Assembly: GCA_963785755.1 (NCBI GenBank)
Contig: CAWAXG010000075.1
Span: forward strand, 676,837 to 740,836
Direction of reading: 5' to 3'
DNA from: an uncultured Acidobacteriota bacterium
GTDB lineage: Bacteria; Acidobacteriota; Vicinamibacteria; Vicinamibacterales; 2-12-FULL-66-21
DNA length: 64,000 bases
In this document: positions 1 through 64,000 of the stretch, piece by piece
Layout of the letters: the number at the start of each line of letters is the position of its first letter
Position numbering within the stretch: position 1 is the first letter of the stretch
Notes under the pieces: model-generated
Database searches by the model: none
Told to the model about the DNA's origin: nothing
The model's input: only the letters and a program-made list of their open reading frames with translations
Program-made: the position numbers and the translations under genes

Positions 1-92
1 TGGAACAGGCCGACAAGGGCGCGGACCTGGACTTCCTTCGAGGCTGCCGCGGCCATGCCGTGCCGCGAGAATCTCATTAGGAGAAGCTGCGC

Positions 93-845
93 TTGAACCA
101 ATACGACCTCAGAGGCCGGCGGGCCGTCGTGACCGGAGCGGCACAAGGGTTTGGACGTGCCATCGCCGAACGTTTCCTGCTGTCAGGCGCGCGCGTGGCG
201 CTGTGGGACGTCGATGCCGAGGAAACGGCGCGGACGGCGGCCGAGCTCTCGGGCGCCGGCGAGACGTTCAGCAGAACCGTCGATGTGTCGGACATCGCCG
301 AGGTGGATGCCGCGACCGCTGAGACCGTGCGCGCGTTCGGGGGTATCGACATCCTCGTCGCGAACGCCGGCATTGCCGGACCGAATCACAAGACCTGGGA
401 ATACCCGCCCGAGGACTGGCGCCGCGTCATCGACGTCGACCTGTTGAGCGTGTTCTACTGCTGCAGGGCGATCGTTCCCGTCATGCTTCAGCACAAGTAC
501 GGACGCATCGTCACGATTTCATCGGTCGCCGGGAAGGAAGGCAACGCGAACGCCTCCGCGTACAGCACGGCGAAGGCCGGCGTGATCGCCCTGACGAAGT
601 CGCTCGGCAAGGAACTGGCGGGTGAGAACATCGCGGTCAACTGCATCACGCCCGCCGCGGCGAAGACGCGCATCTTCGAACAGATGTCGCAGTCTCACCT
701 CGACTGGATGCTGTCGAAGATTCCCCGCGGACGCTTTCTGGAGATCGCAGAGCTTGCCTCGCTCGCCACCTGGCTGGCGTCGGAGGAGAACTCGTTTTCG
801 ACTGGCGCGGTGTTCGACATCAGCGGTGGACGCTCAACGTACTAG
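93..845 (+). CDS. SDR-family NAD(P)-dependent oxidoreductase
   Basis: 250-aa ORF. TTG start at 93 with AGGAGAA about 7 nt upstream. Rossmann motif VVTGAAQGFG and catalytic YSTAK (YxxxK) motif of classical SDRs. Confidence 0.85.
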   Translation: MNQYDLRGRRAVVTGAAQGFGRAIAERFLLSGARVALWDVDAEETARTAAELSGAGETFSRTVDVSDIAEVDAATAETVRAFGGIDILVANAGIAGPNHKTWEYPPEDWRRVIDVDLLSVFYCCRAIVPVMLQHKYGRIVTISSVAGKEGNANASAYSTAKAGVIALTKSLGKELAGENIAVNCITPAAAKTRIFEQMSQSHLDWMLSKIPRGRFLEIAELASLATWLASEENSFSTGAVFDISGGRSTY

Positions 846-870
846 CGAGGATGCTGAAAAACGTCGCCGC

Positions 871-966
871 GACAACTCCCAACTTCCAACCTCCAACTCC
901 CAAGGAGCTCAGAGCCGATCGACCAAGAGTTTTTTGGGAGTTGGAAGTTGGAGGTTGGAAGTTGAC
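871..966. repeat. Family A simple-word hairpin element, copy A1
   Basis: Left arm caactcccaacttccaacctccaactcccaa (873-903) and right arm ttgggagttggaagttggaggttggaagttg (934-964) are imperfect reverse complements around a ~30-nt loop. Ends in GTTGAC. Fills the SDR-FAH intergenic gap. Confidence 0.85.
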
Positions 967-1011
967 ACATTCATTTGCCTCTTCGCGAGCGCTCTCTCTC
1001 GAGGTGCGGAT

Positions 1012-1863
1012 ATGAAACTTCTCAGATACGGCCCCCCCGGACACGAGAAACCGGGGCTCCTCGATGCCGCGGGCGACATCCGCGATTTGTCCGGCGTGAT
1101 TCCCGACCTCGCCGGAGACGTGCTGCTGCCGGAGTCGTTCAAGCGTTTACGTCAGGTCGACGCCGCGACGCTCCCGCGAGTGGACGGCACGCCGCGCCTT
1201 GGTCCCTGCGTCGCCGGCGTCGGCAAGTTCATCTGCGTCGGGTTGAACTATTCCGACCACGCCGCAGAATCGGGCATGCCGGTTCCCTCGGAGCCGATCA
1301 TCTTCATGAAGGCGACCTCCTCGATCGTCGGACCGAACGACAATCTCGAGATTCCGAAGGGCTCCGGGAAGACGGACTGGGAAGTCGAGCTCGGAGTGGT
1401 CATCGGCAAGCCGGCGAAGTACATCGGGGAGACCAATGCGATGGACCACGTGGCCGGATTCTGCGTGGTGCACGACGTCTCGGAGCGCGCGTTCCAGCTC
1501 GAAGGCACGGGTCAGTGGGTCAAGGGGAAGAGCGCCGACACATTCGGACCGATCGGCCCGTGGCTTGTCACCCCCGACGAAGTGCCCGACTACCATGACC
1601 TCGACATGTGGCTCGAGGTGGACGGCCACCGCTATCAGCATGGCAATACCCGGACGATGGTGTTCGGCGTGCCGTATCTCGTCAGCTATCTGAGCCGGTT
1701 CATGAGCCTGCATCCGGGCGACATCATTTCGACCGGCACTCCGCCGGGAGTCGGCCATGGCTTGAAGCCACCCGTCTACCTCCGCGAGGGCAATGAAGTG
1801 CGCCTCGGGCTCGCCCGGCTCGGCGAACAGCGGCAGCGTGTCGTCGCGTACAGAGCTGACTGA
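1012..1863 (+). CDS. Fumarylacetoacetate hydrolase (FAH) family protein
   Basis: 283 aa from ATG 1012. The upstream part of ORF 622..1863 runs through element A1 and is not credible. FAH-fold strings VGLNYSDHA, EVELGVVIG, GDIISTGTPPGVG. Confidence 0.85.
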   Translation: MKLLRYGPPGHEKPGLLDAAGDIRDLSGVIPDLAGDVLLPESFKRLRQVDAATLPRVDGTPRLGPCVAGVGKFICVGLNYSDHAAESGMPVPSEPIIFMKATSSIVGPNDNLEIPKGSGKTDWEVELGVVIGKPAKYIGETNAMDHVAGFCVVHDVSERAFQLEGTGQWVKGKSADTFGPIGPWLVTPDEVPDYHDLDMWLEVDGHRYQHGNTRTMVFGVPYLVSYLSRFMSLHPGDIISTGTPPGVGHGLKPPVYLREGNEVRLGLARLGEQRQRVVAYRAD

Positions 1864-1902
1864 CGCCCCGCGGCGCCGGCTGACGCGAACGGTCGACACC
1901 TT

Positions 1903-3285
1903 ATGCCCCTTCCCGATTCCGCCGTCGGCGCGCTGACGGCAATCGTCGGCGCCGATTCAGTCCTCGTGAAGCCCGAGGACCTCGTGCCCTACAGCTTCGA
2001 CGGCACCGCGGCGCTCAAGCAGCGGCCCGAGGCGGTGGTCTTCCCGCGATCGACCGCACAGGTCGCCGAGTGCGTACGAACGGCCGGCGCGGCCCGCATT
2101 CCGATCGTCACCCGCGGCTCCGGAACAGGGCTGAGCGGCGGCAGCGTCCCGACACCCGGCAGCCTGGTGCTCTGTCTGGTGCACATGAACGCGATCCTCG
2201 ACGTGGATCCGCGCAACCTGACGTTGCGCGCGCAGCCCGGCGCGGTGACGCAGCGCATCGACGAAGCCGCCTCCCGCCATGGCCTCTTCTACCCGCCCGA
2301 TCCCGGATCGATGCGAATCAGCACGATTGGCGGCAATGTCGCGGAGAACTCGGGCGGACTCCGCGGCCTGAAATACGGCGTCACGCGCGACTACGTCATG
2401 GGTCTCGAAGTGGTGCTGCCGGATGGCCGGATCGCCCGCTTCGGGAACCAGTGCGTGAAGGATGTCGCCGGGTACTCGCTGAAAGACCTGTTCGTCGGCT
2501 CGGAAGGCACGCTCGGGATCATCACCGAGGTGCTGCTCAAGCTGGTGCCGCGTCCCGCGGCGAGGCGCACCATGCTCGCCCTCTACGATCGGATCGAAGA
2601 CGCCGCCGAGACGGTGTCCGCGATCGTCGCGGCACGCATCATTCCCTGCACGCTCGAGTTCCTCGACAACATGACGGCGGTGTGCGTCGAGGAGTACGCG
2701 CACGTCGGCCTGCCGACCGATTGCGCCGCCGTCCTGCTGATGGAAACCGACGGTCATCCGGCGGTCGTCGCGGACGAGGCCGCGCAGATGGAAGCGCTCG
2801 CCCGCGAGCACGGCGCGCGCGCGGTTCGCTCGGCGAAAGACGATGCCGAGGCGCTGCAGCTCGCGTCGGCGCGGCGCAACGCCTTCTCCGCGCTCGCGAG
2901 ACGACGGCCGACGACGATCCTCGAGGACGTCACGGTGCCGCGGAGCGAGCTCGCGACCATGGTCAGGTTCGTGGCGGAAACGGCCGCGGCCTTCGGACTG
3001 CAGATCGGCACGTTCGGTCATATGGGTGACGGCAACCTGCATCCGACATTCCTGGCCGACGAGCGGGATCAGGACGAGATGAACCGGGTTCACCAGGCGC
3101 TCGAAGCCATCGTCAAGCGCACGCTCGAGCTCGGCGGCACGATTACCGGTGAACACGGCGTGGGCCTGGCCAAGAAGCCGTGGATGCGGCAGCAATTCGG
3201 CGACGACAGCCTGGAGTTGATGCGCCAGATCAAACGGACGCTCGACCCGCATGGCCTGTTGAACCCGGGCAAGATGTTCGACTGA
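1903..3285 (+). CDS. FAD-linked oxidase, GlcD / D-lactate dehydrogenase family
   Basis: 460 aa. FAD-binding PCMH domain (RGSGTGLSGGS) and FAD-oxidase C-terminal domain (GEHGVGLAK). Confidence 0.85.
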   Translation: MPLPDSAVGALTAIVGADSVLVKPEDLVPYSFDGTAALKQRPEAVVFPRSTAQVAECVRTAGAARIPIVTRGSGTGLSGGSVPTPGSLVLCLVHMNAILDVDPRNLTLRAQPGAVTQRIDEAASRHGLFYPPDPGSMRISTIGGNVAENSGGLRGLKYGVTRDYVMGLEVVLPDGRIARFGNQCVKDVAGYSLKDLFVGSEGTLGIITEVLLKLVPRPAARRTMLALYDRIEDAAETVSAIVAARIIPCTLEFLDNMTAVCVEEYAHVGLPTDCAAVLLMETDGHPAVVADEAAQMEALAREHGARAVRSAKDDAEALQLASARRNAFSALARRRPTTILEDVTVPRSELATMVRFVAETAAAFGLQIGTFGHMGDGNLHPTFLADERDQDEMNRVHQALEAIVKRTLELGGTITGEHGVGLAKKPWMRQQFGDDSLELMRQIKRTLDPHGLLNPGKMFD

Positions 3286-3288
3286 TCC

Positions 3289-4599
3289 ATGCGCGCGACC
3301 CTCCAGACGATCGATTACGCGCTCCTGCAGCAGTGCATGCACTGCGGGATGTGTCTGCCGACCTGCCCCACCTACGATGCCACCGGCCGCGAGCGGAACA
3401 GCCCGCGGGGCCGCATCGCGCTGATGCGCGCCGTTGCCGACGGCGAGCTGCAGGTCTCGCAAACCTTTGCCGACGAGATGAGCTATTGCCTCGGGTGCCT
3501 GGCTTGTCAGACCGCCTGCCCGGCCGGCGTGAACTACAGTGTGCTGTTCGAGACGGCGCGCTCCGACATTCAGGACGCGGGCGTCAGCGCGAGCGTCAAG
3601 CGCCGCTTTTGGACGGCCGTAACGCTCAGGTTCCTGTTCATGCGCCCACGTGCGCTGCGCGCCGCCGGCCGGCTGCTGTGGCTGGTGCAGAAGAGCCGCC
3701 TCGACGTGCTGGCGCGCCGGACGGGACTGACCCGCCTCCTGCCCGCCGATCTTCGCCGGCTCGAGCCTCAGGCGCCCCGCGTGGCGGATGCGTTCTCGGG
3801 CACGCTGATCGCGCGCCAGGAATCACCGGACGGCACGCCGCGCTTTCGTGTCGCCCTGCTGACCGGCTGCGTGCAGGATCTGGCGTTCCCGGGCATCAAT
3901 AGGGACACCGCGGATGCGCTGCTCGCGAATGGATGCGCCGTCGAGACGCCGTCGCCGCAGCCATGCTGCGGCTCGCTCCACGCGCACAACGGCGAGCTGG
4001 CGATGGCGGCGGAGCTCGCGCGGCGCCTGATCGATCTGATTCCTCCCGATCGCTACGACGCGATCGTCACGAACGCGGGCGGATGCGGCTCGCATCTGCG
4101 GCACTATTCGTCGCTGCTCGCCGACGACCCTCGATATCGCGATCGGGCGCGGCAGTGGGACACGAAGCTGCGCGACATTCAGGAATGGCTGGTCGAAATC
4201 GGATGCCGGGAGCCGAAGGCGTCGCCCTGCGAGCGCCCGATCGCGGTCACGTACCACGAGTCGTGCCATCTGGTGCACGGCCAGAAGGTCTCGCGGCAGC
4301 CCCGCGCGCTGCTGCGGCTGTTGCCGGATGTCGCCTTGAGCGAGCTCCCCGAATCGACGTGGTGCTGTGGCAGCGCCGGCATCTACGCGCTCACGCAGCC
4401 CGATCAGGCGGAAGCTCTGCTCACTCGCAAGGTCGCGCACATCCGCTCGACCGGCGCCGGCATCGTCGCGACCGCGAACCCGGGGTGCCACCTTCAGATC
4501 GCCCGAGGCCTGCAGTCTGCCGGCCTGAAGGTCGAGGTGACGCATCCCATCTCATTGCTCGCCAACGCGTACCGGCGGGAAGGGCTGCCGAAACCCTAG
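3289..4599 (+). CDS. (Fe-S)-binding oxidase subunit, GlcF-like
   Basis: 436 aa, starting 4 nt after the previous stop. Two ferredoxin-type motifs (CMHCGMCLPTCP, CLGCLACQTACP) followed by Cys-rich CCG-type regions. No glcE-like gene lies between the two subunits. Confidence 0.8.
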   Translation: MRATLQTIDYALLQQCMHCGMCLPTCPTYDATGRERNSPRGRIALMRAVADGELQVSQTFADEMSYCLGCLACQTACPAGVNYSVLFETARSDIQDAGVSASVKRRFWTAVTLRFLFMRPRALRAAGRLLWLVQKSRLDVLARRTGLTRLLPADLRRLEPQAPRVADAFSGTLIARQESPDGTPRFRVALLTGCVQDLAFPGINRDTADALLANGCAVETPSPQPCCGSLHAHNGELAMAAELARRLIDLIPPDRYDAIVTNAGGCGSHLRHYSSLLADDPRYRDRARQWDTKLRDIQEWLVEIGCREPKASPCERPIAVTYHESCHLVHGQKVSRQPRALLRLLPDVALSELPESTWCCGSAGIYALTQPDQAEALLTRKVAHIRSTGAGIVATANPGCHLQIARGLQSAGLKVEVTHPISLLANAYRREGLPKP

Positions 4600-5337
4600 C
4601 CGCCCGCTGACGATCGCGCTACCGCGCTGCACGACGGCACGACGGCACGACGACGAGAGATCCTTGCAAAGATCCTTCGTGATCAGCGAGGACAGTCGAA
4701 TGCTGCCGGAATCCTGCGCGGCCGGACCGCGCCCGACGTCATGCCTCGGGAACAAGGCCAGCCACGGGATCAGCCACACCAGGCCGACCACCGCCGGAAT
4801 CAGGAACGCCATGCGCCAGCCGAGCGCCGACGCAATCAGCACGATCACGGGCGTCGCGACGGCCGACCCGAACTGGGCGCCGGCGTTGAACAACCCGCCG
4901 GCCGACGAACGGTTGCTCGAGGGGAACAAGCCGGCGATCGCCTTGATCCCGGCGGTGTAGTTGCCGCATTCGCTCACGCCCATCAGGAAGCGGAGCACCA
5001 CGAACCCGGCCAGGCCCGAGGCGAGCGCGTGCGCGCCGCCGACGATCGACCAGGCGACGAAGATCGCGGCCAGCCCCGCCCGCGTGCCGATCCGGTCGAT
5101 CAACGCTCCTACCGGCACCTGGCCCGCCATCATGCCGAGCTGGAAGGCCGCGGTAATGTAGGCGTACTCCGTCGCGGACAGCTGCATCGTCTCGCGCAGC
5201 ACCGGCGCGAGCACGGACAGCACCTGCCGGTCGATCAGATTGATGGCAATCGACGCCGACAGCAGCCCGACGATGGTCCAGCGCAGCCCGGACGAGACGG
5301 CCGGTTCGGCGCCGGCTGAAGCGTTCCCGGCCGTCAT
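4552..5337 (-). pseudogene. MFS transporter, N-terminal half only (truncated remnant)
   Basis: About the first 215 aa form a good six-TM MFS half (loop motif LIDRIGTR). After ...IRLSSLITKDL the similarity ends and the frame runs on into the 3' end of the convergent Fe-S gene. There is no room for TM7-12. Confidence 0.6.
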
Positions 5338-5456
5338 CGGCTCCGGTCAGCGCGCATCACGGCCAATGACGATCACGGCTGCACGAACCATGCGGGATCT
5401 CATATGCTTCCTCTGTGGCCAGGACCGGGGGACTGTCGTTATCGGGGGTGACGACC

Positions 5457-6299
5457 GTGAGTTTATCGCGTAGAAGACTCGACATTTGTTTGGCTCTGTG
5501 TTTCGCGGTGGTCGTGAATGCGGCCGTGCTGGCGCAGCAGAAGCCGGCCGGCCAGCCCTACAAACCTACCGTTGGGCAGGAAGGCAAGGACGCCGTCTGG
5601 GTGCCGACGTCAGCCGCCATGGTCGAGAAGATGCTCGACATGGCCAAGGTGACGCCGAAAGACTTCCTGATGGACCTCGGGTCCGGTGACGGCCGGATGA
5701 TCTTCGCGGCGGCGCGCCGCGGCGTACCCGCGCTCGGCGTGGAGTACAACCAGGACCTCGTCGAGCTGTCGAAGCAGGAAGCGATCAAGCAGGGGATCGC
5801 CGACAAGGCCATGTTCGCTCAGGGTGACATGTTCGCGGCCGACATCTCCAAGGCGACCGTGCTCGCGCTCTTCCTGCTCCCCAGCAACATCGAGAAGCTG
5901 GCGCCGAAGTTCCTGAATCTCAAGCCAGGATCGCGCATCGTCGCCAACACCTTCTGGGTGCAGGGATGGGAGGCGGACGAAACGTCCACGCTGGAAGAGA
6001 ACTGCGAGAACTGGTGCACGTCGCTGCTCTTCATCATCCCGTCCAAAGTCGAGGGCAAATGGCGCGCCGGCAAAGGCGATCTGGCGCTGACTCAGAAGTA
6101 TCAGATGGTGGAAGGCGCGCTGACCACCGCCAACGGAACACGCTCGACGGTCAAGGGCCGGCTGCGCGGCGATCAATTGAAGATGACCGTCGGCCAGACC
6201 GAATACGAAGGACGCGTCAACGGCGACACGATCGAGGCGTCCCCCACGTCAACATCCGGTCAGAACCCCGGCAAGCTGGTCGCTACCCGGGTTAAGTGA
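5457..6299 (+). CDS. Exported class I SAM-dependent methyltransferase-fold protein, paralogue 1
   Basis: The ORF opens at 5415. GTG 5457 gives MSLSRRRLDICLALCFAVVVNAAVLAQQ, a Sec-type signal. Motif I MDLGSGDGR, acidic motif II GVEYN, then a ~90-aa beta-rich C-terminal domain. Start choice is uncertain (5415/5448/5457). Confidence 0.75.
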   Translation: MSLSRRRLDICLALCFAVVVNAAVLAQQKPAGQPYKPTVGQEGKDAVWVPTSAAMVEKMLDMAKVTPKDFLMDLGSGDGRMIFAAARRGVPALGVEYNQDLVELSKQEAIKQGIADKAMFAQGDMFAADISKATVLALFLLPSNIEKLAPKFLNLKPGSRIVANTFWVQGWEADETSTLEENCENWCTSLLFIIPSKVEGKWRAGKGDLALTQKYQMVEGALTTANGTRSTVKGRLRGDQLKMTVGQTEYEGRVNGDTIEASPTSTSGQNPGKLVATRVK

Positions 6300-6374
6300 T
6301 TCCGGCTGGCTGCGGTTATATGATCGGTGCCGCCATGGGCGCTGCGAGCTCATGAGCTTCAAGGGAGACAACGA

Positions 6375-7202
6375 GTGCGCCTTCTACGTCAGCTGATTCA
6401 GGTTTCGGCGGCGGTCACCATTCTCACCAGCGCCGCCTGGGCGCAGGCGCCCGCCCCGGCGCAGGAACCCTTCAAGCCCACGGTTGGTCAGGCGGGCAAG
6501 GACGTCGTGTGGGTGCCAACGCCCGCAGCCCTGGTCGAGAAGATGCTCGATATGGCGAAGGTCACGCCCCAGGACCACGTCATGGATCTCGGGTCGGGCG
6601 ATGGACGGAACATCATTGCGGCGGCCAAGCGGGGCGCGACGGCGGTCGGCGTCGAATACAACCCCGACATGGTGGAGCTGTCCAAGCGCGAGGCGGCGGC
6701 GCAGGGCGTCGCCGGCAAGGCGAGCTTCATCCAGGGCGACATGTACGAGGCCGACATCTCCAAGGCCACCGTCCTGGCCTTGTTCCTCCTCCCGCACAAC
6801 CTCACCAAGCTCACGCCGAAGTTCCTCGCGCTGAAGCCGGGGACGCGAATTGTTGGCAACACATTCGCGCCGGAGGGATGGGAGGCGGACGAATCCGAGA
6901 CGATCAGCGGCGACTGCGTGAGCTGGTGCACGTCCCTGCTCTGGATCGTGCCGTCCAAGGTCGAAGGCGCCTGGAAGCTGGCAGCAGGCGACCTGGCGCT
7001 GAAGCAGGAGTTCCAGATGGTCTCCGGCACGCTCACCACGAACGGGAAGCCATCACCGGTGACCGGCAGACTGCGCGGCGATCAGATCACGTTCACCGCG
7101 GGCGGCACCGAGTACACCGGACGCGTCGCCGGCGACACGATGGAAGGCGCGGTGAAAGCGAACGCGACGAACGGTAACTGGTCCGCCACCCGCGTTCGCT
7201 GA
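6375..7202 (+). CDS. Exported class I SAM-dependent methyltransferase-fold protein, paralogue 2
   Basis: GTG 6375 has GGGAG 7 nt upstream. Signal peptide ...ILTSAAWAQA. Colinear with the upstream paralogue and roughly two thirds identical by eye. Same MDLGSGDGR / GVEYN motifs. Confidence 0.75.
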   Translation: MRLLRQLIQVSAAVTILTSAAWAQAPAPAQEPFKPTVGQAGKDVVWVPTPAALVEKMLDMAKVTPQDHVMDLGSGDGRNIIAAAKRGATAVGVEYNPDMVELSKREAAAQGVAGKASFIQGDMYEADISKATVLALFLLPHNLTKLTPKFLALKPGTRIVGNTFAPEGWEADESETISGDCVSWCTSLLWIVPSKVEGAWKLAAGDLALKQEFQMVSGTLTTNGKPSPVTGRLRGDQITFTAGGTEYTGRVAGDTMEGAVKANATNGNWSATRVR

Positions 7203-7209
7203 CGTCCGC

Positions 7210-7689
7210 TCAGCCCTTTTTGTAGGTCGTCTTCGTCGTAACCGGCGCGCCGCTCTGGAAATCCGGTCGGGTGGTCTCGACCAGCAGATTCCCTGATGGA
7301 TCGAGCGCCATCGTCATACTGACCTCGACCGGGTTTCCGTCGAAGCTCATCTTCGTAACGACGATCAACTTCCCGGCGTCCCACTTTGCCGTCGACAGCT
7401 GTTCGACCGCGTTGCCCTGAATATTCAGCGTGTTCTTGCTCTCGCTGCCATCGAGCTTGTAGACGCTGGTGAACTCCCCCATCTGGGTCGACCGCACGAT
7501 GGTCATCGATGCGGCATCCTGGGTGATGGTCGCGGACTGGCCAATGCCACCGAACCCCCCGCGGCCGCCGCCCGCCGGATCGGGAACCGCCGACCACTTT
7601 CCCGCGAAGCTTGGCGGCGATTGTGCCGACACACCGACCGCGAGAAGAGCCGTGACAACCAGTGCCGCAGATAAACGATTACGATTCAT
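7210..7689 (-). CDS. Small exported hypothetical protein
   Basis: 159 aa. Signal peptide MNRNRLSAALVVTALLAVGVSAQS, a GGGRGGFGG linker and a beta-rich mature part. Family not recognised. Confidence 0.65.
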   Translation of the reverse strand: MNRNRLSAALVVTALLAVGVSAQSPPSFAGKWSAVPDPAGGGRGGFGGIGQSATITQDAASMTIVRSTQMGEFTSVYKLDGSESKNTLNIQGNAVEQLSTAKWDAGKLIVVTKMSFDGNPVEVSMTMALDPSGNLLVETTRPDFQSGAPVTTKTTYKKG

Positions 7690-7757
7690 GCCTGCCTCCT
7701 GCTACGGGATGAGACCACATTCCGCCGATGCCGTTGAACACTATTCGGGTACGGTCA

Positions 7758-8576
7758 TCAGCTCGTCGTCGGGCGGGCATAGAGATACCCGCCGGCTTCT
7801 TCCAGCGTGATCGATGTCTCGAACAACTCGCTCAATCTGCCGCCGGTCAGGATATCGCCTCTCGCGCCGTCGGCGACGACGCGCCCCTGACGCAGCAGGA
7901 TTACACGCGCGATCTCTGGAACGATTTCCTCGATATGGTGAGTGATCAGAATCAGCGTGGTGCCGCCGCGCGCGATCTGCCTCACCCGCTCCATGAAGCC
8001 GTGCCGCGCGGCGAGATCCAAGCCGGTCGTCGGCTCGTCCAGCACCAGCGCGCGGGGGGATGTCGCGAGCACGCGCGCCAGCATTACCCGGCGAGCCTCG
8101 CCGCTCGACATCTGGTCGAGCGGACGCGCCGCCAGGTGCGCGGCGCCGACCATCTCGAGCGCGCGCGCGGTCCGTTCCTGCATCTCGGCCGTCACCGCGC
8201 CGTAGCGCAGAATGCCGTACGAATTGAGGAAGGTCGAGAGGACCGCCGTCCTTCCGGTAATTCTTCCTTCGCTGTTGCCGGCGACGAAGCGCTGATGCAG
8301 CGCAGACGAAACGATCCCGAGCTGGGAGCGAAGGTCGAAGATGTTCCAGTTGTCTTCGCCAAAGACCCGGACGGGCGGGGCGCCGTTGAGGCGCGCCAGC
8401 GGCCGTTCGTTGTGGGTGAGGAGGTTCACGAGCACCGACTTGCCGGCGCCATTCGGTCCGAGGATTACGGTGTGCTCGCCCTGATGAATCGTCAGCGTGA
8501 GGCCGTCGAGCACGCGACGGTCGTCCTTGACGACCGTCGCGTCATCGAGCTCGAGAATGGGGTCACGGAGCGTCAA
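7758..8576 (-). CDS. ABC transporter ATP-binding protein (orphan, ModF/YlmA-like single ATPase)
   Basis: 272 aa, TTG start. Walker A GPNGAGKS, signature MSSGEARRV, Walker B LVLDEPTTGLD. No permease or binding-protein gene adjacent. Confidence 0.85.
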   Translation of the reverse strand: MTLRDPILELDDATVVKDDRRVLDGLTLTIHQGEHTVILGPNGAGKSVLVNLLTHNERPLARLNGAPPVRVFGEDNWNIFDLRSQLGIVSSALHQRFVAGNSEGRITGRTAVLSTFLNSYGILRYGAVTAEMQERTARALEMVGAAHLAARPLDQMSSGEARRVMLARVLATSPRALVLDEPTTGLDLAARHGFMERVRQIARGGTTLILITHHIEEIVPEIARVILLRQGRVVADGARGDILTGGRLSELFETSITLEEAGGYLYARPTTS

Positions 8577-8577
8577 T

Positions 8578-10162
8578 CTACCTGGTGCCCCCCTTGACGC
8601 TGGGGCTGTCGTCGGCCTGCAGATCGCCGAGCGCGTACTGCATGCCGTAGAGCAGATGCTCCATCATCGACGGGATGGCGTAGACCTTCTCGTTGTGGCC
8701 GTGCGCCATGTAGAAGACGCGCCCCTTGCCGTCGCGCTTGATCCAGCTGAGCGCGTAGTCGCCGTCGGCGCGCGGGGACTGCTCCTTCTTCTTGTCCTCT
8801 TCGCACATCTTCGAATAGTCGACGCTCGTGAGCACGCGGACGTTCTGGCGCGAGTAGGTGTCGCGGCCGAACGTGTAGGTTTCGTCGAAGACGACGACCG
8901 GGCCCTTGACCTTCTTGAAGGGCGCATTGAGCGGATGGTTCGGCTCGTCGATCTTGTAGGTGATCTCCTGGCCGTCGTTCCAGTGGAACTTGAAGAAGCC
9001 GCCGATCATCTTGTTGAACTCCGGCCACGTGCCGATCTGATTGTCGGGGCCCGTCTGTGTTGCCGCCCCCTGATTCGATGGTCCAGTGCAGCCTGGCCGC
9101 GGGGGAGTTGGCGCCGGCGTCGGCGGCGGCGCTGGCCAGAGCGCCGCAAAGCGCGCCGGGAACTCCGCCTGACTCACGCGGCCGGCCTTCGCCGTGTCCA
9201 TCCGGTCGTACCACATGTCGGCGACCGCGCTGAATTCCTCACGGCTCAACCGCTGATCGCTGTTCTTGTCCCCCTGGGCCAGAAGCTGCGCGACGATCGG
9301 CCCGGCCTGACCGCCGCCGTCGCCCGCCGCCGGGTCCACGTCCACCACCGCGTCCCGCTCCGCGGCCCGGACCGCCCGCTGCGGCAGCTGCGGAGCTTCG
9401 ATGGTACGAGTCGCTCGCGGCATGGATGCCGGCGAGTCCTTTGCCGCCGCGCACGAAGTCGAGCAGTGCCTTGCGGCGCGCTTCGGTCGCCGCCGTGTCC
9501 GCCGGATCATCGAGGAAGTGCCCGGTCGTGCTCGACAGGAAGATCGCGTCGTACTGCTTCAGGTTCTGTTCGTTGATGTCCGCGGCGTTGTAGGTCGTCG
9601 TCGCCGTCCACGCGCCCGTCTTCTTCCCCATCTCCTCGATCGTGCGCGCGGCGAGCGGAATCGACGAATGCACGAATCCCGCGGCCCTGCCGAGCACGAG
9701 CACGCGGCGAGCCTGCTTCGGCTTCGCCGGCGCCTTGTCCGGCAGCGCGGCCACCATCGCCGTCACGTCCTGCGGACAGGCGGTCTGCGGATTCGAGCTC
9801 CGGCCGCCGCATTCGGGCCCCTGCGCCGCGGGCGGCGGCCGCCGGCGGGGCTGGCGGCAGCGCCGCGTTCAGACCCGTAGTGAGCTGATCCTGAGCGAGG
9901 CTGCCCGCCTTCGCGCTGTCCCACTCGCCGAACCATCGCTCGAAGGCCGACTTCATCTCGGCGCGCGTCACCGCGCCGTCCTTGTCACCGTCGACCGCCA
10001 GGAAAAACGATGCCGCTCCGGCGCCGCGCGCCGCCGCCCCCGCCGCCCCCGCGCCCCTGCGCCGGCGGAGCCTGCGCGGCGGGAACGACCGCGCCGACGG
10101 CCAGGGCCACCGCCGCACACGCCGCAGCCGCCAGCGCCCCCCTCGAAATCGTCGATCTCATG
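8578..10162 (-). pseudogene. Exported ThuA-like (trehalose-utilisation family) protein with two EF-hand loops; three frameshifts as assembled
   Basis: ATG 10162 gives signal peptide MRSTISRGALAAAAACAAVALAVGA. EF-hand 1 (DGDKDGAVTRAE), the ThuA N-half (RRVLVLGRAAGFVHSSIP...GLAGIHAASDSYH), EF-hand 2 (DKNSDQRLSREE) and the ThuA C-half (WPEFNKMIGGFFKFHW...RVFYMAHGHN) lie in successive reading frames (ORFs 9507..10118, 9239..9766, 8578..9510). Confidence 0.7.
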
Positions 10163-10208
10163 CGTCCTCCTCGAATTGGATCTATGAACCGCCGTCACCT
10201 TCGAATCG

Positions 10209-10272
10209 TGAACTCCGAACCATTTGAACACCGAACTCTTGAAGCCATGAACCTTGAACACCTTGAACCGAC
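10209..10272. repeat. Family B simple-word element, copy B1 (right arm only)
   Basis: Tandem TGAAC words (tgaactcc gaaccatt tgaacacc gaactct tgaagcca tgaacct tgaacacct tgaaccgac). Ends with the family terminus TGAACCGAC directly abutting the stop codon of the next gene. Confidence 0.75.
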
Positions 10273-11637
10273 TCAGACGGGACTCGCTTTCCGCGCCTTA
10301 GCGTCCCAAGTAAACGCCTTCCCCCCTGCCTTGATCGATTCGATCGCGAGCAGCGTCGGCAGGGTCGAGTTGAGGCCAATCGCGATATCCGCTGTTGGAC
10401 GCTCCCGCGAGCGCATGCAGTCGAGGAAGTTGCGGATATGCGCCGCCGTCGCGTCGACCATGCTTGAATCCGTGTCTCCGCCGCCTCCCGCGAAGCCGAC
10501 CTTCACGGCCTTGGCGAGCGGCTGCGGCGGGACCGGCGGCGCAGCCGTGGCTCCAGGAGCGGCTCCGGGTGCAGCGCCGCGGCCGCCGCGGCCGCCGCGC
10601 CCGGCAGGCGCTGGCCGCGGCCGCACCTCGTAGCCTTCGCGGTTGACGAGCATCAGCGCGCGATCGCCGTAGAAGTAATTGCCCCACCACGGCTCGTTGT
10701 TCGGGCCGAACAATGCCGCATTCGAGAGCGTCGCGACGAGGTTGTCGTAGCGCATCGTGACCACGTAGGTGTCCGGGACCCGCTCGGGGTTCACCGGCGT
10801 GCGGACGTACTGCGCCGCCGCCTGCACCACCTGCGGCGTCTTCTCGTCCATCTTCAGGTACCAGTTCATCACGTCGACGATATGGACGCCCCAGTCGGTG
10901 ATGTTGCCGCCGCCGTAGTCGTACCACCCGCGCCAGTTGAGACGCTGCTGCACGAATTGCTTCCGCGCGGCGGGCCCCTGGAACATCTCCCAGTTCAGCG
11001 TCGGCGGCGGATCCGTCGGCTGCGGCGGTGTCTGCTGCTGCCCTCCGCCGCCGCCACCTCCGGGCGGCGCCATGACTACGTGATTCGCGACGCCGATCCC
11101 GCCTTCCTGCACCAGCTTCGCGGCTTCCATGAAGAGCGGCCACGAGCGCTGCTGCAATCCGATCTGCACCACGCGGTTGTACTGCCGTGCCGCGTCGAGC
11201 ATCTTCAGCGCCGGATCGATCTGATTCGAGACCGGCTTTTCGCAGTACACGTCCTTCCCGGCGGCGCAGGCCTCGATGGTCATCGGACTGTGCCAGTGAT
11301 CCGGCGTCGCGATCAGGACCGCATCGATATCCTTCCGCTCGAGAATCTTCCTGTAGTCCTCGTAGGTATCGACTTTGTGCCCTGCCGACGCCAGCTTCGA
11401 CGCCGTGTTGTCGAGGCGATCCTTGGCGACGTCGCAGATCGCGGTGAAGACACTGTCCTTGTGCGACAGCCACGACTGCATGACCTGATTCCCGCGGCTG
11501 CCGGTGCCGATGATCGCCACACGGATGCGGTTGTTCGCTCCCTGCACACCGCCCTGTGCCGGCGCACCGCTGACCGCCCACGACCGCGACGACGCAACCG
11601 CCACGATGGCCGCTTCCAGGAATTGGCGTCTATCCAT
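10273..11637 (-). CDS. TAT-exported Gfo/Idh/MocA family oxidoreductase
   Basis: ATG 11637 preceded by AAGGAG. Twin-arginine signal MDRRQFLEAA. Rossmann IIGTGSRG. 454 aa with two Gly/Pro/Arg low-complexity insertions (GGGGGGGQQQTPPQP; AGRGGRGGRGAAPGAAPG). Confidence 0.85.
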   Translation of the reverse strand: MDRRQFLEAAIVAVASSRSWAVSGAPAQGGVQGANNRIRVAIIGTGSRGNQVMQSWLSHKDSVFTAICDVAKDRLDNTASKLASAGHKVDTYEDYRKILERKDIDAVLIATPDHWHSPMTIEACAAGKDVYCEKPVSNQIDPALKMLDAARQYNRVVQIGLQQRSWPLFMEAAKLVQEGGIGVANHVVMAPPGGGGGGGQQQTPPQPTDPPPTLNWEMFQGPAARKQFVQQRLNWRGWYDYGGGNITDWGVHIVDVMNWYLKMDEKTPQVVQAAAQYVRTPVNPERVPDTYVVTMRYDNLVATLSNAALFGPNNEPWWGNYFYGDRALMLVNREGYEVRPRPAPAGRGGRGGRGAAPGAAPGATAAPPVPPQPLAKAVKVGFAGGGGDTDSSMVDATAAHIRNFLDCMRSRERPTADIAIGLNSTLPTLLAIESIKAGGKAFTWDAKARKASPV

Positions 11638-11650
11638 TGTGATGCTCCTT

Positions 11651-11743
11651 GGCAACTCCCAACCTCCAACTCTCAACGCCCAAAGGCGCCGTGCGCCTTG
11701 GTTCGGATGCCTTGGGGGTGGAAGTTGGAAGTTGGTGGTTGAC
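11651..11743. repeat. Family A simple-word hairpin element, copy A2
   Basis: caactcccaacctccaactctcaacgcccaa ... ttgggggtggaagttggaagttggtggttgac. Fills the gap between the dehydrogenase stop (11755) and the Gfo start (11637). Confidence 0.85.
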
Positions 11744-11754
11744 GATATCCGTTT

Positions 11755-13379
11755 CTATTGAGGCACCAGTCGAGCCAGCAGCCCCGGTGTCGAAGCCGAC
11801 ACCGGCTGCCCCGGAGTCTGGAGAAGAAGGTACATGTGCCCATCAGGCCCGATGGCCACGTCGCGAACGCGGCCGAACTGGCTGAACACCACTTCCTGAT
11901 GCGTCACCTTGTCGCCGGTGATTTCCAGCCGGCGGAGCTGCTGTCCTGCCATGCCTCCGAGGAACAGGTTGTTTCGCCAGGCGGGATAACGCGTGCCGGT
12001 GTAGAAGACCATGCCGCTCGGCGCGAGGGTCGGCGTGTAGTACACGATCGGCTGTTCCATCCCCGGCTCGGCTCGCTTCTCCATCCCCCGCTCGATGCCG
12101 TGGGTGATGACGCCCCAGCCATAGTTCTTGCCAGCCTCGACGATGTTCAGCTCGTCGCCGCCCTGCGGGCCGTGCTCCGACTCCCACAGTTTTCCGCTGA
12201 CCGGATCCCAGGCGAACCCTTGTGGATTGCGATGGCCGTAGCTCCAGATCGACGGCACCGCTCCGGCCTTGCCGGCGAAGGGATTGTCCTTGGGAATCGA
12301 CCCGTCGTCGTTGACGCGATGGACCTTGCCGAGCGGGTTCGACACGTTCTGCGCGTTGTCGGGCACGCCGCGCTCGCCGATCGAATAGAACAGATGTCCT
12401 TGACGATCGAACGTGAACCTCGAGCCGTAGTGCGAATTGTTCGTCGTGAACAGCTCCGGCGCGGGCCGATAGATGAACTGCTGATCCACCCACTCGTTGT
12501 TCGCGTTGATCTTGCCGCGCACGATCACGGTCATCGACGGAATGTTCGGCGTCTGCGATCCGCGGCCACCCTGCGGGGGCGCCGCAGGGGCCGCATCCGG
12601 CGGAGGCGGCGTGTATCCGGGAAGCGGCTCGGAGTATGAGAGATAAATCCAGCCGGTCTTCGCGTACTGCGGATGCACCTCGACATCGAACAGGCCGGCA
12701 TCCTGCCGCTCCCACACTTTCGGCGTTCCAGTGACGGGCGGGAGCAGCTTGCCCTTGTCGACGATGCGCAGCCGCCCGGGACGCTCGGTGATCAGGATGC
12801 GGCCGTCCGGCAGGAACGCGAGCCCCCACGGCGTCTCGAGCTCCCTGGCGAGCACCTCGATCTTGAACTTCTGCTTTTCCGACGTGATGACCTGACCGTC
12901 GGGATCGGCGACGAATTGCGGGCGTGGCTTGAGGGTGCGCGGCCTGCGTGCGCAGATACGCGACGAGCTGCCAGATCTGCTGATCGTTCAGCACGTCCTT
13001 GAACGGGATCATCTCCGTCTGCGGCACGCCCTGCGCGATCACCGACGCGATGCCTTCGTCATCTTTGGCGCGCGTCCACTGGTCATCGAACAGACTCGGC
13101 GCGCGGCCCGCTTGCGCCGCGGTTCCGTGACACGGCGCGCAGCGCTCGTCGTACAGCAGCGGCCGCAGGATTGCCACGGCCGCCCCGGCCGCCCTGCATC
13201 CCGCGCGCGGGCGCGTTGCCGCGTGCCGGGTCCGGCGCACCAGCGGGCGGGTTCTGCGAAGCCGGCGGCTGTGCAGGGGCCGGTTGAGCTTGCTGCGACC
13301 CCGACATGGGCTGCCACGAACCGAACGCGGTCATGAGCAGGATGCCGGCGGCGCCGGCGACTCGAATGCAGGCTTTCAT
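11755..13379 (-). pseudogene. Cytochrome c-fused PQQ-dependent sugar dehydrogenase (SGDH/sorbosone dehydrogenase type); two frameshifts as assembled
   Basis: ATG 13379 (GAGGTG upstream) gives signal peptide MKACIRVAGAAGILLMTAFG. A mono-haem domain (CAPCHG) and the beta-propeller (ETPWGLAFLPDGR, GHRNPQGFAWDP) lie in three frames (ORFs 13083..13385, 11843..13240, 11755..12855). Confidence 0.75.
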
Positions 13380-13467
13380 CACCACCTCAGCGTGGGGATC
13401 GGATGGCCATCGAATTGTCTGGGGATACGACGCAGGTGGGAGAGGTGATTCACTGGTGTGGAAAGCC

Positions 13468-13498
13468 GATGGAGCGGGTGAATGCCACCCGCTCCATC
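13468..13498 (-). terminator. Candidate stem-loop terminator/attenuator after the TonB receptor gene
   Basis: Perfect 13-bp stem gatggagcgggtg / cacccgctccatc with a 5-nt loop, 35 nt downstream of the stop at 13533. Followed on the minus strand by only a weak U-tract (GGCUUUCC). Confidence 0.4.
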
Positions 13499-13532
13499 GC
13501 GAACGATCGTGCTCGACGCTAGTCGCGCACCA

Positions 13533-16500
13533 TCAGAACGAGAATCGGACCATCAGCTGCATCCTGCGCAGATCGAGAGCGCGGTTTGCCGCCCCGAATC
13601 CTGCGGTCCTCGGCGTCAGGCGCGCCGGATTGATCGATCCGTCCGGCAGCGTCTGCGGATTGGTGAGGGTCATGCTCGTCGGATTGTCGAAGCTGGCGTT
13701 CGTGCTGGCTTGGTCAAATATAACGGTGTTGAGCGCGTTGTACATGTCCAGCCGCACCTGCAGCGTGCGCTCGCCGCCCATGCGGATGTCCCGCGAGATC
13801 GCCAGGTCGAGGATCTTGGTGCTGCAGTCGCGCAGGATGTTCCGGCCCGATTCGAGGCCGACGCTGCCGAACTGCGGTCCCCTGACCACCGACACGTCGA
13901 ACTGGCGATACCGATCGTCCGAGCAACCGCTGCCGGGATCGCCGGTGAAGACCACCCGCGCATTGTAGTCCGGAGATCCGGTGAGGTTCGTCTGGTTGAT
14001 GCCGTTGTAGCTGAACCCGAGGTCGTAGGGCTCGCCCGAACCATACGTGAAAATGCCGGCCAGCCGCCAGTCGTTGAGGATGGCGCCGACGACATTGCCA
14101 AAGCTCTCGGGCACGGACGGCAACGCCCAGATCGCATTGGAGCTCACCCAGTGCGTCCGTCCGCCCAGCTCCTTGTTCAGCTCTTCGTACTCCGCCTGGT
14201 CGGCCCGGATGGAAATCGAGCCGTCGGCGTTGTGCGTTATCCGTTTCTGCAGGCCGGTGTTGCCGGTGAGCGCCAACTGGCCGGTGTAGTTCACGCTGTA
14301 CGAGAAGCCGTTCCGGAACCGCCGGTTCAGCGACGCCTGAATCGAGTGATAGGTGTCCTCGAAGTCGGTCGTGTTCTGGTTGATGTTGCCGAGGCCCGGA
14401 TACGGGCGGAGCAGGTTCGCGGACAGCGCGTTTGCGCCGGGAGTCGCGCTCGGTGTCGGGATGGTCGTGTTCTGATACTGCGACAGATACGCCGTGCCGA
14501 GGTCGATCGAGTTGAGGTTCACGGTCGTTCCGCCCTGGAACGTGCCCAGGCGGTTGTAGCCGTGGTTGCCGACATACGAGATGTCCATCGCCATCGACCA
14601 CGGCAGCACGCGCTGCATGCCGACGTTCCACTGCCAGGAAGACGGCACGTCCGCCTGGTACTGGAAGGTGACCAGCGAGGGAACCGGTGACGGGCTCAGC
14701 CCCGCTCCGAGCTGACTGAGCTGGCCGTTGCGGAGGTCCCGCGCCGTGGCGATCGGTGGATTGCCGGGAATGGAAAAGACGGTGTTCCCGTCAGGCCGAT
14801 CGTAGAAGAGCCCGCCGCCCGCGCGAAGCACCGTGCTCTGCGTGCCGGTCAGGTCGTACGCAACGCCGACTCTTGGCCCGACGATGAGCTTCGGCCAGGT
14901 ATAGCCGGTGTCGGCAATGCCGTCGCCGGCCTGGCGAATGCCGTTGAGCGGGTTTCCGGACCCGGGAATCGGCGTCGCGATCGCCGCCTGCGTGTTGAGC
15001 GTGCCCGGTGCCGTCAGAATCTGCCCGTTGCGCGGATCCATCGCATTCAGGGTGTTCCCTGAGCAGGTGACCGCGCCGTTGCTGCAACCCGGGATGTACA
15101 GCACCTGCTTCTGCGCGTTGTTCCAGAGCTCGGGGAAGAAGTTCGACATCTGCTGGAACTGGTCGTACTGCGGCCCCTGGCGGGTGAAGCGCATGCCGTA
15201 ATCGAGCGTCATGCGGTTGTTCACCTTCCAGTTGTCCTGGATGTAGAACTCGGTGTTGTCGTAGATCATGCTGCCCTCGACGAAGTTCGAGGCCTGCAGG
15301 TACTGCCTGAAGACGCCGGTCGCCGCGTTGGCATAGCCGAACCGCGTGTCGAGCGCGTTGTTCACGTCGTCGGCAAAGTCCACGAATCCCTGGAACGAGA
15401 GGTTGGCGATGCCACCGGCGCCGACGTTCTGCGCCTTGAAGCTGTGGTTGTTGTAGAAGCCGCCCTTGAACGTGTGCCGGCCCATGACCTTGGTCAAGCT
15501 GACGGCCACGTCCTGCGTGCGGTTGATGTTCAACCAGCCCGGATAACGCTGCTGCGGTGGCGCCGCGCCGATCCGTCCGCCCCAGCCGAACGTCGGCGGC
15601 AGGTTCAGATTCGCGCCATCCCAGAACGGCGGCTTGACGGCTTCCATGACTTCGAAGGCGTAGTAGCTCGGATTCACGTAGCCCGCGTCCTCATAGAGCG
15701 TCGGGAATCCCGGCATGCTGGTGAGGCGGTTGGACGCCTCGTTCATCAGGATGCCGTTCTCGTTGCCACCTGCCAGCTCGTTGCGGATGAACCCGTAAGT
15801 GCCTTCGAGGAAGGTCGTCGGGTTGATCGTCCAGTTGCCGGTGATCGCGTAGTTCGTCACGAAGGGATACGGCGTGTACGCGTCGCTGAAGCCGGGGATG
15901 ATGCCTGGCCTCGTGATCTTGCGTTCGCGCTGGCCCGAGTACTTGCCGGTGATGCGCCAGTTGGATGACAACTGGTAATCCAGGCGAATCGCCGGCTGCT
16001 GGATCAGGTTCTCGAACTGCGGCGCCGGAATCTCATAGTTCCAGTTGGTGGTCGGCGCCTGCTCCATGGTGGGCAGCGGGTAGCGGTTCAGCACCGCCAG
16101 GCCCGGCGTATAGAGACGGTCCTGTGGAATGCGGCCGAGAACACCACCGGCCTGGAAGCAACCGGCGGTATTCGTCGCCGTGCAGTCCAGTCCGCTCTGG
16201 TGGTCCCGAATCAGGTTGAACAGGTTGCCGTTCTGATCGCGCGTCTGCGAGAAGTCGCCGTTGCGCTCGGCCTGGGTCGGCACGCGCAGGCGAATCGGGT
16301 TGCCGTTGTTGATCGGGCTGTTCCGCGGACGGTACTCGTGCGCGTAGAAGAAGAACAGCTTGTTCTGCGCTCCCGGCTTGCCGATCGGGCCGCCGATCGA
16401 ATAGCCCCAGTCCTTTTCGTCGACGACCGGCTTGGGGTCTTTGTTCTCCTTGTTCACCCAGCTGTTCGAGTACCACTTGCTGTCCCGCTCGACGTCGTAG

Positions 16501-17265
16501 ACCGATCCGCGGAAGCGGTTCGTGCCGCTCTTGGTGACCGCGGTGACCTGCAGGCCGCTCGAACGGCCGAATTCAGCCTGGTAGCCCTGGGTGAGGATCT
16601 TCACTTCGCCGATGGACTCGGTGTTCATCGAGAGCATCTGCCCGTTGTTGCCGGTGTCCATCGCCGACGCGCCGTCCATCATGATGTTGTTCTGGCCGGC
16701 GCCGCCGAGACGCGTTGCGCCTGCCGCCCCTGACGTTCCGGCGCCGCCCTGCCCGCCCAGGATGACTCCGGGCGTGAACTGCACGGCGTTGATGAAGTTC
16801 TGCCGGTTGAACGGCAGGTTCTCGATCTGCACCTGCGCGACGGCGAACGACCGCTCCGCGCTCTGCGACTGCACGAGCAGCGATTCGGCGGTGACGTTCA
16901 CGGTTTCGGTGATCGCTCCGGTCTCGAGCGTGATCGCGGGGACGCCCACACGGTCGCCGCCGCTGACCTTGACGCCCGTCCGGCGCGAGGTCTTGAAGGA
17001 GTCCATCGAAACTTCGACGGTATAGATATCCGCGGTGACGTTCGGAAAGACGTAAACGCCAGCCTCATTGGTGACGACCGGTGCCAACTGCGTACCGCGT
17101 GACTCGCTGATGAGCACAACGGTCGCGCCGGGAATGACGCCACCCTGGGCGTCACTGACGGATCCACTGATGTTGCCCGTCGTAATCTGCGCTGAAGCAG
17201 TCGCAAAGCTCGCAAGCAGCGCGACAAGCGTGATTACGAGGACCAGAACCTCTCCTCACCTGCAT
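13533..17265 (-). CDS. TonB-dependent receptor with carboxypeptidase-regulatory-like N-terminal domain
   Basis: The 1194-aa ORF (13533..17117) carries a CarbopepD_reg-like domain (VTNEAGVYVFPNV...YTVEV), plug, large barrel and C-terminal ...LMVRFSF. Upstream, the in-frame signal h-region VLVLVITLVALLASFATASAQ has no start codon. ATG 17265 (GGAGG upstream, MQVRR) is one base out of frame, implying an indel near 17245-17253. Confidence 0.85.
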
Positions 17266-17799
17266 GCTCCCTCCTCCTCTCAACCACAAACGAACAATCC
17301 CGGCACGGCAATCGATTGCGAAACATCCGCGCCGCCTCCACCCTCGCCGAAACGAAACTTCCGTCGCAGGCCCGTACGTGCGTCCGCTCAGACGCTCCTG
17401 GTCGATCGTCTGCCGCCAAGATCCTTGTGTTGTGTGCCGATGATGTGATGTGAAGAAGTCGTGCCGCCGGGGTCGGTCAGGAGGGAATCGGGTCGCGAAT
17501 CACGGGACCGCTGCCCGGTCGCGCTGCACTGCGCGACTGTCTCGTACAGCGCCTGATCGCTGAGGAGCCTGATGCCTCTCATGCCGCCCTTCTCGAGTCT
17601 GTATCGCCCCGATGTCGGTTCCGGGTAGCGCGCAGCCTAACCCAGATTGCATGCAGAGTCCAGCACGAACAATCGATAAAACCGCTTCGATTTCCGCGCA
17701 ATCCAAGATCCTGTATGCAGACAGCTTCCATCAGCCCTGCTCGTTTCGAATCACGAAACGGACGTTCCATGCCGCGATATGAGGCTGCCGGACGGCGGG

Positions 17800-18897
17800 T
17801 CAGAATCCACGAACGCGGACCCAGAAGCTCTCTTCCCAGGTGCCCCCCGGAGGCACGCTCTGGAGGTCTTTGTAGAGCCCCTTGTGGGCGAGGTTCATTG
17901 CATTCGTGATGCCGACCATCGGCTCGAAGCAGATGTAGTTCCGGTCGCCCGCCCCCTGCCCAGCTCCGGCGCCCGTTCCGGGCTTCGGCTTCGGAGCGTA
18001 AATCACCATCGCACGGTAATTTGGGCCCAAAACCACGTCGAGCTCCTGCGCCTTTCCTTTCAGCGTCATCACCGCCCGGCCGGACCCGTCGCGGGCCAGA
18101 TCGCCAAACACGTGATCCAGGTCGTAGTCCTTCAACGGAATGACTTTCGGATCCGGAAAGAAGGATTCGATCGGCTGGGTTTCCCCGGTCGGCAGGTGGT
18201 TCGCGTCGAGCAGCCAGTGGCTCTTCGCCCCCACCGAAATCGTCCAGTCGTCGCGCATCGAGTCGGTCAGCTGAAAGTACGGATGGAACCCGATCGCGAC
18301 CGGCATCGGGTCCGTGCTCAGGTTGTCGATTCGCGTCGTCACCTGCATCACGCCGTCCTTCAGCGTGTAGGTCATGTCAATCGTGTGGGCAAACGGGAAC
18401 TGTTTGATCCACAGCGGGATTGCGATAGAACTCGAGCCGGCTCGTCGTCCGGGCAGACGTCGCGTCCGCCTTCACGTCCACGACTTTCCACTGGTTGTTG
18501 AAGGTCAGCAGGCCGTGAATCGGGATCTTCCCCCTGACGTTCCCCAGGGTCATGTCGAACTCGTAGCGCTTGCCGTTGGCGTAGAACGCCTGCTCGTCGA
18601 GCCGGTTCGCCCACGGTGCGAGAAAGGGATTGCCGTTGAAGCCGGGGCGCGTCTTGAACTCCTCGATCGAGGCATACGGCCACCGGAGGACGTTGTGCCC
18701 TTTCACCTTCATCTCGAACGCGAGGTTGCCGACCGACGGCAGGATCGAGATCGTCGTCTGATACTTCGAGTCGTGCAGCTCGACGACGTCGCCGGTCTGC
18801 TTCGCGGTGTACTGTTGCGCAGCGGCCGGGGCGGCGACGATCGCGAATGCGGTCACGTCAGAACCACCACTGCGGCCCGCCGTCGTGTCTGCATCAT
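17800..18897 (-). pseudogene. Exported aldose 1-epimerase family protein; two compensating frameshifts as assembled
   Basis: ATG 18897 (MMQTRRRAAVVVL...) and the C-terminal part (17800..18375, ...GFHPYFQL...) share one frame. The middle 18377..18856 (...FLAPWANRLDEQAF...) is in another. The second junction is at a GGG/CCC run near 18413-18418 (RLEFYRNP | LWIKQFPFAHTIDMTYTL). Confidence 0.7.
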
Positions 18898-18947
18898 GGG
18901 TGAATGCTTCGCCTCATCTGTGGGACCCGTGCGGGACCCGTCCCGCG

Positions 18948-19754
18948 TCAGCGCGCGCCTCGACCGATCTCTTCGGCCGCCTCCTTCAGGATGGGCAGGA
19001 ACTCACGCTGCAACGTCCTGGTTTCGACGCGGCCTGCTTGAACCCCGACGTTGAGCGCCGCCACGACCGCGCCGTCGTGCCGATGGATCGGGACGGCGAT
19101 CGATCGCAGTCCCAGCTCGAGCTCCTGATCGACAATCGCGTGGCCCTGGGCCCGCACGCGATCGATCTCCGCACGGAGCTCTTTCCTGTCCACAATCGTC
19201 CGATCGGTCCGCCGGGTCAGCCTGACTTGCGAGAAGAAACGCACCAGCTGCTCGTTGCTGCCATACGCGAGGAGCACCCGGCCCGATGCCGTGCATGCGG
19301 CGGGCAGGCGGCTGCCGACCGCGATTTCGACCGACAGGATACGCCGGGTCGCGACCCGCGCTACGAAAACTATTTCATCGCGATCGAGCACGGCAACAGC
19401 GGTGGCTTCCTGCAAGCGTCCGGAAACCCGTTCGAGGACGGGCTGTGCTGTCATCGCGATGGATGAGGTCCCGAGATACGCCTGCCCGAGCGCAAGGACG
19501 GCTGGGGTCAGCTCGAAGCCGCCGTTGGCTGGCGCGGCATAGCCCAGGACGTGAAGAGTGTGCAGGCACCGGCGTGCAGACGCACGGGACAGGCCGGTCA
19601 CGGCAGCGACCTCAGCGCCCGAGAGCGGACTCCGCCCTTTCCCGAACGCTCTGATCACTGACAAGCCGCGGGCCAGCGATTCCATGTAGTACGGATCGCT
19701 CGGTCGCGTCTCGCCGGAGGCCGTAAGCGTCACCCCTGAAGCGGAGTCGGGCAT
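18948..19754 (-). CDS. IclR family transcriptional regulator (PcaR/PcaU-like by context)
   Basis: 268 aa from ATG 19754. N-terminal wHTH (SLARGLSVIRAF...VTGLSRASARRCLHTL) and a C-terminal IclR effector domain. Lies about 3 kb from the end of the pca operon. Confidence 0.8.
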   Translation of the reverse strand: MPDSASGVTLTASGETRPSDPYYMESLARGLSVIRAFGKGRSPLSGAEVAAVTGLSRASARRCLHTLHVLGYAAPANGGFELTPAVLALGQAYLGTSSIAMTAQPVLERVSGRLQEATAVAVLDRDEIVFVARVATRRILSVEIAVGSRLPAACTASGRVLLAYGSNEQLVRFFSQVRLTRRTDRTIVDRKELRAEIDRVRAQGHAIVDQELELGLRSIAVPIHRHDGAVVAALNVGVQAGRVETRTLQREFLPILKEAAEEIGRGAR

Positions 19755-20086
19755 CCGCTTCCGCACTTTCGTTCGCGCCGGCTCGAGCCTTCGTCGCGTC
19801 GCCAAGACACCGCATCCTCGGACCGGCGGGCGGACACTGTCAAGACGAATATCGAAGCGGGCGGGCGGTAATCGCCCGGCGAGCGGAAACCGCACAACGA
19901 ACGCGTCACCGCCCGCGCACTCACAATTGCGGTGTCCGGACTGACAAATCCGCCACGTTCCCTGCCGAACGCCTTTGTAAGTACCGGTCCCCGCAGCAGT
20001 TGCTGACGCCTCCGTCCGGCGCGGGATGTGCAGGCACTGCTGAGCCACCCAGCAAATCACGGCCGTCGTGCTCCCGAGGTAAACCC

Positions 20087-22601
20087 ATGTTCCCTCGCAC
20101 TCGCCGTCTGCTCGTGGTCATCGGCGTTCTGATCGGTCAGCCCGCGCTGCACGCCTGGTCCCCGTCACTGATGGGTGACCGCGTCGAGTGGGCTGCGGCC
20201 GGCGCGGCCCAGAGCTGCTCCTACAGTCTGTCCGCCACCAGTGCCTCAGTGTCTTCGACCGGAACCACCGCCGGCTCGCTGTCGGTCGTCACCGGCACCA
20301 ACTGTTCCTGGACCTCGGTCAGCCACGACGCGTGGATCACGGTGACAGGTGGCGCGAGCGGAACGGGAATCGGTCAAGTCGCGTACAGCGTCGCCGCGAA
20401 CACGACCGGCGGCCAGCGCGTCGGCACCATGACGATCGCCGGCATGACCTACACGGTGACCCAGAGCGCGACCGGCTGCACGGTCAACCTCTCCGCGACC
20501 AGCGCCTCGGTCCCCTCGACCGGCAGCACCGCGGGCGCGTTGTCCGTCGTCACGGGCACGAGCTGTTCATGGACGGCGGTCAGCAACGCCGCCTGGATCA
20601 CCGTCACGAACGGCGCCAGCGGAACGGGAATCGGTCAGGTCGCGTACACCGTTGCGGCGAACACGACCGGCAGCCAGCGCGTCGGCACCATGACCATCGC
20701 CGGGCAGACCTTCACGGTCACCCAGAGCGGAAGCAGTTGCACGTACAGCCTCTCGGCGACGAGCGCCGCCGTGCCTTCGACCGGCAGCTCCGCCGGCGCG
20801 TTGTCCATCGTCAGCGGCACCAGCTGTTCATGGACGGCGGTCAGCAACGCCGCCTGGATCACCGTCACGAACGGCGCGAGCGGATCCGGAATCGGTCAGG
20901 TCGCGTACACCGTCGCCGCGAACACGACCGGCAGTCAGCGCGTCGGCACCATGACCATCGCCGGGCAGACCTTCACGGTCACCCAGAGCGGAGCCAGTTG
21001 CACCTACAGCCTCTCGGCGACGAGCGCCGCCGTGCCTTCGACCGGCAGCACCGCCGGCGCGTTGTCCATCGTCAGCGGCACCAGCTGTTCATGGACGGCG
21101 GTCAGCAACGCCGCCTGGATCACGGTCACAACGGCGCGAGCGGATCCGGAATCGGTCAGGTCGCGTACACCGTGGCCGCGAACACGACGGGCAGTCAGCG
21201 CGTCGGCACCATGACGATCGCCGGGCAGACCTACACGGTCACCCAGGCCGCCGCCAGTTGCACCTACAGCCTCTCGGCAACGAGCGCCTCCGTGCCTTCG
21301 ACCGGCAGCACCGCCGGCGCGTTGTCCATCGTCACGGGCACGAGCTGTTATGGACGGCCGTCAGCAACGCCGCCTGGATCACGGTCACCAACGGCGCGAG
21401 CGGATCCGGAATCGGTCAGGTCGCGTACACCGTGGCCGCGAACACGACGGGCAGTCAGCGCGTCGGCACCATGACGATCGCCGGGCAGACCTACACGGTC
21501 ACCCAGGCCGCCGCCAGTTGCACCTACAGCCTCTCGGCAACGAGCGCCTCCGTGCCTTCGACCGGCAGCACCGCGGGATCGTTGTCCGTCGTCACGGGCA
21601 CGAGCTGTTCATGGACCGCCGTCAGCAACGCCGCCTGGATCACGGTCACCAACGGCGCGAGCGGATCCGGAATCGGTCAGGTCTCGTACACCGTCGCGGC
21701 GAACACGACCAGCAGCCAGCGAGTCGGGACCATGGCGGTCGCCGGAATTGGGTTCACCGTGACCCAGGCCGCCGCCAGCTGTTCGTACAGCCTCTCCGCA
21801 ACCAGCGCCTCCGTCCCGTCGACCGGCAGCACGGCCGGAGCGGCATCCGTCGTCACGGGCACGAGCTGTTTCTGGAACGCCTTCAGCAGCGCTGCGTGGA
21901 TCACGGTGACGAGCGGCGCGAGCGGAACGGGAATCGGTCAGGTCGCGTACAGCGTTGCGGCGAATACGACCGGCGGTCAGCGCATCGGCACGATGACGAT
22001 CGCGGGGATCACGTTCACCGTTACGCAGGCCGCCGCCAGCTGCACCTACAGCCTCTCGGCAACGAGCGCCTCCGTGCCCTCGACCGGCAGCACCGCGGGC
22101 GCGTTGTCCGTGGTCACGGGCACGAGCTGTTCATGGACAGCCGTCAGCAACGCCGGCTGGATCACGGTCACCAACGGCGCGAGCGGATCCGGAATCGGTC
22201 AGGTCGCGTACACCGTAGCGGCGAATACGACGAGCAGTCAGCGGGTCGGCACCATGACGATCGCCGGGCAGACCTTCACAGTCACCCAGAGTGGAAGCAG
22301 TTGCACGTATAGCCTCTCGGCGACGAGCGCCTCGGTGCCGTCGACCGGCAGCACCGCGGGCGCGCTGTCCGTCGTCACCGGCACGAGCTGTTCGTGGACC
22401 GCGGTCAGCAACGCCGCCTGGATCACGGTCACCAACGGCGCGAGCGGATCCGGAATCGGTCAGGTCGCGTACACCGTAGCGGCGAATACGACGAGCAGTC
22501 AGCGGGTCGGCACCATGACGATCGCCGGGCAGACCTTCACAGTCACCCAGGCCGGCTCGACAACACTCAGCGCGCCGACGGGCCTTCGCGTCGTCAAGTG
22601 A
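20087..22601 (+). pseudogene. Secreted protein of nine tandem BACON-like domains; two 1-nt deletions as assembled
   Basis: ATG 20087 gives signal MFPRTRRLLVVIGVLIGQPALHA. The repeat unit is ~87 aa: SC(T/S)YSLSATSA.VPSTGS.AG.LS.V.GTSCSWTAVSNAAWITVTNGASG.GIGQVAYTVAANTT.SQRVGTMTIAGQTFTVTQ. The frame changes at 21129 (caccaacgg read as cacaacgg) and 21349 (ctgttcatgg read as ctgttatgg), splitting it into ORFs 20000..21214, 20188..21474 and 21258..22601. Confidence 0.75.
20213..22550 (+). repeat. 9 x ~261-bp tandem coding repeat
   Basis: The period is visible directly (e.g. 20741 vs 21001). Runs of about 180 nt are identical between units (21131-21314 vs 21391-21574). Confidence 0.9.
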
Positions 22602-22625
22602 CACTTGGAGAGAGTGCTGACGCAT

Positions 22626-22644
22626 TGGAGGTTGGAAGTTAACG
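22626..22644. repeat. Family A half-element, copy A3 (solo G-rich arm)
   Basis: ttggaggttggaagttaac sits in the 43-bp convergent gap. No complementary CCAAC arm nearby. Confidence 0.5.
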
Positions 22645-23530
22645 CTACGCCAAACCAAAAAGCTTCAGCGCGTTCTCTTTGAGAATCAGCGGCCGCACTT
22701 CGTCTTTGATCGCGATCTTCTCGAAGTCCGCCAGCCATCGATCCGGCGTGATCCACGGATAGTCCGAGCCGAACAGCACCTTGTGCCTGAGCAGTGAGTT
22801 GGCGTATTGCACGAGCGCCGGCGGAAAGTACTTGGGCGACCACCCGGACAGATCGATGTAGACGGTCGGCTTGTGCAGGCAGATCGAAATGGCTTCGTCC
22901 TGCCATGGGAACGACGGGTGCGCCATGATGATTGGCAGCTCGGGAAAATCGACAGCCACGTCATCGATGGGCATCGGGTTTCCGGTACTTGAGACGAATG
23001 CCGGCGCCGCCGGGTACACCGGTGCCGATCCCGCTGTGCCCGGTATGAAACAGAACCGGAAGCTTCGCCTCGGCGAACACCTCGTAGAGCGGGTAGGCGA
23101 TCGGGTCGTTCGGGAAGAACTGCTGGGCGGGCGGATGCAGTTTGAGGCCGTGGACGAGACCCGTCGCAATCAGCCGCTTCGCCTCCCGAACGGCCTCAGG
23201 GCCGCGTGTGGGATCGAGGCTGACGAACGCCAGGGCGATGTCCGCGTTGTCCGCGGCGAAGCGGAGAACCTCGTCGTTCGAGACCTGCCGGCGGCCGGAA
23301 AGCCGCTCGTCCACTGTGAACACTACAAACGCGATCCGGCGCGAACGGTAGTACTCCGCGAGGGCCGCCGGATTTCGCGGGGCGCCGCTGTCCCCGAAGG
23401 ACTTGCGCGCCGCGGCGTCGGCCACCGAGGCCTCCTCGACCTCGAGGTGCACGTGCACGTCGAATCCAGCCAGCTGCGTTTGATCAATCCCGGAACGTCG
23501 TTCCACGTGACTGTTGTCCTTCCCCGACAT
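22645..23530 (-). pseudogene. Amidohydrolase_2 family (ACMSD/LigW-type) metal-dependent hydrolase/decarboxylase; one frameshift as assembled
   Basis: The N-half (FDVHVHLE...VLFHTGHSG...GIRLKY) is in ORF 22961..23560 and the C-half (GNPMPIDDVAVDFPELPIIMAHP...LFGSDYPW) in ORF 22645..23169. The junction is at taccggaaaccc near 22980-22986. Start is ATG 23530 or GTG 23506, overlapping the upstream gene end. Confidence 0.7.
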
Positions 23531-25304
23531 CGATAACGGTTTCCGGCCGTGTGGTCGCATACAGGGCGTCGACCAGCGTCGCGCGATTCACCAGCACGGC
23601 ATTCTGGTTGACGGAGCCCTTTTCGGTGACTTCGTGCGCATCGATAGCGGGCGGCGCCTCGAGGATTACGGCGCGCCTGATCGACGTGGAGCTTCCGGGA
23701 AACATCGCCGCGAACGTCTCGAGCAGTTGCCGGATCTGCTCGTCGAATCGGACCGGCCCCAGCCCGCGACGCGTCTCGACGTTCGGGAAGATCAGCGCGG
23801 CCACGAACTCCCGATCGTGGCCCGCGATCACCACGTCGTGCACGACCGGGCCGCAATGCGCGAGGAACGCAATGCGAAGCGGCCCCACCCGTACCCACGT
23901 ACCGGTCGCCAGCTTGAAGTCCTCGGACAATCGCCCTTCGAAGGCGAATCCGCGGGAAGGGTCGTTCGCGTCGACGAAGCCGAGCGCATCGCCGAGCCGG
24001 TAGTATCCCTCCTCGTCGAATGCCGCGCGCGTCATTTCAGGATCCCGCCAGTATCCAGGGGTGATCGTGGGACCGCGCAGGCGCCCTTCGAGGTGCCGTC
24101 CCACCGGTGCCAGCTTGAGCTCCACGCCGGGGACCGGCACACCGATCCGGCCTCCCGTGAAATCCGCGTCGCCGGCACAGAGCGCAAAGGGTGCGCTCTC
24201 CGTTGCACCGAGGCCGGTCACGAGCGGAATCCTGCTCCCTCGTGCCTCGCGCGCCACGGCGTCGAGATCGTCCGCCACCTGCTGCCGCAGCGCCGCCGCA
24301 GCGCAGAAGAGCATCCGCAACCGGCTGAAGAACCGCGTGCGAAGCGCCGCATTCGAGCGAAGCCGCGGCACGAGCAGATCGTAGCCACGCGGCACGTTGA
24401 AGTACGCCGTGGCAGCGATGTCGCTGAGATTCGCCACGGTCGTCTCGAACCCCTCGGCCGTGGGCTTGCCATCGTCGATGTAAAGCGTTCCGCCGTTGTA
24501 CAGGACGATGCCGAAGTTGTGGTTGCCGCCGAAGGTGTGATTCCAGGGCAGCCAGTCGCACAGGACGGGCGGACTCTCGACGAGGATTGGCAGGACCGTC
24601 CGGATCATTTCCTGGTTCGCGCAGAGCATCCGCTGCGTGTTGATCACGCCCTTGGGCCTCCCGGTCGATCCCGACGTATAGAGGATCTTGGCGATCGTGT
24701 CTCCGCTGACACGGCGGTGCGCGTCGTCCACCGCGTCCGTGGGGTCAACCGACGTCAACTCGTCGAAGGACGTGGTGCCTGAGAGCGACCCGGAACAGGT
24801 CACGACTTCGACGCCGCGGCCATCCATGTTGGACAGCGCACGCTGGTAGCACTCGCCCTCCGCCGCGAACACAAGCCCGGGACGGAGCGCGGACCACACG
24901 GCTTTCAGCGTCGTGTACTCGCGGGCGATGAGCGAGTAGGCCGGCGCAACGGGGACGTACATCACTCCCGCATACATCGCGCCGAGCGCGAGCAGACCAT
25001 GCTCGATGCTGTTGCCTGACAGTATGACGACCGGACGGTCGGCGGAGAGCTTCCGGTCGATGAGCGACTGCGCGATTGCGCGGACACGCCTCAGCGTCTC
25101 CGCGTACGACACGCTGCGCCACGCTCCCTGGGCGTCGCGGCGCGCGAGAAACGCACGGTCAGGCTCCTCTGCTGCCCAGGATTCCAACCGCTCAGTGATC
25201 CTGCCGGGATACGCGCCGAGCGGATGCGGCGACCGCGCGTAGACAACACCGCCCGGGGCGCGGTCGATCAGCGTTACAGGTGACAGGATTCGGGATCGTT
25301 CCAT
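23484..25304 (-). CDS. AMP-dependent acyl-CoA synthetase, feruloyl-CoA-synthetase-like
   Basis: 606 aa. AMP-binding motif YTSGSTGRPKGV. Length and N-terminal region resemble the hydroxycinnamate/feruloyl-CoA ligase type. Substrate not established. Confidence 0.7.
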   Translation of the reverse strand: MERSRILSPVTLIDRAPGGVVYARSPHPLGAYPGRITERLESWAAEEPDRAFLARRDAQGAWRSVSYAETLRRVRAIAQSLIDRKLSADRPVVILSGNSIEHGLLALGAMYAGVMYVPVAPAYSLIAREYTTLKAVWSALRPGLVFAAEGECYQRALSNMDGRGVEVVTCSGSLSGTTSFDELTSVDPTDAVDDAHRRVSGDTIAKILYTSGSTGRPKGVINTQRMLCANQEMIRTVLPILVESPPVLCDWLPWNHTFGGNHNFGIVLYNGGTLYIDDGKPTAEGFETTVANLSDIAATAYFNVPRGYDLLVPRLRSNAALRTRFFSRLRMLFCAAAALRQQVADDLDAVAREARGSRIPLVTGLGATESAPFALCAGDADFTGGRIGVPVPGVELKLAPVGRHLEGRLRGPTITPGYWRDPEMTRAAFDEEGYYRLGDALGFVDANDPSRGFAFEGRLSEDFKLATGTWVRVGPLRIAFLAHCGPVVHDVVIAGHDREFVAALIFPNVETRRGLGPVRFDEQIRQLLETFAAMFPGSSTSIRRAVILEAPPAIDAHEVTEKGSVNQNAVLVNRATLVDALYATTRPETVIDVGEGQQSRGTTFRD

Positions 25305-25318
25305 CGAGATCTGATGCG

Positions 25319-25554
25319 CGTCGGTTCAAATGTTCAAGGGTTCAGGAGTTCAGAGGTTCGGGTTCAGGGATTCAACAGTTCGGGTTCAACAGTTCGAGCG
25401 TTCAAGGTTCAGCGATCTCGCCGCTGATCTCTCGAATCTTGGACATCTGAACCTGAACCCCTGAACCCCGAAGCCTTGAACCTGAACATCTGACCCCCCG
25501 AACCCTTGAACCCGAACCTCTGAACCCTTGAACTCTTGAACCATTGAACCGACG
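25319..25554. repeat. Family B simple-word palindrome, copy B2
   Basis: CGTCGGTTCA + ~12 GTTCR words (25319-25411), a 34-nt loop, ~13 TGAAC words, then TGAACCGACG (25446-25554). The outer ~45 nt of the arms are well complementary. Fills the gap between the FadB-like stop (25569) and the ligase start (25304). Confidence 0.9.
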
Positions 25555-25568
25555 AAAGCGGCGCGAGA

Positions 25569-27689
25569 TCACCGTCGCCGATCGTGATCCCTGAACGTCC
25601 CCCCGGCCGCGGCCAACCGCGACAAGAGCGGCGCGGGCGACCACCGTTCCCCGTGCTCGCGATGAAACGCGGCGACTCGTTCGTGGATCACCGGCAGGCC
25701 GACGAGGTCGGCGTGGAACATCGGACCGCCGCGCCACGCTGGAAAGCCATAGCCGTTGGCGTAGATGACGTCGATGTCCGATGCCCGGCCCGCGGACCCG
25801 TCCTCGACGATTCGCGCGCCTTCGTTGACCAGCGCATAGATGCAGCGTTCGACGATCTCCCGATCGGTGAACGTCCGCTGCGGAATGCCGGCCTCCCTCG
25901 CGGTTGCCTTGATCAAGTCGTTCACGATCGGGTCGGGTGAAGGCTTGCGGTTCTCATCGTAGCGATACCAGCCGCTGCCGCTCTTCTGCCCGACTCGGCC
26001 AAGCTCGTAGAGCTTGTCGGCAACCAGCGGCCTGCGGCCACTTCCGTCGCGAAAGTGACCGAGCTCCTGACGCACGCGCCACGCGACATCGATGCCGGCC
26101 ATGTCATCGACCGCGAAAATGCCCATCGCCATCCCGAAATCGGTGAGCGCCCGGTCCACCTGTTCGGGCGTCGCGCCCTCTTCGACCAGGAACTGCGCTT
26201 CGTACATGTAGGGGAACATCATGCGGTTGCCGACGAACCCGCGGCAGTTCGCCACCACCACCCCGACCTTCCCCAGCCGCCTGGCGAACGCGAGACCGGT
26301 CGCGAGCACGTCTGCCTGGGTTGCCTGCCCGCGCACGATCTCGAGCAGCCGCATCACGTGGGCGGGACTGAAAAAGTGGAGGCCGATGACCTGTCCGGGA
26401 CGCGAGGTCGCGCCCGCGATCGCGTCGATGTCGAGCGTCGAGGTGTTCGTCGCGAGCACGGCGGACGGCCTGGCCACGCCATCGAGCTCACGAAAAATCT
26501 GCTTCTTCAGCTCGAGGCTCTCGAAGACCGCTTCGACAATCAGATCGGCGGCGCTGAAGCCGTCGTAGGACAGCGATGGTTGGATGCGTGCGAGCCGGTC
26601 AGCGACGTCTTCCCGTGTCAGCCGGCCGCGGCTGATCGACGATTCGTAGTTGCGCTGAATCGTCCCGATACCCGCATCGAGGGCAGCCTGCGAGCCTTCC
26701 TTGATGGTGACCTGAAGCCCCGCGTTCGCGCACGCGATGGCGATGCCGCCTCCCATCGTGCCGGCGCCGACGACGGCCACCCGGGAGATCGGCCGCGGCG
26801 CGGCGTCCTTCGGAAGATCCCGCACTTTCGAGACGGCCCGCTCCGCGAAGAACAGATGAATCAGGGCCTTCGCCTGGTCCGTCTCGACGCACTCGAAGAA
26901 CAGCTCGCGTTCGCGGCGGCAGCCGTCGGCAAAGGACATCGTGGTTGCTGCGTCGATGGCGTCGATCGCCTTCAAGGGCGCTGTTTGACGACGGCGGACT
27001 TTCGCGGCGAGCTCGCGGGCGGCGGCAAACAACGGGGCATTCTCCGCTGGAGACCCGAGCCGGTCGGATTTCGCGCTGGTCCTCCGTCCGCTCGTGCCGC
27101 TGGCCGCGACCTCGCGGGCGAAGCTGATCGACTCGGCCACGAGATCGCCTTCGATCACCGCGTCGATGAGACCGGCCGCAACCGCGTCACGGCCTTTGAG
27201 CGGCCGGCCCGTCACGCACATGTCGAGGGCCTTCGCGACGCCGACCAGCCGCGGGAGCCGCTGTGTGCCTTCCGCGCCGGGAATGATCCCGAGGTTCACC
27301 TCGGGCTGGCCAATCAGCGCGTCGGCGACGGCGACGCGATAGTGCCCCGCCATCGCGAGCTCGAGCCCGCCGCCGAGCGCCGTGCCATGGATCGCCATGA
27401 CGATCGGCTTGCGGCAGTCCTCGATCCGGGCGAGGAGGTCGTGAAGGTCGGCGGCCGCAGCGCGATTGCCCCACGCCGCCGCCTCCAGGCTGGCGATATC
27501 GGCGCCCGCGACGAACGTCTTTCCCGCGCCCTTGAGCACGATCGCGCGAACCGACACGTCCTGCTCCGCTGCCGCGAGCGCCTCGACGATGGCGTCGGGC
27601 ACGCCGGGGCTGAGCGCATTGACCGGAGGATTGTCGATTTCGAGGAGCCGCACACCGTCGTGTGCACTGACCTGTACGAGGTTCGTCAT
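25569..27689 (-). CDS. Bifunctional enoyl-CoA hydratase / 3-hydroxyacyl-CoA dehydrogenase (FadB/FadJ-like)
   Basis: 706 aa from ATG 27689 (ATGA overlap with the upstream stop). N-terminal crotonase fold (NPPVNAL...GGGLELAMA) and a central NAD-binding VVGAGTMGGGIA. Confidence 0.85.
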   Translation of the reverse strand: MTNLVQVSAHDGVRLLEIDNPPVNALSPGVPDAIVEALAAAEQDVSVRAIVLKGAGKTFVAGADIASLEAAAWGNRAAAADLHDLLARIEDCRKPIVMAIHGTALGGGLELAMAGHYRVAVADALIGQPEVNLGIIPGAEGTQRLPRLVGVAKALDMCVTGRPLKGRDAVAAGLIDAVIEGDLVAESISFAREVAASGTSGRRTSAKSDRLGSPAENAPLFAAARELAAKVRRRQTAPLKAIDAIDAATTMSFADGCRRERELFFECVETDQAKALIHLFFAERAVSKVRDLPKDAAPRPISRVAVVGAGTMGGGIAIACANAGLQVTIKEGSQAALDAGIGTIQRNYESSISRGRLTREDVADRLARIQPSLSYDGFSAADLIVEAVFESLELKKQIFRELDGVARPSAVLATNTSTLDIDAIAGATSRPGQVIGLHFFSPAHVMRLLEIVRGQATQADVLATGLAFARRLGKVGVVVANCRGFVGNRMMFPYMYEAQFLVEEGATPEQVDRALTDFGMAMGIFAVDDMAGIDVAWRVRQELGHFRDGSGRRPLVADKLYELGRVGQKSGSGWYRYDENRKPSPDPIVNDLIKATAREAGIPQRTFTDREIVERCIYALVNEGARIVEDGSAGRASDIDVIYANGYGFPAWRGGPMFHADLVGLPVIHERVAAFHREHGERWSPAPLLSRLAAAGGTFRDHDRRR

Positions 27690-28843
27690 TCGCGTGTTCT
27701 GTCGAGCTCTTCCGCCGCGATGTGAAATGCGGTGTTCGCCGCCGGCACTCCGGCGTAGACCGCCAGCTGCAGCAGCACCTCTTGCAGGTCGCACTGTTCG
27801 AGCTCGTGCGTCAGGCCTGTCCGGACGTGCAGCCGGAATTCCTCCCAGCGCCCGAGCGCGGCGGTCGTCGTGAGCACGAGAAGACGGCGCGTTCGATGAT
27901 CGAGGCCCGGCCGCGCCCAGATCGTTCCCCAGGGAAACCGGGTGATCAGCTCCTGGAAGTCTCTGGTGAGGTCCGTCGCGGCGGCCGTGCTGGCGTCCAC
28001 GTGCGCGTCACCGAGTACGGCTCGCCGAACTGCCATGCCGGTCTCGATCGAGCCGTCAGCAGGCTTGATGAGGAAATCGAGCACCGTGGCAGCGAACGTT
28101 CGCGGCCGTTCGATGTTCGAGAGATGCGCCGTCTGCAGCCGCAGTGCTTTCGCCCCGGCAATCGACTCCATCAGCCGCTCGCTGTGCGGACTCCAGGGTG
28201 TGGACACGTCACGATCGCCGCCGATGACGAGCGTGGGAGCGCGGATGGATCGGATCGTTGCGGTCTGGTCCATATCGCGAATCGCGGCGCAGCAGCCGGC
28301 GTAGCCGATCGGATCGGTGGCCAGGAACGTGCGCCGGATCGAGCCCACAATCGGCGCCGTCGGCTGGAGCACCGCCGGCGAAAAGAACCGCCCCATCACC
28401 ATCTCGACGACGGCGGCCATGCCACCGTCGAGCACCGCGCGGCGGCGATTCTCCATGGCCGCCGGGTCGGTCAGCCGCGGCGACGTGTTCGCGAGGACCA
28501 GCTGCGTGATCCGATCCGGCGCGCGGACGGCCAGCCATTGACCGATCATGCCGCCGAGCGACAGGCCGCAGAACGCGAACGTCGCCGCGCCCGCCGCATC
28601 CGCGACGGCGAGTGCATCATTCGCCAGCTGTTCGATCGAGTAGTCTCCGGGCGTCGCAGACGAGGCGCCATGTCCGCGGGTGTCGAAGCGCAGGATGCGG
28701 AAATGCGGCAGCCAGTCGGCGATCTGCGGATCCCACATCCCATGATCGAGCCCGAGGGAATGCGACAACATCAACGCCGGACGGCCTTCCGCGCCATCGT
28801 CGCGGTAATACAGCCGCGCGCCGTTGGACTCGACGAACGCCAT
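27686..28843 (-). CDS. pcaL: Fused 3-oxoadipate enol-lactonase / 4-carboxymuconolactone decarboxylase
   Basis: 385 aa from ATG 28843. The alpha/beta-hydrolase part has nucleophile elbow GLSLGG. The C-terminal ~120 aa is a carboxymuconolactone decarboxylase (AhpD-like) domain. The start shares a base with the pcaB stop. Confidence 0.85.
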   Translation of the reverse strand: MAFVESNGARLYYRDDGAEGRPALMLSHSLGLDHGMWDPQIADWLPHFRILRFDTRGHGASSATPGDYSIEQLANDALAVADAAGAATFAFCGLSLGGMIGQWLAVRAPDRITQLVLANTSPRLTDPAAMENRRRAVLDGGMAAVVEMVMGRFFSPAVLQPTAPIVGSIRRTFLATDPIGYAGCCAAIRDMDQTATIRSIRAPTLVIGGDRDVSTPWSPHSERLMESIAGAKALRLQTAHLSNIERPRTFAATVLDFLIKPADGSIETGMAVRRAVLGDAHVDASTAAATDLTRDFQELITRFPWGTIWARPGLDHRTRRLLVLTTTAALGRWEEFRLHVRTGLTHELEQCDLQEVLLQLAVYAGVPAANTAFHIAAEELDRTRE

Positions 28844-30204
28844 CACGACCCCTCGCTGCCTGGAGCCGCGGATTCGGCGAGCAGTTGCCGGCGCAACGCC
28901 TCCGACTCTCCCAGATACTGCTCCGGCCGATCGACGCCTTCCAATGCCCTGGCTATCACCGCGTTCGTCAGCTCGGGCATCGCCCGCAGCACGTCGTGGA
29001 ACGAACGGTCCGACTCCTGGCTCCGCCGCACGGCCTCGGTGACGAGTCGCCGGGCGATGGCCGGCCCGACGTGAGGTCCGAGCGCGACGACCGCACGTTC
29101 CGCGAAGATGACCCCGGCCGTCGCGTCCAGATTCGCCTGCATCCTCGACGTGTTGACGCTCAGCCCCTCGAGGGCAGCCGCCACCGCGGCAGCCGCCGAT
29201 CCGGTGGTCTGCACGATCGACGCGATCGTTGGCCATTCCGCCTGGCTCCCGCCGACCGAACGCTCGTGCTCCTGCACCATCCCGGTGAGGAAGGCGGCCA
29301 CCAGACCCGGCATCCGCGTCGCCGCCGCGATCGCCACTGCCGAGCCCGCGGGGTTGCGCTTGTGCGGCATGCTCGAGGATCCCCCACCGCGTTCCGCAAC
29401 CTCACCGACCTCGGCCTGCATCAGCAGCGAAACGTCGCGCGCGATCTTGCCGAGCACCGCGGTGTACAACCCCATCGCCGCGATCGCCCCGCCCAGACGA
29501 TCCCGATCGGTGTGCCAGGGTGGCGCGGGACCAAGATCCAGCTCGGTCGCGAGCTCCATCGCGACAATGGCCGCGCGATCGCCGAACGCCGCCCTGGTCC
29601 CCGCCGCTCCCCCGAACTCGAGGACGAGCGCCGCGTGCCAGGCCGCCGACAGGCGCGACCACGATCGACTCAACGCCGCGCACCAGCCGGCGGCCTTCAG
29701 GCCAAAGGTGATCGGGGTGGCGGGCTGCAGGAGCGTGCGTCCCAGCATCACGGTCGAGGCATGCGCCTCCGAGAGCGTCCGCAGGGCGCGATCGATTCGG
29801 GCATGATCCGCCGCGAGCAGCGACTTCGCCCGCTTGAGGAGCAGTACCATCGCCGTGTCGGCGACATCCTGGCTGGTGGCCCCCCAGTGGACGTACTGCG
29901 CGCTCTCCGGATCGATTGCGCGGACTCGCTCGGTCAGCGCGCCCACGAGCGGAATCACCGGCGTGGCCGACTGGCGTGCCTCGCGGGCGATGGCGGCCAC
30001 GTCGAAGCGCTTCGCCTCGGCGGCCGCGGCGATGGCTTCCGCGACGGCCTCCGGAACGATGTCCGCGCGCGCGGCGGCGCGCGCCAGCGCCACCTCGAAA
30101 TCGAGCATGGCCTGCAGCACCGACTGGTTCGAGAAGACTTCGGCGAGCGAATCGGTCGTGGCGAGGCACTCGATCAGCCGCACGCTGCTCATGTTCTCGG
30201 CCAT
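28843..30204 (-). CDS. pcaB: 3-carboxy-cis,cis-muconate cycloisomerase
   Basis: 453 aa from ATG 30204. Fumarate-lyase superfamily signature GSSSMPHKRNP. Sits between pcaG and pcaL. Confidence 0.85.
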   Translation of the reverse strand: MAENMSSVRLIECLATTDSLAEVFSNQSVLQAMLDFEVALARAAARADIVPEAVAEAIAAAAEAKRFDVAAIAREARQSATPVIPLVGALTERVRAIDPESAQYVHWGATSQDVADTAMVLLLKRAKSLLAADHARIDRALRTLSEAHASTVMLGRTLLQPATPITFGLKAAGWCAALSRSWSRLSAAWHAALVLEFGGAAGTRAAFGDRAAIVAMELATELDLGPAPPWHTDRDRLGGAIAAMGLYTAVLGKIARDVSLLMQAEVGEVAERGGGSSSMPHKRNPAGSAVAIAAATRMPGLVAAFLTGMVQEHERSVGGSQAEWPTIASIVQTTGSAAAAVAAALEGLSVNTSRMQANLDATAGVIFAERAVVALGPHVGPAIARRLVTEAVRRSQESDRSFHDVLRAMPELTNAVIARALEGVDRPEQYLGESEALRRQLLAESAAPGSEGS

Positions 30205-30208
30205 CGCA

Positions 30209-30787
30209 TCAGAAATCGAAGAACACCGTTTCCCGATCTCCCTGGAGATGAATGGCGAAGTCCCATGTGTCCGGCGAGTCCCCGGCCGGCGACGCGAGTA
30301 GCGTCTCACGCCGGCTGGCCGGCACGAGCGCAAGGATCGGATCGGCGGCGAGCCCGGCGCCGCCGGCGAAATAGATGCGGGTGTAGACCTGACGCAGCAG
30401 GCCGCGCGCGAGCAGGCACACATTGATGTGCGCCGCCTGCGCCGGCCCGGCGCCGGCCGGCACCGGACCGGGATGGATCGTCTCGAAGACACACGCGCCG
30501 TTCCCGTCGGTCGGCAGCCGTCCGAAGCCGGTGAAAGTTTCGGCTGGTTCGCCGCTGGGCGATCGCTGCGGATACGCGCCCTGACGATCGGCGTGGTAGA
30601 TCTCGACCAGCGCATCGGGAACGGGCATCCCGTCACCGTCGAAAACTCGCACCCGCACCTTGATGCGCGCTCCAGCGTCGTTCGTGGCCGCGATGCGGCC
30701 GAGCGCGTCGTTGGTCGCCAGGCCGAAATGAAAGAACGGCCCGACCGTCTGCGACGGACTCGCGATCGGCCGGCTCTCGTCGGTCAT
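30209..30787 (-). CDS. pcaG: Protocatechuate 3,4-dioxygenase alpha subunit
   Basis: 192 aa from ATG 30787, with a 4-nt overlap with the pcaH stop. N-terminal PSQTVGPFFHFGL typical of PcaG. Confidence 0.85.
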   Translation of the reverse strand: MTDESRPIASPSQTVGPFFHFGLATNDALGRIAATNDAGARIKVRVRVFDGDGMPVPDALVEIYHADRQGAYPQRSPSGEPAETFTGFGRLPTDGNGACVFETIHPGPVPAGAGPAQAAHINVCLLARGLLRQVYTRIYFAGGAGLAADPILALVPASRRETLLASPAGDSPDTWDFAIHLQGDRETVFFDF

Positions 30788-31479
30788 GTGCGCTGCTCGA
30801 ACGGCGTCGAGTGGCGGCCGCGCAGCACGATGTCGAACCGGTAGCCGAGCGCCCACTCGGGTTCGGTGAGGCCCAGATCGAACTGCGAGATCAGCCGCTG
30901 GCGCGCCCGCTCGTCGGGAATCGACTGAAAGATCGGATCGTGCGGAAACAGCGGATCGTTGGGAAAGTACATCTGCGTGACCAGCCGCGACAGGAACGAC
31001 GTGCCGAACAGCGAGAAGTGAATGTGCGCGGGCCGCCACGCGTTCGGGTGATTGCGCCACGGATACGCACCCGGCTTGATGGTCACGAACCGGTAGCGCC
31101 CGTCGGCGTCGGTCATCGTCCGCCCCGCGCCGGTGAAATTCGGATCGAGCGGCGCCGGATGATCGTCCCGGGCATGAATGTACCGGCCGGCGGCATTGCA
31201 CTGCCAGAGCTCGATCAAGGTGTTCGGCACCGCGCGACCATCCTCGTCGATCACACGTCCGGCCACCACGATCCGCTCGCCTTGCGGCTCGCCGGCATGC
31301 TGGCGCGTGAGATCGTTGTCCACCTCTCCTATCGGCAGGTCGCCGAACAGCGGCGAGGCCAGATCCGTGAAGGTGCCGGGGATGCGGATCTGCGGCTGCT
31401 GCGGCGCGCGCCGGATGGTCGACTGGTACGGCGGATAGAAGAGCGACGGCTGGCTGTGCTGGCAATCCTGGCTGCTCAT
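30784..31479 (-). CDS. pcaH: Protocatechuate 3,4-dioxygenase beta subunit
   Basis: 231 aa. Intradiol dioxygenase core ELWQCNAAGRYIH...TIKPGAYPWRNHPNAWRPAHIHFSLFG. Confidence 0.9.
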   Translation of the reverse strand: MSSQDCQHSQPSLFYPPYQSTIRRAPQQPQIRIPGTFTDLASPLFGDLPIGEVDNDLTRQHAGEPQGERIVVAGRVIDEDGRAVPNTLIELWQCNAAGRYIHARDDHPAPLDPNFTGAGRTMTDADGRYRFVTIKPGAYPWRNHPNAWRPAHIHFSLFGTSFLSRLVTQMYFPNDPLFPHDPIFQSIPDERARQRLISQFDLGLTEPEWALGYRFDIVLRGRHSTPFEQRT

Positions 31480-31519
31480 GCGCGCAGGATGATGATACCG
31501 TCTCCCGGGAACGGCCGGG

Positions 31520-32617
31520 TCAACCCCACACCTCCTTCGCGACCAGCCCGACGAGCTCGAGCTTCCGCCGCTGATCGTCCGGCGACACGCTGTTTCCCTC
31601 GTGCGTCGACGCGAAGCCGCACTGAGGGCTCAACGCCAGCCGTTCGAGGGGAACAATCTTCGAGGCCTCGGCAATGCGGGTCCGGATCTCCTCCTGGCTC
31701 TCGAGACGCGGCACCTTGGTGCTGATCAATCCGAGCACGACAATGCGGTCGTCCGGGACGTGGCGCAGAGGCTCGAACGTGCCCGACCGTTCATCGTCGT
31801 ACTCGAGCAGGAACCGATCGAACCTGGCGCGGGTGAAGATCCGCGCCGCGATCCGGTCGTAGCCGCCCGACGCGTAGAACATGCTCTTGTGATTGCCGCG
31901 GCAGATGTGGATGCCGAAGGTGATGCCGGGGTGGCCCTCGATGATCGCGTTGTCGAGCTCGATGCACGCGTCGAGCATACGATCCGGATCGTTGCCGCGC
32001 TGCCGGTAGCCCTCGCGGATGTTCTCGTCGAGCAGCGCCGCGTACTGCGGCGCGTCGATCTGGACGTATTCGCAGCCGAGGCGGCCGAGCTCCGCGATCT
32101 CGCGACGGGTGAAATCGACGAGGTCCGCGAGATACGCGTCGCGCGTGGCGTAGGCACTGCGCGACCGGTCGGGATCGTAGTAGGCGGCGGCCTGCTGCGC
32201 GCTGATCAGCGTCACCTTCACGGGCCGGCGGGTCCGGCCGCGCAGGTAGGTGAACTCCTCGACGGCCATCTGCCGGCGCCATCGGAGCCTGTCCACGACC
32301 ACCGGCCGTTTCAACGCGGCCTGATGGCCGTCGTTGTCCCGGAACGTAATCGACCACCCCGCGTATTTGTCGAAGCCTTCGAGCGCCTCGACGAGGTGAC
32401 CGTAGAACGCGTAGCGCCGCAGCTCGCCGTCGGTGATCACATCGAGGCCGGCGGATTCCTGCAGCGCGACCGCCTCGTCTATTGCGCGATCCTCAATCGC
32501 CTTGAACGCGGCCGCGCCCAGTTCGCCGCGCTCGAGCTGGTCGCGCGCGGCGAGAAGGCTGGCCGGCCGAAGCAGGCTGCCGACGACGTCGGCTCTCCTG
32601 GAATGCTGCATCACCAT
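31520..32617 (-). CDS. MetE-like (cobalamin-independent methionine synthase C-terminal domain family) Zn methyltransferase homologue
   Basis: About 365 aa from ATG 32617 (the ORF opens at 32638, inside element B3). Candidate Zn ligands are retained: H-x-C in FGIHICRGN, Glu in LLEYDDE, Cys in LSPQCGFAS. Confidence 0.7.
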   Translation of the reverse strand: MVMQHSRRADVVGSLLRPASLLAARDQLERGELGAAAFKAIEDRAIDEAVALQESAGLDVITDGELRRYAFYGHLVEALEGFDKYAGWSITFRDNDGHQAALKRPVVVDRLRWRRQMAVEEFTYLRGRTRRPVKVTLISAQQAAAYYDPDRSRSAYATRDAYLADLVDFTRREIAELGRLGCEYVQIDAPQYAALLDENIREGYRQRGNDPDRMLDACIELDNAIIEGHPGITFGIHICRGNHKSMFYASGGYDRIAARIFTRARFDRFLLEYDDERSGTFEPLRHVPDDRIVVLGLISTKVPRLESQEEIRTRIAEASKIVPLERLALSPQCGFASTHEGNSVSPDDQRRKLELVGLVAKEVWG

Positions 32618-32627
32618 ACGCGATCTT

Positions 32628-32797
32628 CGTCGGTTCAAAGGTTCAGGAGTTCAAGCGGTTCGGGTTCAGGGGTTCAGCGGTTCAAGGGTTCGACAGGGTT
32701 CAGAGGTTCAACCTCCCGCGCGAACTCTCGAACGACTGAACCTGAACCTCTGAACCCGAACCCGTGAACGCCTGAACTGCTGAACGCTTGAACCGAC
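32628..32797. repeat. Family B simple-word palindrome, copy B3
   Basis: CGTCGGTTCA + ~10 GTTCR words, loop cctcccgcgcgaactctcgaacgac, then TGAAC words ending TGAACCGAC. Fills the gap between the pcaF stop (32802) and the MetE-like start. Confidence 0.9.
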
Positions 32798-32801
32798 TCC
32801 A

Positions 32802-34013
32802 TCAGACCTTTTCAATCACCATCGCAATTCCCTGTCCCACGCCTATGCACATCGTGCACAGCGCATAGCGGCCGCCGAGGCGCCGGAGCTGATACATCGC
32901 CGTCGTGACCAGCCGCGCGCCGCTGGCGCCGAGGGGGTGGCCGATCGCAATCGCTCCGCCGAGCGGGTTCACATGCGGGGCATCGTCTGGAACGCCCAGT
33001 TCCCGGAGGACGGCGAGCGCCTGCGCCGCGAACGCCTCGTTCAACTCGATGACATCCATCTGATCGATCCGCAGGCCGGCGCGATCGAGCAGCTTTCGCG
33101 ACGCCGGCACCGGTCCGATCCCCATGACACGGGGAGCGACTCCCGCGACCGCCGCCGCGACGTATCGCGCCCGGGGGCGAAGGCTGTATTCCGTCACCGC
33201 CTTTTCCGAAGCAAGCAGCAGCGCGCAGGCACCGTCATTGATGCCCGACGCGTTGCCGGCGGTCACCGAGCCGTCGGGCCGGACGACGGGCTTGAGCTTC
33301 GAGAGCGCCTCGCGGGTCGTGTCGGGACGCGGGTGCTCATCGGTCTCGACGTTGACGGCCCCCTTGCGCTGATGGACGCTGACCGGAACGATTTCATCGG
33401 CGAGCCGGCCGTCGGCGATCGCCGCCGCCGCGCGCTGCTGGCTGCGAAACGCGAACGCGTCCTGATCCTCGCGGGACACGCCGTACGCCGCGGCGACGTT
33501 CTCCGCCGTTTCGGCCATCGAGTCGATGCCGTACGCCTCCTGCATCCGGGGATTGACGAACCGCCAGCCGAGCGTGCTGTCTTCGAACTTGATCGAACGG
33601 GAGAACGGCGCGTCGGTCTTGCTCATGACGAACGGCGCCCGCGACATGCTCTCGACACCGCCGGCGACAACCAGATCCATTTCACCCGTGGCAATCGCCC
33701 GGGCGGCGATCGCGACTGCCTCCAGGCTGGACCCGCAGAGCCGGTTGACCGTCACGCCGGGCACATCCTCGGGAAGCCCCGCGAGCAGCAACGCCATCCG
33801 CGCGACGTTCCGGTTGTCCTCGCCAGCCTGATTGGCGCAGCCATAGATCACGTCATCGATCCGGTGCCAGTCGACCCGGGAGTTGCGATGACGGAGCGCC
33901 TGAATGGGCACCGCGGCGAGATCATCGGTGCGAACGCCGGCGAGTGCCCCGCCATACCGTCCGAACGGGGTCCGCACCGCATCGCAGATATACACTGCAT
34001 TCGAGTCGGGCAT
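32802..34013 (-). CDS. pcaF: 3-oxoadipyl-CoA thiolase / acetyl-CoA C-acyltransferase
   Basis: 403 aa. N-terminus [29 protein letters not shown] and [22 protein letters not shown] are typical of PcaF/PaaJ thiolases. Active-site NRLCGSS and C-terminal CIGVGQG. Confidence 0.85.
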
Positions 34014-34030
34014 TGTCTCCTCATGGATCT

Positions 34031-34296
34031 CGTCGGTTCAGTAGTTCAAGGGTTCAAGGGTTCACGGGTTCGGGTTCAGAGGTTCAAAGGTTCGATTCAG
34101 CGTTCAAAGGTTCAAAGGTTCGATGCGGTTGCTCGAGCGACCGCGCGCCAGCGAGCGCGGCTGAGTTCCAGTTGAACATTTGAACCACGGACGCCGAACC
34201 TGAACTCTTGAACCTTGGAACTCTTGAACTCTTGAACCTTGAACCTTGAACCCTTGAACCCTTGAACCCTTGAACCCCTGAACCTTTGAACCGACG
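34031..34296. repeat. Family B simple-word palindrome, copy B4 (largest)
   Basis: CGTCGGTTCA + ~11 GTTCR words (to ~34125), a 45-nt GC loop with its own small stem (ccgcgc...gcgcgg), then ~14 TGAAC words ending TGAACCGACG. Occupies most of the divergent region between pcaF (start 34013) and the cytochrome c gene (start 34347). Confidence 0.9.
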
Positions 34297-34346
34297 ACAA
34301 TCCAGCATCGTACAACCGCCCCGATTGTCTGTATCATCGAGTTGAA

Positions 34347-35465
34347 ATGAGCATCAGGATTCCCCACCGAATATGGCGTGCGGGCTCGCTCGTCGGACTG
34401 GCTCTGGTCACTCTGGTCTGGGCGTCCGGATTGGCGCAGGAAACGGCGAAGCCGGCGCAGGTGTCGACAGAGGATGCCCGCGGTCAGGAGACCTTCCTGC
34501 GGGTCTGTTTGAAGTGCCACCCGGCGGAACGCGTGACCGCCGAGGGGCGATCGCGCTCGCAATGGGAAAACACGATGATCGCGATGCAGACTTCGCGCGG
34601 CGCCGTGATCACACCGGAAGAGTTCGACATCGTCTTGAACTACCTGACGAAGTTTCACGGACGGGATGGCGCGCCAGCTCCGGGCGGAGCTGCGCCGGCG
34701 GCGGCCGGGCGTGGGCCGCGCGCGAACGTCGGCGCGGCGGACCGGCATCGTGTGGAACCAGCCGCTGCCGCGCGCGGCCAGAAGATCTACGCCGCCGAGT
34801 GCGTCACGTGTCACGGTGCGAGCGCGCGCGGAACCGAGCGCGGGCCGAACCTGATCCGATCGACCAGGGTCCTGCGCGACCGCTACGGCAGCGCGATTGG
34901 CCCGCTGCTCAAGCAGGGCCACCCCATGCAGACCGCGACGTCGAGCGCCAGCCTGACGACGGAGCAGATCACCGATCTCTCCCACTTCATCTGGGATCGC
35001 ATCAATAACACGCTGCGAGGATCCCCGGAGTTCGACGTCAAGAACGTCCTGAGCGGGGACCCAAAGGCCGGCGAGGCCTATTTCACGGGCGAAGGCCGCT
35101 GCAGCACGTGTCACTCGTCGACCGGCGACCTCGCGGGCTACGGCAAGCGCTATCAGCCGGTCGACATCCAGCAGCGCTTCGTCTTCCCGTTTGCGCTCGG
35201 TGGGCGCGGCCGGGGCGCAGGCCGACAGCAGGTCGTCGTCACGGTGACGATTCCCGGCCGGCCGCCGGTCTCGGGCGTCCTCGTCAGCATGGACGACTTC
35301 CACGTCGCGCTGCGCGATTCGGCCGGCGACTACAGGTCGTGGGCCCGCACGGACGACATGAAGATCGCGAGAAAAGACCCGTTCGCCGCGCACGTGGAGC
35401 TGCTCGACCGCCTCACGGACAAGACCATGCACGACGTCGTCGCTTATCTGGAGTCGTTGAAATGA
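34347..35465 (+). CDS. Exported tri-haem c-type cytochrome
   Basis: 372 aa. Signal peptide ...LVTLVWASGLAQE. Three CxxCH motifs (CLKCH, CVTCH, CSTCH). Directly upstream of a PQQ dehydrogenase. Confidence 0.8.
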   Translation: MSIRIPHRIWRAGSLVGLALVTLVWASGLAQETAKPAQVSTEDARGQETFLRVCLKCHPAERVTAEGRSRSQWENTMIAMQTSRGAVITPEEFDIVLNYLTKFHGRDGAPAPGGAAPAAAGRGPRANVGAADRHRVEPAAAARGQKIYAAECVTCHGASARGTERGPNLIRSTRVLRDRYGSAIGPLLKQGHPMQTATSSASLTTEQITDLSHFIWDRINNTLRGSPEFDVKNVLSGDPKAGEAYFTGEGRCSTCHSSTGDLAGYGKRYQPVDIQQRFVFPFALGGRGRGAGRQQVVVTVTIPGRPPVSGVLVSMDDFHVALRDSAGDYRSWARTDDMKIARKDPFAAHVELLDRLTDKTMHDVVAYLESLK

Positions 35466-35485
35466 GATGGAGCACTATGACTAAC

Positions 35486-35605
35486 GTCCTCAACTCCCAA
35501 CTCTCCAACTTCGCCCCGCCTCCGCGCAGCGCGATCGGCATCGACGCGTCGCCGGAGCGCGGCGGAGAATCGGCGAGTTGGGAGTTATCGCAGACTCTTG
35601 TTGAC
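35486..35605. repeat. Family A simple-word hairpin element, copy A4
   Basis: Left arm gtcctcaactcccaactctccaacttcgcc, a ~55-nt GC loop, and a short right arm ggcgagttgggagtt. A GTTGAC word at 35600-35605 overlaps the TTG start codons of the next gene. Confidence 0.7.
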
Positions 35606-37178
35606 AGCCCTGGCCTTCGTCGCAGCCGCCTCCATGCTGGTGAGCGCCCAGGGCCGCATGGATCCCGCGAAGCTGCTGAAGCCGGCGACCGACAGCTGGC
35701 CGACGTTCAATGGTGATTACTCCGGCCGGCGCTTCAGCCCGCTGACGAAGATCACGAACGGCAACGTGCAGCAGCTGAGTCTCGCGTGGATGCACCGGAT
35801 CACCGGCACGGGGCTGGGCGCCATCAAGAGCACACCGCTGCAGATCAACGGCGTCCTCTACTTCACCGTACCCGATCACGTCTGGGCCGTCGACGCCCGC
35901 ACCGGCCGCGAGATCTGGCACTACCAGTGGCAGACGACCGGCGGCAACCATCTGGGCAACCGCGGCGTCGCGGTGCACGAGGACTGGCTCTATTTCGAGA
36001 CGCCCGACTGCTTCCTCATCTCGCTGAACCTCAAGGACGGCAAGGAACGCTGGCGCAAGCAGATCTGCGACATCGACCGCTTCTACTACGCGTCGGTCGC
36101 GCCGACGATCATCAAGGATCAGCTGATCGTGGGCGTCAGCGGCGACGACTTCGATATCCCGGGCTACATCCAGTCGCACAACGCGGAGAGCGGCGAGTTC
36201 CAGTGGCGGTTCTATACCGTTCCGCAGAAGGCGGGCGATCCCGGATCGGAGAGCTGGCCGAACGAGGAGATGGCCAGGCACGGCGGCGGCATGACGTGGC
36301 AGCCGATCACCTACGACCCCGAGCTCAACTACGTCTTCGTGACCACCGGCAACCCGCAGCCGGTGATCGCGCACAAGAACCGCCCCGGCGACAATCTGTT
36401 CACCGGCTCGATCGTCGCGGTGCGCGCCGACTCCGGCTCATTGGCGTGGGCGTTCCAATCCTCACCGCACGACACGCACGACTGGGACTCGACGCAGACG
36501 GCGGTCTTGATCGACGACGAAGCCGGCGGACAGAAGCGCAAGCTGATTGCCCAGGCCGCCCGGAACGGCCACTACTTCCTGCTCGATCGCACCAACGGCA
36601 AAGCGATCGTCTCCGCTGAGTACGTCAAGAGCAACTGGTGGAAAGGCTACGACGCCAAGGGTCAGCCGATTCCCGACCCCGCCAAGATGCCGCAGGTCGA
36701 CGGCGCACTCGTGTCGCCGAACCAGGGCGGCGCGACCAACTGGCAATCGCCCAGCTTCAGCCCGCTGACCGGCCTGTTCTACGTGAGCGCCGCGCGCGCC
36801 TACAGCATCTATTACATCTACGACCCGAGCGAGAACCCGATGGGATGGGGCGGATTCGATCGCGGCGGCTGGTCCGAGTCGATGCTCCAGGCGATCGACT
36901 ACAAGACCGGCAAGGTTCGCTGGACGCACAAATGGGAGGGCAACGCGGCGCGCAGCGGGATCGTCAGCACCGCCGGCAACGTGCTGTTCACCGGCGGTCC
37001 CTCCAACGACATCGTCGCGCTCGACGCCACGACCGGAAAGGCGCTCTGGCATGCCGGCATCAACGGCCCGATCACGAATGGCCCTATTACCTACGAGCTC
37101 GATGGACGGCAGTACGTGATCGCTGCGTCGGGAGATACTCTTTGGGCGTTCGTGCTCAACTCCACGCCGTCGAAGTGA
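35598..37178 (+). CDS. PQQ-dependent dehydrogenase (quinoprotein alcohol/sugar dehydrogenase beta-propeller)
   Basis: 526 aa. TTG start (35598 or 35601), with no ATG/GTG upstream in frame. Signal-like LTALAFVAAASMLVSAQG. N-terminus WPTFNGDYSGRRFSPL and repeated propeller W-motifs. N-terminus uncertain. Confidence 0.8.
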   Translation: MLTALAFVAAASMLVSAQGRMDPAKLLKPATDSWPTFNGDYSGRRFSPLTKITNGNVQQLSLAWMHRITGTGLGAIKSTPLQINGVLYFTVPDHVWAVDARTGREIWHYQWQTTGGNHLGNRGVAVHEDWLYFETPDCFLISLNLKDGKERWRKQICDIDRFYYASVAPTIIKDQLIVGVSGDDFDIPGYIQSHNAESGEFQWRFYTVPQKAGDPGSESWPNEEMARHGGGMTWQPITYDPELNYVFVTTGNPQPVIAHKNRPGDNLFTGSIVAVRADSGSLAWAFQSSPHDTHDWDSTQTAVLIDDEAGGQKRKLIAQAARNGHYFLLDRTNGKAIVSAEYVKSNWWKGYDAKGQPIPDPAKMPQVDGALVSPNQGGATNWQSPSFSPLTGLFYVSAARAYSIYYIYDPSENPMGWGGFDRGGWSESMLQAIDYKTGKVRWTHKWEGNAARSGIVSTAGNVLFTGGPSNDIVALDATTGKALWHAGINGPITNGPITYELDGRQYVIAASGDTLWAFVLNSTPSK

Positions 37179-37195
37179 TGACGATGACTGAAGAC

Positions 37196-37356
37196 GTCAA
37201 CTTCCAACTCCCAATCTCCAACTCCCAACTTCCAAAGCGAATGGCTCGTAGCATTGGGGTGAAAATCGCAGCGATCTACCCGATTGCACCGGCTTTCACC
37301 CAGGCGAGTTCCGGCGACTCGCTTTGGGAGTTGGAGATCGGGAGTTGGGAGTTGAC
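37196..37356. repeat. Family A simple-word hairpin element, copy A5
   Basis: gtcaacttccaactcccaatctccaactcccaacttccaaagcga (37196-37240), a 77-nt loop, then tcgctttgggagttggagatcgggagttgggagttgac (37318-37356). The arms differ by one hexamer unit. Ends 13 nt before ATG 37369. Confidence 0.9.
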
Positions 37357-37368
37357 GAGAGTGCACCT

Positions 37369-38193
37369 ATGAAATTCGCGACCTGCAACGAACACTTCGA
37401 GGGCTGGGCGTTCGATCGGCTCTGCAAATACGTGAAGAGCGTGGGCTATGACGGCGTCGAGCTTGCCCCGTTTACACTCGCCCCACGGATCACCGATCTC
37501 GGGCCGGTCGAACGCGCGGTCCTGCGCGAGCAGGCAGACGTCGCCGGCGTGCAGATCATCGGCCTCCATTGGCTGCTCGCCGGCACACAGGGCTTCTATC
37601 TCACCTCCGCGGACGAGGAGACGCGCGCGCAGACCGGCGAGTATCTGATCGAGCTTGCGAAGGCGACGCGGGATCTCGGCGGCGACCTGATGGTGTTCGG
37701 ATCGCCGAAACAGCGGTCGCTGCTCCCCGGCGTGTCCTGGGATCAGGCGTTCGATTACGCCGCGGAGACCTTTCGCCGGGTCATGCCGGCAATCGCGGAC
37801 TGCGGCGTGATGCTGTGCATGGAGCCGCTGGCGCCGGTCGAGACGGATTTCATCAACACCTGCGCCGAGGGCGCGCGTCTCATGGAAGCCGTGGCGCATC
37901 CCAACTTCGTCCTGCACCTGGATGTGAAGGCGATGTCGAGCGAGGACCGGCCCGTCGTCGATCTGATTCGCCAGTACATCCCGCGCACCGGCCACTTCCA
38001 CGCCAACGACCCGAACAAGCGGGGACCCGGGTTCGGCGACGTCGACTTCGTCCCGATCTTCCGCGCCCTGCGCGAGTCCGGCTATGACCGGTGGGTTTCA
38101 GTGGAGGTCTTCGACTACACCCCGGACCCCGAAACCATCGCGAGCAAGAGCATCGAATATATGAGGGAGACGGCTGGACGCTATTTCGATTGA
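37369..38193 (+). CDS. Sugar phosphate isomerase/epimerase (xylose isomerase-like TIM barrel)
   Basis: 274 aa from ATG 37369 (the ORF opens inside element A5). AP-endonuclease-2/TIM-barrel family pattern (...GYDGVELAP..., ...CMEPL..., ...HFHAND..., ...WVSVEVF). Confidence 0.8.
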   Translation: MKFATCNEHFEGWAFDRLCKYVKSVGYDGVELAPFTLAPRITDLGPVERAVLREQADVAGVQIIGLHWLLAGTQGFYLTSADEETRAQTGEYLIELAKATRDLGGDLMVFGSPKQRSLLPGVSWDQAFDYAAETFRRVMPAIADCGVMLCMEPLAPVETDFINTCAEGARLMEAVAHPNFVLHLDVKAMSSEDRPVVDLIRQYIPRTGHFHANDPNKRGPGFGDVDFVPIFRALRESGYDRWVSVEVFDYTPDPETIASKSIEYMRETAGRYFD

Positions 38194-39056
38194 CCGCCGG
38201 ACCGCGTGAGATCCCGCAGATTCCGGCCGCAGATCGTGCTGGCCTCGAACTTGTCCCCCTTGGGACCGGTCCAGTGCGTCTCCAGGCTGATCCAGCCCTT
38301 GTAGCCATCGCGCTCGAGCGCGCTGATCTGCCCTTTCCAGTCGATCCCCATCTCACCGACCGGGCCCCAGGTCGGCTTGAAATCCTTCACGTAACAGTCC
38401 TTGGCGTGCACGTGGACGATCTGATCCGCGGGGAGCATCGCGTACCCCTCGGGGAACGGTTTCTCTCCGAGGATCGACGCGTTCGCCGGATCCCAGAGGA
38501 TCTTGACGGCCGGATGCCGGAAGCTGGCGAACAGCTTCGCCGTTTCGCCCGCGGTCGCCACATTGCACGCGTGCTCGTTCTCGAGGGCAATGACGACGCC
38601 GCGCTTCGCGGCTTCGTCACCGAGCGCCTGAAGCGCGGCCGCGACGCGGTCGTAGGTGCGCTCCGGCTCGACGGTCCGCCAGTACCAGAACACGCGGATG
38701 ATCCGCGCGCCGGCCCGCTCGGCGACTTCGAACGCCCGCTGCGTGAGCCGCGGCTGATCCTCGTAGGTATGAGCCGAGCCGAACACGTCGTGCTGGACGC
38801 GGCTGTCCAGCGCCGGAGCATCCGGCAGCACACACTTCAGGAGCGGTGAGGCCAGCGAGACGACTTCCATGCCGTGGGCTTTGACCGCCGCGCGCACGCG
38901 ATCGACTTCGTCATCGCTCAGATCGATCATGTTCCGGCCGAACGCGACCCGCAGTTCCGCGCCGGTCATGCCGACATCCGCCATGCCCTTGAGAGCCGAC
39001 TCGAGATCGTTCGGCGAGAATTCGTCGGTGATGGCCGCGATGGGATAGACGCTCAT
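38181..39056 (-). CDS. Sugar phosphate isomerase/epimerase (xylose isomerase-like TIM barrel)
   Basis: 291 aa from ATG 39056 (ATGA overlap with the MFS stop). ...VIALENEH..., ...HVHAKD..., ...WISLETH. Its 3' end overlaps the convergent gene by 13 nt. Confidence 0.8.
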   Translation of the reverse strand: MSVYPIAAITDEFSPNDLESALKGMADVGMTGAELRVAFGRNMIDLSDDEVDRVRAAVKAHGMEVVSLASPLLKCVLPDAPALDSRVQHDVFGSAHTYEDQPRLTQRAFEVAERAGARIIRVFWYWRTVEPERTYDRVAAALQALGDEAAKRGVVIALENEHACNVATAGETAKLFASFRHPAVKILWDPANASILGEKPFPEGYAMLPADQIVHVHAKDCYVKDFKPTWGPVGEMGIDWKGQISALERDGYKGWISLETHWTGPKGDKFEASTICGRNLRDLTRSGGQSK

Positions 39057-40393
39057 TCGGGAAGTGGCTTTCCTTTGGTTTCCGGCGCAAAGGGCACCGT
39101 CGCAAGACCGATCAGGAACACGAGACACATCGTGACGCCGGCATAGCGCATCGGCTCGGGATAGCCGGCATACACACGGCTGGTCAGCAGGCCGAGCGCC
39201 AGCGGCCCGATCGCAGCGACGAACCGGCCGACGTTGTAGCAGAACGAGGTGCCGGTGCTGCGCAGGCGCGTCGGGAACAATTCCGGCAGATAGATCGCGT
39301 AGCCGCCGAACAGCGCCAGCTGGCAGAAGCCCATCATCGGAATCATCCAGAAGATGTCGCTGAAGGTGTTGAGGTTCCAGAACGTGTAGGCCGTCGAGAA
39401 CATCGCCGCGACGAAGGCGATGGCAAACGCCTTCCTGCGGCCGATCTTCTGCGTCACGTGCGTGAACACGTAGATCCCGAAGAACGCCCCGAGGTTCTGC
39501 AGCAACGAGACCATGCCGATCCAGAACGTGACCTGTCCGGGCGACAGGTTCGATCGTTCCAGCACCGTCCGGAACAGGTCGAAGCTGAAGAAGCCGATGC
39601 CCCACAAGCCGACGACGCCGGCGAACGCCAGCAGCATGCCGATGATCGCGTTGTAGCGCCAGCGCGGATCCGAGAACAGCTCCGTCATCGAGCCGCGGCG
39701 CGCCCCGGCCTTGGCTTCGCGCTGCCACCGCTCCGGCTCCTTCAACTTCTTGAACACCACGATGCAGAGCAGCGCCGGGAGCGAGCCGACGAGAAACATC
39801 GCGCGCCAGGCGCTGTCGATCACGCCCGCCGACTGCATCGAGCCCAGGATGATCCCGACGGTGGCGGCCATCATGTTGCCGACCGCCGACGACGCCTGGA
39901 GCCAGCCGAGCGCGTAGGGCCGCGCCCGATCGGGCAATGACTCGGCGACGAGCGCAACGCCGACCGCGAACTGCCCGCCGACACCGAGTCCGGTCAGGAA
40001 CCGGTAGAACGCGAAGTCCCACACGCCGACGGAGAAGACGCTCAGCCCCGTGAACATCGAATACAGCAGGATGGTGTAGACCATCGTCCGCGCGCGGCCG
40101 ATGCGATCGCCGAGAATCCCGAAATAGACGCCGCCGGTCGCCCAGCCGATGATGAAAATCGTCGTGGCGTAGCCGGCGTACTCGGCGATGTTGGCCGGCG
40201 TCGCGCCGGGCCCCAGCAGCTCGGCAATCGCGGGTCTCCTCGCGAGATTGAAGAGCTGCTGATCCATCGTGTCGAACAGCCAGCCGAGCGACGCGACCAC
40301 GAGGACGAACCAGTGGCCCCGATTGAGCTCGCGATACCAGGGCCCGGACACCTGCGCGGCGGGGGCGGAGACGGAATTGGTCGGATGCATCAT
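39053..40393 (-). CDS. MFS transporter (sugar-type, in rhamnose operon)
   Basis: 446 aa, 12 predicted hydrophobic segments, loop motif GDRIGRAR. The start overlaps the rhaM stop (ATGA). Confidence 0.85.
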   Translation of the reverse strand: MMHPTNSVSAPAAQVSGPWYRELNRGHWFVLVVASLGWLFDTMDQQLFNLARRPAIAELLGPGATPANIAEYAGYATTIFIIGWATGGVYFGILGDRIGRARTMVYTILLYSMFTGLSVFSVGVWDFAFYRFLTGLGVGGQFAVGVALVAESLPDRARPYALGWLQASSAVGNMMAATVGIILGSMQSAGVIDSAWRAMFLVGSLPALLCIVVFKKLKEPERWQREAKAGARRGSMTELFSDPRWRYNAIIGMLLAFAGVVGLWGIGFFSFDLFRTVLERSNLSPGQVTFWIGMVSLLQNLGAFFGIYVFTHVTQKIGRRKAFAIAFVAAMFSTAYTFWNLNTFSDIFWMIPMMGFCQLALFGGYAIYLPELFPTRLRSTGTSFCYNVGRFVAAIGPLALGLLTSRVYAGYPEPMRYAGVTMCLVFLIGLATVPFAPETKGKPLPE

Positions 40394-40725
40394 CGGCGAT
40401 CGGGATCCGGTTTATCGAGATGGAAGACTTCGTCGAGCGTGCGGCTGAGCGGCCGGCCGTCGTCGGTCGACGGCATCACGTCACGCATGTGGCGCCACCA
40501 GCGCTGGCAGACCTCGGTCGCCGCGACCGCCTCCCAGCGCTCCTGGGTGTCGAACTCCACGTAAGCGAATAGATCGTTGGTGTCGCGGTCGATGAAGATC
40601 GAATAGTTCTGCACGCCATGGGCCTGCAGCGTGTCGGCCAGCTCCTGCCAGATCGGCTGATGGCGACGGACGTACTCGTCCTGCTGGCCGGGATGGACCG
40701 ACATTCGGAAGGCACGCCTGATCAC
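40390..40725 (-). CDS. rhaM: L-rhamnose mutarotase
   Basis: 111 aa from GTG 40725 (GTGA overlap with the rhaI stop). (V)[28 protein letters not shown]...[18 protein letters not shown]...VCQRWWRHM is colinear with YiiL/RhaM. Confidence 0.85.
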
Positions 40726-41993
40726 GACCGCCCGGCGAGGACCTGTTCCTCGTACGTCCTGATTTCCTGCAGCCAGGCGGCGCCCGGCGGGACGTTCGAC
40801 CATTCGCAGTAGCGATCCCAGACGGCGCCGAACGGCAGGGTCTTGGTTTCTTCCAGGAGCGCCAGACGGCCGGTGTAATCGCCCGCCGCTTCGAGCGTGC
40901 GCAGCGTGTCCGCGGGTTCGAGCAGCGCCTTGAGCAGCGACTTGATCATGTTCCTGGTGCCTATCGTCCACGCGGCGACCCGGTTGATGCTCGCGTCGAA
41001 ATAGTCGAGCCCGATGTGCACACGCTCGAGGAAGTTGCCACGGACGAGCTCCTGACCGATCGCCTCGAGATCGTCGTTGAGGACGACGACGTGGTCGCTG
41101 TCCCAGCGGACGCCCCGGCTCACATGGAGCATGATCTCCGGCAGGAACGAAAGAATCGAGCTGATCTTGTCGGTGACCGTTTCGGTCGGGTGGTAATGCC
41201 CGGAATCGAGCGTGAGCAGTTTGCCACGCGAGAGCGCGTAGCCGTAATAGAACTCGTGCGACCCCACCGTATAGCTTTCGCAGCCGATGCCGAACAGCTT
41301 GCCCTCGACCGAGTCGCGATTGCAGGCCGGATCGATGTGCTCGTCGAAGATGGCGTCGAGCGCGCTGACCAGCCGCTCGCGCGGCTGCACGCGGTCGATC
41401 GGCGTGTCCTTCATGCCGTCGGGGATCCAGAAGTTCGTCAGGCAGGGCGTGTTGAGCGTCTTGCCGATGATCGCGCCGATCCGGCGGCAGGCGATGCCGT
41501 GCGCAATCCAGAACTCGCGGATCGCGTTGTCGGCGTGCGACAGCGTGAAGTTGTCGGCCGCGTTCGGATGCGAGAAGAACGTGGGGTTGAAATCCAGCCC
41601 GATGCGGAGGTGCCTGGCCCAGTCGATCCAGCCGGCAAAGTGTTCGGGACCGATCTGGTCGCGGTCGACCATGCGGCCGCCGAATTCGCCATAACTGGCG
41701 TGCAGGTTGAACCGGTGGGTGCCGGGAATCAGCGACAGCGCTTTCTCGGCATCGGCGCGCAACTCGTCCGGCGTCCGTGCCTTGCCGGGATAGTTGCCGG
41801 TCGCGGCCAGACCGCCGCCGAGCCCGGTGCCGAACCGCTCGAATCCGCCGACGTCATCTCCCTGCCAGCAATGGAGCGAGACGGACACCTCGGCCAGCCG
41901 CTTCAACGCCGCATCGGCGTTGACCCCCAGCTCGGCGTATCGTTCCTTCGCGATGTCATAGGCTCGTTCGGTTGAATGGCTTGGCATGGTCAC
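40722..41993 (-). CDS. rhaI: L-rhamnose isomerase (Pseudomonas stutzeri / rhizobial RhaI type, TIM barrel)
   Basis: 423 aa. N-terminus ...[41 protein letters not shown] is typical of this isomerase family. Followed by rhaM. Confidence 0.75.
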
Positions 41994-42039
41994 GTCCTCG
42001 CGGCCGGTTCACGGCGCCTCAGCATATCGCAAAGCTAAT

Positions 42040-42170
42040 CTCTCTCCCCCCGGGGGACTTCGTCCCCCGGACCCCCTTACACGCTCGCTCGCGGGGGCCC
42101 CCATGCCCCGCTCCGCTCTCGTGGCTCGCTCGCTTCGCTCACTCGCGACCGTCCGCGAGTCAGTCGGGTG
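42040..42170. repeat. CTCGCT/GAGCGA-word spacer with short GC hairpins (element E)
   Basis: 9-bp stem ccgggggac/gtcccccgg with a 3-nt loop (42050-42070). Then acgctcgctcgcggg...ccgctccgctctcgtggctcgctcgcttcgctcactcgcg, with further small stems (actcgcg/cgcgagt). Lies between the esterase stop (42174) and the rhaI start (41993). Confidence 0.6.
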
Positions 42171-42173
42171 CTC

Positions 42174-42824
42174 TCAGCTTAGAAGCCCCCGCACGGCCTC
42201 GATCTCGTCGTCGACCACCGTGTGCCCCATCTGCTCGTAGATGCGCTCGTCCACTCGCGCGTTCATCCGGCGGAACACCTCCGCCGTCTCGTGCACACGC
42301 TCCAGCGGAATGTGCGAATCGACGTCGCTGCAGCCCAGGAAAACCGGCGTTCCGGCAAGCGAACCCGGGTAGTCACGGGGGGTTCCTGGAGGCCCGATCA
42401 GGCCGCCGCTCAGGCCGGCGATTGCCGCATAGCGCCGCGGATGACGGGCGGCGAATTCGAGAGACAGGCACGCCCCCTGCGAAAAGCCGACGAACCCGAC
42501 ACGGTCATGTGCGATCCCCTCAGCCGCGAGCCTGGCGACCAGCTTCTCGAGGACGCCCAGCGCCGACGACAGGTACGGTTCGTTCCTCTCGATTGGAGTC
42601 AGGAACGAATACGGGTACCAGCTGTGCGCCGCTGCCTGCGGCGCCACATACGCGACATCCTTCAATCGGAACTCGCGTGCCAGGCCCAGAATATCCTCGG
42701 CCGACGCGCCCCGGCCGTGAACCAGGACAACCGTCAGCCTCGCATCCGCCGGTTGTGGACCATCGGTCAAGACCAGCTGTCCGGCATGGGGGTCGGGACT
42801 CGTGTGTGTCATGAGTGGCGTCAT
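42174..42824 (-). CDS. Phospholipase/carboxylesterase family alpha/beta hydrolase
   Basis: 216 aa from ATG 42824 (or 42812). VVLVHGRGASAEDI, nucleophile elbow GFSQGA, C-terminal ...MGHTV. Confidence 0.75.
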   Translation of the reverse strand: MTPLMTHTSPDPHAGQLVLTDGPQPADARLTVVLVHGRGASAEDILGLAREFRLKDVAYVAPQAAAHSWYPYSFLTPIERNEPYLSSALGVLEKLVARLAAEGIAHDRVGFVGFSQGACLSLEFAARHPRRYAAIAGLSGGLIGPPGTPRDYPGSLAGTPVFLGCSDVDSHIPLERVHETAEVFRRMNARVDERIYEQMGHTVVDDEIEAVRGLLS

Positions 42825-42840
42825 CGACAAGGCGGAGCGG

Positions 42841-43161
42841 TCAGCCCGCCTCACGTTCGAACGTGAGGTACAGCGGACCGGCTCCGAGAAGACCGAGCAA
42901 GGAAAACGTGCCGACCCCGGGCCGGTTGATCGCAATGAAGCGTGCGTGCTCGCCGGGACGGAGATCGAGGTCCAACGTCTTCCAGAACAGCGTGTTGTGA
43001 GCGCGAATGCGATGCTCGCCGGGAGTGACGTCGCGGGTCACGGTGTCTCCGAACAGCAGCGTGCCGAACGACTCGCCGTCGAGCGACACCACGATCTGAC
43101 GATCCCTCACGTCCTTCGGATGCCGGCGAGTCACGGTGACCCGGGCGCTCGGGTTATCCAC
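42841..43161 (-). CDS. Hypothetical protein
   Basis: 106-aa ORF with coding-like composition and a C-terminal hydrophobic segment (GVGTFSLLGLLGAGPLYL). No family recognised. Confidence 0.45.
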   Translation of the reverse strand: MDNPSARVTVTRRHPKDVRDRQIVVSLDGESFGTLLFGDTVTRDVTPGEHRIRAHNTLFWKTLDLDLRPGEHARFIAINRPGVGTFSLLGLLGAGPLYLTFEREAG

Positions 43162-43252
43162 GAGTCAATTGTATCGGGCGCGCTGCGCCGCTTGCGACTG
43201 TGACAAGCTGCAGGTAGCAGGGCGCAAGGAACAAAGAGGGAGATCGGCGGAC

Positions 43253-43258
43253 TATAAT
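43253..43258 (+). promoter_or_regulatory. Candidate -10 box (TATAAT)
   Basis: A perfect TATAAT in a GC-rich context, 19 nt upstream of ATG 43278. No convincing -35 or Shine-Dalgarno. Confidence 0.25.
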
Positions 43259-43277
43259 CCGGCGGGCTTCGGGCCAC

Positions 43278-44693
43278 ATGCATTCGCAGCGCGCTGATCG
43301 ATCGATGAGGTGGATCACCACCGCCGTGGAAGTGGCTGCCCTCGCGACCATCCTTTGTTCGGCAGCTTGTGCGTCCGCACCCCCGGCGCGAAGTGGGGCC
43401 ACGGACGAATTCGCTATCGGTGTCGCGGCCGTCGACATCACTCCCGATGAACCGATCCGCCTGACCGGGTATGGCAATCGGACGACCCCGACTGGTGAGG
43501 TGCGTCAGCGTCTGCGCGCGAAGGCTCTCGCGTTCGGCGCCGACGGTCAGCAGCCATCCGTCCTCATCACCACCGACTTGATCGGCTTGCCGATGAGTCT
43601 CACCGACGCGGTCGCGCGGCGGCTGGCGCCGGCGAAGATCGAACGGGCACGGTTGGCGATCACGGCAACGCACACGCATACCGGGCCGAGCATCGCGGGT
43701 GTGCTTCCGCACATCTTTGCCTCGCCGCTCACGCCAGACGAGACGAAGGCGATCGAACGCTACACGACGGACCTCACCGAGAAGCTGACACGCGTTGCCT
43801 CTGCGGCGCTCGCGGATCGGCGCCCGGCACGGCTCGCATTCGGTCAGGGGACGGCGCGATTCGCCGCGAACCGGCGGGTCCTGAAGGACGGCAAGTGGAC
43901 CGCGTTCGGCATCGAGGCGGCCGGACCGGTCGATCACGACCTGCCGGTGCTGGCGGTGCGGGCGCCGGATGGCGTCCTGCGCGCGGTGCTCGTCAACTAC
44001 GCGTGCCACGCGACCACTTTCGGCGGCAACGACAATTTCATTCACGGCGACTGGCCAGGATCGGTCCAGGCCCTGATCGAGGAGCAGCACCCGCAGGCGA
44101 TCGCGCTGGTGACGGTCGGGGCCGGCGCGGATGCGAACCCGAACCCGCGCAGCGCCGGCCTCCAGGATGTCGAGCGTCACGCACGCGAGATCGCCGATGA
44201 AGTGAAGCGGCTGCTCGGGACGCCGATGACACGGATCACGGCGCCGCCAGCAGGCCGATTCCGAGCGGTGGAGATCGCGTTCGACCGAGTCCCCAGCCGT
44301 CAGGAGTGGGAAGCGCAGACGTCGAGAAACGATGCGATAGGGCATCACGCTCGCGCCGTGCTCGCGCGTCTCGACAAGGGCGAGGCGATCCCGTCGACCG
44401 CGCCGTACCCGGTTCAAACCTGGACGTTCAGCAACGAACTGGCGATGGTGTTTCTCGGCGGCGAAGTCGTGTCGGATTATTCGCTGCGCCTCAAACGCGA
44501 GCTCGACGGCGCCAGGCTCTGGGTCACGGCCTACGCGAATGACGTCCCGTTCTATGTCGCGTCGCGGCGGATGATTCCGGAAGGCGGATACGAGGTCGAC
44601 CGTTCGATGACCTACTATGGGCAGCCAGCTCCACTTGCCGCGGACACGGAGGAACGAATCGTGACCGCGGTGCGGGAGCTGTTGGGGAGATGA
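43278..44693 (+). CDS. Exported neutral/alkaline ceramidase-like N-terminal domain protein
   Basis: 471 aa with a signal-like N-terminus. FAIGVAAVDITPDEPIRLTGYGNR...RAKALAF...LITTDLIGLP fits the ceramidase N-domain family. Assignment is moderate. Confidence 0.55.
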   Translation: MHSQRADRSMRWITTAVEVAALATILCSAACASAPPARSGATDEFAIGVAAVDITPDEPIRLTGYGNRTTPTGEVRQRLRAKALAFGADGQQPSVLITTDLIGLPMSLTDAVARRLAPAKIERARLAITATHTHTGPSIAGVLPHIFASPLTPDETKAIERYTTDLTEKLTRVASAALADRRPARLAFGQGTARFAANRRVLKDGKWTAFGIEAAGPVDHDLPVLAVRAPDGVLRAVLVNYACHATTFGGNDNFIHGDWPGSVQALIEEQHPQAIALVTVGAGADANPNPRSAGLQDVERHAREIADEVKRLLGTPMTRITAPPAGRFRAVEIAFDRVPSRQEWEAQTSRNDAIGHHARAVLARLDKGEAIPSTAPYPVQTWTFSNELAMVFLGGEVVSDYSLRLKRELDGARLWVTAYANDVPFYVASRRMIPEGGYEVDRSMTYYGQPAPLAADTEERIVTAVRELLGR

Positions 44694-44895
44694 GCCACGT
44701 GCAACGTGCCACGGGCTACGTGCGCACGTGCTGTCGTGCCACGCTGCCACGTGCGCACGTGCATTTTGTGCGCACGTGCATTTTGTGCTCACGTGCTTAC
44801 GTGCTTGTGCTCACGTGCTTTGTGCCCGTCGCACGTAGCACGCAGGACGTAGCACGAAAAGCACGTGAGCACTCAGCGCGTGGCACGCGGCACGT
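44694..44895. repeat. Family C simple-word palindrome (ACGTGC / CACGTG words), copy C1
   Basis: About 15 GTGC-words at ~8-nt spacing (44694-44830), then an opposed GCAC-word arm (44831-44895) ending in TTTT on the plus strand. Fills the whole convergent gap 44694-44898. Confidence 0.85.
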
Positions 44896-44898
44896 TTT

Positions 44899-45474
44899 CT
44901 ACTTCTCCGCGGGCGGACAGCTGCCTGACGCCTCACGCACCGAGACGACCTCGAACTCCTTCAGGTTGAGGTCCTGTCCCGCCGGATCGACCTTGCCACC
45001 CGGCGTTGCGGGTTGAGCGGCCGCCCCTTCGGCGGAATCCTTGATCTTTCCGACGATCTCCACCTTCTTACCCACGTGCTGCTCGGCCTGACCCTCGCCG
45101 GGTCCCGTCAATTCATAGGCCTCGCCAGCGGCGCCGCTCGTGCCGACGGCTTCTGGTGTCGCGGGTCTTTCGGCTGACGCCGTGGCGCCCGTCGAAACGG
45201 TCGCGTTCACGAGGACGAACTCATTGGCCGCCCCTGCGCCGGTCCCGGCCGCGCCTCCGGCGCCTGCACTCTTCGCGCGGCGGTAATCCGCTTCGCGCTG
45301 CACGCACCCGACGATCGTCATCTGCGGCTGAGCCGCGGCGGGCGCTGGCTCTTGCGCGGCGGGCGCACCGCCCGCGGGCGGCGCAGTAGGCTGCTGTGTC
45401 GCCTGCGCGAACACAGCCATACTCATGGCCAGCACAGCTGCTGAACACGTCGCGCCTGTAATCAATCGGTTCAT
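44899..45474 (-). CDS. Exported Ala/Gly/Pro-rich hypothetical protein
   Basis: 191 aa from ATG 45474. Signal MNRLITGATCSAAVLAMSMAVFAQA, low-complexity middle, structured C-terminus (KKVEIVGKIKD...LNLKEFEVVSV). Confidence 0.55.
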   Translation of the reverse strand: MNRLITGATCSAAVLAMSMAVFAQATQQPTAPPAGGAPAAQEPAPAAAQPQMTIVGCVQREADYRRAKSAGAGGAAGTGAGAANEFVLVNATVSTGATASAERPATPEAVGTSGAAGEAYELTGPGEGQAEQHVGKKVEIVGKIKDSAEGAAAQPATPGGKVDPAGQDLNLKEFEVVSVREASGSCPPAEK

Positions 45475-45572
45475 CGGTGCTACTCCTTCACCTGCAGAGT
45501 GATTCGCATAGCACCTTCCTGCAATGCTCAGACCGCTTTCGCGATTGAGGATGCGGTCGTCCCCCGCAGCCG

Positions 45573-46979
45573 TCACTGCGGCGCGAGACGCGGGGCCGGG
45601 CGGGGCGGGCTCTGCCGGCTCATCTCGGTGCCTCTCGTGGTGATGGAGTACTTCGCGAGCATGTTGGGACGCTCCCACGCGGGCATCGCGCGGCGGTCCC
45701 GCAGGAACTTGAAGTAGTTCGCGGCCACTTCGGCGAAGTGCGCCTCGTGGCCGACGCGGAACGCGTCGGGAATGGCGACGTGGATGTCGGCGCCGCGATC
45801 GTGCACGGCAATCCCCGGATACCGGCCCTGCAGCGCCTTGACTCTCGCGTTGACGGCTGCCAGCACCTCGGCTTTCATCGTGGCCTCGACTGGGACGACG
45901 TACAGCTCCGGCCGGAATCGATCGGCGCGGGTCTGACGCACGTCGATGCGGGCGCGCGAGCCGCGATAGAACGCGAAGTGTGAATCGCCCGAACCTGGCG
46001 ACGCTTCCCAGTCCCAGATCACGTTCAACTTCGTGTGGATCCCGCGCACGGCGTACGAGACGAGCGTGTTGCAGTAGTACTCGAGCGTGCCCCCCTTCAC
46101 CGATCCGGCGATGCTGGCCGGGAAGCCAGGTTCACCGGTGACGCGCCGAAAATCGGTTTCCGGAATCTTCGTCGGCCAGCGCTGGGCGCCGGTGATCTCG
46201 ATGTCGGCCCGATAGTCGAGCGCCTGCTCGGGAAAGAGCGTCCACTGGACCAGATCGACCAGGTGCGTGCCGACGTCGTTCAGCCCTTCGGTCTCGGCCG
46301 CATCGAAGAACCAGGCCGGCCTGATATTGGGCGCGCCCGCCACCGTCTTCATCAAGTAATGGACGCTCTCCATGTAGACGGCAGGGTCGTCCGGCGTTCC
46401 TCGCACGATCGAGCCGAACGTCGCGGGATCGTTCACGAGCTCGCGCTGCAGGATGGACGTGATTTCGAAACGCTCGGTCATGATGTCGTATGCGACGACG
46501 CCCTTCGCATCAGCGTCCGCCAGCGCCGCATCGAGCTTCTCGAGATCCGCGGAGGCCAGGATCCACGGCTTGTCGGCGAGGACGTTCAACCCGCCGGCCA
46601 CGGACGAGACGATGCGCTCGATCTTGGGGCGATTCCGGCCCGACAGCACGACGACGTTGCCCGGCCGTTCGCGGAGCATGCGCTCGAAGAAATCAGGACC
46701 CGTGTGCACCTCGACCTGCCACGACGTCGGCCGCTCGCCGCGGGTGTTGAAGGACGACACCCGCTTCAGGTGCTCGAGCAGATCCGGACCGAGCGGCGCG
46801 TAGACGTCCACGCGAGGCGCCACGTCCGGATACATTTCCTTTTGAATCAGCGCGGCGTGGAAATGTCCCGGGTCCGCGGTCATCAGCCGCACGCTCGGTG
46901 CCGCGCGTCCGCTCTGGCCCGTCACCGCCGCACCTGCGAGCACGATGGCCGCCAGCGCCACGATCGTCTTGATCTGCAT
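45573..46979 (-). CDS. Exported putative oxidoreductase (Gfo/Idh/MocA-related, oxidoreductase C-terminal domain family)
   Basis: 468 aa. Signal [35 protein letters not shown]... and a central LADKPW motif recall the secreted putative-oxidoreductase family. Confidence 0.55.
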
Positions 46980-47003
46980 CTCCGCCGCCTCGTCATCCGA
47001 TGT

Positions 47004-47246
47004 CTACTTTCGTTGGATCAGCACGATATCCGAATTGGGATGGTTGAGCGACGCCAGGATCTGGGCTTCGCGCTGAAAGCGTGCCAGCCGTTGGGAATCG
47101 GCGGCGAAGATATCCGGCAGCACCTTGAGCGCGACATCGCGCTGCAGCTCCAGATCGCGTGCACGGAAGACTTCTCCCATGCCGCCGCGGCCGATGGCGG
47201 CGACGACCTCATACGGTCCGAGACGCATACCGGGAGCGACACCCAT
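47004..47246 (-). pseudogene. Ser/Thr protein kinase, N-terminal ~75-aa fragment
   Basis: [37 protein letters not shown]...[15 protein letters not shown] gives a Gly-rich loop, the VAIK-type Lys and the start of helix C. It stops 10 codons later, 25 nt before the next gene. Confidence 0.65.
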
Positions 47247-47353
47247 GCCGAACGGCCGAAAAACCCGCCGATTATACGTCGCGCGACAGGCGATCATCCC
47301 CCGTGCGGCAGCGCCTTTGCGCTGAAGGTCGATCGCGCGGCGCGTGACCCGCC

Positions 47354-47359
47354 TATAAT
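47354..47359 (+). promoter_or_regulatory. Candidate -10 box (TATAAT)
   Basis: A perfect TATAAT 16 nt upstream of ATG 47376 of the hybrid kinase. No clear -35 or SD. Confidence 0.25.
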
Positions 47360-47375
47360 CAGCACAACTGCGCGT

Positions 47376-50406
<3,031 letters not shown>

Positions 50407-50410
<4 letters not shown>

Positions 50411-51266
50411 GCAAGATCCTGATAGTGGATGACGATCGCACGACCCGGCACGTCCTGCGGCGAGTGCTCACCGCCGCCGGGTTCACGACCACCGTGGCGA
50501 AGGATGGTGTCGAGGCGTTGAAACTGCTCCGGGCGCGCCGCTACGACCTGCTCCTGCTGGACGTCTGGATGCCTCGAATGAACGGGCTCGATCTCCTCAC
50601 GCAACTGCGGAGCCGCAAGACCCGGCCACGCGTCGTCGTCATGACCTCTGACGATGCCCCCGAGACGCTGCTCAAGGCGGTCCGCGAACAGGCCTACCAG
50701 TACGTGAACAAGCCGATTGAGCCGAAGGCGCTCCTGCAGACGGTTCGCGACGTGCTCAAGGCGCAGGCTCCGCCGCCGATCGAAGTCGTCTCGGCCCGGC
50801 CGGAATGGGTGGAGCTGGTCGTCCCGTGTACGCGCGACGCCGCCGAGCGCATCCAGAATGTGGTGACCCAGCTCGACGCCCACCTGGATCCCGAGCTGCG
50901 GGAATCGATCGCGTACGCGTTTCGGGAGCTGCTGCTGAACGCCGTGGAATGGGGGGCAAGCTCGATCCGAGCCGCAAGGTCCGGATCTCCTGCCTGCGGG
51001 CCAAGCGGATGCTGATCTATCGCATCGCCGATCCCGGGTCCGGATTCAATATCGAGAACCTGCCGCATGCGGCGATCGGCCACGAGCCGGAGGAACCGAT
51101 CGCCCACGTGCTCGTCCGCGAAGCCAAGGGGCTCCGGCCGGGCGGGTTCGGGCTGTTGATGGTGCGGGCGAGTGTCGACGAGCTGCTCTACAACGAGAAG
51201 CGGAACGAGGTCGTCTTCGTGAAATACCTCGATCCCAAGCCGGCGTCAGACAAGCAAACGGGCTGA
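50407..51266 (+). pseudogene. Response regulator receiver fused to an RsbW/SpoIIAB-like HATPase domain; one frameshift as assembled
   Basis: REC (ILIVDDD...LLLLDVWMPRMNG) in ORF 50407..51015 and the HATPase_c_2-like part (RISCLRAKRMLIYRIADPGSGF) in ORF 50805..51266. The junction is at the G6 run 50951-50956 (G7 restores ...NAVEWGGKLDPSRKV). The start overlaps the kinase stop (ATGA). Confidence 0.75.
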
Positions 51267-51296
51267 GGATCGGTTCCGGATCGAGTGCTGAACGAT

Positions 51297-52241
51297 CTAT
51301 CCGCCGTAGTAGCCGCTGCGAGCCTTTACTGTCGCCGACGGCCGCTTGACCCGGACGTCGAGCCGGCGCCACTCGCGGCCTGCTGAGGCCGCTTCGATCG
51401 CGAGCACGTACTGTTGCCGCAGCTCGCCGACGAGGCTCGACGCGGCGACCACGGTTTCGGGGAAAGTGCTCGCGAAGACCAGCTTGCCCCCTGTCCATTC
51501 CGCGAGATCCCGCAGGTCTGCAGCTTCCGAGGCAGCAGCGCGCTCGACTGACTCCAGCATCGACGCGCTGATCGATGGATGGCACGGTCGCCACGACGTA
51601 GACAGGTACCGCAATAGAGCTGGCCAGGCCGGACACCTCCGGCGGCGGTCAACGTCGCTGCTGGTATCGATTCCGTCCGTGAGGACGATGATGGCTTTGT
51701 GCGCAGCCGACCGCTCCGACAGCTTGCGGGCCGCCGCTGCCGTCGCGTCGTAGAGCGATGTCGAACCGAACGGCGAGAATTCGTCCAGCGCGCCCCTGAG
51801 CTCGTCCAGATTCGTCGTGAACGGACGGCGCTCATGAAGCTGCGAATCGAAAGTGAAGACCGCGACCTCGTCCTGGCCAGGGCTGAGCTGCGACAACACC
51901 GAGTCGAACGTCTGGCGCGCCATCGCCAGCTTCGACGCCATGCTCATGCTGCCGCTCATGTCTACGAGAATGGCCAGACTGACGGGCGAGCGCAGATCCG
52001 CGCGGATGGACAGGATCTGCCGGAGCTGACCGTTGTCGCGGACCTCGAAGTCTTCGGCCGTCAGGCCGTGCAGCGGGCGCCCCCGATTGTTCCGCACTGA
52101 CGCCTGGATCGTGACGACGTCAGCCGAGCTGCGGAACCGCTGACGCGGCTCCGAATCGGGGGCCTGTGCAAAGAGCGGCGCCATTCCCGAAAAAACGAGA
52201 AGGAACACCACCACGAGGGTCTGACGGATTCGTACTTTCAT
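51297..52241 (-). CDS. Exported von Willebrand factor A (VWA) domain protein
   Basis: 314 aa. Signal ...LLVFSGMAPLFAQA. MIDAS ILVDMSGSMS. The ORF is open, but about 51550-51650 reads better in another frame (EVSGLASSIAVPVYVVATVPSIDQR, ORF 51046..51636), i.e. a compensated pair of indels. Confidence 0.75.
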   Translation of the reverse strand: MKVRIRQTLVVVFLLVFSGMAPLFAQAPDSEPRQRFRSSADVVTIQASVRNNRGRPLHGLTAEDFEVRDNGQLRQILSIRADLRSPVSLAILVDMSGSMSMASKLAMARQTFDSVLSQLSPGQDEVAVFTFDSQLHERRPFTTNLDELRGALDEFSPFGSTSLYDATAAAARKLSERSAAHKAIIVLTDGIDTSSDVDRRRRCPAWPALLRYLSTSWRPCHPSISASMLESVERAAASEAADLRDLAEWTGGKLVFASTFPETVVAASSLVGELRQQYVLAIEAASAGREWRRLDVRVKRPSATVKARSGYYGG

Positions 52242-52450
52242 GATCGCCCTGCGATCCGGACGAAGCGGGCACGGACAGGCTGACGACAGCTCCGCCTGGG
52301 CAGCTCGGCCGGCTACTGATTTTGGGGAACGACTTATGATAACACGATACGGTTCCGGTGAATATGGAGGATCCGGGAATCGTTGAGGTGAAAGCCAGAT
52401 CGGCTGGGGCCGGCCTCCAGAAGTCCTATCGGCCCGCCGGCACTGCCGCG

Positions 52451-53321
52451 TCAGTGCGTCATCGCGTGCAGCAAGACGTTGATTCCAAAGGCATAGCCGC
52501 CGGGGGAGAACTGGCGGAAAAAGGCTGGATCTTCGCCTTCACGCTCCCATGAGTCTGCGATGTCCGTGTTGTGCGTCATCACGACGAGAATGCGGCCGGC
52601 ATGGTCGCGGATGACCCGGAAATGCACTTCCTCACTGTCGAATCCCCGCTCCGAGGTGATGCTCCCCCCTACCCCGCGCCAGAACTGGATATTGGTGATC
52701 TGCGGCGCGTTGGCGACATTGAACTGGCTCCGGAAGATGGGGTCGTTAGCCGGTACGTCGATAATCGGGTACGTCGGAGGGTGGCAGAACCGTCGCGATT
52801 TGCCGGGTCCAGTGCTCCCACGCCGCCGTCCCCCAGAAATCGTCGACCCACAGGAACCCGCCCTTGAGCAGGTACTCGCGAAGGCGATTCGCCTCCTCCG
52901 GCGTAATGCCGACGGTCCCGACGTCGGACGCCATCGTGAAGGGACAGTTGAACAGGGCGTCATCGGTCAGCCGCACGACCCAGTGATTGGGCTGGCCCCG
53001 CTCGTCCCGGCTGATGCGGGTCTTGGTGAGCTCTGACAGCCGAGTCATCAGATTGATGTCCGCGTAGGGGTAGTCCGTAGTCCAGCCCATGCCCATCGGC
53101 TCTTCTCGAACGCGGTCGTACATGATGCGGCAGAACGTGAAATCCGCATCAGGCATCTCGGGCGGCGCGAAGCGGGCGGGGAATCGGCCCTCGCGAAACC
53201 GCCACTGGCCGAATGCGACCCCCGCGAAGAGCAGCAGGAGCGGAACCCACACCACGGGCGAGCGGAGTCCGCGAGCGACTACGCCGGCGCCAGCGTGCAT
53301 GACGAAGCCGGGAAGCTTCAT
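52451..53321 (-). pseudogene. DUF4159-like membrane-anchored protein; one frameshift as assembled
   Basis: ATG 53321 and an N-terminal TM (VVWVPLLLLFAGVAF). The N-half is in ORF 52746..53555 and the C-half (IIDVPANDPIFRSQF...VMTHNTDIADSWE) in ORF 52451..52963. The junction is near 52768-52775. Family call is from memory of DUF4159 proteins. Confidence 0.5.
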
Positions 53322-53384
53322 GACCTGCCTTACGCGATTGTAGTCTCGGCCGGACCGGACAGCTGATGCTATCGTTTTGCACAG

Positions 53385-54712
53385 ATGTCTGACAGCCGCA
53401 AACGCCGATTTCCCTTGCTCCCGTGGGTGTTGCTGGCTGCCGGCCTGGTCATTGGCGCGGGCGATGGGCCCCGACAGACGCAGTACGCCGGCCGCGCAAA
53501 CCGACGCGGCGGCGAGCGGCAGCGGCGGCATCAATCGCCCGGAGCACCGCGACAAGGCCCATCTGATTCTGATCTCGTTCGACGGATTTCGCGCAGATTA
53601 CTTCGATCGGTTCGACCTGCCGAACATCCGCCGCGTACTCCGGCGCGGGGTGCGCGCACCGAGCGATGATCCCGGTGTTTCCGTCCGTGACGTTTACGAA
53701 CCATTACTCGCTGGTGACCGGCCTCTATCCCGAGCGCCACGGCATCGTCGCCAACAGCTTCTACGATCCGGGACGCAAGGCCAGCTATTCGTTTCGCGAC
53801 CAGAAGACAGTTACCGATGGCACCTGGTATCGCGGCGAGCCGATCTGGGTGACCGCCGAGTCGCAGGGCATGGTGTCGGCCTGTTTCTTCTGGCCTGGAT
53901 CGGAAGCCGCGATCAAAGGCATCCGCCCGACGCATTGGAACACATACGATTCGAACGTCCCGAACAACACACGGATGGAGAGCGTGCTCGGCTGGCTGCG
54001 CCTGCCGGACGAGAGCCGCCCTCACGTCATCACCACGTATTTCGCCGATCTCGATGCGGCATCCCACCGCGGCAGGCTCGATGGCGCCGGTATCGGGGAG
54101 GCCCTGACCTCGCTCGACCGCACCCTCGGGCTGCTCCTCGACGGCATCGAGGCCCTGCCGATACGCGATCGCGTGTACGTCCTGCTCACGTCGGACCATG
54201 GAATGGTGGAAACGGCGGCGTCACGAACCGTTCTGATCGGATCGCTCGTGGACTCGGCAACCGTCCGGGTCGGATTCGCCGGAGCGGTGGCGAGCCTGCA
54301 CGTGTCTGGCGGTCCGGATCAGGCGCTGAAAACGCGGGACCAGGCCAACGCCCAACTGAAGAACGGCCGCGCTTATCTGCGAGCAGAACTGCCGGAGCGG
54401 TACCATTACCGGGCCGATCCTCGAGCTGGCGACGTCGTGATTGTGATGGACGAGGGCTGGACAGCCGAGACGTCGATCATCTCGAAGCTTCGCATCGTCG
54501 GACCATGGGGCGAACATGGCTGGGATCCGGCGCTGCAGTCCATGCGCGCGATCTTCGCCATTGCCGGCCCAGGCCTGCGGGAGGGAATCACGATTCCGGA
54601 GGTCGACAGCGTCGACGTCTATCCGCTGATGACCGAGCTCCTGGGCTTGCGCGCAGCGGACGGCATCGACGGGCGCGCGGACCGGATACGCCGTCAGATC
54701 CTTCGTAATTGA
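53385..54712 (+). pseudogene. Ectonucleotide pyrophosphatase/phosphodiesterase (NPP, alkaline-phosphatase superfamily); two frameshifts as assembled
   Basis: Signal peptide from ATG 53385. HLILISFDGFRADY is in the frame of ORF 53377.., and MIPVFPSVTFTNHYSLVTGLYPERHGIVAN...LTSDHGM in ORF 53666..54712. Junctions are at the C4 run 53469-53472 and near 53660-53666. Confidence 0.75.
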
Positions 54713-54770
54713 AGCGCCGGCGACGCCCTGCCAGCGCGGGAGTCAGCCGCGAATGGTAGGATGCAACCTT

Positions 54771-54829
54771 GGGAATCGGGACTCGGGACTGGGGCTGGTC
54801 TCGGGATCGGGGATCAGGATCGGGGAATT
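54771..54829. repeat. GGGATC/GGGACT-word tandem spacer (element D)
   Basis: gggaatc gggactc gggactg gggctggtctc gggatc ggggatcag gatc ggggaatt. About 7-nt period, one orientation only. Lies 80 nt upstream of ATG 54908. Confidence 0.7.
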
Positions 54830-54907
54830 CCGTTGCTCCTCCAGGGGTTACGGGTATCTGTGGGATGCGGGGACTTTGATTTCCGCCGGACACCAGCACA
54901 GCCTGTC

Positions 54908-56134
54908 ATGCGCCACGCGCGATTCCTTATAGTTCTGCTCATCGGCACGGTCGTGCTGGGCGGTCTGTCACTGGCCGCGCAGAGCACGCCGGTGGATCCG
55001 AATGCGCCCGGGGGGCGCGAGCTCGTCGCCCTGACCGAATTCGACATTCTCAGCACCAAGGCCGGCTACATTCCCTCCGACGAGTTCATCAAGTTCCTGA
55101 ACGACGGGACCGCCGGGATCAAGGAGCAGGACCTGTTCGCCGGACGTGGCCCGCTCGCTATCCTGTTCATCGTGTTCGTCGGCGGACTTGCGCTGAACCT
55201 CACGCCCTGCGTCCTGCCGATGATTCCGATCAACCTGGCGATCATTGGGGCCGGGACGCAGGCGGGATCGCGGCGTCGCGGGCTTCTCCTCGGTTCAGCG
55301 TACGGACTGGGAATGGCGCTCGCGTATGGAGCGCTCGGCCTCGTCGTGACGCTGACGGCCAGCACGTTCGGGACCGTGAACGCGTCGCCCTGGTTCAACC
55401 TCGCCATCGCCGTGCTCTTCGTCGTGCTCGCGCTGGCGATGTTCGATCGGATCAACATCGACTTCTCACACCTTCTGAGCCGCGTGCGGGTCGGCACGCC
55501 GGGCCGCGGCAACTTCGTCGTCTCGTTCGTGATGGGGGGGATTGCCGCACTGCTCGCAGGCGCGTGCGTGGCGCCGGTCGTCATCCAGGTGGTGCTCTTC
55601 GCGAGCAACCTGTATGCGAACGGCACGCCGATCGCGCTCGCGCTGCCCTTCGTGCTCGGACTGGGGATGGCGCTGCCCTGGCCGATCGCCGGCGCCGGCC
55701 TGGCCGCGCTCCCGAAACCCGGACGCTGGATGGTCAGGGTCAAACAGGCGTTCGGCGTCGTCATTCTCGCGACCGCCGCCTACTACGGCTATGAGTCCTA
55801 CAGCCTGTTCCGCCACGCCAGCGGCGGCAGCGCGATCGCCGCGGCAGGTGTCGGTGAAGGCGGCTGGCACCCTTCGCTGCTGGAAGGGCTCGAGGTCGCG
55901 AAACGTGAAAACAAGCCGGTGATGATCGACATGTGGGCCACCTGGTGCAAGTCGTGCGGCGTCATGGACAACACAACCTTCAAGGATCCGAAAGTGATCG
56001 CCGCGCTCGACCGCTTCGTGAAGGTCAGATTTCAGGCCGAGGACCCCGAGGCAGAGCCCGCGAGAAGCGTCATGTGGCGATTCGATGCGATCGGCCTTCC
56101 AACCTACGTCATCCTCCAACCTCGTTCACGCTGA
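54908..56134 (+). CDS. Thiol:disulfide interchange protein (DsbD/CcdA membrane domain + C-terminal thioredoxin fold)
   Basis: 408 aa from ATG 54908. Membrane domain with LTPCVLPMIP and a second Cys-containing TM. C-terminal thioredoxin motif WATWCKSCG. Confidence 0.8.
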   Translation: MRHARFLIVLLIGTVVLGGLSLAAQSTPVDPNAPGGRELVALTEFDILSTKAGYIPSDEFIKFLNDGTAGIKEQDLFAGRGPLAILFIVFVGGLALNLTPCVLPMIPINLAIIGAGTQAGSRRRGLLLGSAYGLGMALAYGALGLVVTLTASTFGTVNASPWFNLAIAVLFVVLALAMFDRINIDFSHLLSRVRVGTPGRGNFVVSFVMGGIAALLAGACVAPVVIQVVLFASNLYANGTPIALALPFVLGLGMALPWPIAGAGLAALPKPGRWMVRVKQAFGVVILATAAYYGYESYSLFRHASGGSAIAAAGVGEGGWHPSLLEGLEVAKRENKPVMIDMWATWCKSCGVMDNTTFKDPKVIAALDRFVKVRFQAEDPEAEPARSVMWRFDAIGLPTYVILQPRSR

Positions 56135-56193
56135 GCGCGACCGGCCGCTCCGACCGTGCGATGCATGAACACCGCTGCTCAGGATTCTGAAGC

Positions 56194-58329
56194 ATGTGGA
56201 CAGTCAGGCATCGCAGTCAGCCGCTGATCGCCCTCGCGCTCGCCGTGTCGGCGTTCGTCCTCACGGAGGCACAGCGTCCGCCATCGCCATCCGCCAATTA
56301 CCACGCCTGGTCCGTCTACGGCGGCGGCCCGGAGCAGCTGCGCTACTCGAGCCTGACCCAGATCAATCGAAACAACGTGAAGCAGCTCGAGGTCGCGTGG
56401 ACCTACGACAGCGGTGAGTCCGGCGATCTGCAGACGCAGCCGATCATCGTCGACGGCGTGCTCTACGGCTACACGCCCGCGCAGAAGGTGTTCGCGCTCG
56501 ACGCGGGAAGCGGCAAGGCCCTGTGGACGTTCGACGCGAAGCTGCAGGGCCGCGGGCCGATTCGCGGCCTGATGTTCTGGGCTGGTGACCGGAACAACGA
56601 AGCACGACTCCTCGCGCCGGCGCACGAGTACATCTACGCCCTCAACCCCCGCACAGGCGTCCCGATCGCGACGTTCGGCGACGGCGGCCGCATCGATCTT
56701 CGCAACAATCTTGGCCGCGATCCGAAAGGTCAATCGGTGCGGCTGACCACGCCGGGCGTGATTTTCAAAGACCTGATGATCGTGGGAGGACGCGTCAACG
56801 AAGGCCTCCCTGGCTCGCCCGGACACATCCGCGCCTACGACGTACGCACCGGGGCGCTGCGCTGGACGTTCCATACCATTCCGCATCCCGGGGAAGTCGG
56901 CTACGAGACCTGGTCGAAGGACTCATGGACCTACAGCGCCGGGGCGAACAGCTGGCCCGGAATGGCGCTCGACGAACGCCGCGGCATCGTCTTCGTCCCG
57001 ACCGGTTCCGCGGCGGCCGACTTCTACGGCGCGAATCGTCTCGGCGACAATCTCTTCGCCAACACGCTGCTCGCGCTGAACGCCGAAACCGGAAAGCGGA
57101 TCTGGCATTTCCAGATCGTCCGCCACGACATTCTCGACCGCGATCTCCCGACGCCGCCGAACCTCGTGACGGTACGCCAGAACGGCCGGGTCATCGACGC
57201 GGTGGCGCAGGCGACGAAGCACGGCTATGTCTTCCTGTTCGATCGCGCGAACGGCAAACCGCTCTTCCCGATCGAGCAGCGGAAGTTCCCGGCGAGCGAC
57301 GTGCCGGGCGAAGTCGCGGCCGCGACCCAGCCGATCCCCACCCTGCCGAAGCCGTTCGCGCGGCAGGTCCTCACGCGCGACATGCTCACGAGCCGGACGC
57401 CCGAAGCGCAGAAATGGGCCCAGGAGGAATTCGACAAGTACCGCAGCAACGGGCCGTTCGCGCCGCTGACCGTCGGGCAGCAGACCTTCGTCTTCCCCGG
57501 TTACGATGGCGGCGCCGAATGGGGCGGCTCGGCGTTCGACCCGACCACCGGCCTCCTCTACATCAACGCGAACGACATCGCGTGGAGCGGGTCGCTGGCG
57601 CCCGACGACGCGGGACAGAGCGGGCGGAGCTTGTACTTGAGGGACTGCGCGAGCTGCCATCGCGACGATCGGGCCGGCACTCCGCCGCAGATTCCCTCGC
57701 TCATCGGGATCGCCGAGCGCAAATCGCGGCCCGAGCTCACGGCCGTCATCCAGAAGGGAGGGGGCCGCATGCCTGCCTTCCCCAACCTGCAGCCGTTCGC
57801 GGTCAACGCGATCGTGCAGTACCTGGCGACAGGTGAAGACACGCCGACGCCCGCGGCCACCGTGTCCGACACCTACGTCAAATACCGTTTCACCGGCTAC
57901 CGGAAGTTCCTCGATCCCGATGGCTATCCCGCGGTGGCGCCGCCGTGGGGTACGCTCAACGCGATCAACCTGAGCACCGGCGCCTATGCGTGGCAGATCC
58001 CGTTCGGCGAATACCCGGAGCTGGCCGCGAAGGGCTTGAAGAACACCGGCAGCGAGAACTATGGCGGCCCCATCGTGACCGCTGGCGGGCTGCTCTTCAT
58101 CGGCGCGACCAACCACGACCGCAAGTTCCGCGCGTTCGACAAGGCCACGGGCGAGCTGCTCTGGGAGACGCTCCTGCCATTCTCGGGCAATGCCACGCCG
58201 GCCACGTATGAGGTGAACGGCCGCCAGTTCGTGGTCATTGCGGCGTCGGGCGGGAAGTCACGCGAGCCGAAAGGCGGCGTTTATGTCGCGTTCGCGCTGC
58301 CGTCGAAGCCGGCCAAATCAGGCAGTTAG
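56194..58329 (+). CDS. PQQ-dependent quinohaemoprotein dehydrogenase (propeller with embedded cytochrome c domain)
   Basis: 711 aa, with a signal peptide. PQQ-propeller repeats lie on both sides of a mono-haem segment (CASCHRDDRAG...GGGRMPAFPNL). Confidence 0.75.
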   Translation: MWTVRHRSQPLIALALAVSAFVLTEAQRPPSPSANYHAWSVYGGGPEQLRYSSLTQINRNNVKQLEVAWTYDSGESGDLQTQPIIVDGVLYGYTPAQKVFALDAGSGKALWTFDAKLQGRGPIRGLMFWAGDRNNEARLLAPAHEYIYALNPRTGVPIATFGDGGRIDLRNNLGRDPKGQSVRLTTPGVIFKDLMIVGGRVNEGLPGSPGHIRAYDVRTGALRWTFHTIPHPGEVGYETWSKDSWTYSAGANSWPGMALDERRGIVFVPTGSAAADFYGANRLGDNLFANTLLALNAETGKRIWHFQIVRHDILDRDLPTPPNLVTVRQNGRVIDAVAQATKHGYVFLFDRANGKPLFPIEQRKFPASDVPGEVAAATQPIPTLPKPFARQVLTRDMLTSRTPEAQKWAQEEFDKYRSNGPFAPLTVGQQTFVFPGYDGGAEWGGSAFDPTTGLLYINANDIAWSGSLAPDDAGQSGRSLYLRDCASCHRDDRAGTPPQIPSLIGIAERKSRPELTAVIQKGGGRMPAFPNLQPFAVNAIVQYLATGEDTPTPAATVSDTYVKYRFTGYRKFLDPDGYPAVAPPWGTLNAINLSTGAYAWQIPFGEYPELAAKGLKNTGSENYGGPIVTAGGLLFIGATNHDRKFRAFDKATGELLWETLLPFSGNATPATYEVNGRQFVVIAASGGKSREPKGGVYVAFALPSKPAKSGS

Positions 58330-59522
58330 TTGTTCTTCTGACGCACGAGTTCCTCCAGCACGTCGGCCGCACGATCGATCTCGATTTCCGTGTTGTAAAA
58401 GTGCGGCGCCATCCGGATCCCGGCGCCGGGGCGATAGTCGACGATCACCGCGCGGCGAATCAGCTCCTGGGTCACCGCGTAGCCATCGGGTACGTCGATG
58501 ATCACCGCGCCGGCGCGCTCCGCATCGTCGTCTGGCGTGTTGATGCGAAAGCCGGCGCTGCGCGCGCGATCGATCAGCCGGCGTGTCAGCCGCAGTGACT
58601 TCGAGCGGATCGCCTCGACGCCGATCTCCGCGACGATCTCGTAGCCGGCTCGCGCGGAGTAGAGCGCGGGGACGTTCGGGGTACCGCTCTGAAAGCGCTC
58701 CGGCGCGCTCGCATAGCGGATCGGCGCCGCTTCGAACGCAAACGGATCCTCGTGCGCCGCCCAGCCGACGAACGCCGGCTCGAGGCTGTTCGCGAGATCG
58801 GGCCGCACGTAGAGATAGCCGGCCCCTGGTCCGCCGCACAGCCACTTGACCGATCCGCCCACGGCGAAACCGGCGCCGAGCGCCTGGAGGTCGACCGGGA
58901 TCACACCGGCCGCCTGATAGATATCGAGGATGACGTGCGCCCCGACGCGGTGCGCCTTCTCGATGACCGCCTCCGCGCGCTGGATGTAACTGCTGCGGAA
59001 CAGCACGAGCGACAGCGGCACCAGGACGGTCCGATCGTCGATCGCCTCGAGCAGCCGGTCGAGGTTCGTCCGTATCCCGTCGTCCGAGGGAACGATGACG
59101 ATCTCTGCGCCGTAGCGCCGGAACCCCTCGAACAGGTAGATGTTCGTCGGGAACTCGAGATCGGTCATGACGATCCTGCGCCGCGGGCCGTCGTAGCGAA
59201 AACACGATCCGATGATCCCCTGCGCGACGCTGGCGTTCTGGTGCATCGAGATGGTGCGCGGCGGCGCACCAACGATCGGCGCGAGCAGATCGCCGACGGT
59301 GCGGCCCATCTCCCACCATCCCTCCGACCACGCCCGCACTCCCCGGCTGCTCCACGCCTCGGCGAAGGCCGCGAGGCGCGCATGCGCCCGGCGCGGCATG
59401 GCGCCGAGCGAATGGCTCACGAGGTAGGTGCAGGTGTCGACGATGGGGAATTCGGCGCGCCAGGAAGCGAGCGGATCGTCGCCGGCGAGCGGTGGCCCGG
59501 AAAGTGGCGGCAATGTCGGCAC
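58326..59522 (-). CDS. Kynureninase-like / class V aminotransferase-fold PLP enzyme
   Basis: 398 aa from GTG 59522, 2 nt after the upstream stop. The upstream part of ORF 58326..60524 is an out-of-frame overlap of the ALDH gene. PLP-lysine region GGSVKWLCGGPGAGYLY resembles the kynureninase motif. The 3' end overlaps the convergent gene by 4 nt. Confidence 0.6.
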   Translation of the reverse strand: MPTLPPLSGPPLAGDDPLASWRAEFPIVDTCTYLVSHSLGAMPRRAHARLAAFAEAWSSRGVRAWSEGWWEMGRTVGDLLAPIVGAPPRTISMHQNASVAQGIIGSCFRYDGPRRRIVMTDLEFPTNIYLFEGFRRYGAEIVIVPSDDGIRTNLDRLLEAIDDRTVLVPLSLVLFRSSYIQRAEAVIEKAHRVGAHVILDIYQAAGVIPVDLQALGAGFAVGGSVKWLCGGPGAGYLYVRPDLANSLEPAFVGWAAHEDPFAFEAAPIRYASAPERFQSGTPNVPALYSARAGYEIVAEIGVEAIRSKSLRLTRRLIDRARSAGFRINTPDDDAERAGAVIIDVPDGYAVTQELIRRAVIVDYRPGAGIRMAPHFYNTEIEIDRAADVLEELVRQKNN

Positions 59523-59524
59523 GA

Positions 59525-60976
59525 TCAGAGGTTCAAATCGATCCAGACCGCCTTGACCTGCGTGTAGTGCTCGAGCGCGTGCGCGCTCATTTCGCGGCCG
59601 AACCCGCTCTGCTTGTATCCACCGAACGGTGCGGCGGTGTCGTAGACGTTGTAGGTATTCACCCACACCGTGCCGGCCTGCAGCTTCTTCGCCACGTAGT
59701 GCGCCTTCTTGATGTCGCGGGTCCAGACGCCGGCCGCGAGTCCGTACTGGCTCTCGTTCGCCTTCGCAATGGCCTCGTCCAGGTCCGCGAACTCGATCGC
59801 GGCCAGGACCGGCCCGAAGATCTCCTCGCGCGAAATCGTCATCTCGGACTTGACGTCGGCGAAGACGGTCGGCTGGACGAAATAACCCTTGCCGGTGCCG
59901 ATGTCGGCGCGTTGACCGCCGGCCATGAGCGTCGCCCCTTCGCGCTTCCCCGATTCGATGTAGCCGAGCACGGTGTCGAGCTGCTTCTTCGAAGAGATCG
60001 CGCCGAAGCGAGTCTTGGGATCCATCGGGTCGCCAGGCACCATCTTCTTCGCCCGGGCCGCGAGCTTGTCGAGAAACTCGTCCTTGATGGAACGGTCGAC
60101 CAGGAGCCTGGAGCCGGCGGCGCAGACCTCCCCCTTGCCGTAGAAGATGCCGATGGTGGCGCCGCGGACCGCGGCCTCCATGTCGGCGTCCGGCAGCACG
60201 ATGTTGGGGGATTTTCCGCCGAGCTCCAGCGTGATCTTCTTGAGCGTGTCGGCGGCGCTCCTCATGATCGACTTCCCGGTGCCGGTATCGCCGGTGAAGG
60301 CGACCTTGTCGATCCCCGGATGCTCCACAATCGCCTGGCCGACCGTCGATCCCGGACCGGTGATGACGTTCAGCACGCCCGGGGGCAGTCCCACTTCCAC
60401 GGCGATCTCGCCGAGTGCCAGGGCCGTGAGCGGAGTCTGGCTCGCGGGCTTGAGGATCACCGTGTTGCCGCAGGCCAGGGCGGGCGCCACTTTCCAGGCC
60501 GCGAGCAGCAGCGGGAAGTTCCACGGCACGATGGCGGCAACGACCCCGACCGGCTCGCGCAGCGTGTAGGTGAGATGGTTACCCTTGACCGGGATCGTCT
60601 CACCCATCAACTTGTCCGACCAGCCGCCGTAATACTCGAAGCACTCGGCCGCCGCCGGGATCTCGATCTGCCGTGACTCCGTGATCGGCTTGCCGTTGTG
60701 CAGGGTTTCGAGCCGCGCGACATGGTCCGCCCGCTCCATCAACCGGTCGCCGAGCTTCCGCACCAGGCGCCCGCGCTCGCGCGCGGACATCGCGCTCCAC
60801 GGCCCGGCCAGCGCCGCTCGCGCCGCCGCCACCGCGGCATCGACATCGGACGCGTTCGCCGCCGCGACCTCGGCAATCACCTCTTCGGTCGCGGGATTCA
60901 CCACCGGCATCGTCTGTCCGGACGACGAGCCGCGCCATTCGTTGTTGATGAAGAGAGCTCCAGCCTGCGACGTCAA
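59525..60976 (-). CDS. NAD(P)-dependent aldehyde dehydrogenase (BoxD-like by position)
   Basis: About 483 aa from TTG 60976 (MTSQAGALFINNEW...). The ORF opens at 61006 inside element A6. Catalytic motifs LELGGKSP and GEVCAAGSRLLV. Confidence 0.8.
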   Translation of the reverse strand: MTSQAGALFINNEWRGSSSGQTMPVVNPATEEVIAEVAAANASDVDAAVAAARAALAGPWSAMSARERGRLVRKLGDRLMERADHVARLETLHNGKPITESRQIEIPAAAECFEYYGGWSDKLMGETIPVKGNHLTYTLREPVGVVAAIVPWNFPLLLAAWKVAPALACGNTVILKPASQTPLTALALGEIAVEVGLPPGVLNVITGPGSTVGQAIVEHPGIDKVAFTGDTGTGKSIMRSAADTLKKITLELGGKSPNIVLPDADMEAAVRGATIGIFYGKGEVCAAGSRLLVDRSIKDEFLDKLAARAKKMVPGDPMDPKTRFGAISSKKQLDTVLGYIESGKREGATLMAGGQRADIGTGKGYFVQPTVFADVKSEMTISREEIFGPVLAAIEFADLDEAIAKANESQYGLAAGVWTRDIKKAHYVAKKLQAGTVWVNTYNVYDTAAPFGGYKQSGFGREMSAHALEHYTQVKAVWIDLNL

Positions 60977-61127
60977 CTCGCTCAGCTCCCAACTCCCGAC
61001 TCCCAAGAAGCATCAGTCGAACGAGCTGGGTGGAATACGTGACAACGAGCTCTCCGAGTACGACTTTCACCCGGCGCTGTCGAACCTCGCGCGTTGGCAG
61101 TTGGGAGTTGGGAGTGTGGGAGTTGAC
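60972..61127. repeat. Family A simple-word hairpin element, copy A6
   Basis: gtcaactcgctcagctcccaactcccgactcccaa (60972-61006), an ~87-nt loop, then ttggcagttgggagttgggagtgtgggagttgac (61094-61127). Fills the boxB-ALDH gap. The terminal GTCAAC contains the probable TTG start on the minus strand. Confidence 0.85.
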
Positions 61128-61136
61128 GTCATGTCG

Positions 61137-62555
61137 TCAGGCCTCGGTCCTGACATACTCGAAGTCGAGCGGCAGCCGGTTGATGCCCCGCAAAGGCGGC
61201 GCGATGTAGTTTGCGAACTTCCCGGGCTCGTACACCGGCTCCGCCATGATGCTGAGGAGGTAGTCGCGGTCCGCCGCCGAAGGCAGCCATTCGTGCTTCC
61301 GCCGTTCCCAGTCCTCATCGGAGATCGGCGCCCCGTTGGGGTCGAAGTGCAGCGCCGAGAACATGCCGATCCCGCGGTTGAACTTGCGATCGGGCAATCG
61401 TACCCGTTCGGACATGCCGTGGCGTTCGAAGATCTTGTTCCACCGCTCGATGCCCGCCTGGCAGTCGCCGACGTACCAGTCGCGCAGCACCTCGTTCATC
61501 GCGGTGCGCATCGGGATCGCGCGGCGCGTGAGCGTGCCTTCGGCGGCAACCTCGAGCTCGTAGAACTTGTCGACGACCACGTGATCGTCCCACTTCTCTT
61601 CCTGCGCCCGGCCCTTCAGGCCGTTGGCGAAGTACGACGCGGCGTTGGTCGAGATCTCGTTGCCGTGCAGATCGAGCGACAGGCTGAACCACAGGTTGAT
61701 GAACTTCTGGATCGTCGGCAGGTCGATCCCGCCAAGCCGGCGCACGTCCTCCGAGAACCCGGCCTGCTTCATCAGCTGGCAGGTGCGCTCGATGATGCGC
61801 GCGACGCCGGTTTCACCGACGAACATGTGGTGCGCTTCCTCGGTGAGCATGAACCGCGTCGTCCGCGACAGCGGATCCAATGAACTCTCGGACAGCGACA
61901 ACAGCTGCGACTTGCCATCGCGATCGGTGAACATGGTGAACATGAAGAAGTCGAGCCAGTTGTCGATCGGCTCGTTGAACGCGTCGAGGATGCGCGGCTT
62001 GTCCCGGTTGCCGCTCTGCCGCGCCAGCAGCTCCTCGGCCTCGTCGCGGCCGTCGCGGCCGAAGTAGGAGTGCAGCAGGTAGACCATCGCCCAGAGGTGC
62101 CTTCCCTCCTCGACATTCACCTGGAACAGATTGCGCAGATCGTACAGGCTCGGGCAGCGCTGGCCGAGCCATCGCTGCTGCTCGACGCTCGCGGGCTCGG
62201 TGTCCCCCTGCGTCACGATCAGGCGCCGGAGCTGATTACGGAATTCCCCGGGCACCTCGTGCCACACCGGCTGGCCGGCGAAATCGCCGAACCCGATGCG
62301 CCGGTCGTGGACTGGATCGGCCAGAAAGATGCCCCACCGGTATTCGGGCAGCTTCACGTACTCGAAGTGCGCCCACCCCGAGGGATCGACGCTCACCGCG
62401 GTGCGGACGTAGACCTGGTGATAGTCCTGGAACCCCTGCGGTCCCATGTCGCGCCACCACTGGATATACGCGGGCTGCCAGTGCTCGAGCGCCCGCTGCA
62501 GCCGCTTGTTGCTCGACAGACCGACGTTGTTGGGAATCTTTTCGGCGGAAATCAT
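61137..62555 (-). CDS. boxB: Benzoyl-CoA 2,3-epoxidase (oxygenase) component B
   Basis: 472 aa. N-terminus MISAEKIPNNVGLSSNKRLQRALEHWQPAYIQWW is typical of BoxB. Di-iron ExxH motifs NVEEGRHLW and LTEEAHHMF. Confidence 0.85.
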   Translation of the reverse strand: MISAEKIPNNVGLSSNKRLQRALEHWQPAYIQWWRDMGPQGFQDYHQVYVRTAVSVDPSGWAHFEYVKLPEYRWGIFLADPVHDRRIGFGDFAGQPVWHEVPGEFRNQLRRLIVTQGDTEPASVEQQRWLGQRCPSLYDLRNLFQVNVEEGRHLWAMVYLLHSYFGRDGRDEAEELLARQSGNRDKPRILDAFNEPIDNWLDFFMFTMFTDRDGKSQLLSLSESSLDPLSRTTRFMLTEEAHHMFVGETGVARIIERTCQLMKQAGFSEDVRRLGGIDLPTIQKFINLWFSLSLDLHGNEISTNAASYFANGLKGRAQEEKWDDHVVVDKFYELEVAAEGTLTRRAIPMRTAMNEVLRDWYVGDCQAGIERWNKIFERHGMSERVRLPDRKFNRGIGMFSALHFDPNGAPISDEDWERRKHEWLPSAADRDYLLSIMAEPVYEPGKFANYIAPPLRGINRLPLDFEYVRTEA

Positions 62556-62556
62556 T

Positions 62557-62676
62557 CACGTGCTCCGTGCTACGTGCTGGGTGCGAACGTGCCTCGTGCT
62601 ACATGCACACGTGCGGACGTGCCGATCGTGCTACGGGCTACGTGCGGACGTGCTTTTGTGCTACGTGCTTCGTGCC
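62557..62676. repeat. Family C simple-word array, copy C2 (single orientation)
   Basis: About 13 GTGC words at ~8-nt spacing (cacgtgct ccgtgct acgtgctgg gtgcga acgtgcct cgtgct ...), directly abutting the boxB start codon. Followed by an 8-bp stem cttccggc/gccggaag (62693-62712). Confidence 0.8.
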
Positions 62677-62759
62677 TCTCGCTACCTCGTGGCTTCCGGC
62701 TTCAGCCGGAAGGACCGTGCCCTTGCCGGAAGACTCTGGGCTTCAGCGGTCGACCATGA

Positions 62760-64000
62760 CTATGTCCTATTGAAATCGAACTCCGCCCTTCCCTGCGTCC
62801 CGTAGGCCGTCAGCGCGCCCTTCTCACCGACGGCGTTCGGCCGGATGAAGATCCAGTTCTGCCAGGCGGTGAGCCGGCCGAAGATCTTGGTTTCCATCGT
62901 TTCCGGTCCAGCGAAGCGCAGGTTGGCTTCCATCCCCGTCAGGGCGTCAGGCGACAAGGCGGCGCGGCTTTCGATTGCCAGGCGCACCTCGTCGTCCCAG
63001 TCCAGATCGTCCGGCGCGAATGACACGAGACCGGCCTCGAGCGCCTCTGACGCGTCGAACGGCTTGCTTTCCTCGAGCAGCTCGCCGACGAGCTCGGGCT
63101 GCGCGAGCAGGCGGGTCTCGAGGCGCGTGAGGCCGTTGCTCATCTTCAGCAGACCGCCGTTCATGCCCGAAAGCGCGATCGCGTTGGGGCGGTCCGGATC
63201 GTCGAGCATGTAGGAGCGATCCGCCGCGAGCGCGAGCTCGAACAGCGTGCCGGCAAAACAGCTCCCCGGCTCGATCAGCGCGAAGAAGCTGCGCGACGTC
63301 AGGTCCATGCGCTTCAGCGTTCGCTTGATCAGGTGCACGATTTCGCCGACGAGCCAGTGGGCCTGATGTTCGAGCAGGGCCGCGTCGACCGCAAGGACAT
63401 CCGCGGCGCTCCCCTGCGTCTTGACCACGACCGTGCCGATGAGCGACTCGTTCAAGCGAAGCCGCAGCAGCACGTCGTCGAGCTCGCGGAACGCGCGCAA
63501 TGGCCAGAATCGATCGCCCGCGGCGACGATGGCTTCAGGCGCCGCCGGCTGAGGTCCGTCCGGCGCGGTGATCGTCAACGTCGCGACCCGCTTCTCGCGA
63601 TCGATGTCCAGTGACACGGCGGAATAGCGAATCGTCGAGTCGCTGACGGTTGGACTGAGCGGATTCAGCTTGATGCCCGGTCCGGACGCCGGACGGCTCG
63701 AGAGCCCGGCCAGCTCATTGGCCCTGCGCGCCACGCGCTCCCTGAACTGGCTCGTCGGATGCACCGCGTCGACGAGGCGCCACTCGACGGCGCGCTTCCC
63801 CTTGACGCCTTCCGCCACCGTGCCGAAGAAGTCCGCGAGATCACGACGGACCTTCCGCTTGTCAACGAGACGAGTCAACCCGCCGGTGCCCGGCAGCACG
63901 CCGAGGAGCGGCGTTTCGGGAAGGCTGACCGCGGAATTGCCATCGTCGACGAGCAGGATCTCATCGCACGCCAGCGCGAGCTCGTAGCCGCCGCCGGCGC
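62760..64000 (-). CDS. boxC: 2,3-epoxybenzoyl-CoA dihydrolase / benzoyl-CoA-dihydrodiol lyase (partial, N-terminus beyond window)
   Basis: The frame is open to the window edge. A crotonase-fold segment ...GGGYELALACDEILLVDD...LPGTGGLTRL is followed by a long C-terminal domain. Immediately upstream of boxB. Confidence 0.75.
   Translation of the reverse strand, partial: AGGGYELALACDEILLVDDGNSAVSLPETPLLGVLPGTGGLTRLVDKRKVRRDLADFFGTVAEGVKGKRAVEWRLVDAVHPTSQFRERVARRANELAGLSSRPASGPGIKLNPLSPTVSDSTIRYSAVSLDIDREKRVATLTITAPDGPQPAAPEAIVAAGDRFWPLRAFRELDDVLLRLRLNESLIGTVVVKTQGSAADVLAVDAALLEHQAHWLVGEIVHLIKRTLKRMDLTSRSFFALIEPGSCFAGTLFELALAADRSYMLDDPDRPNAIALSGMNGGLLKMSNGLTRLETRLLAQPELVGELLEESKPFDASEALEAGLVSFAPDDLDWDDEVRLAIESRAALSPDALTGMEANLRFAGPETMETKIFGRLTAWQNWIFIRPNAVGEKGALTAYGTQGRAEFDFNRT

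Follow-up and report, generated by a model that had tools for sequence, protein, structure and literature searches.

What are the short repeated words that fill so many gaps between genes in this stretch of 64,000 nucleotides (hereafter the window), and how did they come to lie there? The host genome is that of a soil acidobacterium.

Word arrays of the window and their folding

Tandem arrays of 7-8-nt words were found in 13-14 of the ~27-30 gaps of at least 40 bp (Table 1), counted on our own gap list with gene starts corrected by eye, which makes the 13 of 22 gaps of the first-pass annotation about right. TRF confirmed the arrays at the positions where that annotation had placed them. The period of family A is 7 nt (CAACTCC/TTGGAAG, at 873-903/934-964, 11653-11683/11719-11735, 37198-37235/37324-37354 and 61093-61125) rather than the 6 nt claimed; family B has period 8 (GGTTCAAG/CCTGAACC, at 25323-25550, 32632-32794 and 34035-34292), family C period 7-8 (CACGTGC, at 44695-44895 and 62558-62675) and word D period 7 (GGGACTC/GGGATCG, at 54771-54826). 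The A and B arms gave 2-4 matches per family regular expression against 0.00 expected from 100 dinucleotide shuffles, and 100% of the family matches in the window were intergenic. An unbiased 5-mer scan returned 140 raw matches compared with 1.2 in shuffles; after merging, 17 regions remained, of which 14 fell outside our own gene calls. A search of Rfam with the window elements gave no match. The description of one architecture built from several word families is correct, and relatives add further words, among them TCAGCTA, CACGACG, CCAGTTT, GGGCT and GGTTCC.

Table 1. Word-array elements in the window (dG in kcal/mol; z relative to shuffled sequences; signs in brackets are strands of the flanking genes)
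Element	Position	Structure and words	Setting	Support
A1	871-966	Hairpin; left arm (CAACTYC)x4, right arm (GRAGTTG)x4	SDR gene and FAA-hydrolase gene (+,+)	TRF period 7; dG -57.6; z -8.6; neighbours by Pfam
B4	10185-10272	Solo (TGAAC)n arm; terminus TGAACCGAC	Adjoins stop codon of minus-strand gene starting at 10273; no opposed arm found within 6 kb	z +1.7
A2	11650-11745	Hairpin; words CCAACYC / GGWRGTTGG; right end GGTTGACG	Two dehydrogenase genes, both minus strand	TRF; dG -50.8; z -4.7
Short solo A-type right arm	22620-22644	TTGGAGGTTGGAAGTTAAC; weak, 2-3 words	43-bp convergent gap	Read from sequence
B1	25319-25553	Hairpin; (GGTTCA+1-3 nt)x~11 then (TGAACC)x~12; ends CGTCGGTTCA...TGAACCGACG	Whole gap, from 3-hydroxyacyl-CoA dehydrogenase stop codon to acyl-CoA synthetase start codon (-,-)	dG -124; z -13.0
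B2	32629-32797	Hairpin; words and ends as in B1	Thiolase stop codon 5 nt before, next start codon 11 nt after (-,-)	dG -101; z -8.9
B3	34032-34297	Hairpin; words and ends as in B1	Divergent (promoter) gap, thiolase and cytochrome c genes	dG -150; z -12.4
A3	35468-35589	122-nt insertion with CCAACTC/GAGTTGG hairpin; core 35488-35589	Between codons 2 and 3 of PQQ-dehydrogenase gene	dG -62; z -5.6
A4	37195-37360	Hairpin; ends CGTCAACTTCC...GGGAGTTGACG; 88-nt paired loop	PQQ-dehydrogenase and TIM-barrel genes (+,+); orthologous A-type copy in locus L082	TRF; dG -97.7; z -9.2
E	42040-42150	Small G/C-rich hairpins (CCCCCGGGGGACTTCGTCCCCCGG) plus CTCGCT words		z -3.3
C1	44694-44898	Hairpin; (ACGTGC+1-3 nt)x~14 then (GCACG)x~8	Convergent gap	dG -129; z -7.9
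D	54770-54826	Solo array; heptamers GGGAATC/GGGACTC/GGGGATC		z -0.1
A5	60985-61130	Hairpin; right end GGGAGTTGACG	Right end 2-3 nt from stop codon of upstream minus-strand gene; left arm overlaps first aldehyde dehydrogenase codons if the ORF starts at TTG 61006	TRF; dG -76.5; z -5.6
C2	62556-62680	Solo (ACGTGC/CGTGCT)x~16 array; no opposed arm		z -1.0

Nine elements (A1-A5, B1-B3 and C1) fold as long hairpins, with dG of -51 to -150 kcal/mol and z of -4.7 to -13 relative to shuffles. The opposed arm described for most elements is present in these nine; five arrays lack one. B4, C2, D and the array at 22620-22644 are solo arrays, of which C2, D and B4 fold no better than shuffles, and 33 solo arrays were counted among related loci. 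E, which had been listed as a comparable element, is rather a set of small G/C hairpins with CTCGCT words; it is a different kind of thing, and its membership of the class is doubtful. As for the conserved termini ascribed to A and B, the B end does recur across loci, whereas the 'GTTGAC' of A3 was rejected as an element end and is host signal-peptide sequence. Window copies of B start CGTCGG and most A copies start CGTCAAC.

Polarity is constant within each word family, and the interiors are not colinear between copies, as the first-pass annotation had held: a left arm scored no better against its own right arm than against that of another copy (0.69 and 0.63 in family A; 0.57 and 0.58 in family B). 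Pairing of the stems in more than one register, as it suggested, is also supported, many registers being possible. Loops show no homology between copies, which have no sequence outside the arrays in common. On the sense strand there was no excess of G:U over A:C, and of 26 co-directional hairpins the sense strand gave the better fold in 13; no U-tract followed the stems. Since own arms are no more complementary than those of other copies and G:U pairs are not in excess, nothing shows selection on an RNA stem. The near-exclusive association with co-directional genes proposed earlier proved to be a base-rate effect: in 29 related loci, chosen because they bear arrays, the share of gaps of at least 60 bp that held an array was 43% for co-directional, 34% for divergent and 55% for convergent gaps.

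Turnover in relatives and PF05635 gene cassettes

The probe GTCGGTTCANNNGTTCANNNGTTCA detected 57 loci in 185,579 species genomes, 35 of them in nine Acidobacteriota/Vicinamibacterales-type MAGs. Family B is seen again in several Vicinamibacterales/Acidobacteriota MAGs, with an identical end (GTCG followed by GTTCA), and the partner arms, which lie outside the probe selection, mostly start in the same way; the B end in relatives is only GTCG, or is absent. Other loci carry other words, such as three ACGTGCT hairpins within 13 kb in L061, CCAGTTT types in L066, or TCAGCTA and GGTTCACG in L032. Word sets are thus lineage-specific, as expected from bursts.

The gap between the PQQ-dehydrogenase and TIM-barrel genes illustrates this turnover, being occupied by an A-type element in the window (A4) and L082, ACGTGCT words in L061, CACGACG in L062, CCAGTTT in L066 and a degenerate CCAA type in L065, with no array in L063. 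Although L062 and L063 share 99.5% identity across 3.8 kb, this gap is wholly different in the two, comprising 300 nt with a hairpin in the former and 114 plain nt in the latter. A4 and its L082 orthologue have common termini and different interiors; copy number and loop length differ between orthologous copies, in agreement with the earlier proposal that arms could grow or shrink. L067 and L069 differ by a 93-nt indel flanked by direct words. At the A3 junction, most of the 20 relatives read have no spacer but a 4-nt ATGA, in which the ATG of the PQQ-dehydrogenase gene overlaps the stop codon of the upstream gene, and two (L067 and L069) have a GCTTCCA word array. Judged by this comparison, A3 is a clear insertion into a gene junction, and it damages the start of the PQQ-dehydrogenase gene. 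No target-site duplications were seen, nor any transposase or RAYT gene among the scanned window genes.

PF05635/TIGR02436 is a four-helix-bundle protein, also named S23p, 'Avd-like' or '23S rRNA intervening-sequence protein', whose gene occurs in the intervening sequences (IVS) of some 23S rRNA genes. Each of the 15 PF05635 genes that were examined has inverted tandem-word arrays on its two sides, compared with 10 of 642 control genes, one array-flank metric being used for both sets (PF05635 genes score at least 32, these 10 controls at least 30). The 15 are spread over Acidobacteriota, Xanthomonas, three cyanobacteria and Riemerella, in all four bacterial phyla, and several of these cassettes use the family B word. 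In L008 and L058, PF05635 genes lie between B arms with a GTCGGTTCA end, and in L139, L142, L143 and L145, which were chosen by homology, (GGTTCA)n lies upstream of the gene and (TGAACC)n extends from its stop codon onward. Cassettes L146 and L148 have CGTTCG words, and L149 an 18-nt GGTTCC/GGTGCC unit. In the accB-accC gap of Xanthomonas, GGGAATC arrays flank the XCC0516 orthologues. Plasmids of Nostoc, Geminocystis and Stanieria carry PF05635 genes with inverted heptamer arrays on both sides, and a Riemerella plasmid gene has the same layout with the GGTTCAAG word. No PF05635 gene was found in the window, nor in the other ~1.2 Mb of relatives' loci beyond L008 and L058. Families A and C have so far yielded no gene-bearing copy, and the polarity of family A, with its C-rich arm first, is opposite to that of all 15 cassettes.

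Origin of the elements

The reading that we favour, and hold at about an even chance, is that the window elements form a class of selfish, insertional DNA with tandem-word arms, usually inverted, related to the PF05635 cassettes. The presence of all 15 PF05635 genes between inverted word arrays makes it most likely that the window copies are relatives of IVS-like cassettes that have no gene; ORF-less IVS hairpins are known too, for example in Salmonella. At the level of sequence, at least one word family of the window (B) matches the arms of a putative small selfish gene cassette, and families A and C are placed in the class on architectural grounds only. Complete members of family B exist in relatives and carry a four-helix-bundle gene between their two arms; the window copies, which have no gene, would relate to them as MITEs do to full transposons. 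Replication slippage would account for changes in the arrays. Transcription of a copy as part of an operon may let its arms pair into a long double-stranded RNA stem; RNase III cutting of this stem, which can reasonably be inferred from what is known of the 23S IVS (PMC4990558), would part the cistrons on either side, with half-stems remaining at the RNA ends. The words could also be binding sites for a pentameric four-helix-bundle protein, and the multi-site protein binding proposed by the first-pass annotation is plausible with the protein of gene-bearing copies as the candidate binder.

An unlikely alternative is that the arrays are a mutational by-product, in which 7/8-mer repeats grow in place by slippage and gain inverted partners through local template switching, with no mobility, gene link or function implied. 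PMC4692102 attributes to Mrazek 2007 the notion that repeat units of 7 nt match the footprint of the polymerase. Such an origin would suit the many unrelated words across loci and genomes, the frequent solo arrays, the indel flanked by direct words, the purely internal differences between A4 and its L082 orthologue, the equal complementarity of own and foreign arms, the lack of target-site duplications and the unrelated loops. However, the same word and GTCG end occur at dozens of loci in several genomes, even in Bacteroidota, polarity is fixed per family, A3 arose in a junction without a spacer from which to grow, and the embedding of 15 of 15 PF05635 genes, against 10 of 642 controls, is not expected from random slippage.

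Selection by the host, for multi-site platforms of a host DNA/RNA-binding protein or for terminators or mRNA stabilisers, as proposed for REP and STRR, seems to us improbable. The tight fit between stop and start codons and the very stable stems agree with it, as do the roles suggested for STRR in stabilising transcripts or in translational coupling (PMC2670836); conservation of the word instead of the pairing register suits a sequence-specific binder, and occupancy of all gap types, divergent promoter gaps included, suits DNA binding. Against this, occupants of orthologous gaps switch family or vanish even at 99.5% identity, so that no given gap needs a given element; moreover, the stems have neither a U-tract nor a sense-strand G:U bias, and A3 damages a gene start. 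It is very improbable that these are conventional mobile elements, either MITEs with a DDE transposase or REP/REPIN elements whose CGTC-like end is recognised by a RAYT tyrosine transposase. Their inverted ends, their abundance in intergenic DNA and the starts of B (CGTCGG) and most A copies (CGTCAAC) recall such elements and the CGTC tag (PMC3733652), but target-site duplications and a conserved core are lacking, the scanned window genes include no transposase or RAYT, CGTC REPs have one stem of 8-9 bp and a defined consensus, and the B end of relatives is reduced to GTCG or absent.

Comparison with known systems

The class had been regarded as undescribed, yet cyanobacterial STRR (PMC2670836) and the GGGAATC and GGGGAYT arrays of Xanthomonas and Nostoc (PMC4692102) are published. 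The distinction drawn from REP/BIME and from CGTC/GTAG REPs stands: like the window elements, REPs and REPINs are palindromes that abound in intergenic DNA and frequently pair up as larger hairpins, with proposed roles in mRNA stability or termination, and window B copies likewise start with CGTC, but REPs are copies of a 20-40-nt consensus with a single 8-9-bp stem and no tandem words (PMC3733652), and GTAG REPs are tied to RAYT genes. As in MITEs, non-autonomous copies far outnumber gene-bearing ones, and as in Foldback/Galileo elements, long terminal inverted repeats consist of tandem subrepeats in variable number (PMC3573991); both differ from the present elements, which show no transposase or target-site duplication, and the likeness to the eukaryotic Foldback elements is architectural only. 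The TAACTGA heptamers of Beggiatoaceae are also intergenic tandem words, located near start codons and patchy across phyla, but they are nearly always direct, with one inverted case in 170 sets and no hairpins (PMC4679880).

Parallels are also found in STRR, intergenic 7-bp units in tandem, of which a genome has several word families; they can form hairpins, for example in the hupS-hupL gap (PMC2670836). Heptamer hairpins are common to both, and cyanobacterial plasmid PF05635 genes are flanked by inverted heptamer arrays, although STRR belong to AT-rich genomes and use other words. The degenerate tandem heptamers of Xanthomonas (GGGAATC) and Nostoc (GGGGAYT) lie in intergenic DNA in 89-93% of cases, and the ORFs on either side are mostly co-directional (Rehm et al. 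2015, PMC4692102); in Xanthomonas campestris 89% of arrays are intergenic and 70 convergent inverted pairs could form stem-loops, X. axonopodis pv. citri has 75 such pairs, and array length differs between close species (PMC4692102). Word D of the window is of the same GGGNATC type, and in our analysis GGGAATC arrays flank the XCC0516-type PF05635 gene. These arrays differ in phylum and in having one dominant word per genome instead of several, and they were studied as G-quadruplex formers, with no link to the four-helix-bundle gene in PMC4692102.

The 23S rRNA IVSs of Coxiella, Leptospira and Brucella carry an S23p/four-helix-bundle ORF and are regarded by their authors as selfish (PMC4990558). 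In Coxiella, RACE mapping showed that RNase III cuts the 28-bp stem of the terminal inverted repeats, the 5' arm contains 2-3 tandem GACAGAT heptamers in strain-variable number, and the S23p protein is perhaps never made (PMC4990558). IVSs lie in helix 25 or 45 of 23S rRNA, whereas the window elements lie between protein-coding genes, lack the ORF and have arms of 30-120 nt of tandem words in place of a 28-bp stem; RNase III cutting is experimentally established for the IVS and would apply to the window elements by analogy. The two systems resemble each other in the terminal inverted repeats around a PF05635 gene, as found in the gene-bearing B elements of relatives.

Word arrays in the window and their folding

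The window, a section of a 1.3-Mb metagenome contig (ENA ERZ25039541 contig_25196; G+C about 66%), has an ordinary catabolic gene content (thiolase, 3-hydroxyacyl-CoA dehydrogenase, acyl-CoA synthetase, a PQQ dehydrogenase and its cytochrome c, rhamnose isomerase and aldehyde dehydrogenase), and the elements lie between protein-coding genes. No rRNA is present in the window, a search of it for tRNA and tmRNA found none, and Rfam gave 0 matches at the gathering threshold over the 64 kb. Tandem Repeats Finder confirmed word arrays at the places named in the first-pass annotation, with a period of 7 nt in family A instead of the 6 nt proposed there (Table: features of the window). Regular expressions matched the arms of families A and B 2-4 times each, always in intergenic DNA, compared with 0.00 in 100 dinucleotide shuffles. 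A word-free scan for any 5-mer occurring at least four times within 50 nt returned 140 raw matches versus 1.2 in shuffles; these merged into 17 regions, 14 of them outside called genes. The claim of widespread gap occupancy was borne out, as 13-14 of about 27-30 gaps of at least 40 bp hold an array when counted after mending obviously truncated gene starts.

Features of the window. Letters name the word family of each element; words and periods are those reported by Tandem Repeats Finder (TRF) except for the words of E and of the word-free hairpin.
Feature	Position	TRF interval	Words	Period (nt)
A1	871-966	873-964	CAACTCC / TTGGAAG	7
A2	11650-11745	11653-11735	CAACTCC / TTGGAAG	7
A3	35468-35589			
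A4	37195-37360	37198-37354	CAACTCC / TTGGAAG	7
A5	60985-61130	61093-61125	CAACTCC / TTGGAAG	7
B1	25319-25553	25323-25550	GGTTCAAG / CCTGAACC	8
B2	32629-32797	32632-32794	GGTTCAAG / CCTGAACC	8
B3	34032-34297	34035-34292	GGTTCAAG / CCTGAACC	8
B4	10185-10272			
C1	44694-44898	44695-44895	CACGTGC	7-8 (8 in part)
C2	62556-62680	62558-62675	CACGTGC	7
D	54770-54826	54771-54826	GGGACTC / GGGATCG	7
E, small hairpins	42040-42150		CGCTC / CTCGCT	
Short arm	22620-22644			
Word-free hairpin	13470-13500		GATGGAGCGGGTG-aatg-CCACCCGCTCCATC	
Coding repeat	20216-22554			261
Amidohydro_2 gene (minus)	22645-23458			

Nine elements (A1-A5, B1-B3 and C1) form single long hairpins, with dG from -51 to -150 kcal/mol and z from -4.7 to -13. 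The earlier statement that most elements have an opposed arm holds for these and fails for B4, C2 and D, arrays without such an arm that fold no better than shuffles, and for a short arm that also lacks a partner. In the window and its relatives together, 44 arrays are paired and 33 solo; a search within 6 kb of the solo arrays found distant partners only at L056 (a locus from another genome), plus arms of neighbouring elements. Polarity is constant within each family: the G-rich arm comes first in B, always 5'-(GGTTCA)n...(TGAACC)n-3' whichever strand is read, and the C-rich arm comes first in A, always 5'-(CCAACTC)n...(GAGTTGG)n-3'. The arms of one element are inexact inverted copies, and a left arm aligns to its own right arm (normalised score 0.69 in A, 0.57 in B) no better than to that of another copy (0.63 and 0.58), so that own-arm and cross-arm alignments give no sign of co-evolution and the interiors are, as first described, not colinear. 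The conserved thing is the word, not any given pairing register. Loops of different copies had no homology beyond chance, and the 14-mers shared among 58 loci were array words and one coding repeat only, with no common sequence outside the arrays. The window B copies start with CGTCGG and A2, A4 and A5 with CGTCAAC; in relatives, the B end is only GTCG or absent.

Element E, listed at first as a further family, does contain CTCGCT words but is a different kind of object, made of small G/C-rich hairpins; comparable hairpins with CGCTC/CTCGCT words are found in the relative L064 (18313-18385), and they may form a separate repeat family. A word-free hairpin stands just 3' of the stop (13533) of a 1,195-aa minus-strand ORF (13533-17117) which we take to be a TonB-type receptor, so structured gaps here are not all word elements. 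Elsewhere, nine copies of a 261-bp unit (88% identity, Tandem Repeats Finder score 3242) run across two adjacent plus-strand ORFs (20114-21214 and 21258-22601) that probably encode a single large protein made up of repeated 87-aa domains; an assembly or frameshift error may have split it. The Amidohydro_2 (PF04909) gene appears as two overlapping ORFs covering profile positions 3-157 and 156-289; this split is a frameshift, reflecting either a pseudogene or a sequencing error.

Spread, placement and turnover

The probe GTCGGTTCANNNGTTCANNNGTTCA matched 57 loci among 185,579 species genomes, 35 of them in nine Acidobacteriota/Vicinamibacterales-type MAGs, the remainder being scattered single matches, partly coding repeats. 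Partner arms in the acidobacterial loci, which were not selected on, mostly start with GTCG followed by GTTCA too, a recurrence of both word and end. Other words also occur at probe loci (TCAGCTA/TAGCTGA and GGTTCACG in L032, GGTTCC in L009 and L022, GGGCT in L028). In related loci totalling 864 kb, the 17% called non-coding holds 146 of the 228 array regions. Synteny with the window identified no orthologous locus among the 57 selected by pattern. One MAG, MFD02360.bin.2.184, which contributes L002, L006, L009 and 12 more loci at about 65% G+C, is titled 'uncultured cyanobacterium'; its loci share B elements with Acidobacteriota MAGs, and the label may be wrong.

Within the window, B1 and B2 span from a few nt past a stop codon to 10-20 nt short of the next start; the gap with B3 is divergent and the one with C1 convergent. 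The impression that the elements sit almost exclusively between co-directional genes reflects the commonness of such gaps: in 29 related loci, the share of gaps of at least 60 bp that hold an array is 43% where the genes are co-directional, 34% where they diverge and 55% where they converge, percentages that are meaningful only relative to one another because these loci were selected for carrying arrays. The sense strand of 26 co-directional hairpins folded better in 13 and worse in 13 (Wilcoxon p = 0.93), with 97 versus 79 G:U pairs, which gives no hint of selection acting on the sense RNA.

Scanning with the PQQ dehydrogenase produced 80 loci (52-88% protein identity) for comparison with the gap that holds A4, and the occupant of this gap varies among them (Table: occupants of the A4 gap).

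Occupants of the A4 gap in related loci
Locus	Protein identity	Occupant
L082	88%	A-type hairpin, ends as in A4 (CGTCAACTTCCAAC...AGTTGAC), word number differs, loop about 35 nt vs 88 nt
L060	86%	three CTCCTAG words
L061	85%	ACGTGCT hairpin
L062	85%	CACGACG hairpin
L063	85%	array-free
L064	84%	plain palindrome
L065	83%	degenerate CCAA hairpin
L066	82%	CCAGTTT hairpin

L062 and L063 share 99.5% identity over 3.8 kb and match fully again past the gap, which contains 300 nt with a hairpin in the former versus 114 unrelated nt in the latter. L067 and L069, at 99% identity, are set apart by a 93-nt indel with direct CCAGCTT words at its bounds. The junction occupied by A3 provides one clear insertion. 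Most of the 20 relatives read have no gap there, the cytochrome c stop overlapping the dehydrogenase start (ATGA), and L067 and L069 carry a GCTTCCA word array. A3 adds 122 nt, a length not divisible by 3, between codons 2 and 3 of the PQQ dehydrogenase (AGA/AGA; window 35462-35600), and it parts the ancestral ATG-AGA from the remaining signal peptide. Since the frame is shifted, the start must be TTG 35598, the sole in-frame start left, with loss of the Arg-Arg n-region; GTTGAC, initially read as an A3 terminus, belongs to the signal-peptide sequence. The flanks of B1-B3 and A3 have no target-site duplication beyond an ambiguous CG or AGA. The comparison of orthologous gaps, together with A3, indicates that gain at new sites, replacement and internal remodelling of elements all take place. 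Arrays are able to fill about half of the sizeable gaps in a common soil lineage, and because they overlap gene starts in A3, A5 and Xanthomonas, gene-start calling will be confused; operon prediction and soil metagenome assembly will suffer as well.

Four-helix-bundle genes between inverted arrays

At two loci from other genomes, L008 and L058, B arms about 450-510 nt apart enclose a gene of 120-137 aa matching PF05635 (E 5e-17 and 9e-24), the S23p/Avd-like four-helix-bundle family named '23S rRNA intervening sequence protein', and also TIGR02436 'four helix bundle protein'. Further PF05635 homologues were chosen on protein similarity only and their flanks were then read (Table: words flanking PF05635 genes); through this comparison, word arrays in four phyla are connected with a single small protein family.

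Words flanking PF05635 genes chosen on protein similarity
Gene	Upstream	Downstream
L139, L142, L143, L145	(GGTTCA)n, 100-200 nt before ATG	(TGAACC)n, from stop codon or just past
L146, L148	(CGTTCGN)n	(NCGAACG)n
L149	18-nt GGTTCC/GGTGCC unit	its complement
X. campestris and X. sacchari orthologues of XCC0516 (PDB 2GSC), between accB and accC	GGGAATC-type heptamers	complement
Nostoc, Geminocystis plasmids	GGGAAAA	TTTTCCC
Stanieria plasmid	GGCAGAA	TTCTGCC
Riemerella plasmid	GGTTCAAG	CTTGAACC

The position of the gene between inverted word arrays is a physical association in 15 of 15 cases. By local alignment of the 260 nt upstream with the reverse complement of the 200 nt downstream, computed in the same way for all genes, every one of the 15 PF05635 genes scored at least 32 and 13 at least 45, versus 10 of 642 other genes (acidobacterial loci and window) scoring at least 30, mostly genes between two complete hairpins. 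On the Riemerella anatipestifer plasmid NZ_CP081938.1 (L158, Bacteroidota), the four-helix-bundle gene (100318-100734) is flanked by GGTTCAAG/GGTTTAAG and CTTGAACC/CTTAAACC arrays, which repeat the word that family B has in the acidobacterial window at 66% G+C. The Xanthomonas flanking words are the repeats of the GGGAATC paper, which makes no mention of an XCC0516-type gene (PMC4692102).

A profile of 106 homologues run against six-frame ORFs detected PF05635 genes neither in the window nor in the rest of the DNA examined from relatives, so gene-less copies exceed gene-bearing ones by more than 20:1. The ORF is present in B-type L008, L058, L139, L142, L143 and L145; as members of an IVS-like S23p cassette class (IVS, 23S rRNA intervening sequence), the window copies could therefore only be ORF-less derivatives. 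Gene-bearing copies of families A and C were looked for in the window and related loci, and none was found.

B-type arms also surround genes outside PF05635, which encode small secreted proteins that match no Pfam family (L032 4850-5364, L003 1783-2345), and at L056 (1744-4315) they surround 2.5 kb with several long ORFs. The TGA stop of the PF05635 gene forms the first three bases of the right arm's first TGAACC/TGAACG word in L142, L143, L145, L146, L148 and L149. Most of the nine acidobacterial PF05635 genes read for promoters (L008, L058, L139, L142, L143, L145, L146, L148 and L149) have, 10-15 nt upstream of the ATG, a motif fitting the sigma-54 consensus TGGCAC-N5-TTGCW (for example, TGGCATTGGCCTTGCT in L008 and TGGCACTCGGCGTGCT in L143; the -12 element of L146 and L148 is TTGA). 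The motif suggests that these genes could be RpoN-dependent, with nearly leaderless transcripts. Relative to it, the word array sits at the usual position of enhancer-binding proteins.

Explanations and known systems

With moderate confidence, the window elements can be assigned to an insertional, selfish kind of DNA in which each arm repeats a short word in tandem and the two arms are inverted. Complete members with the four-helix-bundle gene exist for family B and, via Xanthomonas, for word type D, the window copies being gene-less. Slippage would account for the change within arrays, the words may be recognised by the encoded pentameric protein, and the stem of an element transcribed within an operon would be cut by RNase III, by analogy with the 23S rRNA intervening sequence (IVS). 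Families A and C belong to the class by architecture alone, A with the opposite polarity. A wider proposal, which is tentative, is that PF05635 genes mark one cross-phylum class of selfish cassettes with inverted arrays of a lineage-specific 7-8-nt word recognised by the encoded pentameric protein; the cyanobacterial STRR, the Xanthomonas GGGAATC repeats, the S23p-bearing 23S IVS and the Vicinamibacterales gap hairpins would then all be elements of one kind or gene-less descendants of it.

Slippage in place, with no mobility, would account for the variety of words as well as for solo arrays and indels, but it is an unlikely explanation that leaves the recurring word and end, the A3 insertion and the association with PF05635 genes unexplained. 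The swapping of occupants between near-identical strains and the gene start damaged by A3 make it somewhat less probable still that the elements are regulatory hairpins or binding platforms selected by the host, although their tight placement and conserved word would fit. Classical MITE or REP/RAYT elements are very improbable, with no target-site duplications, no defined consensus and no transposase in the window genes scanned or in gene-bearing copies. Against MITEs count the flanks of B1-B3 and A3, which show no target-site duplication, and the gene-bearing copies, whose genes are for PF05635 or small secreted proteins instead of a transposase. REP/BIME elements (GTAG/CGTC tagged) were discarded as well, in agreement with the distinction drawn at first reading: REP sequences have a 20-40-nt defined consensus and a single 8-9-bp stem (PMC3733652), in contrast to arms of 30-120 nt with variable word number and order. 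No RAYT transposase was detected among the window genes scanned. Intrinsic terminators do not fit stems of 30-120 nt with no consistent 3' T-run, present also in divergent gaps.

Intergenic tandem heptamers (STRR) were first recognised around 1990 and 23S intervening sequences more than 25 years ago, and we know of no agreed origin or function for either. The STRR of filamentous cyanobacteria are intergenic, hairpin-forming 7-bp tandem repeats of unknown function (PMC2670836), and Xanthomonas campestris has 186 GGGAATC arrays, 89% of them intergenic, with 70 convergent inverted pairs and lengths that vary between close species (PMC4692102). The elements resemble these heptameric arrays in their degenerate tandem unit of about 7 nt (7 in A, C2 and D; 8 in B and part of C1), their strongly intergenic location (14/17 window regions; 146/228 in relatives) and their inverted hairpin-forming pairs (nine window hairpins). 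They differ from STRR in the strict sense, as the related genomes are Acidobacteriota/Vicinamibacterales MAGs and not heterocystous cyanobacteria. The Coxiella IVS, the only one of the systems compared for which RNase III cutting of the stem has been shown, is described as a 428-nt selfish element in 23S rRNA with an S23p ORF inside; its tandem GACAGAT heptamers number two or three depending on the strain (PMC4990558). Avd of diversity-generating retroelements is a relative of PF05635 (PMC10053308). Terminal inverted repeats and a long stem are shared with an IVS-like S23p cassette, whereas the window copies have no PF05635 ORF, which B-type elements of relatives do have, and do not lie in 23S rRNA helix 25 or 45. 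A limited literature search did not find a paper linking PF05635 genes in general to flanking tandem-word arrays, and the regularity joining STRR-type arrays, Xanthomonas repeats and S23p IVS is apparently unreported. The elements themselves were at first not recognised as a described family, a view superseded by the published precedents of STRR (PMC2670836) and the Xanthomonas GGGAATC arrays (PMC4692102), so the class is not categorically new; those of the window are a variant from a new phylum that occupies an unusually large share of gaps and in which several word families coexist.

Follow-up and report, generated by a model that had tools for sequence, protein, structure and literature searches.

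Tandem-word foldback elements between genes of an uncultured Acidobacteriota bacterium and their putative relation to S23p-carrying rRNA intervening sequences

The GGTTCA/TGAACC palindromes B2, B3 and B4 and the one-armed copy B1, located in the 64,000-nt stretch of DNA analysed here (the window), belong to a dispersed, lineage-restricted and hypervariable foldback family, termed family B. With a probability of roughly 0.6, they represent miniature copies, devoid of an ORF, of an interspersed element of the foldback type in Vicinamibacteria-type Acidobacteriota, for which the closest known system is the S23p-carrying rRNA intervening sequence (IVS). In this reading, an element consists of two inverted arms of tandem 8-nt GGTTCANN words with (C)GTCGG caps and a short variable centre, its full-length relatives carry a PF05635 gene between the arms, and copies are located in short intergenic spacers, including junctions inside operons, with quick gain, loss and exchange.

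Structure and genomic placement of the elements

B2, B3 and B4 are palindromes of 170-266 nt, the arms of which are tandem 8-nt words and the ends of which are (C)GTCGG...CCGAC(G). All three read CGTCGGTTCA, 10-11 GTTCR words, a short centre, 10-14 YGAAC words and TGAACCGAC(G). In B2 (25319-25554), the left arm (25319-25411) contains 11 GTTCR words, the centre (25412-25447) has a length of 36 nt and the right arm (25448-25554) contains 12 YGAAC words, with the termini CGTCGGTTCA...TGAACCGACG. B3 (32628-32797) has 10 words in each arm, and B4 (34031-34296), which is located in the divergent cyt c/pcaF gap, has 11 and 14 words and a 50-nt centre. B1 (approximately 10184-10272) is a solo arm with eight YGAAC words and the CCGAC terminus only, abutting the stop codon of a GFO/IDH/MocA oxidoreductase gene. 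The word period is mostly 8 nt, with 6, 7 or 16 nt now and then, and within the words a core of 5-6 nt is conserved while the spacers are variable. The three palindromes and the one-armed copy had been reported in a preliminary description of this DNA; they are real, and the sequence reads as described there.

The double word GGTTCANNGGTTCA, with at most one mismatch, was matched 35 times in the window, compared to 0.09 matches expected from shuffled sequences. All except one of these matches are located inside B2-B4, and the exception lies in B1. The terminus GTCGGTTCANNNGTTCA is present at exactly six sites in the window, which are both ends of B2, B3 and B4. Furthermore, these three copies have an internal landmark in common, a short GTTCGGGTTCA word near the fifth position, which argues for common descent and not for independent look-alikes. 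Near-identical family-B copies within one genome, as a recent copy-and-paste transposition would leave them, were not found; the copies are 70-84% identical, with 84% for the best pair. As a side observation, GATCT is located 0-13 nt outside the plus-strand left end in all four family-B copies of the window (25306-25318, 32620-32627, 34024-34030 and 10176-10183) and near about 8% of the family-B ends in other genomes, which clearly exceeds the frequency expected by chance. The motif may have a role in targeting or processing.

Together with its flanks, B2 has a predicted folding energy of -135.3 kcal/mol on the minus strand, which is the sense strand, while shuffled sequences average -87.6 kcal/mol (z = -8.6); for the plus strand, the value is -128.3 kcal/mol (z = -9.0). 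In the predicted fold, the outer words are paired almost without break and the inner part is more bulged, which bears out the remark that the outer parts of the B2 arms match well and the inner parts loosely.

B2 and B3 are located inside the pca operon, in which the genes are ordered PcaF thiolase, MetE-like, PcaH/G, PcaB, PcaD/C fusion, FadB-like, AMP-ligase and amidohydrolase, based on Pfam and on gene calls from a near-identical contig. Between the pcaF-type 3-oxoadipyl-CoA thiolase gene (32802-34013, minus strand) and the MetE-like (Meth_synt_2) gene (31520-32617, minus strand; 365 aa in the gene calls of the near-identical contig), there is a gap of 184 nt, 170 of which are B3. B3 lies 4 nt after the pcaF stop codon, the MetE-like ATG is located about 10 nt downstream of B3, and B4 lies 17 nt before the pcaF ATG. 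Likewise, B2 accounts for 236 of the 264 nt between the gene for a FadB-like enoyl-CoA hydratase/3-hydroxyacyl-CoA dehydrogenase (25569-27794, minus strand, upstream start uncertain), which ends with its stop codon 14 nt before B2, and the AMP-dependent ligase gene (23484-25304, minus strand), the ATG of which lies 14 nt downstream of B2. An element thus starts 4-14 nt past the upstream stop codon and ends 10-17 nt ahead of the downstream start codon. No Shine-Dalgarno motif was seen by eye in the 14 nt between B2 and the ligase ATG (CGCATCAGATCTCG). The observation that the two large gaps of the pca operon are the elements could therefore be confirmed, and the additional statement that all other junctions measure 0-40 nt or overlap holds for those checked on the near-identical contig (40 nt, an overlap and 4 nt).

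Two further features were observed in and beside this operon. At its end (22645-23560), the amidohydrolase is split into two overlapping ORFs, corresponding to the Amidohydro_2 profile positions 2-157 and 156-289, which reflects a frameshift or pseudogene, or else an error of long-read sequencing. At 20216-22554, a plus-strand ORF encodes repeated BACON domains in nine tandem repeats of a 261-nt unit with 88% identity.

The region 23000-35000 was scanned for intrinsic terminators, of which none was detected at the elements, and no T/U run follows the stems. Ordinary (bidirectional) intrinsic terminators or attenuators between operon segments would be in line with strong GC-containing hairpins directly after stop codons, but this explanation is extremely unlikely: neither side of any copy has a T/U run, the stems of about 100 bp far exceed the length of terminator stems, and termination at these sites would cut off the downstream genes of a conserved pathway. 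An identity as intrinsic terminator was rejected for the lack of a U tract behind the stem-loops. A search of the whole window against Rfam 15 resulted in no match at gathering score, including no rRNA. Among 16 elements located between co-directional genes (with crude gene calls), 9 fold better on the sense strand and 7 on the opposite strand; a G-U wobble signature that would point to RNA-level selection is thus absent.

Variation among close strains and related operons

For the comparison of near-identical strains, an ENA contig encoding an identical PcaF protein (L058) was used, which represents a close strain (about 99.5% identical) that is distinct from the window. Over approximately 7.2 kb, the coding DNA differs at about 0.2% of the positions, with no differences in the 1212 nt of pcaF. 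Most of the differences fall inside the elements and are whole-word indels, reshuffled words and one swapped interior. In B4, about 20 differences were counted, including 8- and 12-nt indels, and the word order is reshuffled. The left arm of B3 is without one 7-nt word in the window compared to the symmetric copy of L058; the predicted fold of the symmetric copy reaches -120 kcal/mol and that of the window copy -102 kcal/mol. In an element with other words (family A, 35485-35586), compared over 35476-35624 of the window, the interior is replaced in L058 by a GCACGACG-word palindrome between retained family-A tips, an arrangement suggestive of a nested insertion or of a swapped cassette. In a third strain with a 98% identical PcaF, the gaps are 285 and 187 nt long, compared to 333 and 184 nt in the window. 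Some differences between the window and L058 are possibly long-read assembly errors, and single-base indels occur in the coding sequence too; word-sized changes and a swapped interior are atypical of such errors. As the words are all alike, a hairpin still pairs after slippage, and arms of unequal word number fold well. The arms would accordingly change by whole-word slippage in the proposed mechanism, with a pairing that survives the register shift.

By means of PcaF homologues, six related operons (L059-L064) were collected. In L059, with an 84% identical PcaF, the FadB stop codon abuts the ligase start codon in the sequence TGAATG. B2 is absent from this 0-nt junction, and FadB and ligase are translationally coupled there. 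The cyt c/pcaF gap, which comprises 333 nt in the window, contains no array in L059, L060 and L061, where it measures 108, 70 and 79 nt, respectively. At the same position, L062 has a GGTTCA-tipped palindrome of GGTTCTAG words, L063 an array of AGCACGT words starting with CGTCGGTGCA (the family-B CGTCGG), and L064 (1165-1620) a different hairpin of about 330 nt, which is bracketed by arrays of CCAATTC- and ATTCGG-type words. Further arrays, e.g., of AGAAGTC and CAGCTGT words, are carried by the relatives 3' of the pcaF stop codon. The PQQ-dehydrogenase/AP_endonuc_2 junction, which spans 191 nt and contains a family-A element in the window, has a length of only 29-31 nt in L060 and L061. Moreover, CGTCGGCGCCCGA was observed at 9960-9985 of L059, the site of the B4 start. 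It is a word-less mini-hairpin with the family-B tip (CGTCGG), which may represent a seed or a footprint or be located there by coincidence.

Different word families at one and the same site in the relatives, together with the L059 mini-hairpin, count against the reading of the elements as cassettes, as they could also reflect evolution in place. Small junction hairpins could have been extended at each site separately, with slippage of replication in both arms and without transposition. This explanation is compatible with the whole-word indels and reshuffled words between near-identical strains, with the different words at the cyt c/pcaF position in L062, L063 and L064, and with the fact that the L063 array begins with CGTCGG and that L059 has the word-less hairpin there. 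It is considered improbable, however, because it cannot give the identical GTCGGTTCA terminus, the 8-nt word and the GTTCGGGTTCA landmark at three sites of the window, nor their occurrence in many genomes, and because it leaves the consistent pairing with PF05635 (described below) unexplained.

The strain comparison also bears on the function that had been assigned to the elements. In the preliminary description, their placement was taken as that expected of intra-operon RNA structures, with independent promoters inside the gaps as a possible counterargument; a sigma-70-like promoter scan of 23000-35000 detected none at the elements. One part of that idea stands: the elements are located inside a presumed single transcript and form exceptionally stable predicted hairpins without a U tract or a sigma-70-like promoter, so they could plausibly influence how the RNA is processed, or how stable it is, between segments of the operon. 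The other part, in which the placement is a regulatory design for the pca operon, is not supported, as the family occurs elsewhere, is absent from orthologous junctions of relatives and is hypervariable. Dedicated regulatory RNA structures, selected to set the segment stability or the read-through of the pca transcript, would explain why the elements fill exactly both large operon gaps, why they fold so stably and why neither promoter nor terminator was detected there. We nevertheless regard this as unlikely, since B2 is missing from the orthologous FadB/ligase junction of L059, family B and its sister families are found at unrelated junctions and in other genomes, no flanking sequence changes as fast as the elements when near-identical strains are compared, and neither a sense-strand bias in folding energy nor an Rfam match was obtained. 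The placement reflects sites that tolerate selfish hairpins and not the design of the pca operon, and if the operon segments are affected at all, this is most likely a by-product of selfish repeats with a fast turnover.

Sister families, dispersal and association with PF05635

Further word families are present in the window. Family A has 7-nt CAACTCC/GGAGTTG words, a build like that of family B and often CGTCAACT...AGTTGACG ends. Palindromes of this family are located at 871-966, at 11651-11744, where the element fills the GSDH/GFO-oxidoreductase junction, at 35485-35586 in the cyt c/PQQ-dehydrogenase junction, at 37195-37357 in the PQQ-dehydrogenase/AP_endonuc_2 junction (with the termini CGTCAACT...AGTTGACG) and at 60971-61128 between an aldehyde dehydrogenase gene and its upstream neighbour gene. 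Family C is represented by an array of CACGTGC-type words at 44694-44894, which begins 2 nt past a stop codon, and by an array of ACGTGCT words at 62556-62676, which begins directly upstream of a start codon. The family-A and family-C elements of the window mostly fill junctions between co-directional genes. When tandem arrays were matched to those with reverse-complementary words by a detector, the Acidobacteriota loci yielded at least 12 different palindromes of this kind, and 80 loci with PcaF relatives of greater distance (69-77% identical, among the matches listed) yielded none.

The dispersal of family B was determined with the pattern GTCGGTTCANNNGTTCANNNGTTCA, which combines the terminus with words, in one genome per species. 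This resulted in 57 stretches, the majority of which are from several Acidobacteriota metagenome-assembled genomes (Vicinamibacterales and others) and include complete family-B palindromes in unrelated neighbourhoods. The remaining matches are scattered singles in other phyla and mostly one-armed arrays. In an alignment of 71 family-B ends, the sequence outside GTCGG is not conserved, and no consistent direct repeat adjoins GTCGG that would indicate a target-site duplication; there is only a loose enrichment of GATCT near some of the ends. The family-B terminus was not found on viral contigs. Neither a transposase nor a target-site duplication nor a clean empty/filled pair with exact breakpoints was found as a sign of DNA mobility, and it is the distribution of the copies that suggests that the elements are mobile.

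Several side observations were made among the matches. One metagenome-assembled genome (CAWHWW01; L001, L005, L008 and others) is labelled 'uncultured cyanobacterium', and has a GC content of 64-65% and, like the Acidobacteriota genomes, family-B matches (about 20); the label is probably wrong. In L001 (3215-3395), a family-B element is located exactly mid-way in another inverted repeat, GCGGATTCTACATCCTC, and this motif also flanks a copy in L050 (7600-7625), which suggests a nesting of repeat families. In L055 (1741-4314) and L012 (553-2190), inverted family-B arms are separated by 1.5-2.5 kb and enclose several unrelated genes, among them a Fic/Doc-like and a metallo-beta-lactamase-fold gene (assigned by eye from the translations). 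These distant pairs may be composite cargo or a chance pairing of solo arms.

Some family-B arm pairs are 350-510 nt apart. In L057 and L007, the arms enclose a gene of the family PF05635 (23S rRNA intervening-sequence protein; E = 8.6e-24 and 4.5e-17, respectively), and in the loci L001-L144 and the window these are the only two PF05635 genes. In L002 and L031, the arms enclose a small secreted-protein ORF and not PF05635, and these two pairs speak against the cassette reading. A profile built from the L057 and L007 proteins yielded 2116 homologues. Four further homologues were looked up (L145-147, L148, L149 and L150), and in all four cases an array of GGTTCA words precedes the gene and one of TGAACC words follows it, in neighbourhoods that are all different. 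In 53 of the 120 best homologues among these 2116, the protein ends in EP, NP or TK. In the two cases checked at the DNA level, the terminal codons and the stop codon come from the first TGAACC words (L007, 6405-6460, ...AENP*; L150, 1880-1960, ...RVNRRTK*). Many over-long gene calls read through the arrays, giving GFKGFK, GSRVHGFT and EPxEP repeats. Among diverse representatives, a few read-through ends show other words beside PF05635 genes (GTGCCTG, GTGCCGA and GTTCGGC), hence the architecture is not limited to one word. GGTTCA words stay associated with one clade of PF05635, even where the protein identity is as low as about 35%.

S23p/PF05635 proteins are four-helix bundles with the fold of Avd, an accessory protein of diversity-generating retroelements, and to our knowledge they have no enzymatic or transposase activity. 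The nearest solved structure is 2GSC (XCC0516, an S23p homologue of Xanthomonas). PF05635 has been described as an Avd homologue of unknown function that is encoded in rRNA intervening sequences (PMC10053308; bioRxiv 10.1101/2024.02.27.582315).

As an alternative to foldback cassettes, the arms could be DNA-level arrays of binding sites for a protein (a PF05635 pentamer or a nucleoid protein) that organise the chromosome or its replication. The regular 8-nt spacing, the conserved core of 5-6 nt between variable spacers, the existence of solo arms and the long-term association of GGTTCA with one PF05635 clade (about 35% identity) would be in agreement with such sites. The 8-nt period, however, does not match the helical repeat of DNA, the sister families use many unrelated words, and the occurrence of most copies as inverted pairs rather suggests that hairpins are formed. 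This alternative is thus quite improbable. In the preferred reading as members of a foldback family with PF05635-carrying relatives, the window copies would be internal-deletion miniatures of PF05635 cassettes.

Comparison with known systems and implications

The S23p-carrying rRNA IVS of the Leptospira, Coxiella and Xanthomonas type (PMC4990558) is alike in several respects. It has inverted ends that form a long stem around an ORF for the PF05635/S23p four-helix bundle, short tandem heptamers of strain-variable number in the stem region and a sporadic, selfish-looking distribution. The IVS of the Coxiella 23S rRNA is a selfish hairpin with an S23p ORF, has strain-variable tandem heptamers near the stem and is excised by RNase III (PMC4990558). 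The insertion is tolerated as a hairpin in an RNA that can be cut, by RNase III in Coxiella and, by analogy, possibly also here. Inverted ends forming a long stem around a PF05635 ORF were found in L057, L007, L145, L148, L149 and L150, while B1-B4 have the arms and no ORF. Unlike the IVS, family-B elements are located in the spacers of protein-coding operons and not in rRNA helices, and by location an rRNA IVS was rejected, as all copies examined lie between protein-coding genes. Further differences are the long arms, in which as many as about 26 words are arrayed, the lack of an ORF in many copies, including all four in the window, and the coexistence of several word families in one Acidobacteriota genome.

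REP, BIME and REPIN sequences, including the CGTC-tagged REP superfamily (PMC3733652), are abundant extragenic palindromes between co-directional and convergent genes as well, often occur as inverted pairs folding into a larger hairpin, are thought to influence mRNA stability and have a CGTC motif at their ends. REP units have a length of 20-40 bp with stems of 5-13 bp and each unit is itself palindromic, whereas family-B words are non-palindromic and tandem, with 170-266 bp in total. In CGTC-tagged REPs, a stem of 8-9 bp with a small loop carries the tetranucleotide tag unpaired at one end (PMC3733652). In contrast, CGTC/GACG is located at both ends of the family-B elements and is paired, and for these reasons of word type, length and tag position the CGTC-tagged REP was rejected. 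REPs occur with RAYT, an IS200/IS605-type tyrosine transposase that is flanked by the repeats; between the family-B arms examined, no RAYT was seen, and the associated gene is PF05635.

Bacterial MITEs are likewise small, ORF-less, multi-copy and intergenic, with inverted ends and longer ORF-carrying relatives, and the B2-B4 family shows inverted ends, small size, no ORF and multiple copies. In contrast to MITEs, no target-site duplication was detected, the longer relatives are without a recognisable transposase, and the arms are internally tandem-repetitive and hypervariable. A MITE with a transposase parent was rejected because the longer relatives with the same arms encode PF05635; the genes between the arm pairs examined are PF05635 or small secreted-protein ORFs and not transposases. 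An integron attC site has R''/R' cores (RYYYAAC/GTTRRRY) in an imperfect palindrome of 57-141 bp, with one site per promoterless cassette and an integrase adjacent. This candidate was rejected too, as the termini GTCGGTTCA/TGAACCGAC do not fit GTTRRRY and the flanked genes form a conserved catabolic operon.

In form, family B is closely similar to the eukaryotic Foldback transposons (Drosophila FB, Galileo and Tetris; PMC4079207, PMC3573991), which have long inverted arms of short tandem repeats, an arm length that varies among copies, conserved tips and a variable, sometimes coding centre. These belong to another domain of life, have no sequence relation and use P- or MULE-type transposases, so the analogy is one of form only. 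In the literature searched, neither foldback elements made of tandem words in Acidobacteria nor PF05635 cassettes at sites other than rRNA were found to have been described before.

If transcribed within the pca operon, the elements would form imperfect duplexes of about 100 bp, which, by analogy with the IVS, are probably hairpins of the RNase III type located between cistrons. If cut there, the polycistronic RNA would be separated into its cistrons without loss of either coding region, and we infer that insertions are tolerated in operon junctions because a duplex in this position can be cut. As a by-product, the cleavage or the leftover half-stems may alter how stable the upstream segment is and how translation starts on the downstream segment.

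A wider proposal may be entertained as a tentative possibility only. Tandem-word foldback cassettes with an Avd-like PF05635 gene might form an undescribed class of bacterial mobile elements, of which the rRNA IVS would be the best-known special case. The PF05635 protein would recognise the words of its own arms and help the hairpin to spread, trimming by RNase III would let the elements persist, and the ORF-less copies would be miniature progeny. If this were true, each word family would have its own clade of PF05635 proteins, the hundreds of ORF-less copies in genomes of the Vicinamibacteria type would be this progeny, and RNase III would trim the element from any transcript, be it rRNA or an intercistronic spacer.

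For genome annotation, the elements explain the large gaps in the tightly packed operons of soil Acidobacteria as well as many spurious or over-extended ORF calls (GSRVHGFT and EPxEP repeats). The origin, the mobility and the function of the rRNA IVS and of the S23p/PF05635 protein have been open for about 30 years. With a PF05635 gene in a multi-copy, fast-turning-over family that has ORF-bearing and miniature copies and differs visibly among near-identical strains, these questions become testable by comparative genomics and simple biochemistry. For the pca operon itself, a hairpin of about -135 kcal/mol at the position where the stop and start codons abut in L059 must change the production of the downstream cistron, and the FadB/ligase junctions of the window and of L059 constitute a natural experiment on operon processing.

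Follow-up and report, generated by a model that had tools for sequence, protein, structure and literature searches.

The 64,000-nucleotide stretch of DNA analysed here (the window), from an uncultured bacterium of the Vicinamibacterales (Acidobacteriota), carries a tightly packed operon on the minus strand, with the genes in the order pcaF, a MetE-like gene, pcaH, pcaG, pcaB, pcaDC, a fadB-like gene, an acyl-CoA ligase gene, and a gene for a CouO-like amidohydrolase (Table 1). A previous sequence-only reading had placed the MetE-like gene between pcaF and pcaHG, 40 nt upstream of pcaH. The matches to TIGR02430, TIGR02422, and TIGR02423 bear this out, and the spacer to the downstream pcaH is exactly 40 nt. 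The pcaH stop codon is overlapped by the pcaG start (ATGA), the pcaB stop and the pcaDC start share 1 nt, and the fadB-like start overlaps the pcaDC stop (again ATGA). Such short same-strand spacers and overlapping codons are indicative of co-transcription; promoter and terminator scans across the operon were uninformative.

Table 1. Position and supporting evidence of the operon genes and neighbouring features, in window coordinates.
Feature	Coordinates	Strand	Evidence
pcaF, 3-oxoadipyl-CoA thiolase	32802..34013	-	TIGR02430, 707 bits (cutoff 597); first gene of the operon
Palindromic 8-nt repeat element	32629..32797	.	(GGTTCANN)n then (NNTGAACC)n
MetE-like gene, 365 aa, single-barrel MetE-family Zn enzyme	31520..32617	-	PF01717
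pcaH, protocatechuate 3,4-dioxygenase beta subunit	30784..31479	-	TIGR02422, 357 bits (cutoff 296)
pcaG, protocatechuate 3,4-dioxygenase alpha subunit	30209..30787	-	TIGR02423, 202 bits
pcaB, 3-carboxy-cis,cis-muconate cycloisomerase	28843..30204	-	PRK09053, 470 bits; TIGR02426, 353.5 bits
pcaDC fusion, 3-oxoadipate enol-lactonase and 4-carboxymuconolactone decarboxylase	27686..28843	-	NF051488, 425 bits (cutoff 390)
fadB-like, enoyl-CoA hydratase and 3-hydroxyacyl-CoA dehydrogenase	25569..27689	-	ECH_1, 3HCDH_N, and 3HCDH domains
AMP-forming acyl-CoA ligase, PRK12582 type	23484..25304	-	AMP-binding domains
CouO-like Amidohydro_2 protein	22645..23530	-	PF04909
IclR-family regulator, PcaR-like	18948..19832	-	HTH_IclR and IclR_C domains

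The gap between pcaF and the MetE-like gene is filled by the palindromic repeat element, which is predicted to fold, as RNA, into one long hairpin (-98 kcal/mol, z = -8.1). Genes of this operon are flanked by lineage-specific repeat elements. The fadB-like protein may serve in hydroxycinnamoyl-CoA side-chain shortening, and the acyl-CoA ligase is a putative hydroxycinnamate-CoA ligase. The ligase orthologue in one of the surveyed loci (L006) matches PRK12582 with 723 bits, and a search for solved structures close to the ligase of the window found none. For the amidohydrolase, a precedent is provided by CouO (PMC4737184). Its gene contains a frameshift near positions 22976-23049, where tblastn gives two overlapping pieces in different frames, probably owing to an assembly indel. 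The IclR-family regulator is 53% identical to the product of an IclR gene adjoining pcaIJ in locus L001.

Family, fold, and active site of the MetE-like protein

The enclosing open reading frame spans 31520..32638 on the minus strand, and a start at the ATG at 32617 yields a protein of 365 aa, in line with the lengths of its orthologues (361-366 aa). The GC3 value of the gene (0.88) is similar to that of the adjacent genes. In public data, more than 120 protein clusters are at least 79% identical to the product, and hence the gene is real and conserved. Its only Pfam match is Meth_synt_2 (PF01717, 90 bits, E = 2.4e-25) and the closest solved structure is 1YPX (E = 1.8e-60), in agreement with the initial assignment to the family of the MetE C-terminal domain. 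The AlphaFold model (pLDDT 74.8, falling below 50 at residues 65-105, which include active-site and substrate loops) confirms the fold; Foldseek ranks 1YPX at the top, followed by the C-terminal barrels of MetE, with MtaA and UROD further on. A check for fusions revealed no extra Pfam domains in longer homologues.

Among NCBIfam models, the highest score is that of PRK06520 (278 bits vs. a cutoff of 313), with the alignment covering residues 4-364 of the query and 5-368 of the 368 model positions, and PRK06233 scores 237 against a cutoff of 576. The close homologues form a tight clade with at least 67% identity and about 28 private invariant residues, and constitute a distinct, uncharacterised subfamily. 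A full-text literature search turned up neither a characterised member nor biochemical, expression, or genetic data for one, and no report of a MetE-type O-demethylase. The only lead in the literature, a weak one, is a lignin-responsive "UROD/MetE-like" transcript of Trametes versicolor.

The Zn-ligand motifs pointed out in the sequence-only reading are indeed retained (H237-I-C239, LLE272YDDE, and SPQC333GF). These four residues (H237, C239, E272, and C333) do not vary among 78 members of the subfamily, their conservation is 90% or more across approximately 100 more distant members of the family, and C333 is aligned with the Zn ligand Cys704 of Thermotoga maritima MetE. The homocysteine contacts of MetE are Ser411, Glu462, and Asp577 (PMC539065); they align with S14, E65, and D188, which are likewise invariant in the subfamily.

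The folate side is different. The N-terminal folate barrel is absent, and with it the folate contacts Lys104, Arg15, and Lys18. The only folate-site residue kept is Trp88, aligned with the pterin-stacking Trp539 of MetE. The pterin-binding Glu583 is faced by Ala194, a tentative position obtained by gapless extension, as the local alignment stops at residue 192. The subfamily-specific invariants are rich in Tyr, Trp, His, Arg, and Gln (e.g., Y69, H74, W88, R104, Q141, Q142, Y146, Y147, Y162, Q191, Y204, Y248, and R291) and, judging by their position in the primary sequence, appear to be located near the active-site motifs. Thus, as far as can be read from the alignments, the donor site is remodelled: it has no N-terminal barrel, it has Ala opposite Glu583, and it is marked by private invariants. 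Of the two kinds of methyl transfer initially considered, thiol-linked and folate-linked, the latter becomes less likely given the missing barrel and the tentatively placed Ala, while the homocysteine site needed for the former is fully conserved.

Genomic neighbourhoods of the orthologues

We surveyed 82 orthologous loci (67-82% identity) from metagenome-assembled genomes representing a few soil phyla. Candidate cultured carriers of the gene are Thermogemmatispora tikiterensis T81 and T. carboxidivorans PM5 (L042, L048). Neighbours were counted by tblastn with defined queries, because GC3-based gene calling had missed some genes. In 35 of the 82 loci, pcaHG, pcaB, pobA, or an extradiol dioxygenase gene is localized within 10 kb of the MetE-like gene. 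The pcaH gene is present at 20 loci and pobA at 17, often directly adjacent. Gene order differs among the aromatic-linked loci, with no fewer than 10 arrangements across Acidobacteriota, Chloroflexota, and Dormibacterota. They occur in every major clade of the protein tree except that of Rokubacteria and Methylomirabilota, and their clades track taxonomy. By a rough estimate, chance linkage to a single-copy partner within 20 kb would be expected in less than 1% of cases. The sequence-only reading had suggested such a survey and would have been weakened by a lack of conserved linkage to aromatic genes; instead, the survey found linkage to pcaHG, pobA, and related genes repeatedly, across several phyla and in numerous arrangements.

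No aromatic marker was observed at 34 of the 82 loci, many of which are short contigs. In the Rokubacteria/Methylomirabilota clade (17 loci), no aromatic genes were found nearby, and the same conserved protein adjoins ABC transporters. Relatives at 36-51% identity, from Rhodococcus opacus, Rubrobacter, Klebsiella, and loci L083 and L084 (plasmid records and metagenome contigs), showed no consistent or aromatic context; the surroundings at 36-50% identity are unrelated ones, e.g., urea-type ABC transporters or folE/folP. Hence, the linkage cannot be extended to the whole family.

The linked operons represent two unrelated ring-cleavage systems. Besides the ortho-cleavage operons with pcaHG, the MetE-like gene ends catechol-type meta-cleavage operons (L028, L068) and is paired with pobA, an extradiol dioxygenase gene, and a CMD-family gene (L073, L074, L078). 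Its presence in operons of both types suggests that the enzyme probably acts upstream of ring cleavage, the common element being protocatechuate or 4-hydroxybenzoate rather than downstream chemistry. In L002 and L089, the gene forms two-gene or operon pairs with a PcaK-type aromatic-acid transporter.

A third type of neighbour points to ferulate. The fadB-like module adjoins the MetE-like gene in eight loci (L005, L006, L010, L014, L021, L075, L089, and L091), and in L089, L090, L091, L002, L003, and L006 the gene is situated beside homologues of ferulic acid esterases and the module of FadB, ligase, and amidohydrolase. These esterase homologues match the solved structures 8BBP and 6RZN (E = 2e-68). 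Genes for PcaK-like transporters and a Cou-type side-chain module likewise occur beside the gene in Vicinamibacterales, as do those for ferulic acid esterase homologues. The methoxy group of ferulate must be removed before the ring can be cleaved.

The Pfam annotation of approximately 50 predicted genes confirmed the earlier observation that the window has no VanAB- or LigM-type demethylase. Neither the window nor the annotated recurrent neighbour clusters contain a Rieske/VanA, GCV_T/LigM, cytochrome P450, or corrinoid protein, or MesX (DUF1852), as judged by Pfam, and a regular expression for the Rieske motif had no match among all predicted open reading frames of the surveyed loci. Genes for alkene monooxygenase and coenzyme M (CoM) biosynthesis are absent from the window. 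Known demethylases could be encoded elsewhere in the carrier genomes, beyond the surveyed loci.

Possible function and competing explanations

We tentatively propose, with somewhat less than even confidence, that the best reading of the MetE-like enzyme is an aryl methyl ether:homocysteine methyltransferase with vanillate as its substrate and protocatechuate as its product. We infer the methyl donor, the acceptor, and the occurrence of methyl transfer itself from the conserved residues and the genomic context. The enzyme would thus be a peripheral ("funnel") enzyme of protocatechuate catabolism and a Zn-dependent thiol alkyltransferase. Zn, held by His237, Cys239, and Cys333, with Glu272 as a further ligand in the resting state, would activate the thiol of L-homocysteine, which Ser14, Glu65, and Asp188 would hold as in MetE. 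A methoxylated aromatic acid would then be attacked by the thiolate at its methyl carbon. Vanillate, which the co-encoded esterase, CoA ligase, FadB-like, and CouO-like proteins would make from ferulate, is the most promising substrate, and 4-methoxybenzoate is possible where pobA adjoins. The predicted products are methionine and the phenolate, i.e., protocatechuate or 4-hydroxybenzoate. Protocatechuate would be cleaved by the adjacent PcaHG or, in Chloroflexota, by an extradiol dioxygenase.

Several points form a counterpoint to the demethylase reading. Its flux would be stoichiometric, one methionine per vanillate, and adenosylhomocysteinase is absent from all loci, with no methionine-cycle gene linked. 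Others are the conserved protein of Rokubacteria and Methylomirabilota, devoid of aromatic neighbours, the unrelated contexts of relatives at about 50% identity or below, the low confidence of the modelled active-site loops, and the possible presence of known demethylases elsewhere in the carrier genomes.

An unlikely alternative is a peripheral aromatic-acid enzyme that yields 4-hydroxybenzoate or protocatechuate by a reaction other than O-demethylation, such as attack of a Zn-thiolate on some other electrophile, as epoxyalkane:CoM transferase does, cleavage of another ester, ether, or thioether, or a UROD-like decarboxylation. The genomic context fits such an enzyme equally well, the substrate pocket is subfamily-specific, and the MetE/UROD superfamily does include non-methyl reactions, with UROD and MtaA being detectable structural neighbours. 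However, the amino-acid-thiol site is fully kept, which favours alkyl transfer of the homocysteine type over decarboxylation or CoM-type chemistry, and in the ferulate context demethylation is the only step that lacks a candidate gene. It is highly improbable that the gene is functionally unconnected with aromatic catabolism and merely hitch-hikes on mobile catabolic islands or reflects shared ancestry of the sampled genomes. The loci without an aromatic marker, the restriction of the data to metagenome-assembled genomes from few soil phyla, and the lineage-specific repeats flanking the operon genes would agree with this explanation. On the other hand, short contigs account for many of the loci without linkage, the spacers and overlapping codons point to co-transcription, and the linkage has outlasted numerous rearrangements, occurs in clades that follow taxonomy, and involves two ring-cleavage systems that are unrelated to one another.

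We also consider it unlikely that the protein is a genuine core methionine synthase using a non-aromatic donor, such as a methylated carrier or a pterin/folate monoglutamate, whose co-expression with aromatic catabolism would have a physiological basis. This might be recycling of methyl-tetrahydrofolate (methyl-THF) from a LigM-type demethylase encoded elsewhere, or replacement of the oxidation-sensitive MetE under catechol stress. All Zn and homocysteine residues are conserved, Trp88 matches the pterin-stacking Trp539 in the alignment, methionine synthase is the annotation of every one of the nearest named families, and the protein is very highly conserved across phyla, including the Rokubacteria/Methylomirabilota orthologues that have no aromatic context. 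Against this, the score is below the cutoff of every NCBIfam methionine synthase model, the folate barrel is missing and an Ala is tentatively aligned with Glu583, and no gene for a corrinoid protein, DUF1852, or GCV_T is found in the window or among the annotated recurrent neighbours. Moreover, repeated re-association with pobA, pcaHG, and aromatic transporters, in 10 or more gene orders, is not what one would expect of a housekeeping synthase.

Guaiacyl and syringyl monomers of lignin have to be O-demethylated before they can serve as substrates for ring cleavage, and this step often limits the overall rate. The MetE-like gene is a good candidate for a new kind of lignin-aromatic O-demethylase. 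If the demethylase reading is true, lignin valorisation would gain a new tool in the form of a single-subunit Zn enzyme that passes methyl groups to a thiol. In soils, the abundant Acidobacteriota and Chloroflexota would then couple the catabolism of lignin monomers to the assimilation of methyl groups. It would also help to explain the processing of ferulate and vanillate by abundant uncultured Vicinamibacterales, Ktedonobacteria, and Dormibacterota, and would provide the first donor specificity for the large, as yet unassigned "methionine synthase II" family. Should this reading prove wrong, the conserved linkage still marks the gene as a component of protocatechuate catabolism that had gone unrecognised.

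Comparison with known systems

Canonical MetE (cobalamin-independent methionine synthase, EC 2.1.1.14) and the MetE-like protein share the (beta-alpha)8 fold of the C-terminal barrel (Foldseek TM about 0.7), the His-x-Cys, Glu, and Cys Zn site, and the Ser/Glu/Asp contacts to homocysteine. In contrast to the two-barrel MetE of about 750 aa, the MetE-like protein is half the size, approximately 20% identical, has A-F-Y in place of the DMV motif, and is encoded in catabolic operons rather than in methionine biosynthesis contexts. An assignment to folate-dependent MetE was rejected, given the scores (TIGR01371, 58 bits vs. a cutoff of 930; PRK05222, 60 vs. 541) and the absence of the N-terminal barrel. 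The closest family is the "Cobalamin-independent methionine synthase II family" of PRK06520 and PRK06233 (about 370 aa; 1YPX from Listeria, YxjG and YxjH from Bacillus subtilis), with a full-length alignment, shared invariants, and the same size; nevertheless, the MetE-like protein is below both curated cutoffs and in its own tight clade. To our knowledge, no member of that family has a demonstrated methyl donor, and the literature search found none either. The text of Price et al. (2021; PMC7857596) has no match for "YxjG", "YxjH", or "1YPX".

Single-barrel MetE relatives without a folate domain, namely, the core MetE of Dehalococcoides and MesA-D, use donors other than methyl-THF and reportedly rely on corrinoid proteins or MesX (PMC7005905, PMC7857596). 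Pfam annotation of the window and of the recurrent neighbour clusters revealed no such partner gene. The corrinoid-dependent core MetE was also rejected, both for this reason and by score (PRK04326, 119 vs. 406; PRK09121, 59.5 vs. 392; PRK00957, 46 vs. 258; PRK01207, 37 vs. 399). Epoxyalkane:CoM transferase, a MetE-like Zn enzyme compared here by gene context and thiol-site residues, differs in that its context genes are missing from the window, while the MetE-like protein keeps the amino-acid-binding Ser/Glu/Asp.

The role proposed here, conversion of vanillate-type methoxy-aromatics to catechols, is known for VanAB (Rieske), LigM/DesA (THF-dependent, GcvT fold), GcoAB and CYP199A4 (P450), and the anaerobic corrinoid three-component systems. 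None of them is related to the MetE-like protein in sequence or fold, so any demethylase role would be analogous, not homologous. In many bacteria, vanAB adjoins pca or pobA genes, a position which that of the MetE-like gene resembles. VanAB requires O2 and NADH and releases formaldehyde, LigM depends on tetrahydrofolate recycling, P450 enzymes need redox partners, and the anaerobic systems need corrinoid proteins and activators. The mechanism proposed for the MetE-like enzyme would, unlike these, dispense with O2, NAD(P)H, THF, and cobalamin and leave the methyl group on a thiol. The chemistry has parallels: in the LigE/LigF beta-etherases and in synthetic aryl methyl ether cleavage, a thiolate attacks an alkyl aryl ether at its alkyl carbon in an SN2 reaction, and the phenolate leaves. 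In LigE/LigF, however, the fold is that of GST, the thiol is glutathione, and the attack is at the lignin C-beta, not at a methyl group. The MetE-like enzyme could represent a fourth mechanistic class of aryl O-demethylase in aerobic organisms, a suggestion we regard as possible but on balance doubtful. It would be a Zn-dependent, cofactor-light enzyme, independent of O2, folate, and cobalamin, that transfers methyl groups from vanillate-type lignin monomers directly to homocysteine, giving protocatechuate and methionine.

Operon organization in the window

The MetE-like gene lies between pcaF and pcaHG, 40 nt upstream of pcaH, where the sequence-only reading had placed it. ATGA overlaps are found at the pcaH/pcaG and pcaDC/FadB-like junctions, and pcaB and pcaDC overlap by 1 nt; these start and stop codon overlaps suggest translational coupling across 27686-31479 (-). 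Given the 40-nt spacer and the overlaps, the operon genes are almost certainly co-transcribed.

Features of the aromatic operon and its surroundings
Feature	Coordinates	Strand
pcaF	32802-34013	-
MetE-like gene	31520-32617	-
Full MetE-like ORF	31520-32638	-
pcaH	30784-31479	-
pcaG	30209-30787	-
pcaB	28843-30204	-
pcaDC (fused)	27686-28843	-
FadB-like hydratase/dehydrogenase	25569-27689	-
AMP-forming acyl-CoA ligase	23484-25304	-
Amidohydro_2 protein (CouO-like)	about 22645-23530	-
Frameshift in the Amidohydro_2 gene	near 22976-23049	
IclR regulator	18948-19832	-
Aldose 1-epimerase (ORFs 17800-18375 and 18377-18856)	17800-18856	-
TonB-dependent-receptor-like outer-membrane barrel and two BACON-domain proteins	13533-17117; 20000-22601	-; +
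Palindromic elements	25323-25550; 32629-32797; 34030-34297	
Weak partial palindromic element	~10233	

Pfam searches of the approximately 50 predicted genes of the whole window revealed no Rieske/VanA, GCV_T/LigM, P450, corrinoid or DUF1852 protein, in line with the earlier remark that VanAB- and LigM-type demethylases are absent. The same gene set lacks pobA and pcaIJ (3-oxoadipate CoA-transferase), while many orthologous loci have both beside the MetE-like gene; one possibility is that the co-operonic acyl-CoA ligase activates 3-oxoadipate in this organism.

The Amidohydro_2 gene contains one frameshift and the aldose 1-epimerase gene is broken into two ORFs. Contig L092 is near-identical, and there the breaks fall in other genes, those for the ligase and the FadB-like protein, with pcaG missing. 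Indels from long-read assembly seem a better explanation for these breaks than genuine pseudogenes. Receptor genes similar to the TonB-type one flanking the operon also occur in loci L089, L009, and L013, and may serve the uptake of feruloyl-ester-bearing plant-cell-wall fragments.

All three palindromic elements occupy intergenic gaps of the operon. Each comprises an array of an 8-nt unit, (GGTTCANN)n, then its inverse, (NNTGAACC)n, with termini TCGTCGGTTCA / TGAACCGACGA. The pattern has 24 matches in the window versus 0 expected, and the copy at 32618-32801, taken as RNA, folds into a hairpin of ~170 nt (-98 kcal/mol, z = -8.1). None was found in 88 other loci searched. The elements could be REP- or MITE-like, or could act in mRNA processing or stability.

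Family assignment and active-site residues

Translation from the ATG at 32617 yields 365 aa, a length equal to that of the orthologues. The sole Pfam match is Meth_synt_2 (PF01717, 90 bits) and the nearest solved structure is 1YPX, a Listeria protein (E 1.8e-60), which bears out the MetE-family assignment made from the sequence alone. The AlphaFold model (pLDDT 74.8, pTM 0.80) matched, in this order, 1YPX, the C-terminal barrels of MetE (TM ~0.7), and MtaA and UROD. The top NCBIfam model, PRK06520, aligns end to end with 278 bits against a cutoff of 313, and the protein falls far under the cutoff of every model named "methionine synthase". Its subfamily is very large and tightly conserved (>120 clusters at ≥79% identity) and forms a single representative cluster at 50% identity; the next relatives are at most 51% identical.

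The Zn-ligand motifs named earlier (HIC, LLEYDDE, SPQCGF) are all present. H237, C239, E272, and C333, the last aligned to the Zn ligand Cys704 of MetE, do not vary within the subfamily and hardly vary in the wider family of ~370-aa proteins. In Thermotoga maritima MetE, homocysteine is bound by Ser411, Glu462, and Asp577, and the pterin by Glu583, stacking on Trp539, and N-terminal barrel residues (Pejchal and Ludwig, PMC539065). The homocysteine contacts correspond in the alignment to S14, E65, and D188 of the window protein, which are strictly conserved throughout the subfamily. The protein has no N-terminal barrel, A-F-Y stands in place of the DMV motif of MetE, and an Ala is tentatively opposite Glu583, by gapless extension of a local alignment that ends two residues before; W88, aligned with Trp539, is kept and is subfamily-specific. 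Comparison of 78 subfamily members with ~100 more distant family members gave ~28 positions invariant solely in the subfamily, including Y69, H74, W88, R104, Q141, Q142, Y146, Y147, D148, Y162, Q191, Y204, Y248, and R291, which, judged by sequence position, seem to be close to the active-site motifs. The retained thiol site and these invariants argue for a conserved thiol half-site and a donor half-site rebuilt as a polar, aromatic pocket.

Genomic neighbourhoods and place in the pathway

Scanning a single genome for each species gave 482 relatives, the best 80 of which define loci at 67–82% identity. They fall into five groups: Acidobacteriota (mostly Vicinamibacterales), Chloroflexota (Ktedonobacteria, Thermomicrobia, Chloroflexia), Rokubacteria/Methylomirabilota, Dormibacterota, and a lone Terriglobales genome. 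By tblastn with defined queries within 10 kb, the 82 loci counted contain pcaH (20), pcaB (18), pobA (17), a PcaK-type aromatic-acid/H+ transporter (15), and a type-I extradiol dioxygenase, pcaIJ, and IclR (9 each). The earlier question of recurrent linkage to pcaHG is answered by at least one of pcaHG, pcaB, pobA, or an extradiol enzyme at 35 of the 82 loci, in at least 10 distinct gene orders; many of the others are short contigs. Chance co-location of a single-copy partner within 20 kb of a several-Mb genome is, by rough estimate, below 1%. The neighbour-joining tree of the proteins tracks taxonomy, and aromatic linkage is present in all major clades except Rokubacteria/Methylomirabilota.

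Gene orders around the MetE-like gene (X)
Arrangement	Loci
pcaF, X, pcaHG	window, L092
pcaH and X divergent	L009, L013, L017, L055
X then pcaHG	L025, L030
X, pobA, pcaHG	L045, L076
pcaHG then X	L070
pcaB, pcaD, X, pobA	L057
pobA then X	L044, L073, L074, L078
IclR and X divergent, by pcaF, pobA, pcaIJ, pcaHGB	L015, L016, L018
Amidohydrolase, X, MFS transporter	L010
X final gene of meta-cleavage operon	L028, L068

The gene accompanies two unrelated ring-cleavage routes, the PcaHG ortho route and an extradiol route, whose loci also contain a CMD-family decarboxylase-like gene, hydratase, acetaldehyde dehydrogenase, aldolase, and often pobA. The two contexts have in common protocatechuate or 4-hydroxybenzoate and the uptake of these acids, which argues that the enzyme acts before ring cleavage, on the funnel level alongside PobA; its two-gene or operon pairing with a PcaK-like transporter in L002 and L089 agrees with this placement.

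In Chloroflexota (L073, L074, L078, L028, L042), the type-I extradiol dioxygenase matches TIGR03211 ("catechol 2,3-dioxygenase"), and its pairing with pobA and a small gene of the CMD family looks like protocatechuate 2,3-cleavage (Pra-type) rather than catechol cleavage. In Rokubacteria/Methylomirabilota, the MetE-like gene adjoins genes for NMT1/SsuA-type and LivK-type ABC transporters, through which the substrate may enter, and an acyl-CoA dehydrogenase; no aromatic ring-cleavage genes were found beside it in L024, L026, L031, L035, L040, L046, L047, L059, L063, L065, L067, L071, and L077. On a distant branch (51% identity), metagenome contig L084 has two Meth_synt_2 paralogues flanking Hydantoinase_B and SnoaL-like genes.

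Further members were read from pre-computed gene calls. L089 contains one co-directional array of a TonB-dependent receptor, an MFS transporter, two PF00756/CBM48 esterases, the MetE-like gene, a PcaK-like MFS transporter, FadB-like, AMP-ligase, and Amidohydro_2 genes; in L091 the gene order is esterase, MetE-like, pcaH, pcaG, pcaB, CMD, FadB-like, and Amidohydro_2. The esterase aligns along its whole length with ferulic acid esterases of solved structure (8BBP, 6RZN; E 2e-68), and its homologues flank the MetE-like gene in L002, L003, L006, L089, L090, and L091. In Rhodococcus jostii, hydroxycinnamates are CoA-ligated and shortened by beta-oxidation, and CouO, of the amidohydrolase superfamily, finally frees the aromatic acid (PMC4737184); the ligase, FadB-like, and Amidohydro_2 trio would fit this Cou scheme.

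Candidate reaction and comparison with known systems

The trio would shorten the ferulate side chain to give vanillate, from which PcaHG could proceed only after demethylation. All other steps of the ferulate route have a candidate gene in these operons, the MetE-like enzyme being the one left over. p-Coumarate would give 4-hydroxybenzoate, which would explain the frequent pobA neighbour. We tentatively propose the MetE-like protein as a candidate O-demethylase, converting vanillate to protocatechuate: a Zn-activated homocysteine thiolate would attack the aryl methyl ether at its methyl carbon, expelling the phenolate. Phenolate should leave more readily than the tetrahydrofolate N5 displaced by MetE. 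Synthetic chemists routinely cleave aryl methyl ethers with thiolates, and the glutathione-dependent beta-etherases LigE and LigF exemplify bacterial use of thiolates against alkyl aryl ethers during lignin breakdown.

The proposed demethylation has weak points. It would make one methionine per vanillate, and no methionine-cycle gene was found linked in the surveyed loci. Other demethylases could be present elsewhere in the carrier genomes. The proposal does not account for the Rokubacteria/Methylomirabilota context. A literature search found no experimental work on any subfamily member. Three rival readings are each less probable than the proposed one: a different peripheral reaction on an aromatic acid and, slightly behind it, a methionine synthase with a non-aromatic methyl donor are both unlikely, and the absence of any functional tie to aromatic catabolism is very improbable. 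In the white-rot fungus Trametes versicolor, a "UROD/MetE-like superfamily" transcript is among those with a twofold or larger change on lignin-modified poplar (PMC11883944).

By membership tests, the protein is neither a canonical MetE, given the missing N-terminal barrel and the score far below the model cutoff, nor a corrinoid- or MesX-linked core synthase. At the thiol site it appears to resemble the MetE catalytic barrel; it is a sub-threshold member of the "methionine synthase II" family, and none of the known aryl O-demethylases is homologous to it. It is best described, from sequence and gene context, as representing a distinct subfamily of putative MetE-like Zn alkyltransferases that are recurrently part of protocatechuate and ferulate catabolic operons. 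If the proposed demethylation is true, these enzymes would constitute a mechanistically new class of O-demethylase.

Follow-up and report, generated by a model that had tools for sequence, protein, structure and literature searches.

What a 266-nt palindrome is doing between two divergent genes is the question raised by the spacer that separates pcaF, the 3-oxoadipyl-CoA thiolase gene (positions 32802 to 34013, minus strand; TIGR02430, 707 bits), from the gene for a tri-haem c-type cytochrome (34347 to 35465, plus strand; three CxxCH motifs and a signal peptide). The first-pass annotation of the 64-kb window (the whole stretch of DNA that was analyzed) had described this palindrome, element B4, as the largest copy of a repeat family B, had placed both promoters inside or across it, and had proposed it as a multi-site target for an IclR regulator of the PcaR type. 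The description stood in detail. B4 is real; it occupies 266 of the 333 nt of the spacer (80%), leaves exactly 17 nt on the pcaF side and 50 nt on the cytochrome side, and exceeds the other three B copies of the window in size. The PcaR/PcaU/PobR-type IclR regulator at 18948 to 19754 was likewise confirmed, on the minus strand. The regulatory proposal was not supported. We consider it probable that B4 is a noncoding, foldback-type dispersed repeat located in the pcaF leader rather than a PcaR operator, and the most likely account of it is a tolerated insertion in that leader, one copy of a fast-changing family of hairpin repeats.

B4 (34030 to 34297) is an imperfect palindrome of 8-nt words, TCGTCGGTTCA...TGAACCGACGA, evident from its sequence (TCGTCGGTTCAG...CTGAACCGACGA over the same interval), from a repeat finder, and from folding. 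The left arm (34031 to 34124, plus strand; 94 nt) consists of 11 tandem GGTTCRNN words and the right arm (34172 to 34296, plus strand; 125 nt) of 14 NNYGAACC words. Counted over both arms, GTTCR occurs 11 times in the left half and YGAAC 14 times in the right, and neither arm holds a word in the opposite orientation, in keeping with the roughly 25 words first reported; the repeat finder returned the reported tandem period of 8. Between the arms lies a nonword spacer of about 47 nt (34125 to 34171) with two small G+C hairpins, which is not conserved in the allele of contig L201 (see below). The repeat finder put complementarity at 88% for the outer arms at 34030 to 34071 and 34256 to 34297 (42 nt) and at 81% for longer, 59-nt arms. 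Allowing at most one mismatch, the word pair GGTTCRNNGGTTC has 43 matches in the window against 2.68 expected, a number reached by none of 100 shuffles. The 333-nt spacer is predicted to fold with −158.6 kcal/mol on the plus strand and −171.2 kcal/mol on the minus strand, corresponding to z of about −12 versus shuffles on both strands.

Copies of family B share this plan, each consisting of degenerate 8-nt words (a GTTCA core and two to three variable bases) set in two arrays of opposite orientation, with ends capped by (C)GTCGGTTCA. In B4, motif search and arm alignment placed the terminal 9-mer GTCGGTTCA at 34032 to 34040 (plus strand) and at 34287 to 34295 (minus strand). The 9-mer has seven matches in the window, all at ends of B1 to B4, where 0.61 would be expected, and it forms a terminal inverted repeat at both ends of B2, B3, B4, and an element on L052, a MAG contig from another assembly, which adjoins a DUF3089 gene and not pca genes. 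B3 (32628 to 32797) fills the spacer between pcaF and a MetE-like gene, 4 nt from the pcaF stop codon. B2 (25319 to 25554) lies between a FadB-like gene and an acyl-CoA synthetase gene, and B1 (10184 to 10272), just downstream of the stop codon of a GFO/IDH/MocA oxidoreductase gene, comprises a right arm only, with the same terminus. A Shine–Dalgarno sequence plus ATG at 10161 (minus strand), considered as the start of a gene beside B1, was rejected, being in frame with no ORF of at least 60 aa. Three of the four B copies (B2, B3, and B4) lie along the string of pca/β-oxidation genes.

In an alignment of nine arms the terminus is invariant, and its nonword GTCG is identical at all seven ends in the window and in L052. 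Five of the six full arms contain the short 6-nt word GGTTCG followed by GGTTCAG at words 4 to 5; the outer part of the left arm of B4 is homologous to the arms of B2 and B3 and carries the same pair at words 5 to 6. Within the words, G2, the TTC core, and A6 are nearly invariant, and positions 1, 7, and 8 are variable. The words are 8 nt long in 47 of 73 cases and mostly 6 to 7 nt in the remainder, and the arrays are intergenic. The B copies are recognizably alike only in the outer ~45 nt of their arms; beyond this distance they have only the word consensus in common.

Family B is one of several such families. In the 64 kb there are four copies of B, five of A, and two of C, most of them flanked by genes of the same direction. 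Families A and C repeat the B architecture with unrelated words, and almost all of their copies fill short spacers a few nucleotides from start or stop codons. Family A (866 to 970, 11649 to 11745, 35488 to 35590, 37193 to 37359, and 60969 to 61131) has CAACTCC/GGAGTTG heptamer arms, longer unique centers, and ends that are often CGTCAAC...GTTGACG. The spacers it fills include those of the operon formed by the cytochrome and a homolog of quinoprotein dehydrogenases (the "acido-empty quinoprotein," 35598 to 37178, plus strand); an A-like left arm is found at the equivalent cytochrome–quinoprotein spacer of contig L205. Family C (44694 to 44900 and 62556 to 62680 in the window; 2777 to 2935 of contig L207) consists of arrays of the self-complementary word CACGTGC(T), which fold as hairpins without an inverted partner; the L207 array occupies the spacer orthologous to the pcaF–cytochrome spacer. 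Across MAGs of Acidobacteriota and Desulfobacterota, the GTTC array precedes the GAAC array at 28 loci and follows it at three. The Desulfobacterota MAGs (L017, L020, L058, L066, and L085) carry a separate GGTTCA/TGAACC family with the conserved arm end GAACCCGTGAACGGTTAC and no Rfam match; in L020, L066, and L085 the arrays adjoin a stretch of about 150 nt that, by eye, is conserved between MAGs. No identical acyl-CoA synthetase or quinoprotein entries were on record that could provide further alleles of B2, A3, and A4. A literature search for the word strings returned no paper, and we found none that describes these acidobacterial elements.

We then compared the pcaF–cytochrome spacer with its counterparts in relatives, taking as orthologous those contigs found via cytochrome homologs in which the divergent thiolase/cytochrome pair is conserved. 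The spacer is element-free in L204 (cytochrome identity 80%; 70 nt), L205 (78%; 108 nt), and L208 (79%; 25 nt). In L206 (84%) it is a palindrome of GGTTCTAG words and in L207 (80%) a direct array of the self-complementary word CACGTGCT; both arrays fold as hairpins. L201 (100%) carries a shorter allele of the B element. Against L201, the window shows identities of 98.2% in pcaF and 99.55% in the cytochrome gene, both free of indels, but of only 77% in the spacer, where the alignment has 56 gap positions. The left arm of the window allele is longer by about three words, its center differs, and a block of 31 nt (four words) in its right arm is missing from L201. L202 and L203, short-read contigs that encode the same cytochrome, both end within the right arm and exhibit further word variants. 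Whole-word blocks are gained or lost in B4 at a much higher rate than changes accumulate in the flanking genes. Together, the element-free relatives and the word-block differences from L201 indicate that B4 is recent, lineage-specific, and hypervariable, and that pca control does not include it as a conserved component. Pca loci generally have no array of this kind: none was found at 80 metagenomic loci around pcaF homologs of 69 to 77% identity, relatives that are too distant to serve as empty-site controls.

The relatives without B4 keep one-armed arrays (of CTTCTGA, GTCCCGN, CACTCCTC, and a 13-mer) beside the pcaF stop codon and elsewhere (L205, 2640 to 2681 and 7679 to 7748; L208, 2688 to 2775; L204, 2680 to 2720), so word arrays as such are common in the lineage. 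L208 has almost no spacer at the sites equivalent to B3 and A3. At the B3 site, pcaF and the MetE-like gene are separated by an esterase gene in L201 (1148 to 2487) and L205 (957 to 2683); the corresponding interval of the window (32611 to 32801) contains only B3, and the absence of the esterase gene may reflect an element-associated deletion. The hexamer CCGACG at the right border of B4 (34290 to 34295) also occurs in the empty site of L205 (3917 to 3922) and beside the C-type array of L207 (2937 to 2942), in both at a similar distance upstream of an (A)TC(G/C)TACAAC motif as in the window. Part of the B terminus may therefore be a pre-existing target sequence.

Two motifs persist across the orthologous spacers, ATCGTACA(A/C) and TGTATCATCGAG, and in the window both fall within the 50-nt cytochrome-side flank (34297 to 34346), outside B4. 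The first, ATCGTACAAC at 34307 to 34316, is conserved whether or not a spacer carries an element; its reading on the pcaF strand is TGTACGAT, with a −10-like TACGAT, and we regard it as a candidate core-promoter block. The second, TGTATCATCGAG at 34330 to 34341 (plus strand), includes a conserved −10-like TATCAT (34332 to 34337) 9 nt upstream of the cytochrome ATG. TATCAT stands 9 to 10 nt before this ATG in the window, L201, L205, and L206, and TATTAT takes its place in L207, which suggests a cytochrome promoter with a very short leader, outside B4. A scan of both strands from 33800 to 34600 for consensus sigma-70 promoters and terminators detected nothing. The cytochrome start used here, giving 372 aa, is backed by full-length homologs and is the one called in the JGI and NCBI versions. 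The ENA call shortens the protein to 266 aa (1564 to 2364 of L001, about 34650 to 35450 of the window) and includes a spurious 48-aa ORF (2400 to 2546 of L001, about 34468 to 34614 of the window) that lies in the uncalled part of the true cytochrome coding sequence, near its start and outside B4.

On the other side, the 17-nt flank (34014 to 34030, minus strand) carries the pcaF Shine–Dalgarno sequence GAGGAG (the complement of 34017 to 34022) and is the same in L201; pcaF has no Shine–Dalgarno sequence in L204 or L208. Because only these 17 nt separate the pcaF start codon from B4, transcription of pcaF starts inside B4 or crosses it. The claim that both promoters lie inside or across the palindrome thus survives for pcaF transcription, whereas the conserved promoter-like motifs are outside B4. 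In L208, the TGTACGAT motif is 8 nt from the pcaF ATG; with 25 nt between its two start codons, the promoters of L208 must overlap coding sequence. In every array-bearing relative, the array lies between the TGTACGAT/ATCGTACAAC motif and pcaF.

We propose that B4 arrived or expanded between the pcaF start codon and the conserved core-promoter block that would now occupy the 50-nt right flank. Insertion on the pcaF side of this block would have left the cytochrome promoter untouched. The pcaF mRNA would start at or beyond the right border of B4 and include all of it in a leader of about 285 nt, which is predicted to fold on itself (about −150 to −170 kcal/mol) and to bring its 5′ end back beside the ribosome-binding site. 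Such a self-folding leader, returning the 5′ end to the ribosome-binding site, would explain why B4 is tolerated. Growth of the element is probably by replication slippage of words.

Mobility of the family is inferred only from the shared ends and the shared word order, given that neither a target-site duplication nor a transposase was found. The ends of B2, B3, and B4 are not bordered by direct repeats; the window proteins scanned, which represent most but not all of the window, gave no Pfam match to a transposase or RAYT; and no transposase was found between distant arrays. Distant GGTTC/GAACC pairs in L024 and L039 were considered as a possible autonomous element and discarded: they enclose a cytochrome, an alcohol dehydrogenase, and an HbpS-like protein, with no transposase. 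Two features of the B copies speak against the foldback-type reading. The restriction of their similarity to the outer ~45 nt is unlike typical MITE families, and the location of three of four copies along the pca/β-oxidation string could reflect function rather than local spread.

Among known systems, the closest published parallel to B4 is provided by the intergenic heptamer arrays of Xanthomonas (GGGAATC) and Nostoc (PMC4692102). About 70 of the Xanthomonas arrays form inverted pairs, and array length varies between close relatives (Rehm et al. 2015, PMC4692102). Family B, like these arrays, consists of tandem words of 6 to 9 nt confined to intergenic DNA and is unlinked to particular gene functions or IS elements (PMC4692102). 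In both systems, convergent pairs on opposite strands could form stem-loops, with the same polarity at 28 of the 31 paired loci examined here, and close relatives differ in array length and sequence but retain the repeat type (the window versus L201, L202, and L203). The differences are a B unit of 8 nt with the core GTTCA, the presence of several unrelated word families per genome, and the conserved nonword termini and shared word order of family B. The host differs as well, being probably an acidobacterium, to which the acido-empty quinoprotein match and a homolog labeled Acidobacteria point. A direct array of G-rich heptamers (GGGAATC, GGGACTC, and GGGGATC), the first being the Xanthomonas unit of Rehm et al. 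2015, also occurs in the window, at 54771 to 54826, and contains a canonical G-quadruplex motif.

The likeness to REP, BIME, and REPIN sequences is that of intergenic palindromes that lie mostly between co-directional genes, are probably transcribed, and, to judge from the 64 kb covered, may be abundant. REP units are 20 to 40 bp long, with stems of 8 to 9 bp and loops of 4 to 5 nt, and the CGTC-tagged REPs have no dedicated transposase (Di Nocera et al. 2013, PMC3733652). B2, B3, B4, and the L052 element begin with CGTCGG, and A3, A4, and A5 begin with CGTC(C/A), which may be coincidence. Membership in the CGTC-tagged class was rejected on unit size and stem length, the arms of B4 measuring 94 and 125 nt around a center of about 47 nt. 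A 266-nt palindrome with tandem-word arms is likewise unlike REP or REPIN elements, and no RAYT gene was seen. B2, B3, B4, and the L052 element resemble MITEs in their terminal inverted repeats and differ from them in that no target-site duplication is present at B2, B3, or B4. What family B has in common with Foldback/Galileo elements is a noncoding element of 100 to 300 bp that combines inverted and conserved ends, arms of tandem short repeats, a variable interior, and high turnover. Family B differs from them in showing no target-site duplication, autonomous partner, or evidence of a transposition event, and Foldback elements are, as far as our literature search found, confined to eukaryotes.

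The strongest competing explanation, which we regard as possible but unlikely, is that the hairpin itself is selected at the RNA level, with REP/BIME-like stem-loops setting mRNA half-life or RNase III processing and the pcaF leader tuning translation. Position within a few nucleotides of stop or start codons between co-directional genes would suit such a role, as would the occurrence at the orthologous site of three sequence-unrelated arrays (B, GGTTCTAG, and CACGTGCT words) that are all hairpin-capable; yet other relatives manage without a spacer at these sites. In a search of the window and 10 related loci, no Rfam family reached its gathering threshold, and a subthreshold match of B4 to a plant miRNA precursor (18.9 bits versus a cut-off of 297 bits) is meaningless. 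The arms themselves give a mixed picture. Both were lengthened together relative to L201, and in L052 and L206 variant words are common to the two arms, but arm complementarity within an element (0.76 to 0.81) is no higher than between elements (0.76 to 0.83). By our own estimate, this is approximately the level expected from five fixed and three variable positions per word. Furthermore, the transcribed strand is the more stable one in just three of the eight elements of known direction, and G–U pairs are few on both strands. Since complementarity does not exceed the between-element level and no consistent strand preference emerges, we see neither base-by-base compensation nor strand-specific RNA selection.

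An explanation without mobility, in which a 7- to 8-nt unit slips in place, template switching occurs at the resulting quasi-palindrome, and the copies resemble each other by convergence, appears unlikely. Neither transposase nor target-site duplication stands in its way, and the word-block indels between strains, as well as the many one-armed arrays with other words carried by relatives, are what slippage would produce; slippage has also been proposed as the cause of the over-representation of heptamer repeats in bacterial intergenic DNA (PMC4692102). Convergence, however, leaves unexplained why the nonword GTCG should be identical at seven ends in the window and in L052, why the same short word should occupy the same position in five of six arms, and why polarity should be biased 28:3. 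Because slippage fails to account for the shared terminus, the word order, and the polarity, some copying between sites is needed.

We consider it improbable that the words are sites for a dedicated protein, either nucleoid-associated or an end-bound transposase, that organizes the DNA, or that the G-rich arms act by forming G-quadruplexes. The position-specific conservation of the words (G2, A6, and the TTC core versus variable positions 1, 7, and 8) and their constant polarity relative to the ends would fit protein recognition, but no candidate protein was found, each unrelated word family would need its own partner, and phasing of 8 bp puts successive sites on different faces of the helix. 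As for quadruplexes, B4 has a canonical motif (G3N3-5 ×4) built from GGGTTCAN words at 34050 to 34074 (plus strand) and a mirror motif at 34251 to 34278 (minus strand, motif scan). Each strand has one in its 5′ arm, and the pair makes up two of only five canonical motifs across the 64 kb. The same scan found none in B2, B3, or families A and C. Among families A to C, G-quadruplex potential is confined to B4 and, unlike in the G-tract units of Xanthomonas, appears incidental.

The weakest candidate is the one first put forward, that B4, together with B2 and B3, is a multi-site operator for the PcaR-type IclR protein whose GTTCR half-sites control both divergent promoters. Operators of PcaR, PcaU, and PobR are 15 to 21 bp long and consist of inverted half-sites, GTNCG-N5-6-CGNAC, some with a third box (PMC8222616); the PcaU box is TTTGTTCGATWATCGMACAMA, PcaU requires an extra direct half-site, and tandem IclR sites are spaced 18 to 22 nt apart (PMC8222616). 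Although the half-site GTTCG/CGAAC is close to the word core GTTC(A/G), two B4 words do read GGTTCGAT as reported (at 34089 and 34117), and B4 adjoins pcaF with B2 and B3 along the same pca-associated string, an operator function is highly improbable, as the inverted arrangement has no match in the spacer (34014 to 34346) and occurs elsewhere in the window at chance level, no GTTCGATNATCGAAC match rises above chance, and direct words in each arm recur every 8 nt instead of 18 to 22 nt. In addition, the spacer of L204, L205, and L208 has no B4 and that of L207 has CACGTGCT words in its place, neither B1 nor the L052 copy adjoins pca genes, almost identical strains carry different numbers of words, and the B plan recurs with unrelated words in families A and C. 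The resemblance of GTTC(A/G) to the half-site is the only remaining support for an operator. No obvious operator was found upstream of pcaR itself. Elsewhere in the window, GTTCGACCTGCCGAAC at 53610 to 53625, in the divergent spacer between DUF4159 and phosphodiesterase genes, is a perfect palindrome of the IclR-group type (GTTCG-N6-CGAAC) and fits an IclR box better than anything in B4.

For this locus, the analysis disposes of an attractive but mistaken regulatory model and predicts for pcaF an mRNA whose leader, about 285 nt long, folds on itself. More broadly, the acidobacterial B elements are a variation on a type of intergenic repeat already published, and the class is of more interest than the B4 copy. 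In some soil Acidobacteriota, and with their own family in Desulfobacterota, about half of the intergenic spacers are filled by hypervariable, hairpin-forming word arrays. Such arrays break short-read assemblies, as shown by L202 and L203, which end inside one, and they mislead gene callers, an example being the shortened cytochrome call. They could also be used as strain markers, given that almost identical strains differ in word number. Possibly, though not probably, families A, B, and C belong to a so far undescribed prokaryotic class of foldback-type mobile elements, which an enzyme would spread through Acidobacteriota and Desulfobacterota and which would prefer operon spacers and leaders. 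Short recognition words in arrays would form their ends, each capped by a conserved terminus, with several families per genome and fast turnover by word slippage; operon spacers and leaders would be preferred because the elements fold away in the transcript. If a dispersal enzyme exists, these elements would constitute a new kind of bacterial mobile element.

Two further observations concern coding sequence on either side of the regulator gene. The adjacent minus-strand ORFs at 17800 to 18375 and 18377 to 18856 match the C-terminal and N-terminal parts, respectively, of aldose 1-epimerase; a single gene probably underlies both, interrupted by a frameshift or through an assembly error. From 20216 to 22554, nine tandem units of 261 nt (88% matches) are coding and correspond to BACON-domain repeats in the ORF at 21258 to 22601.
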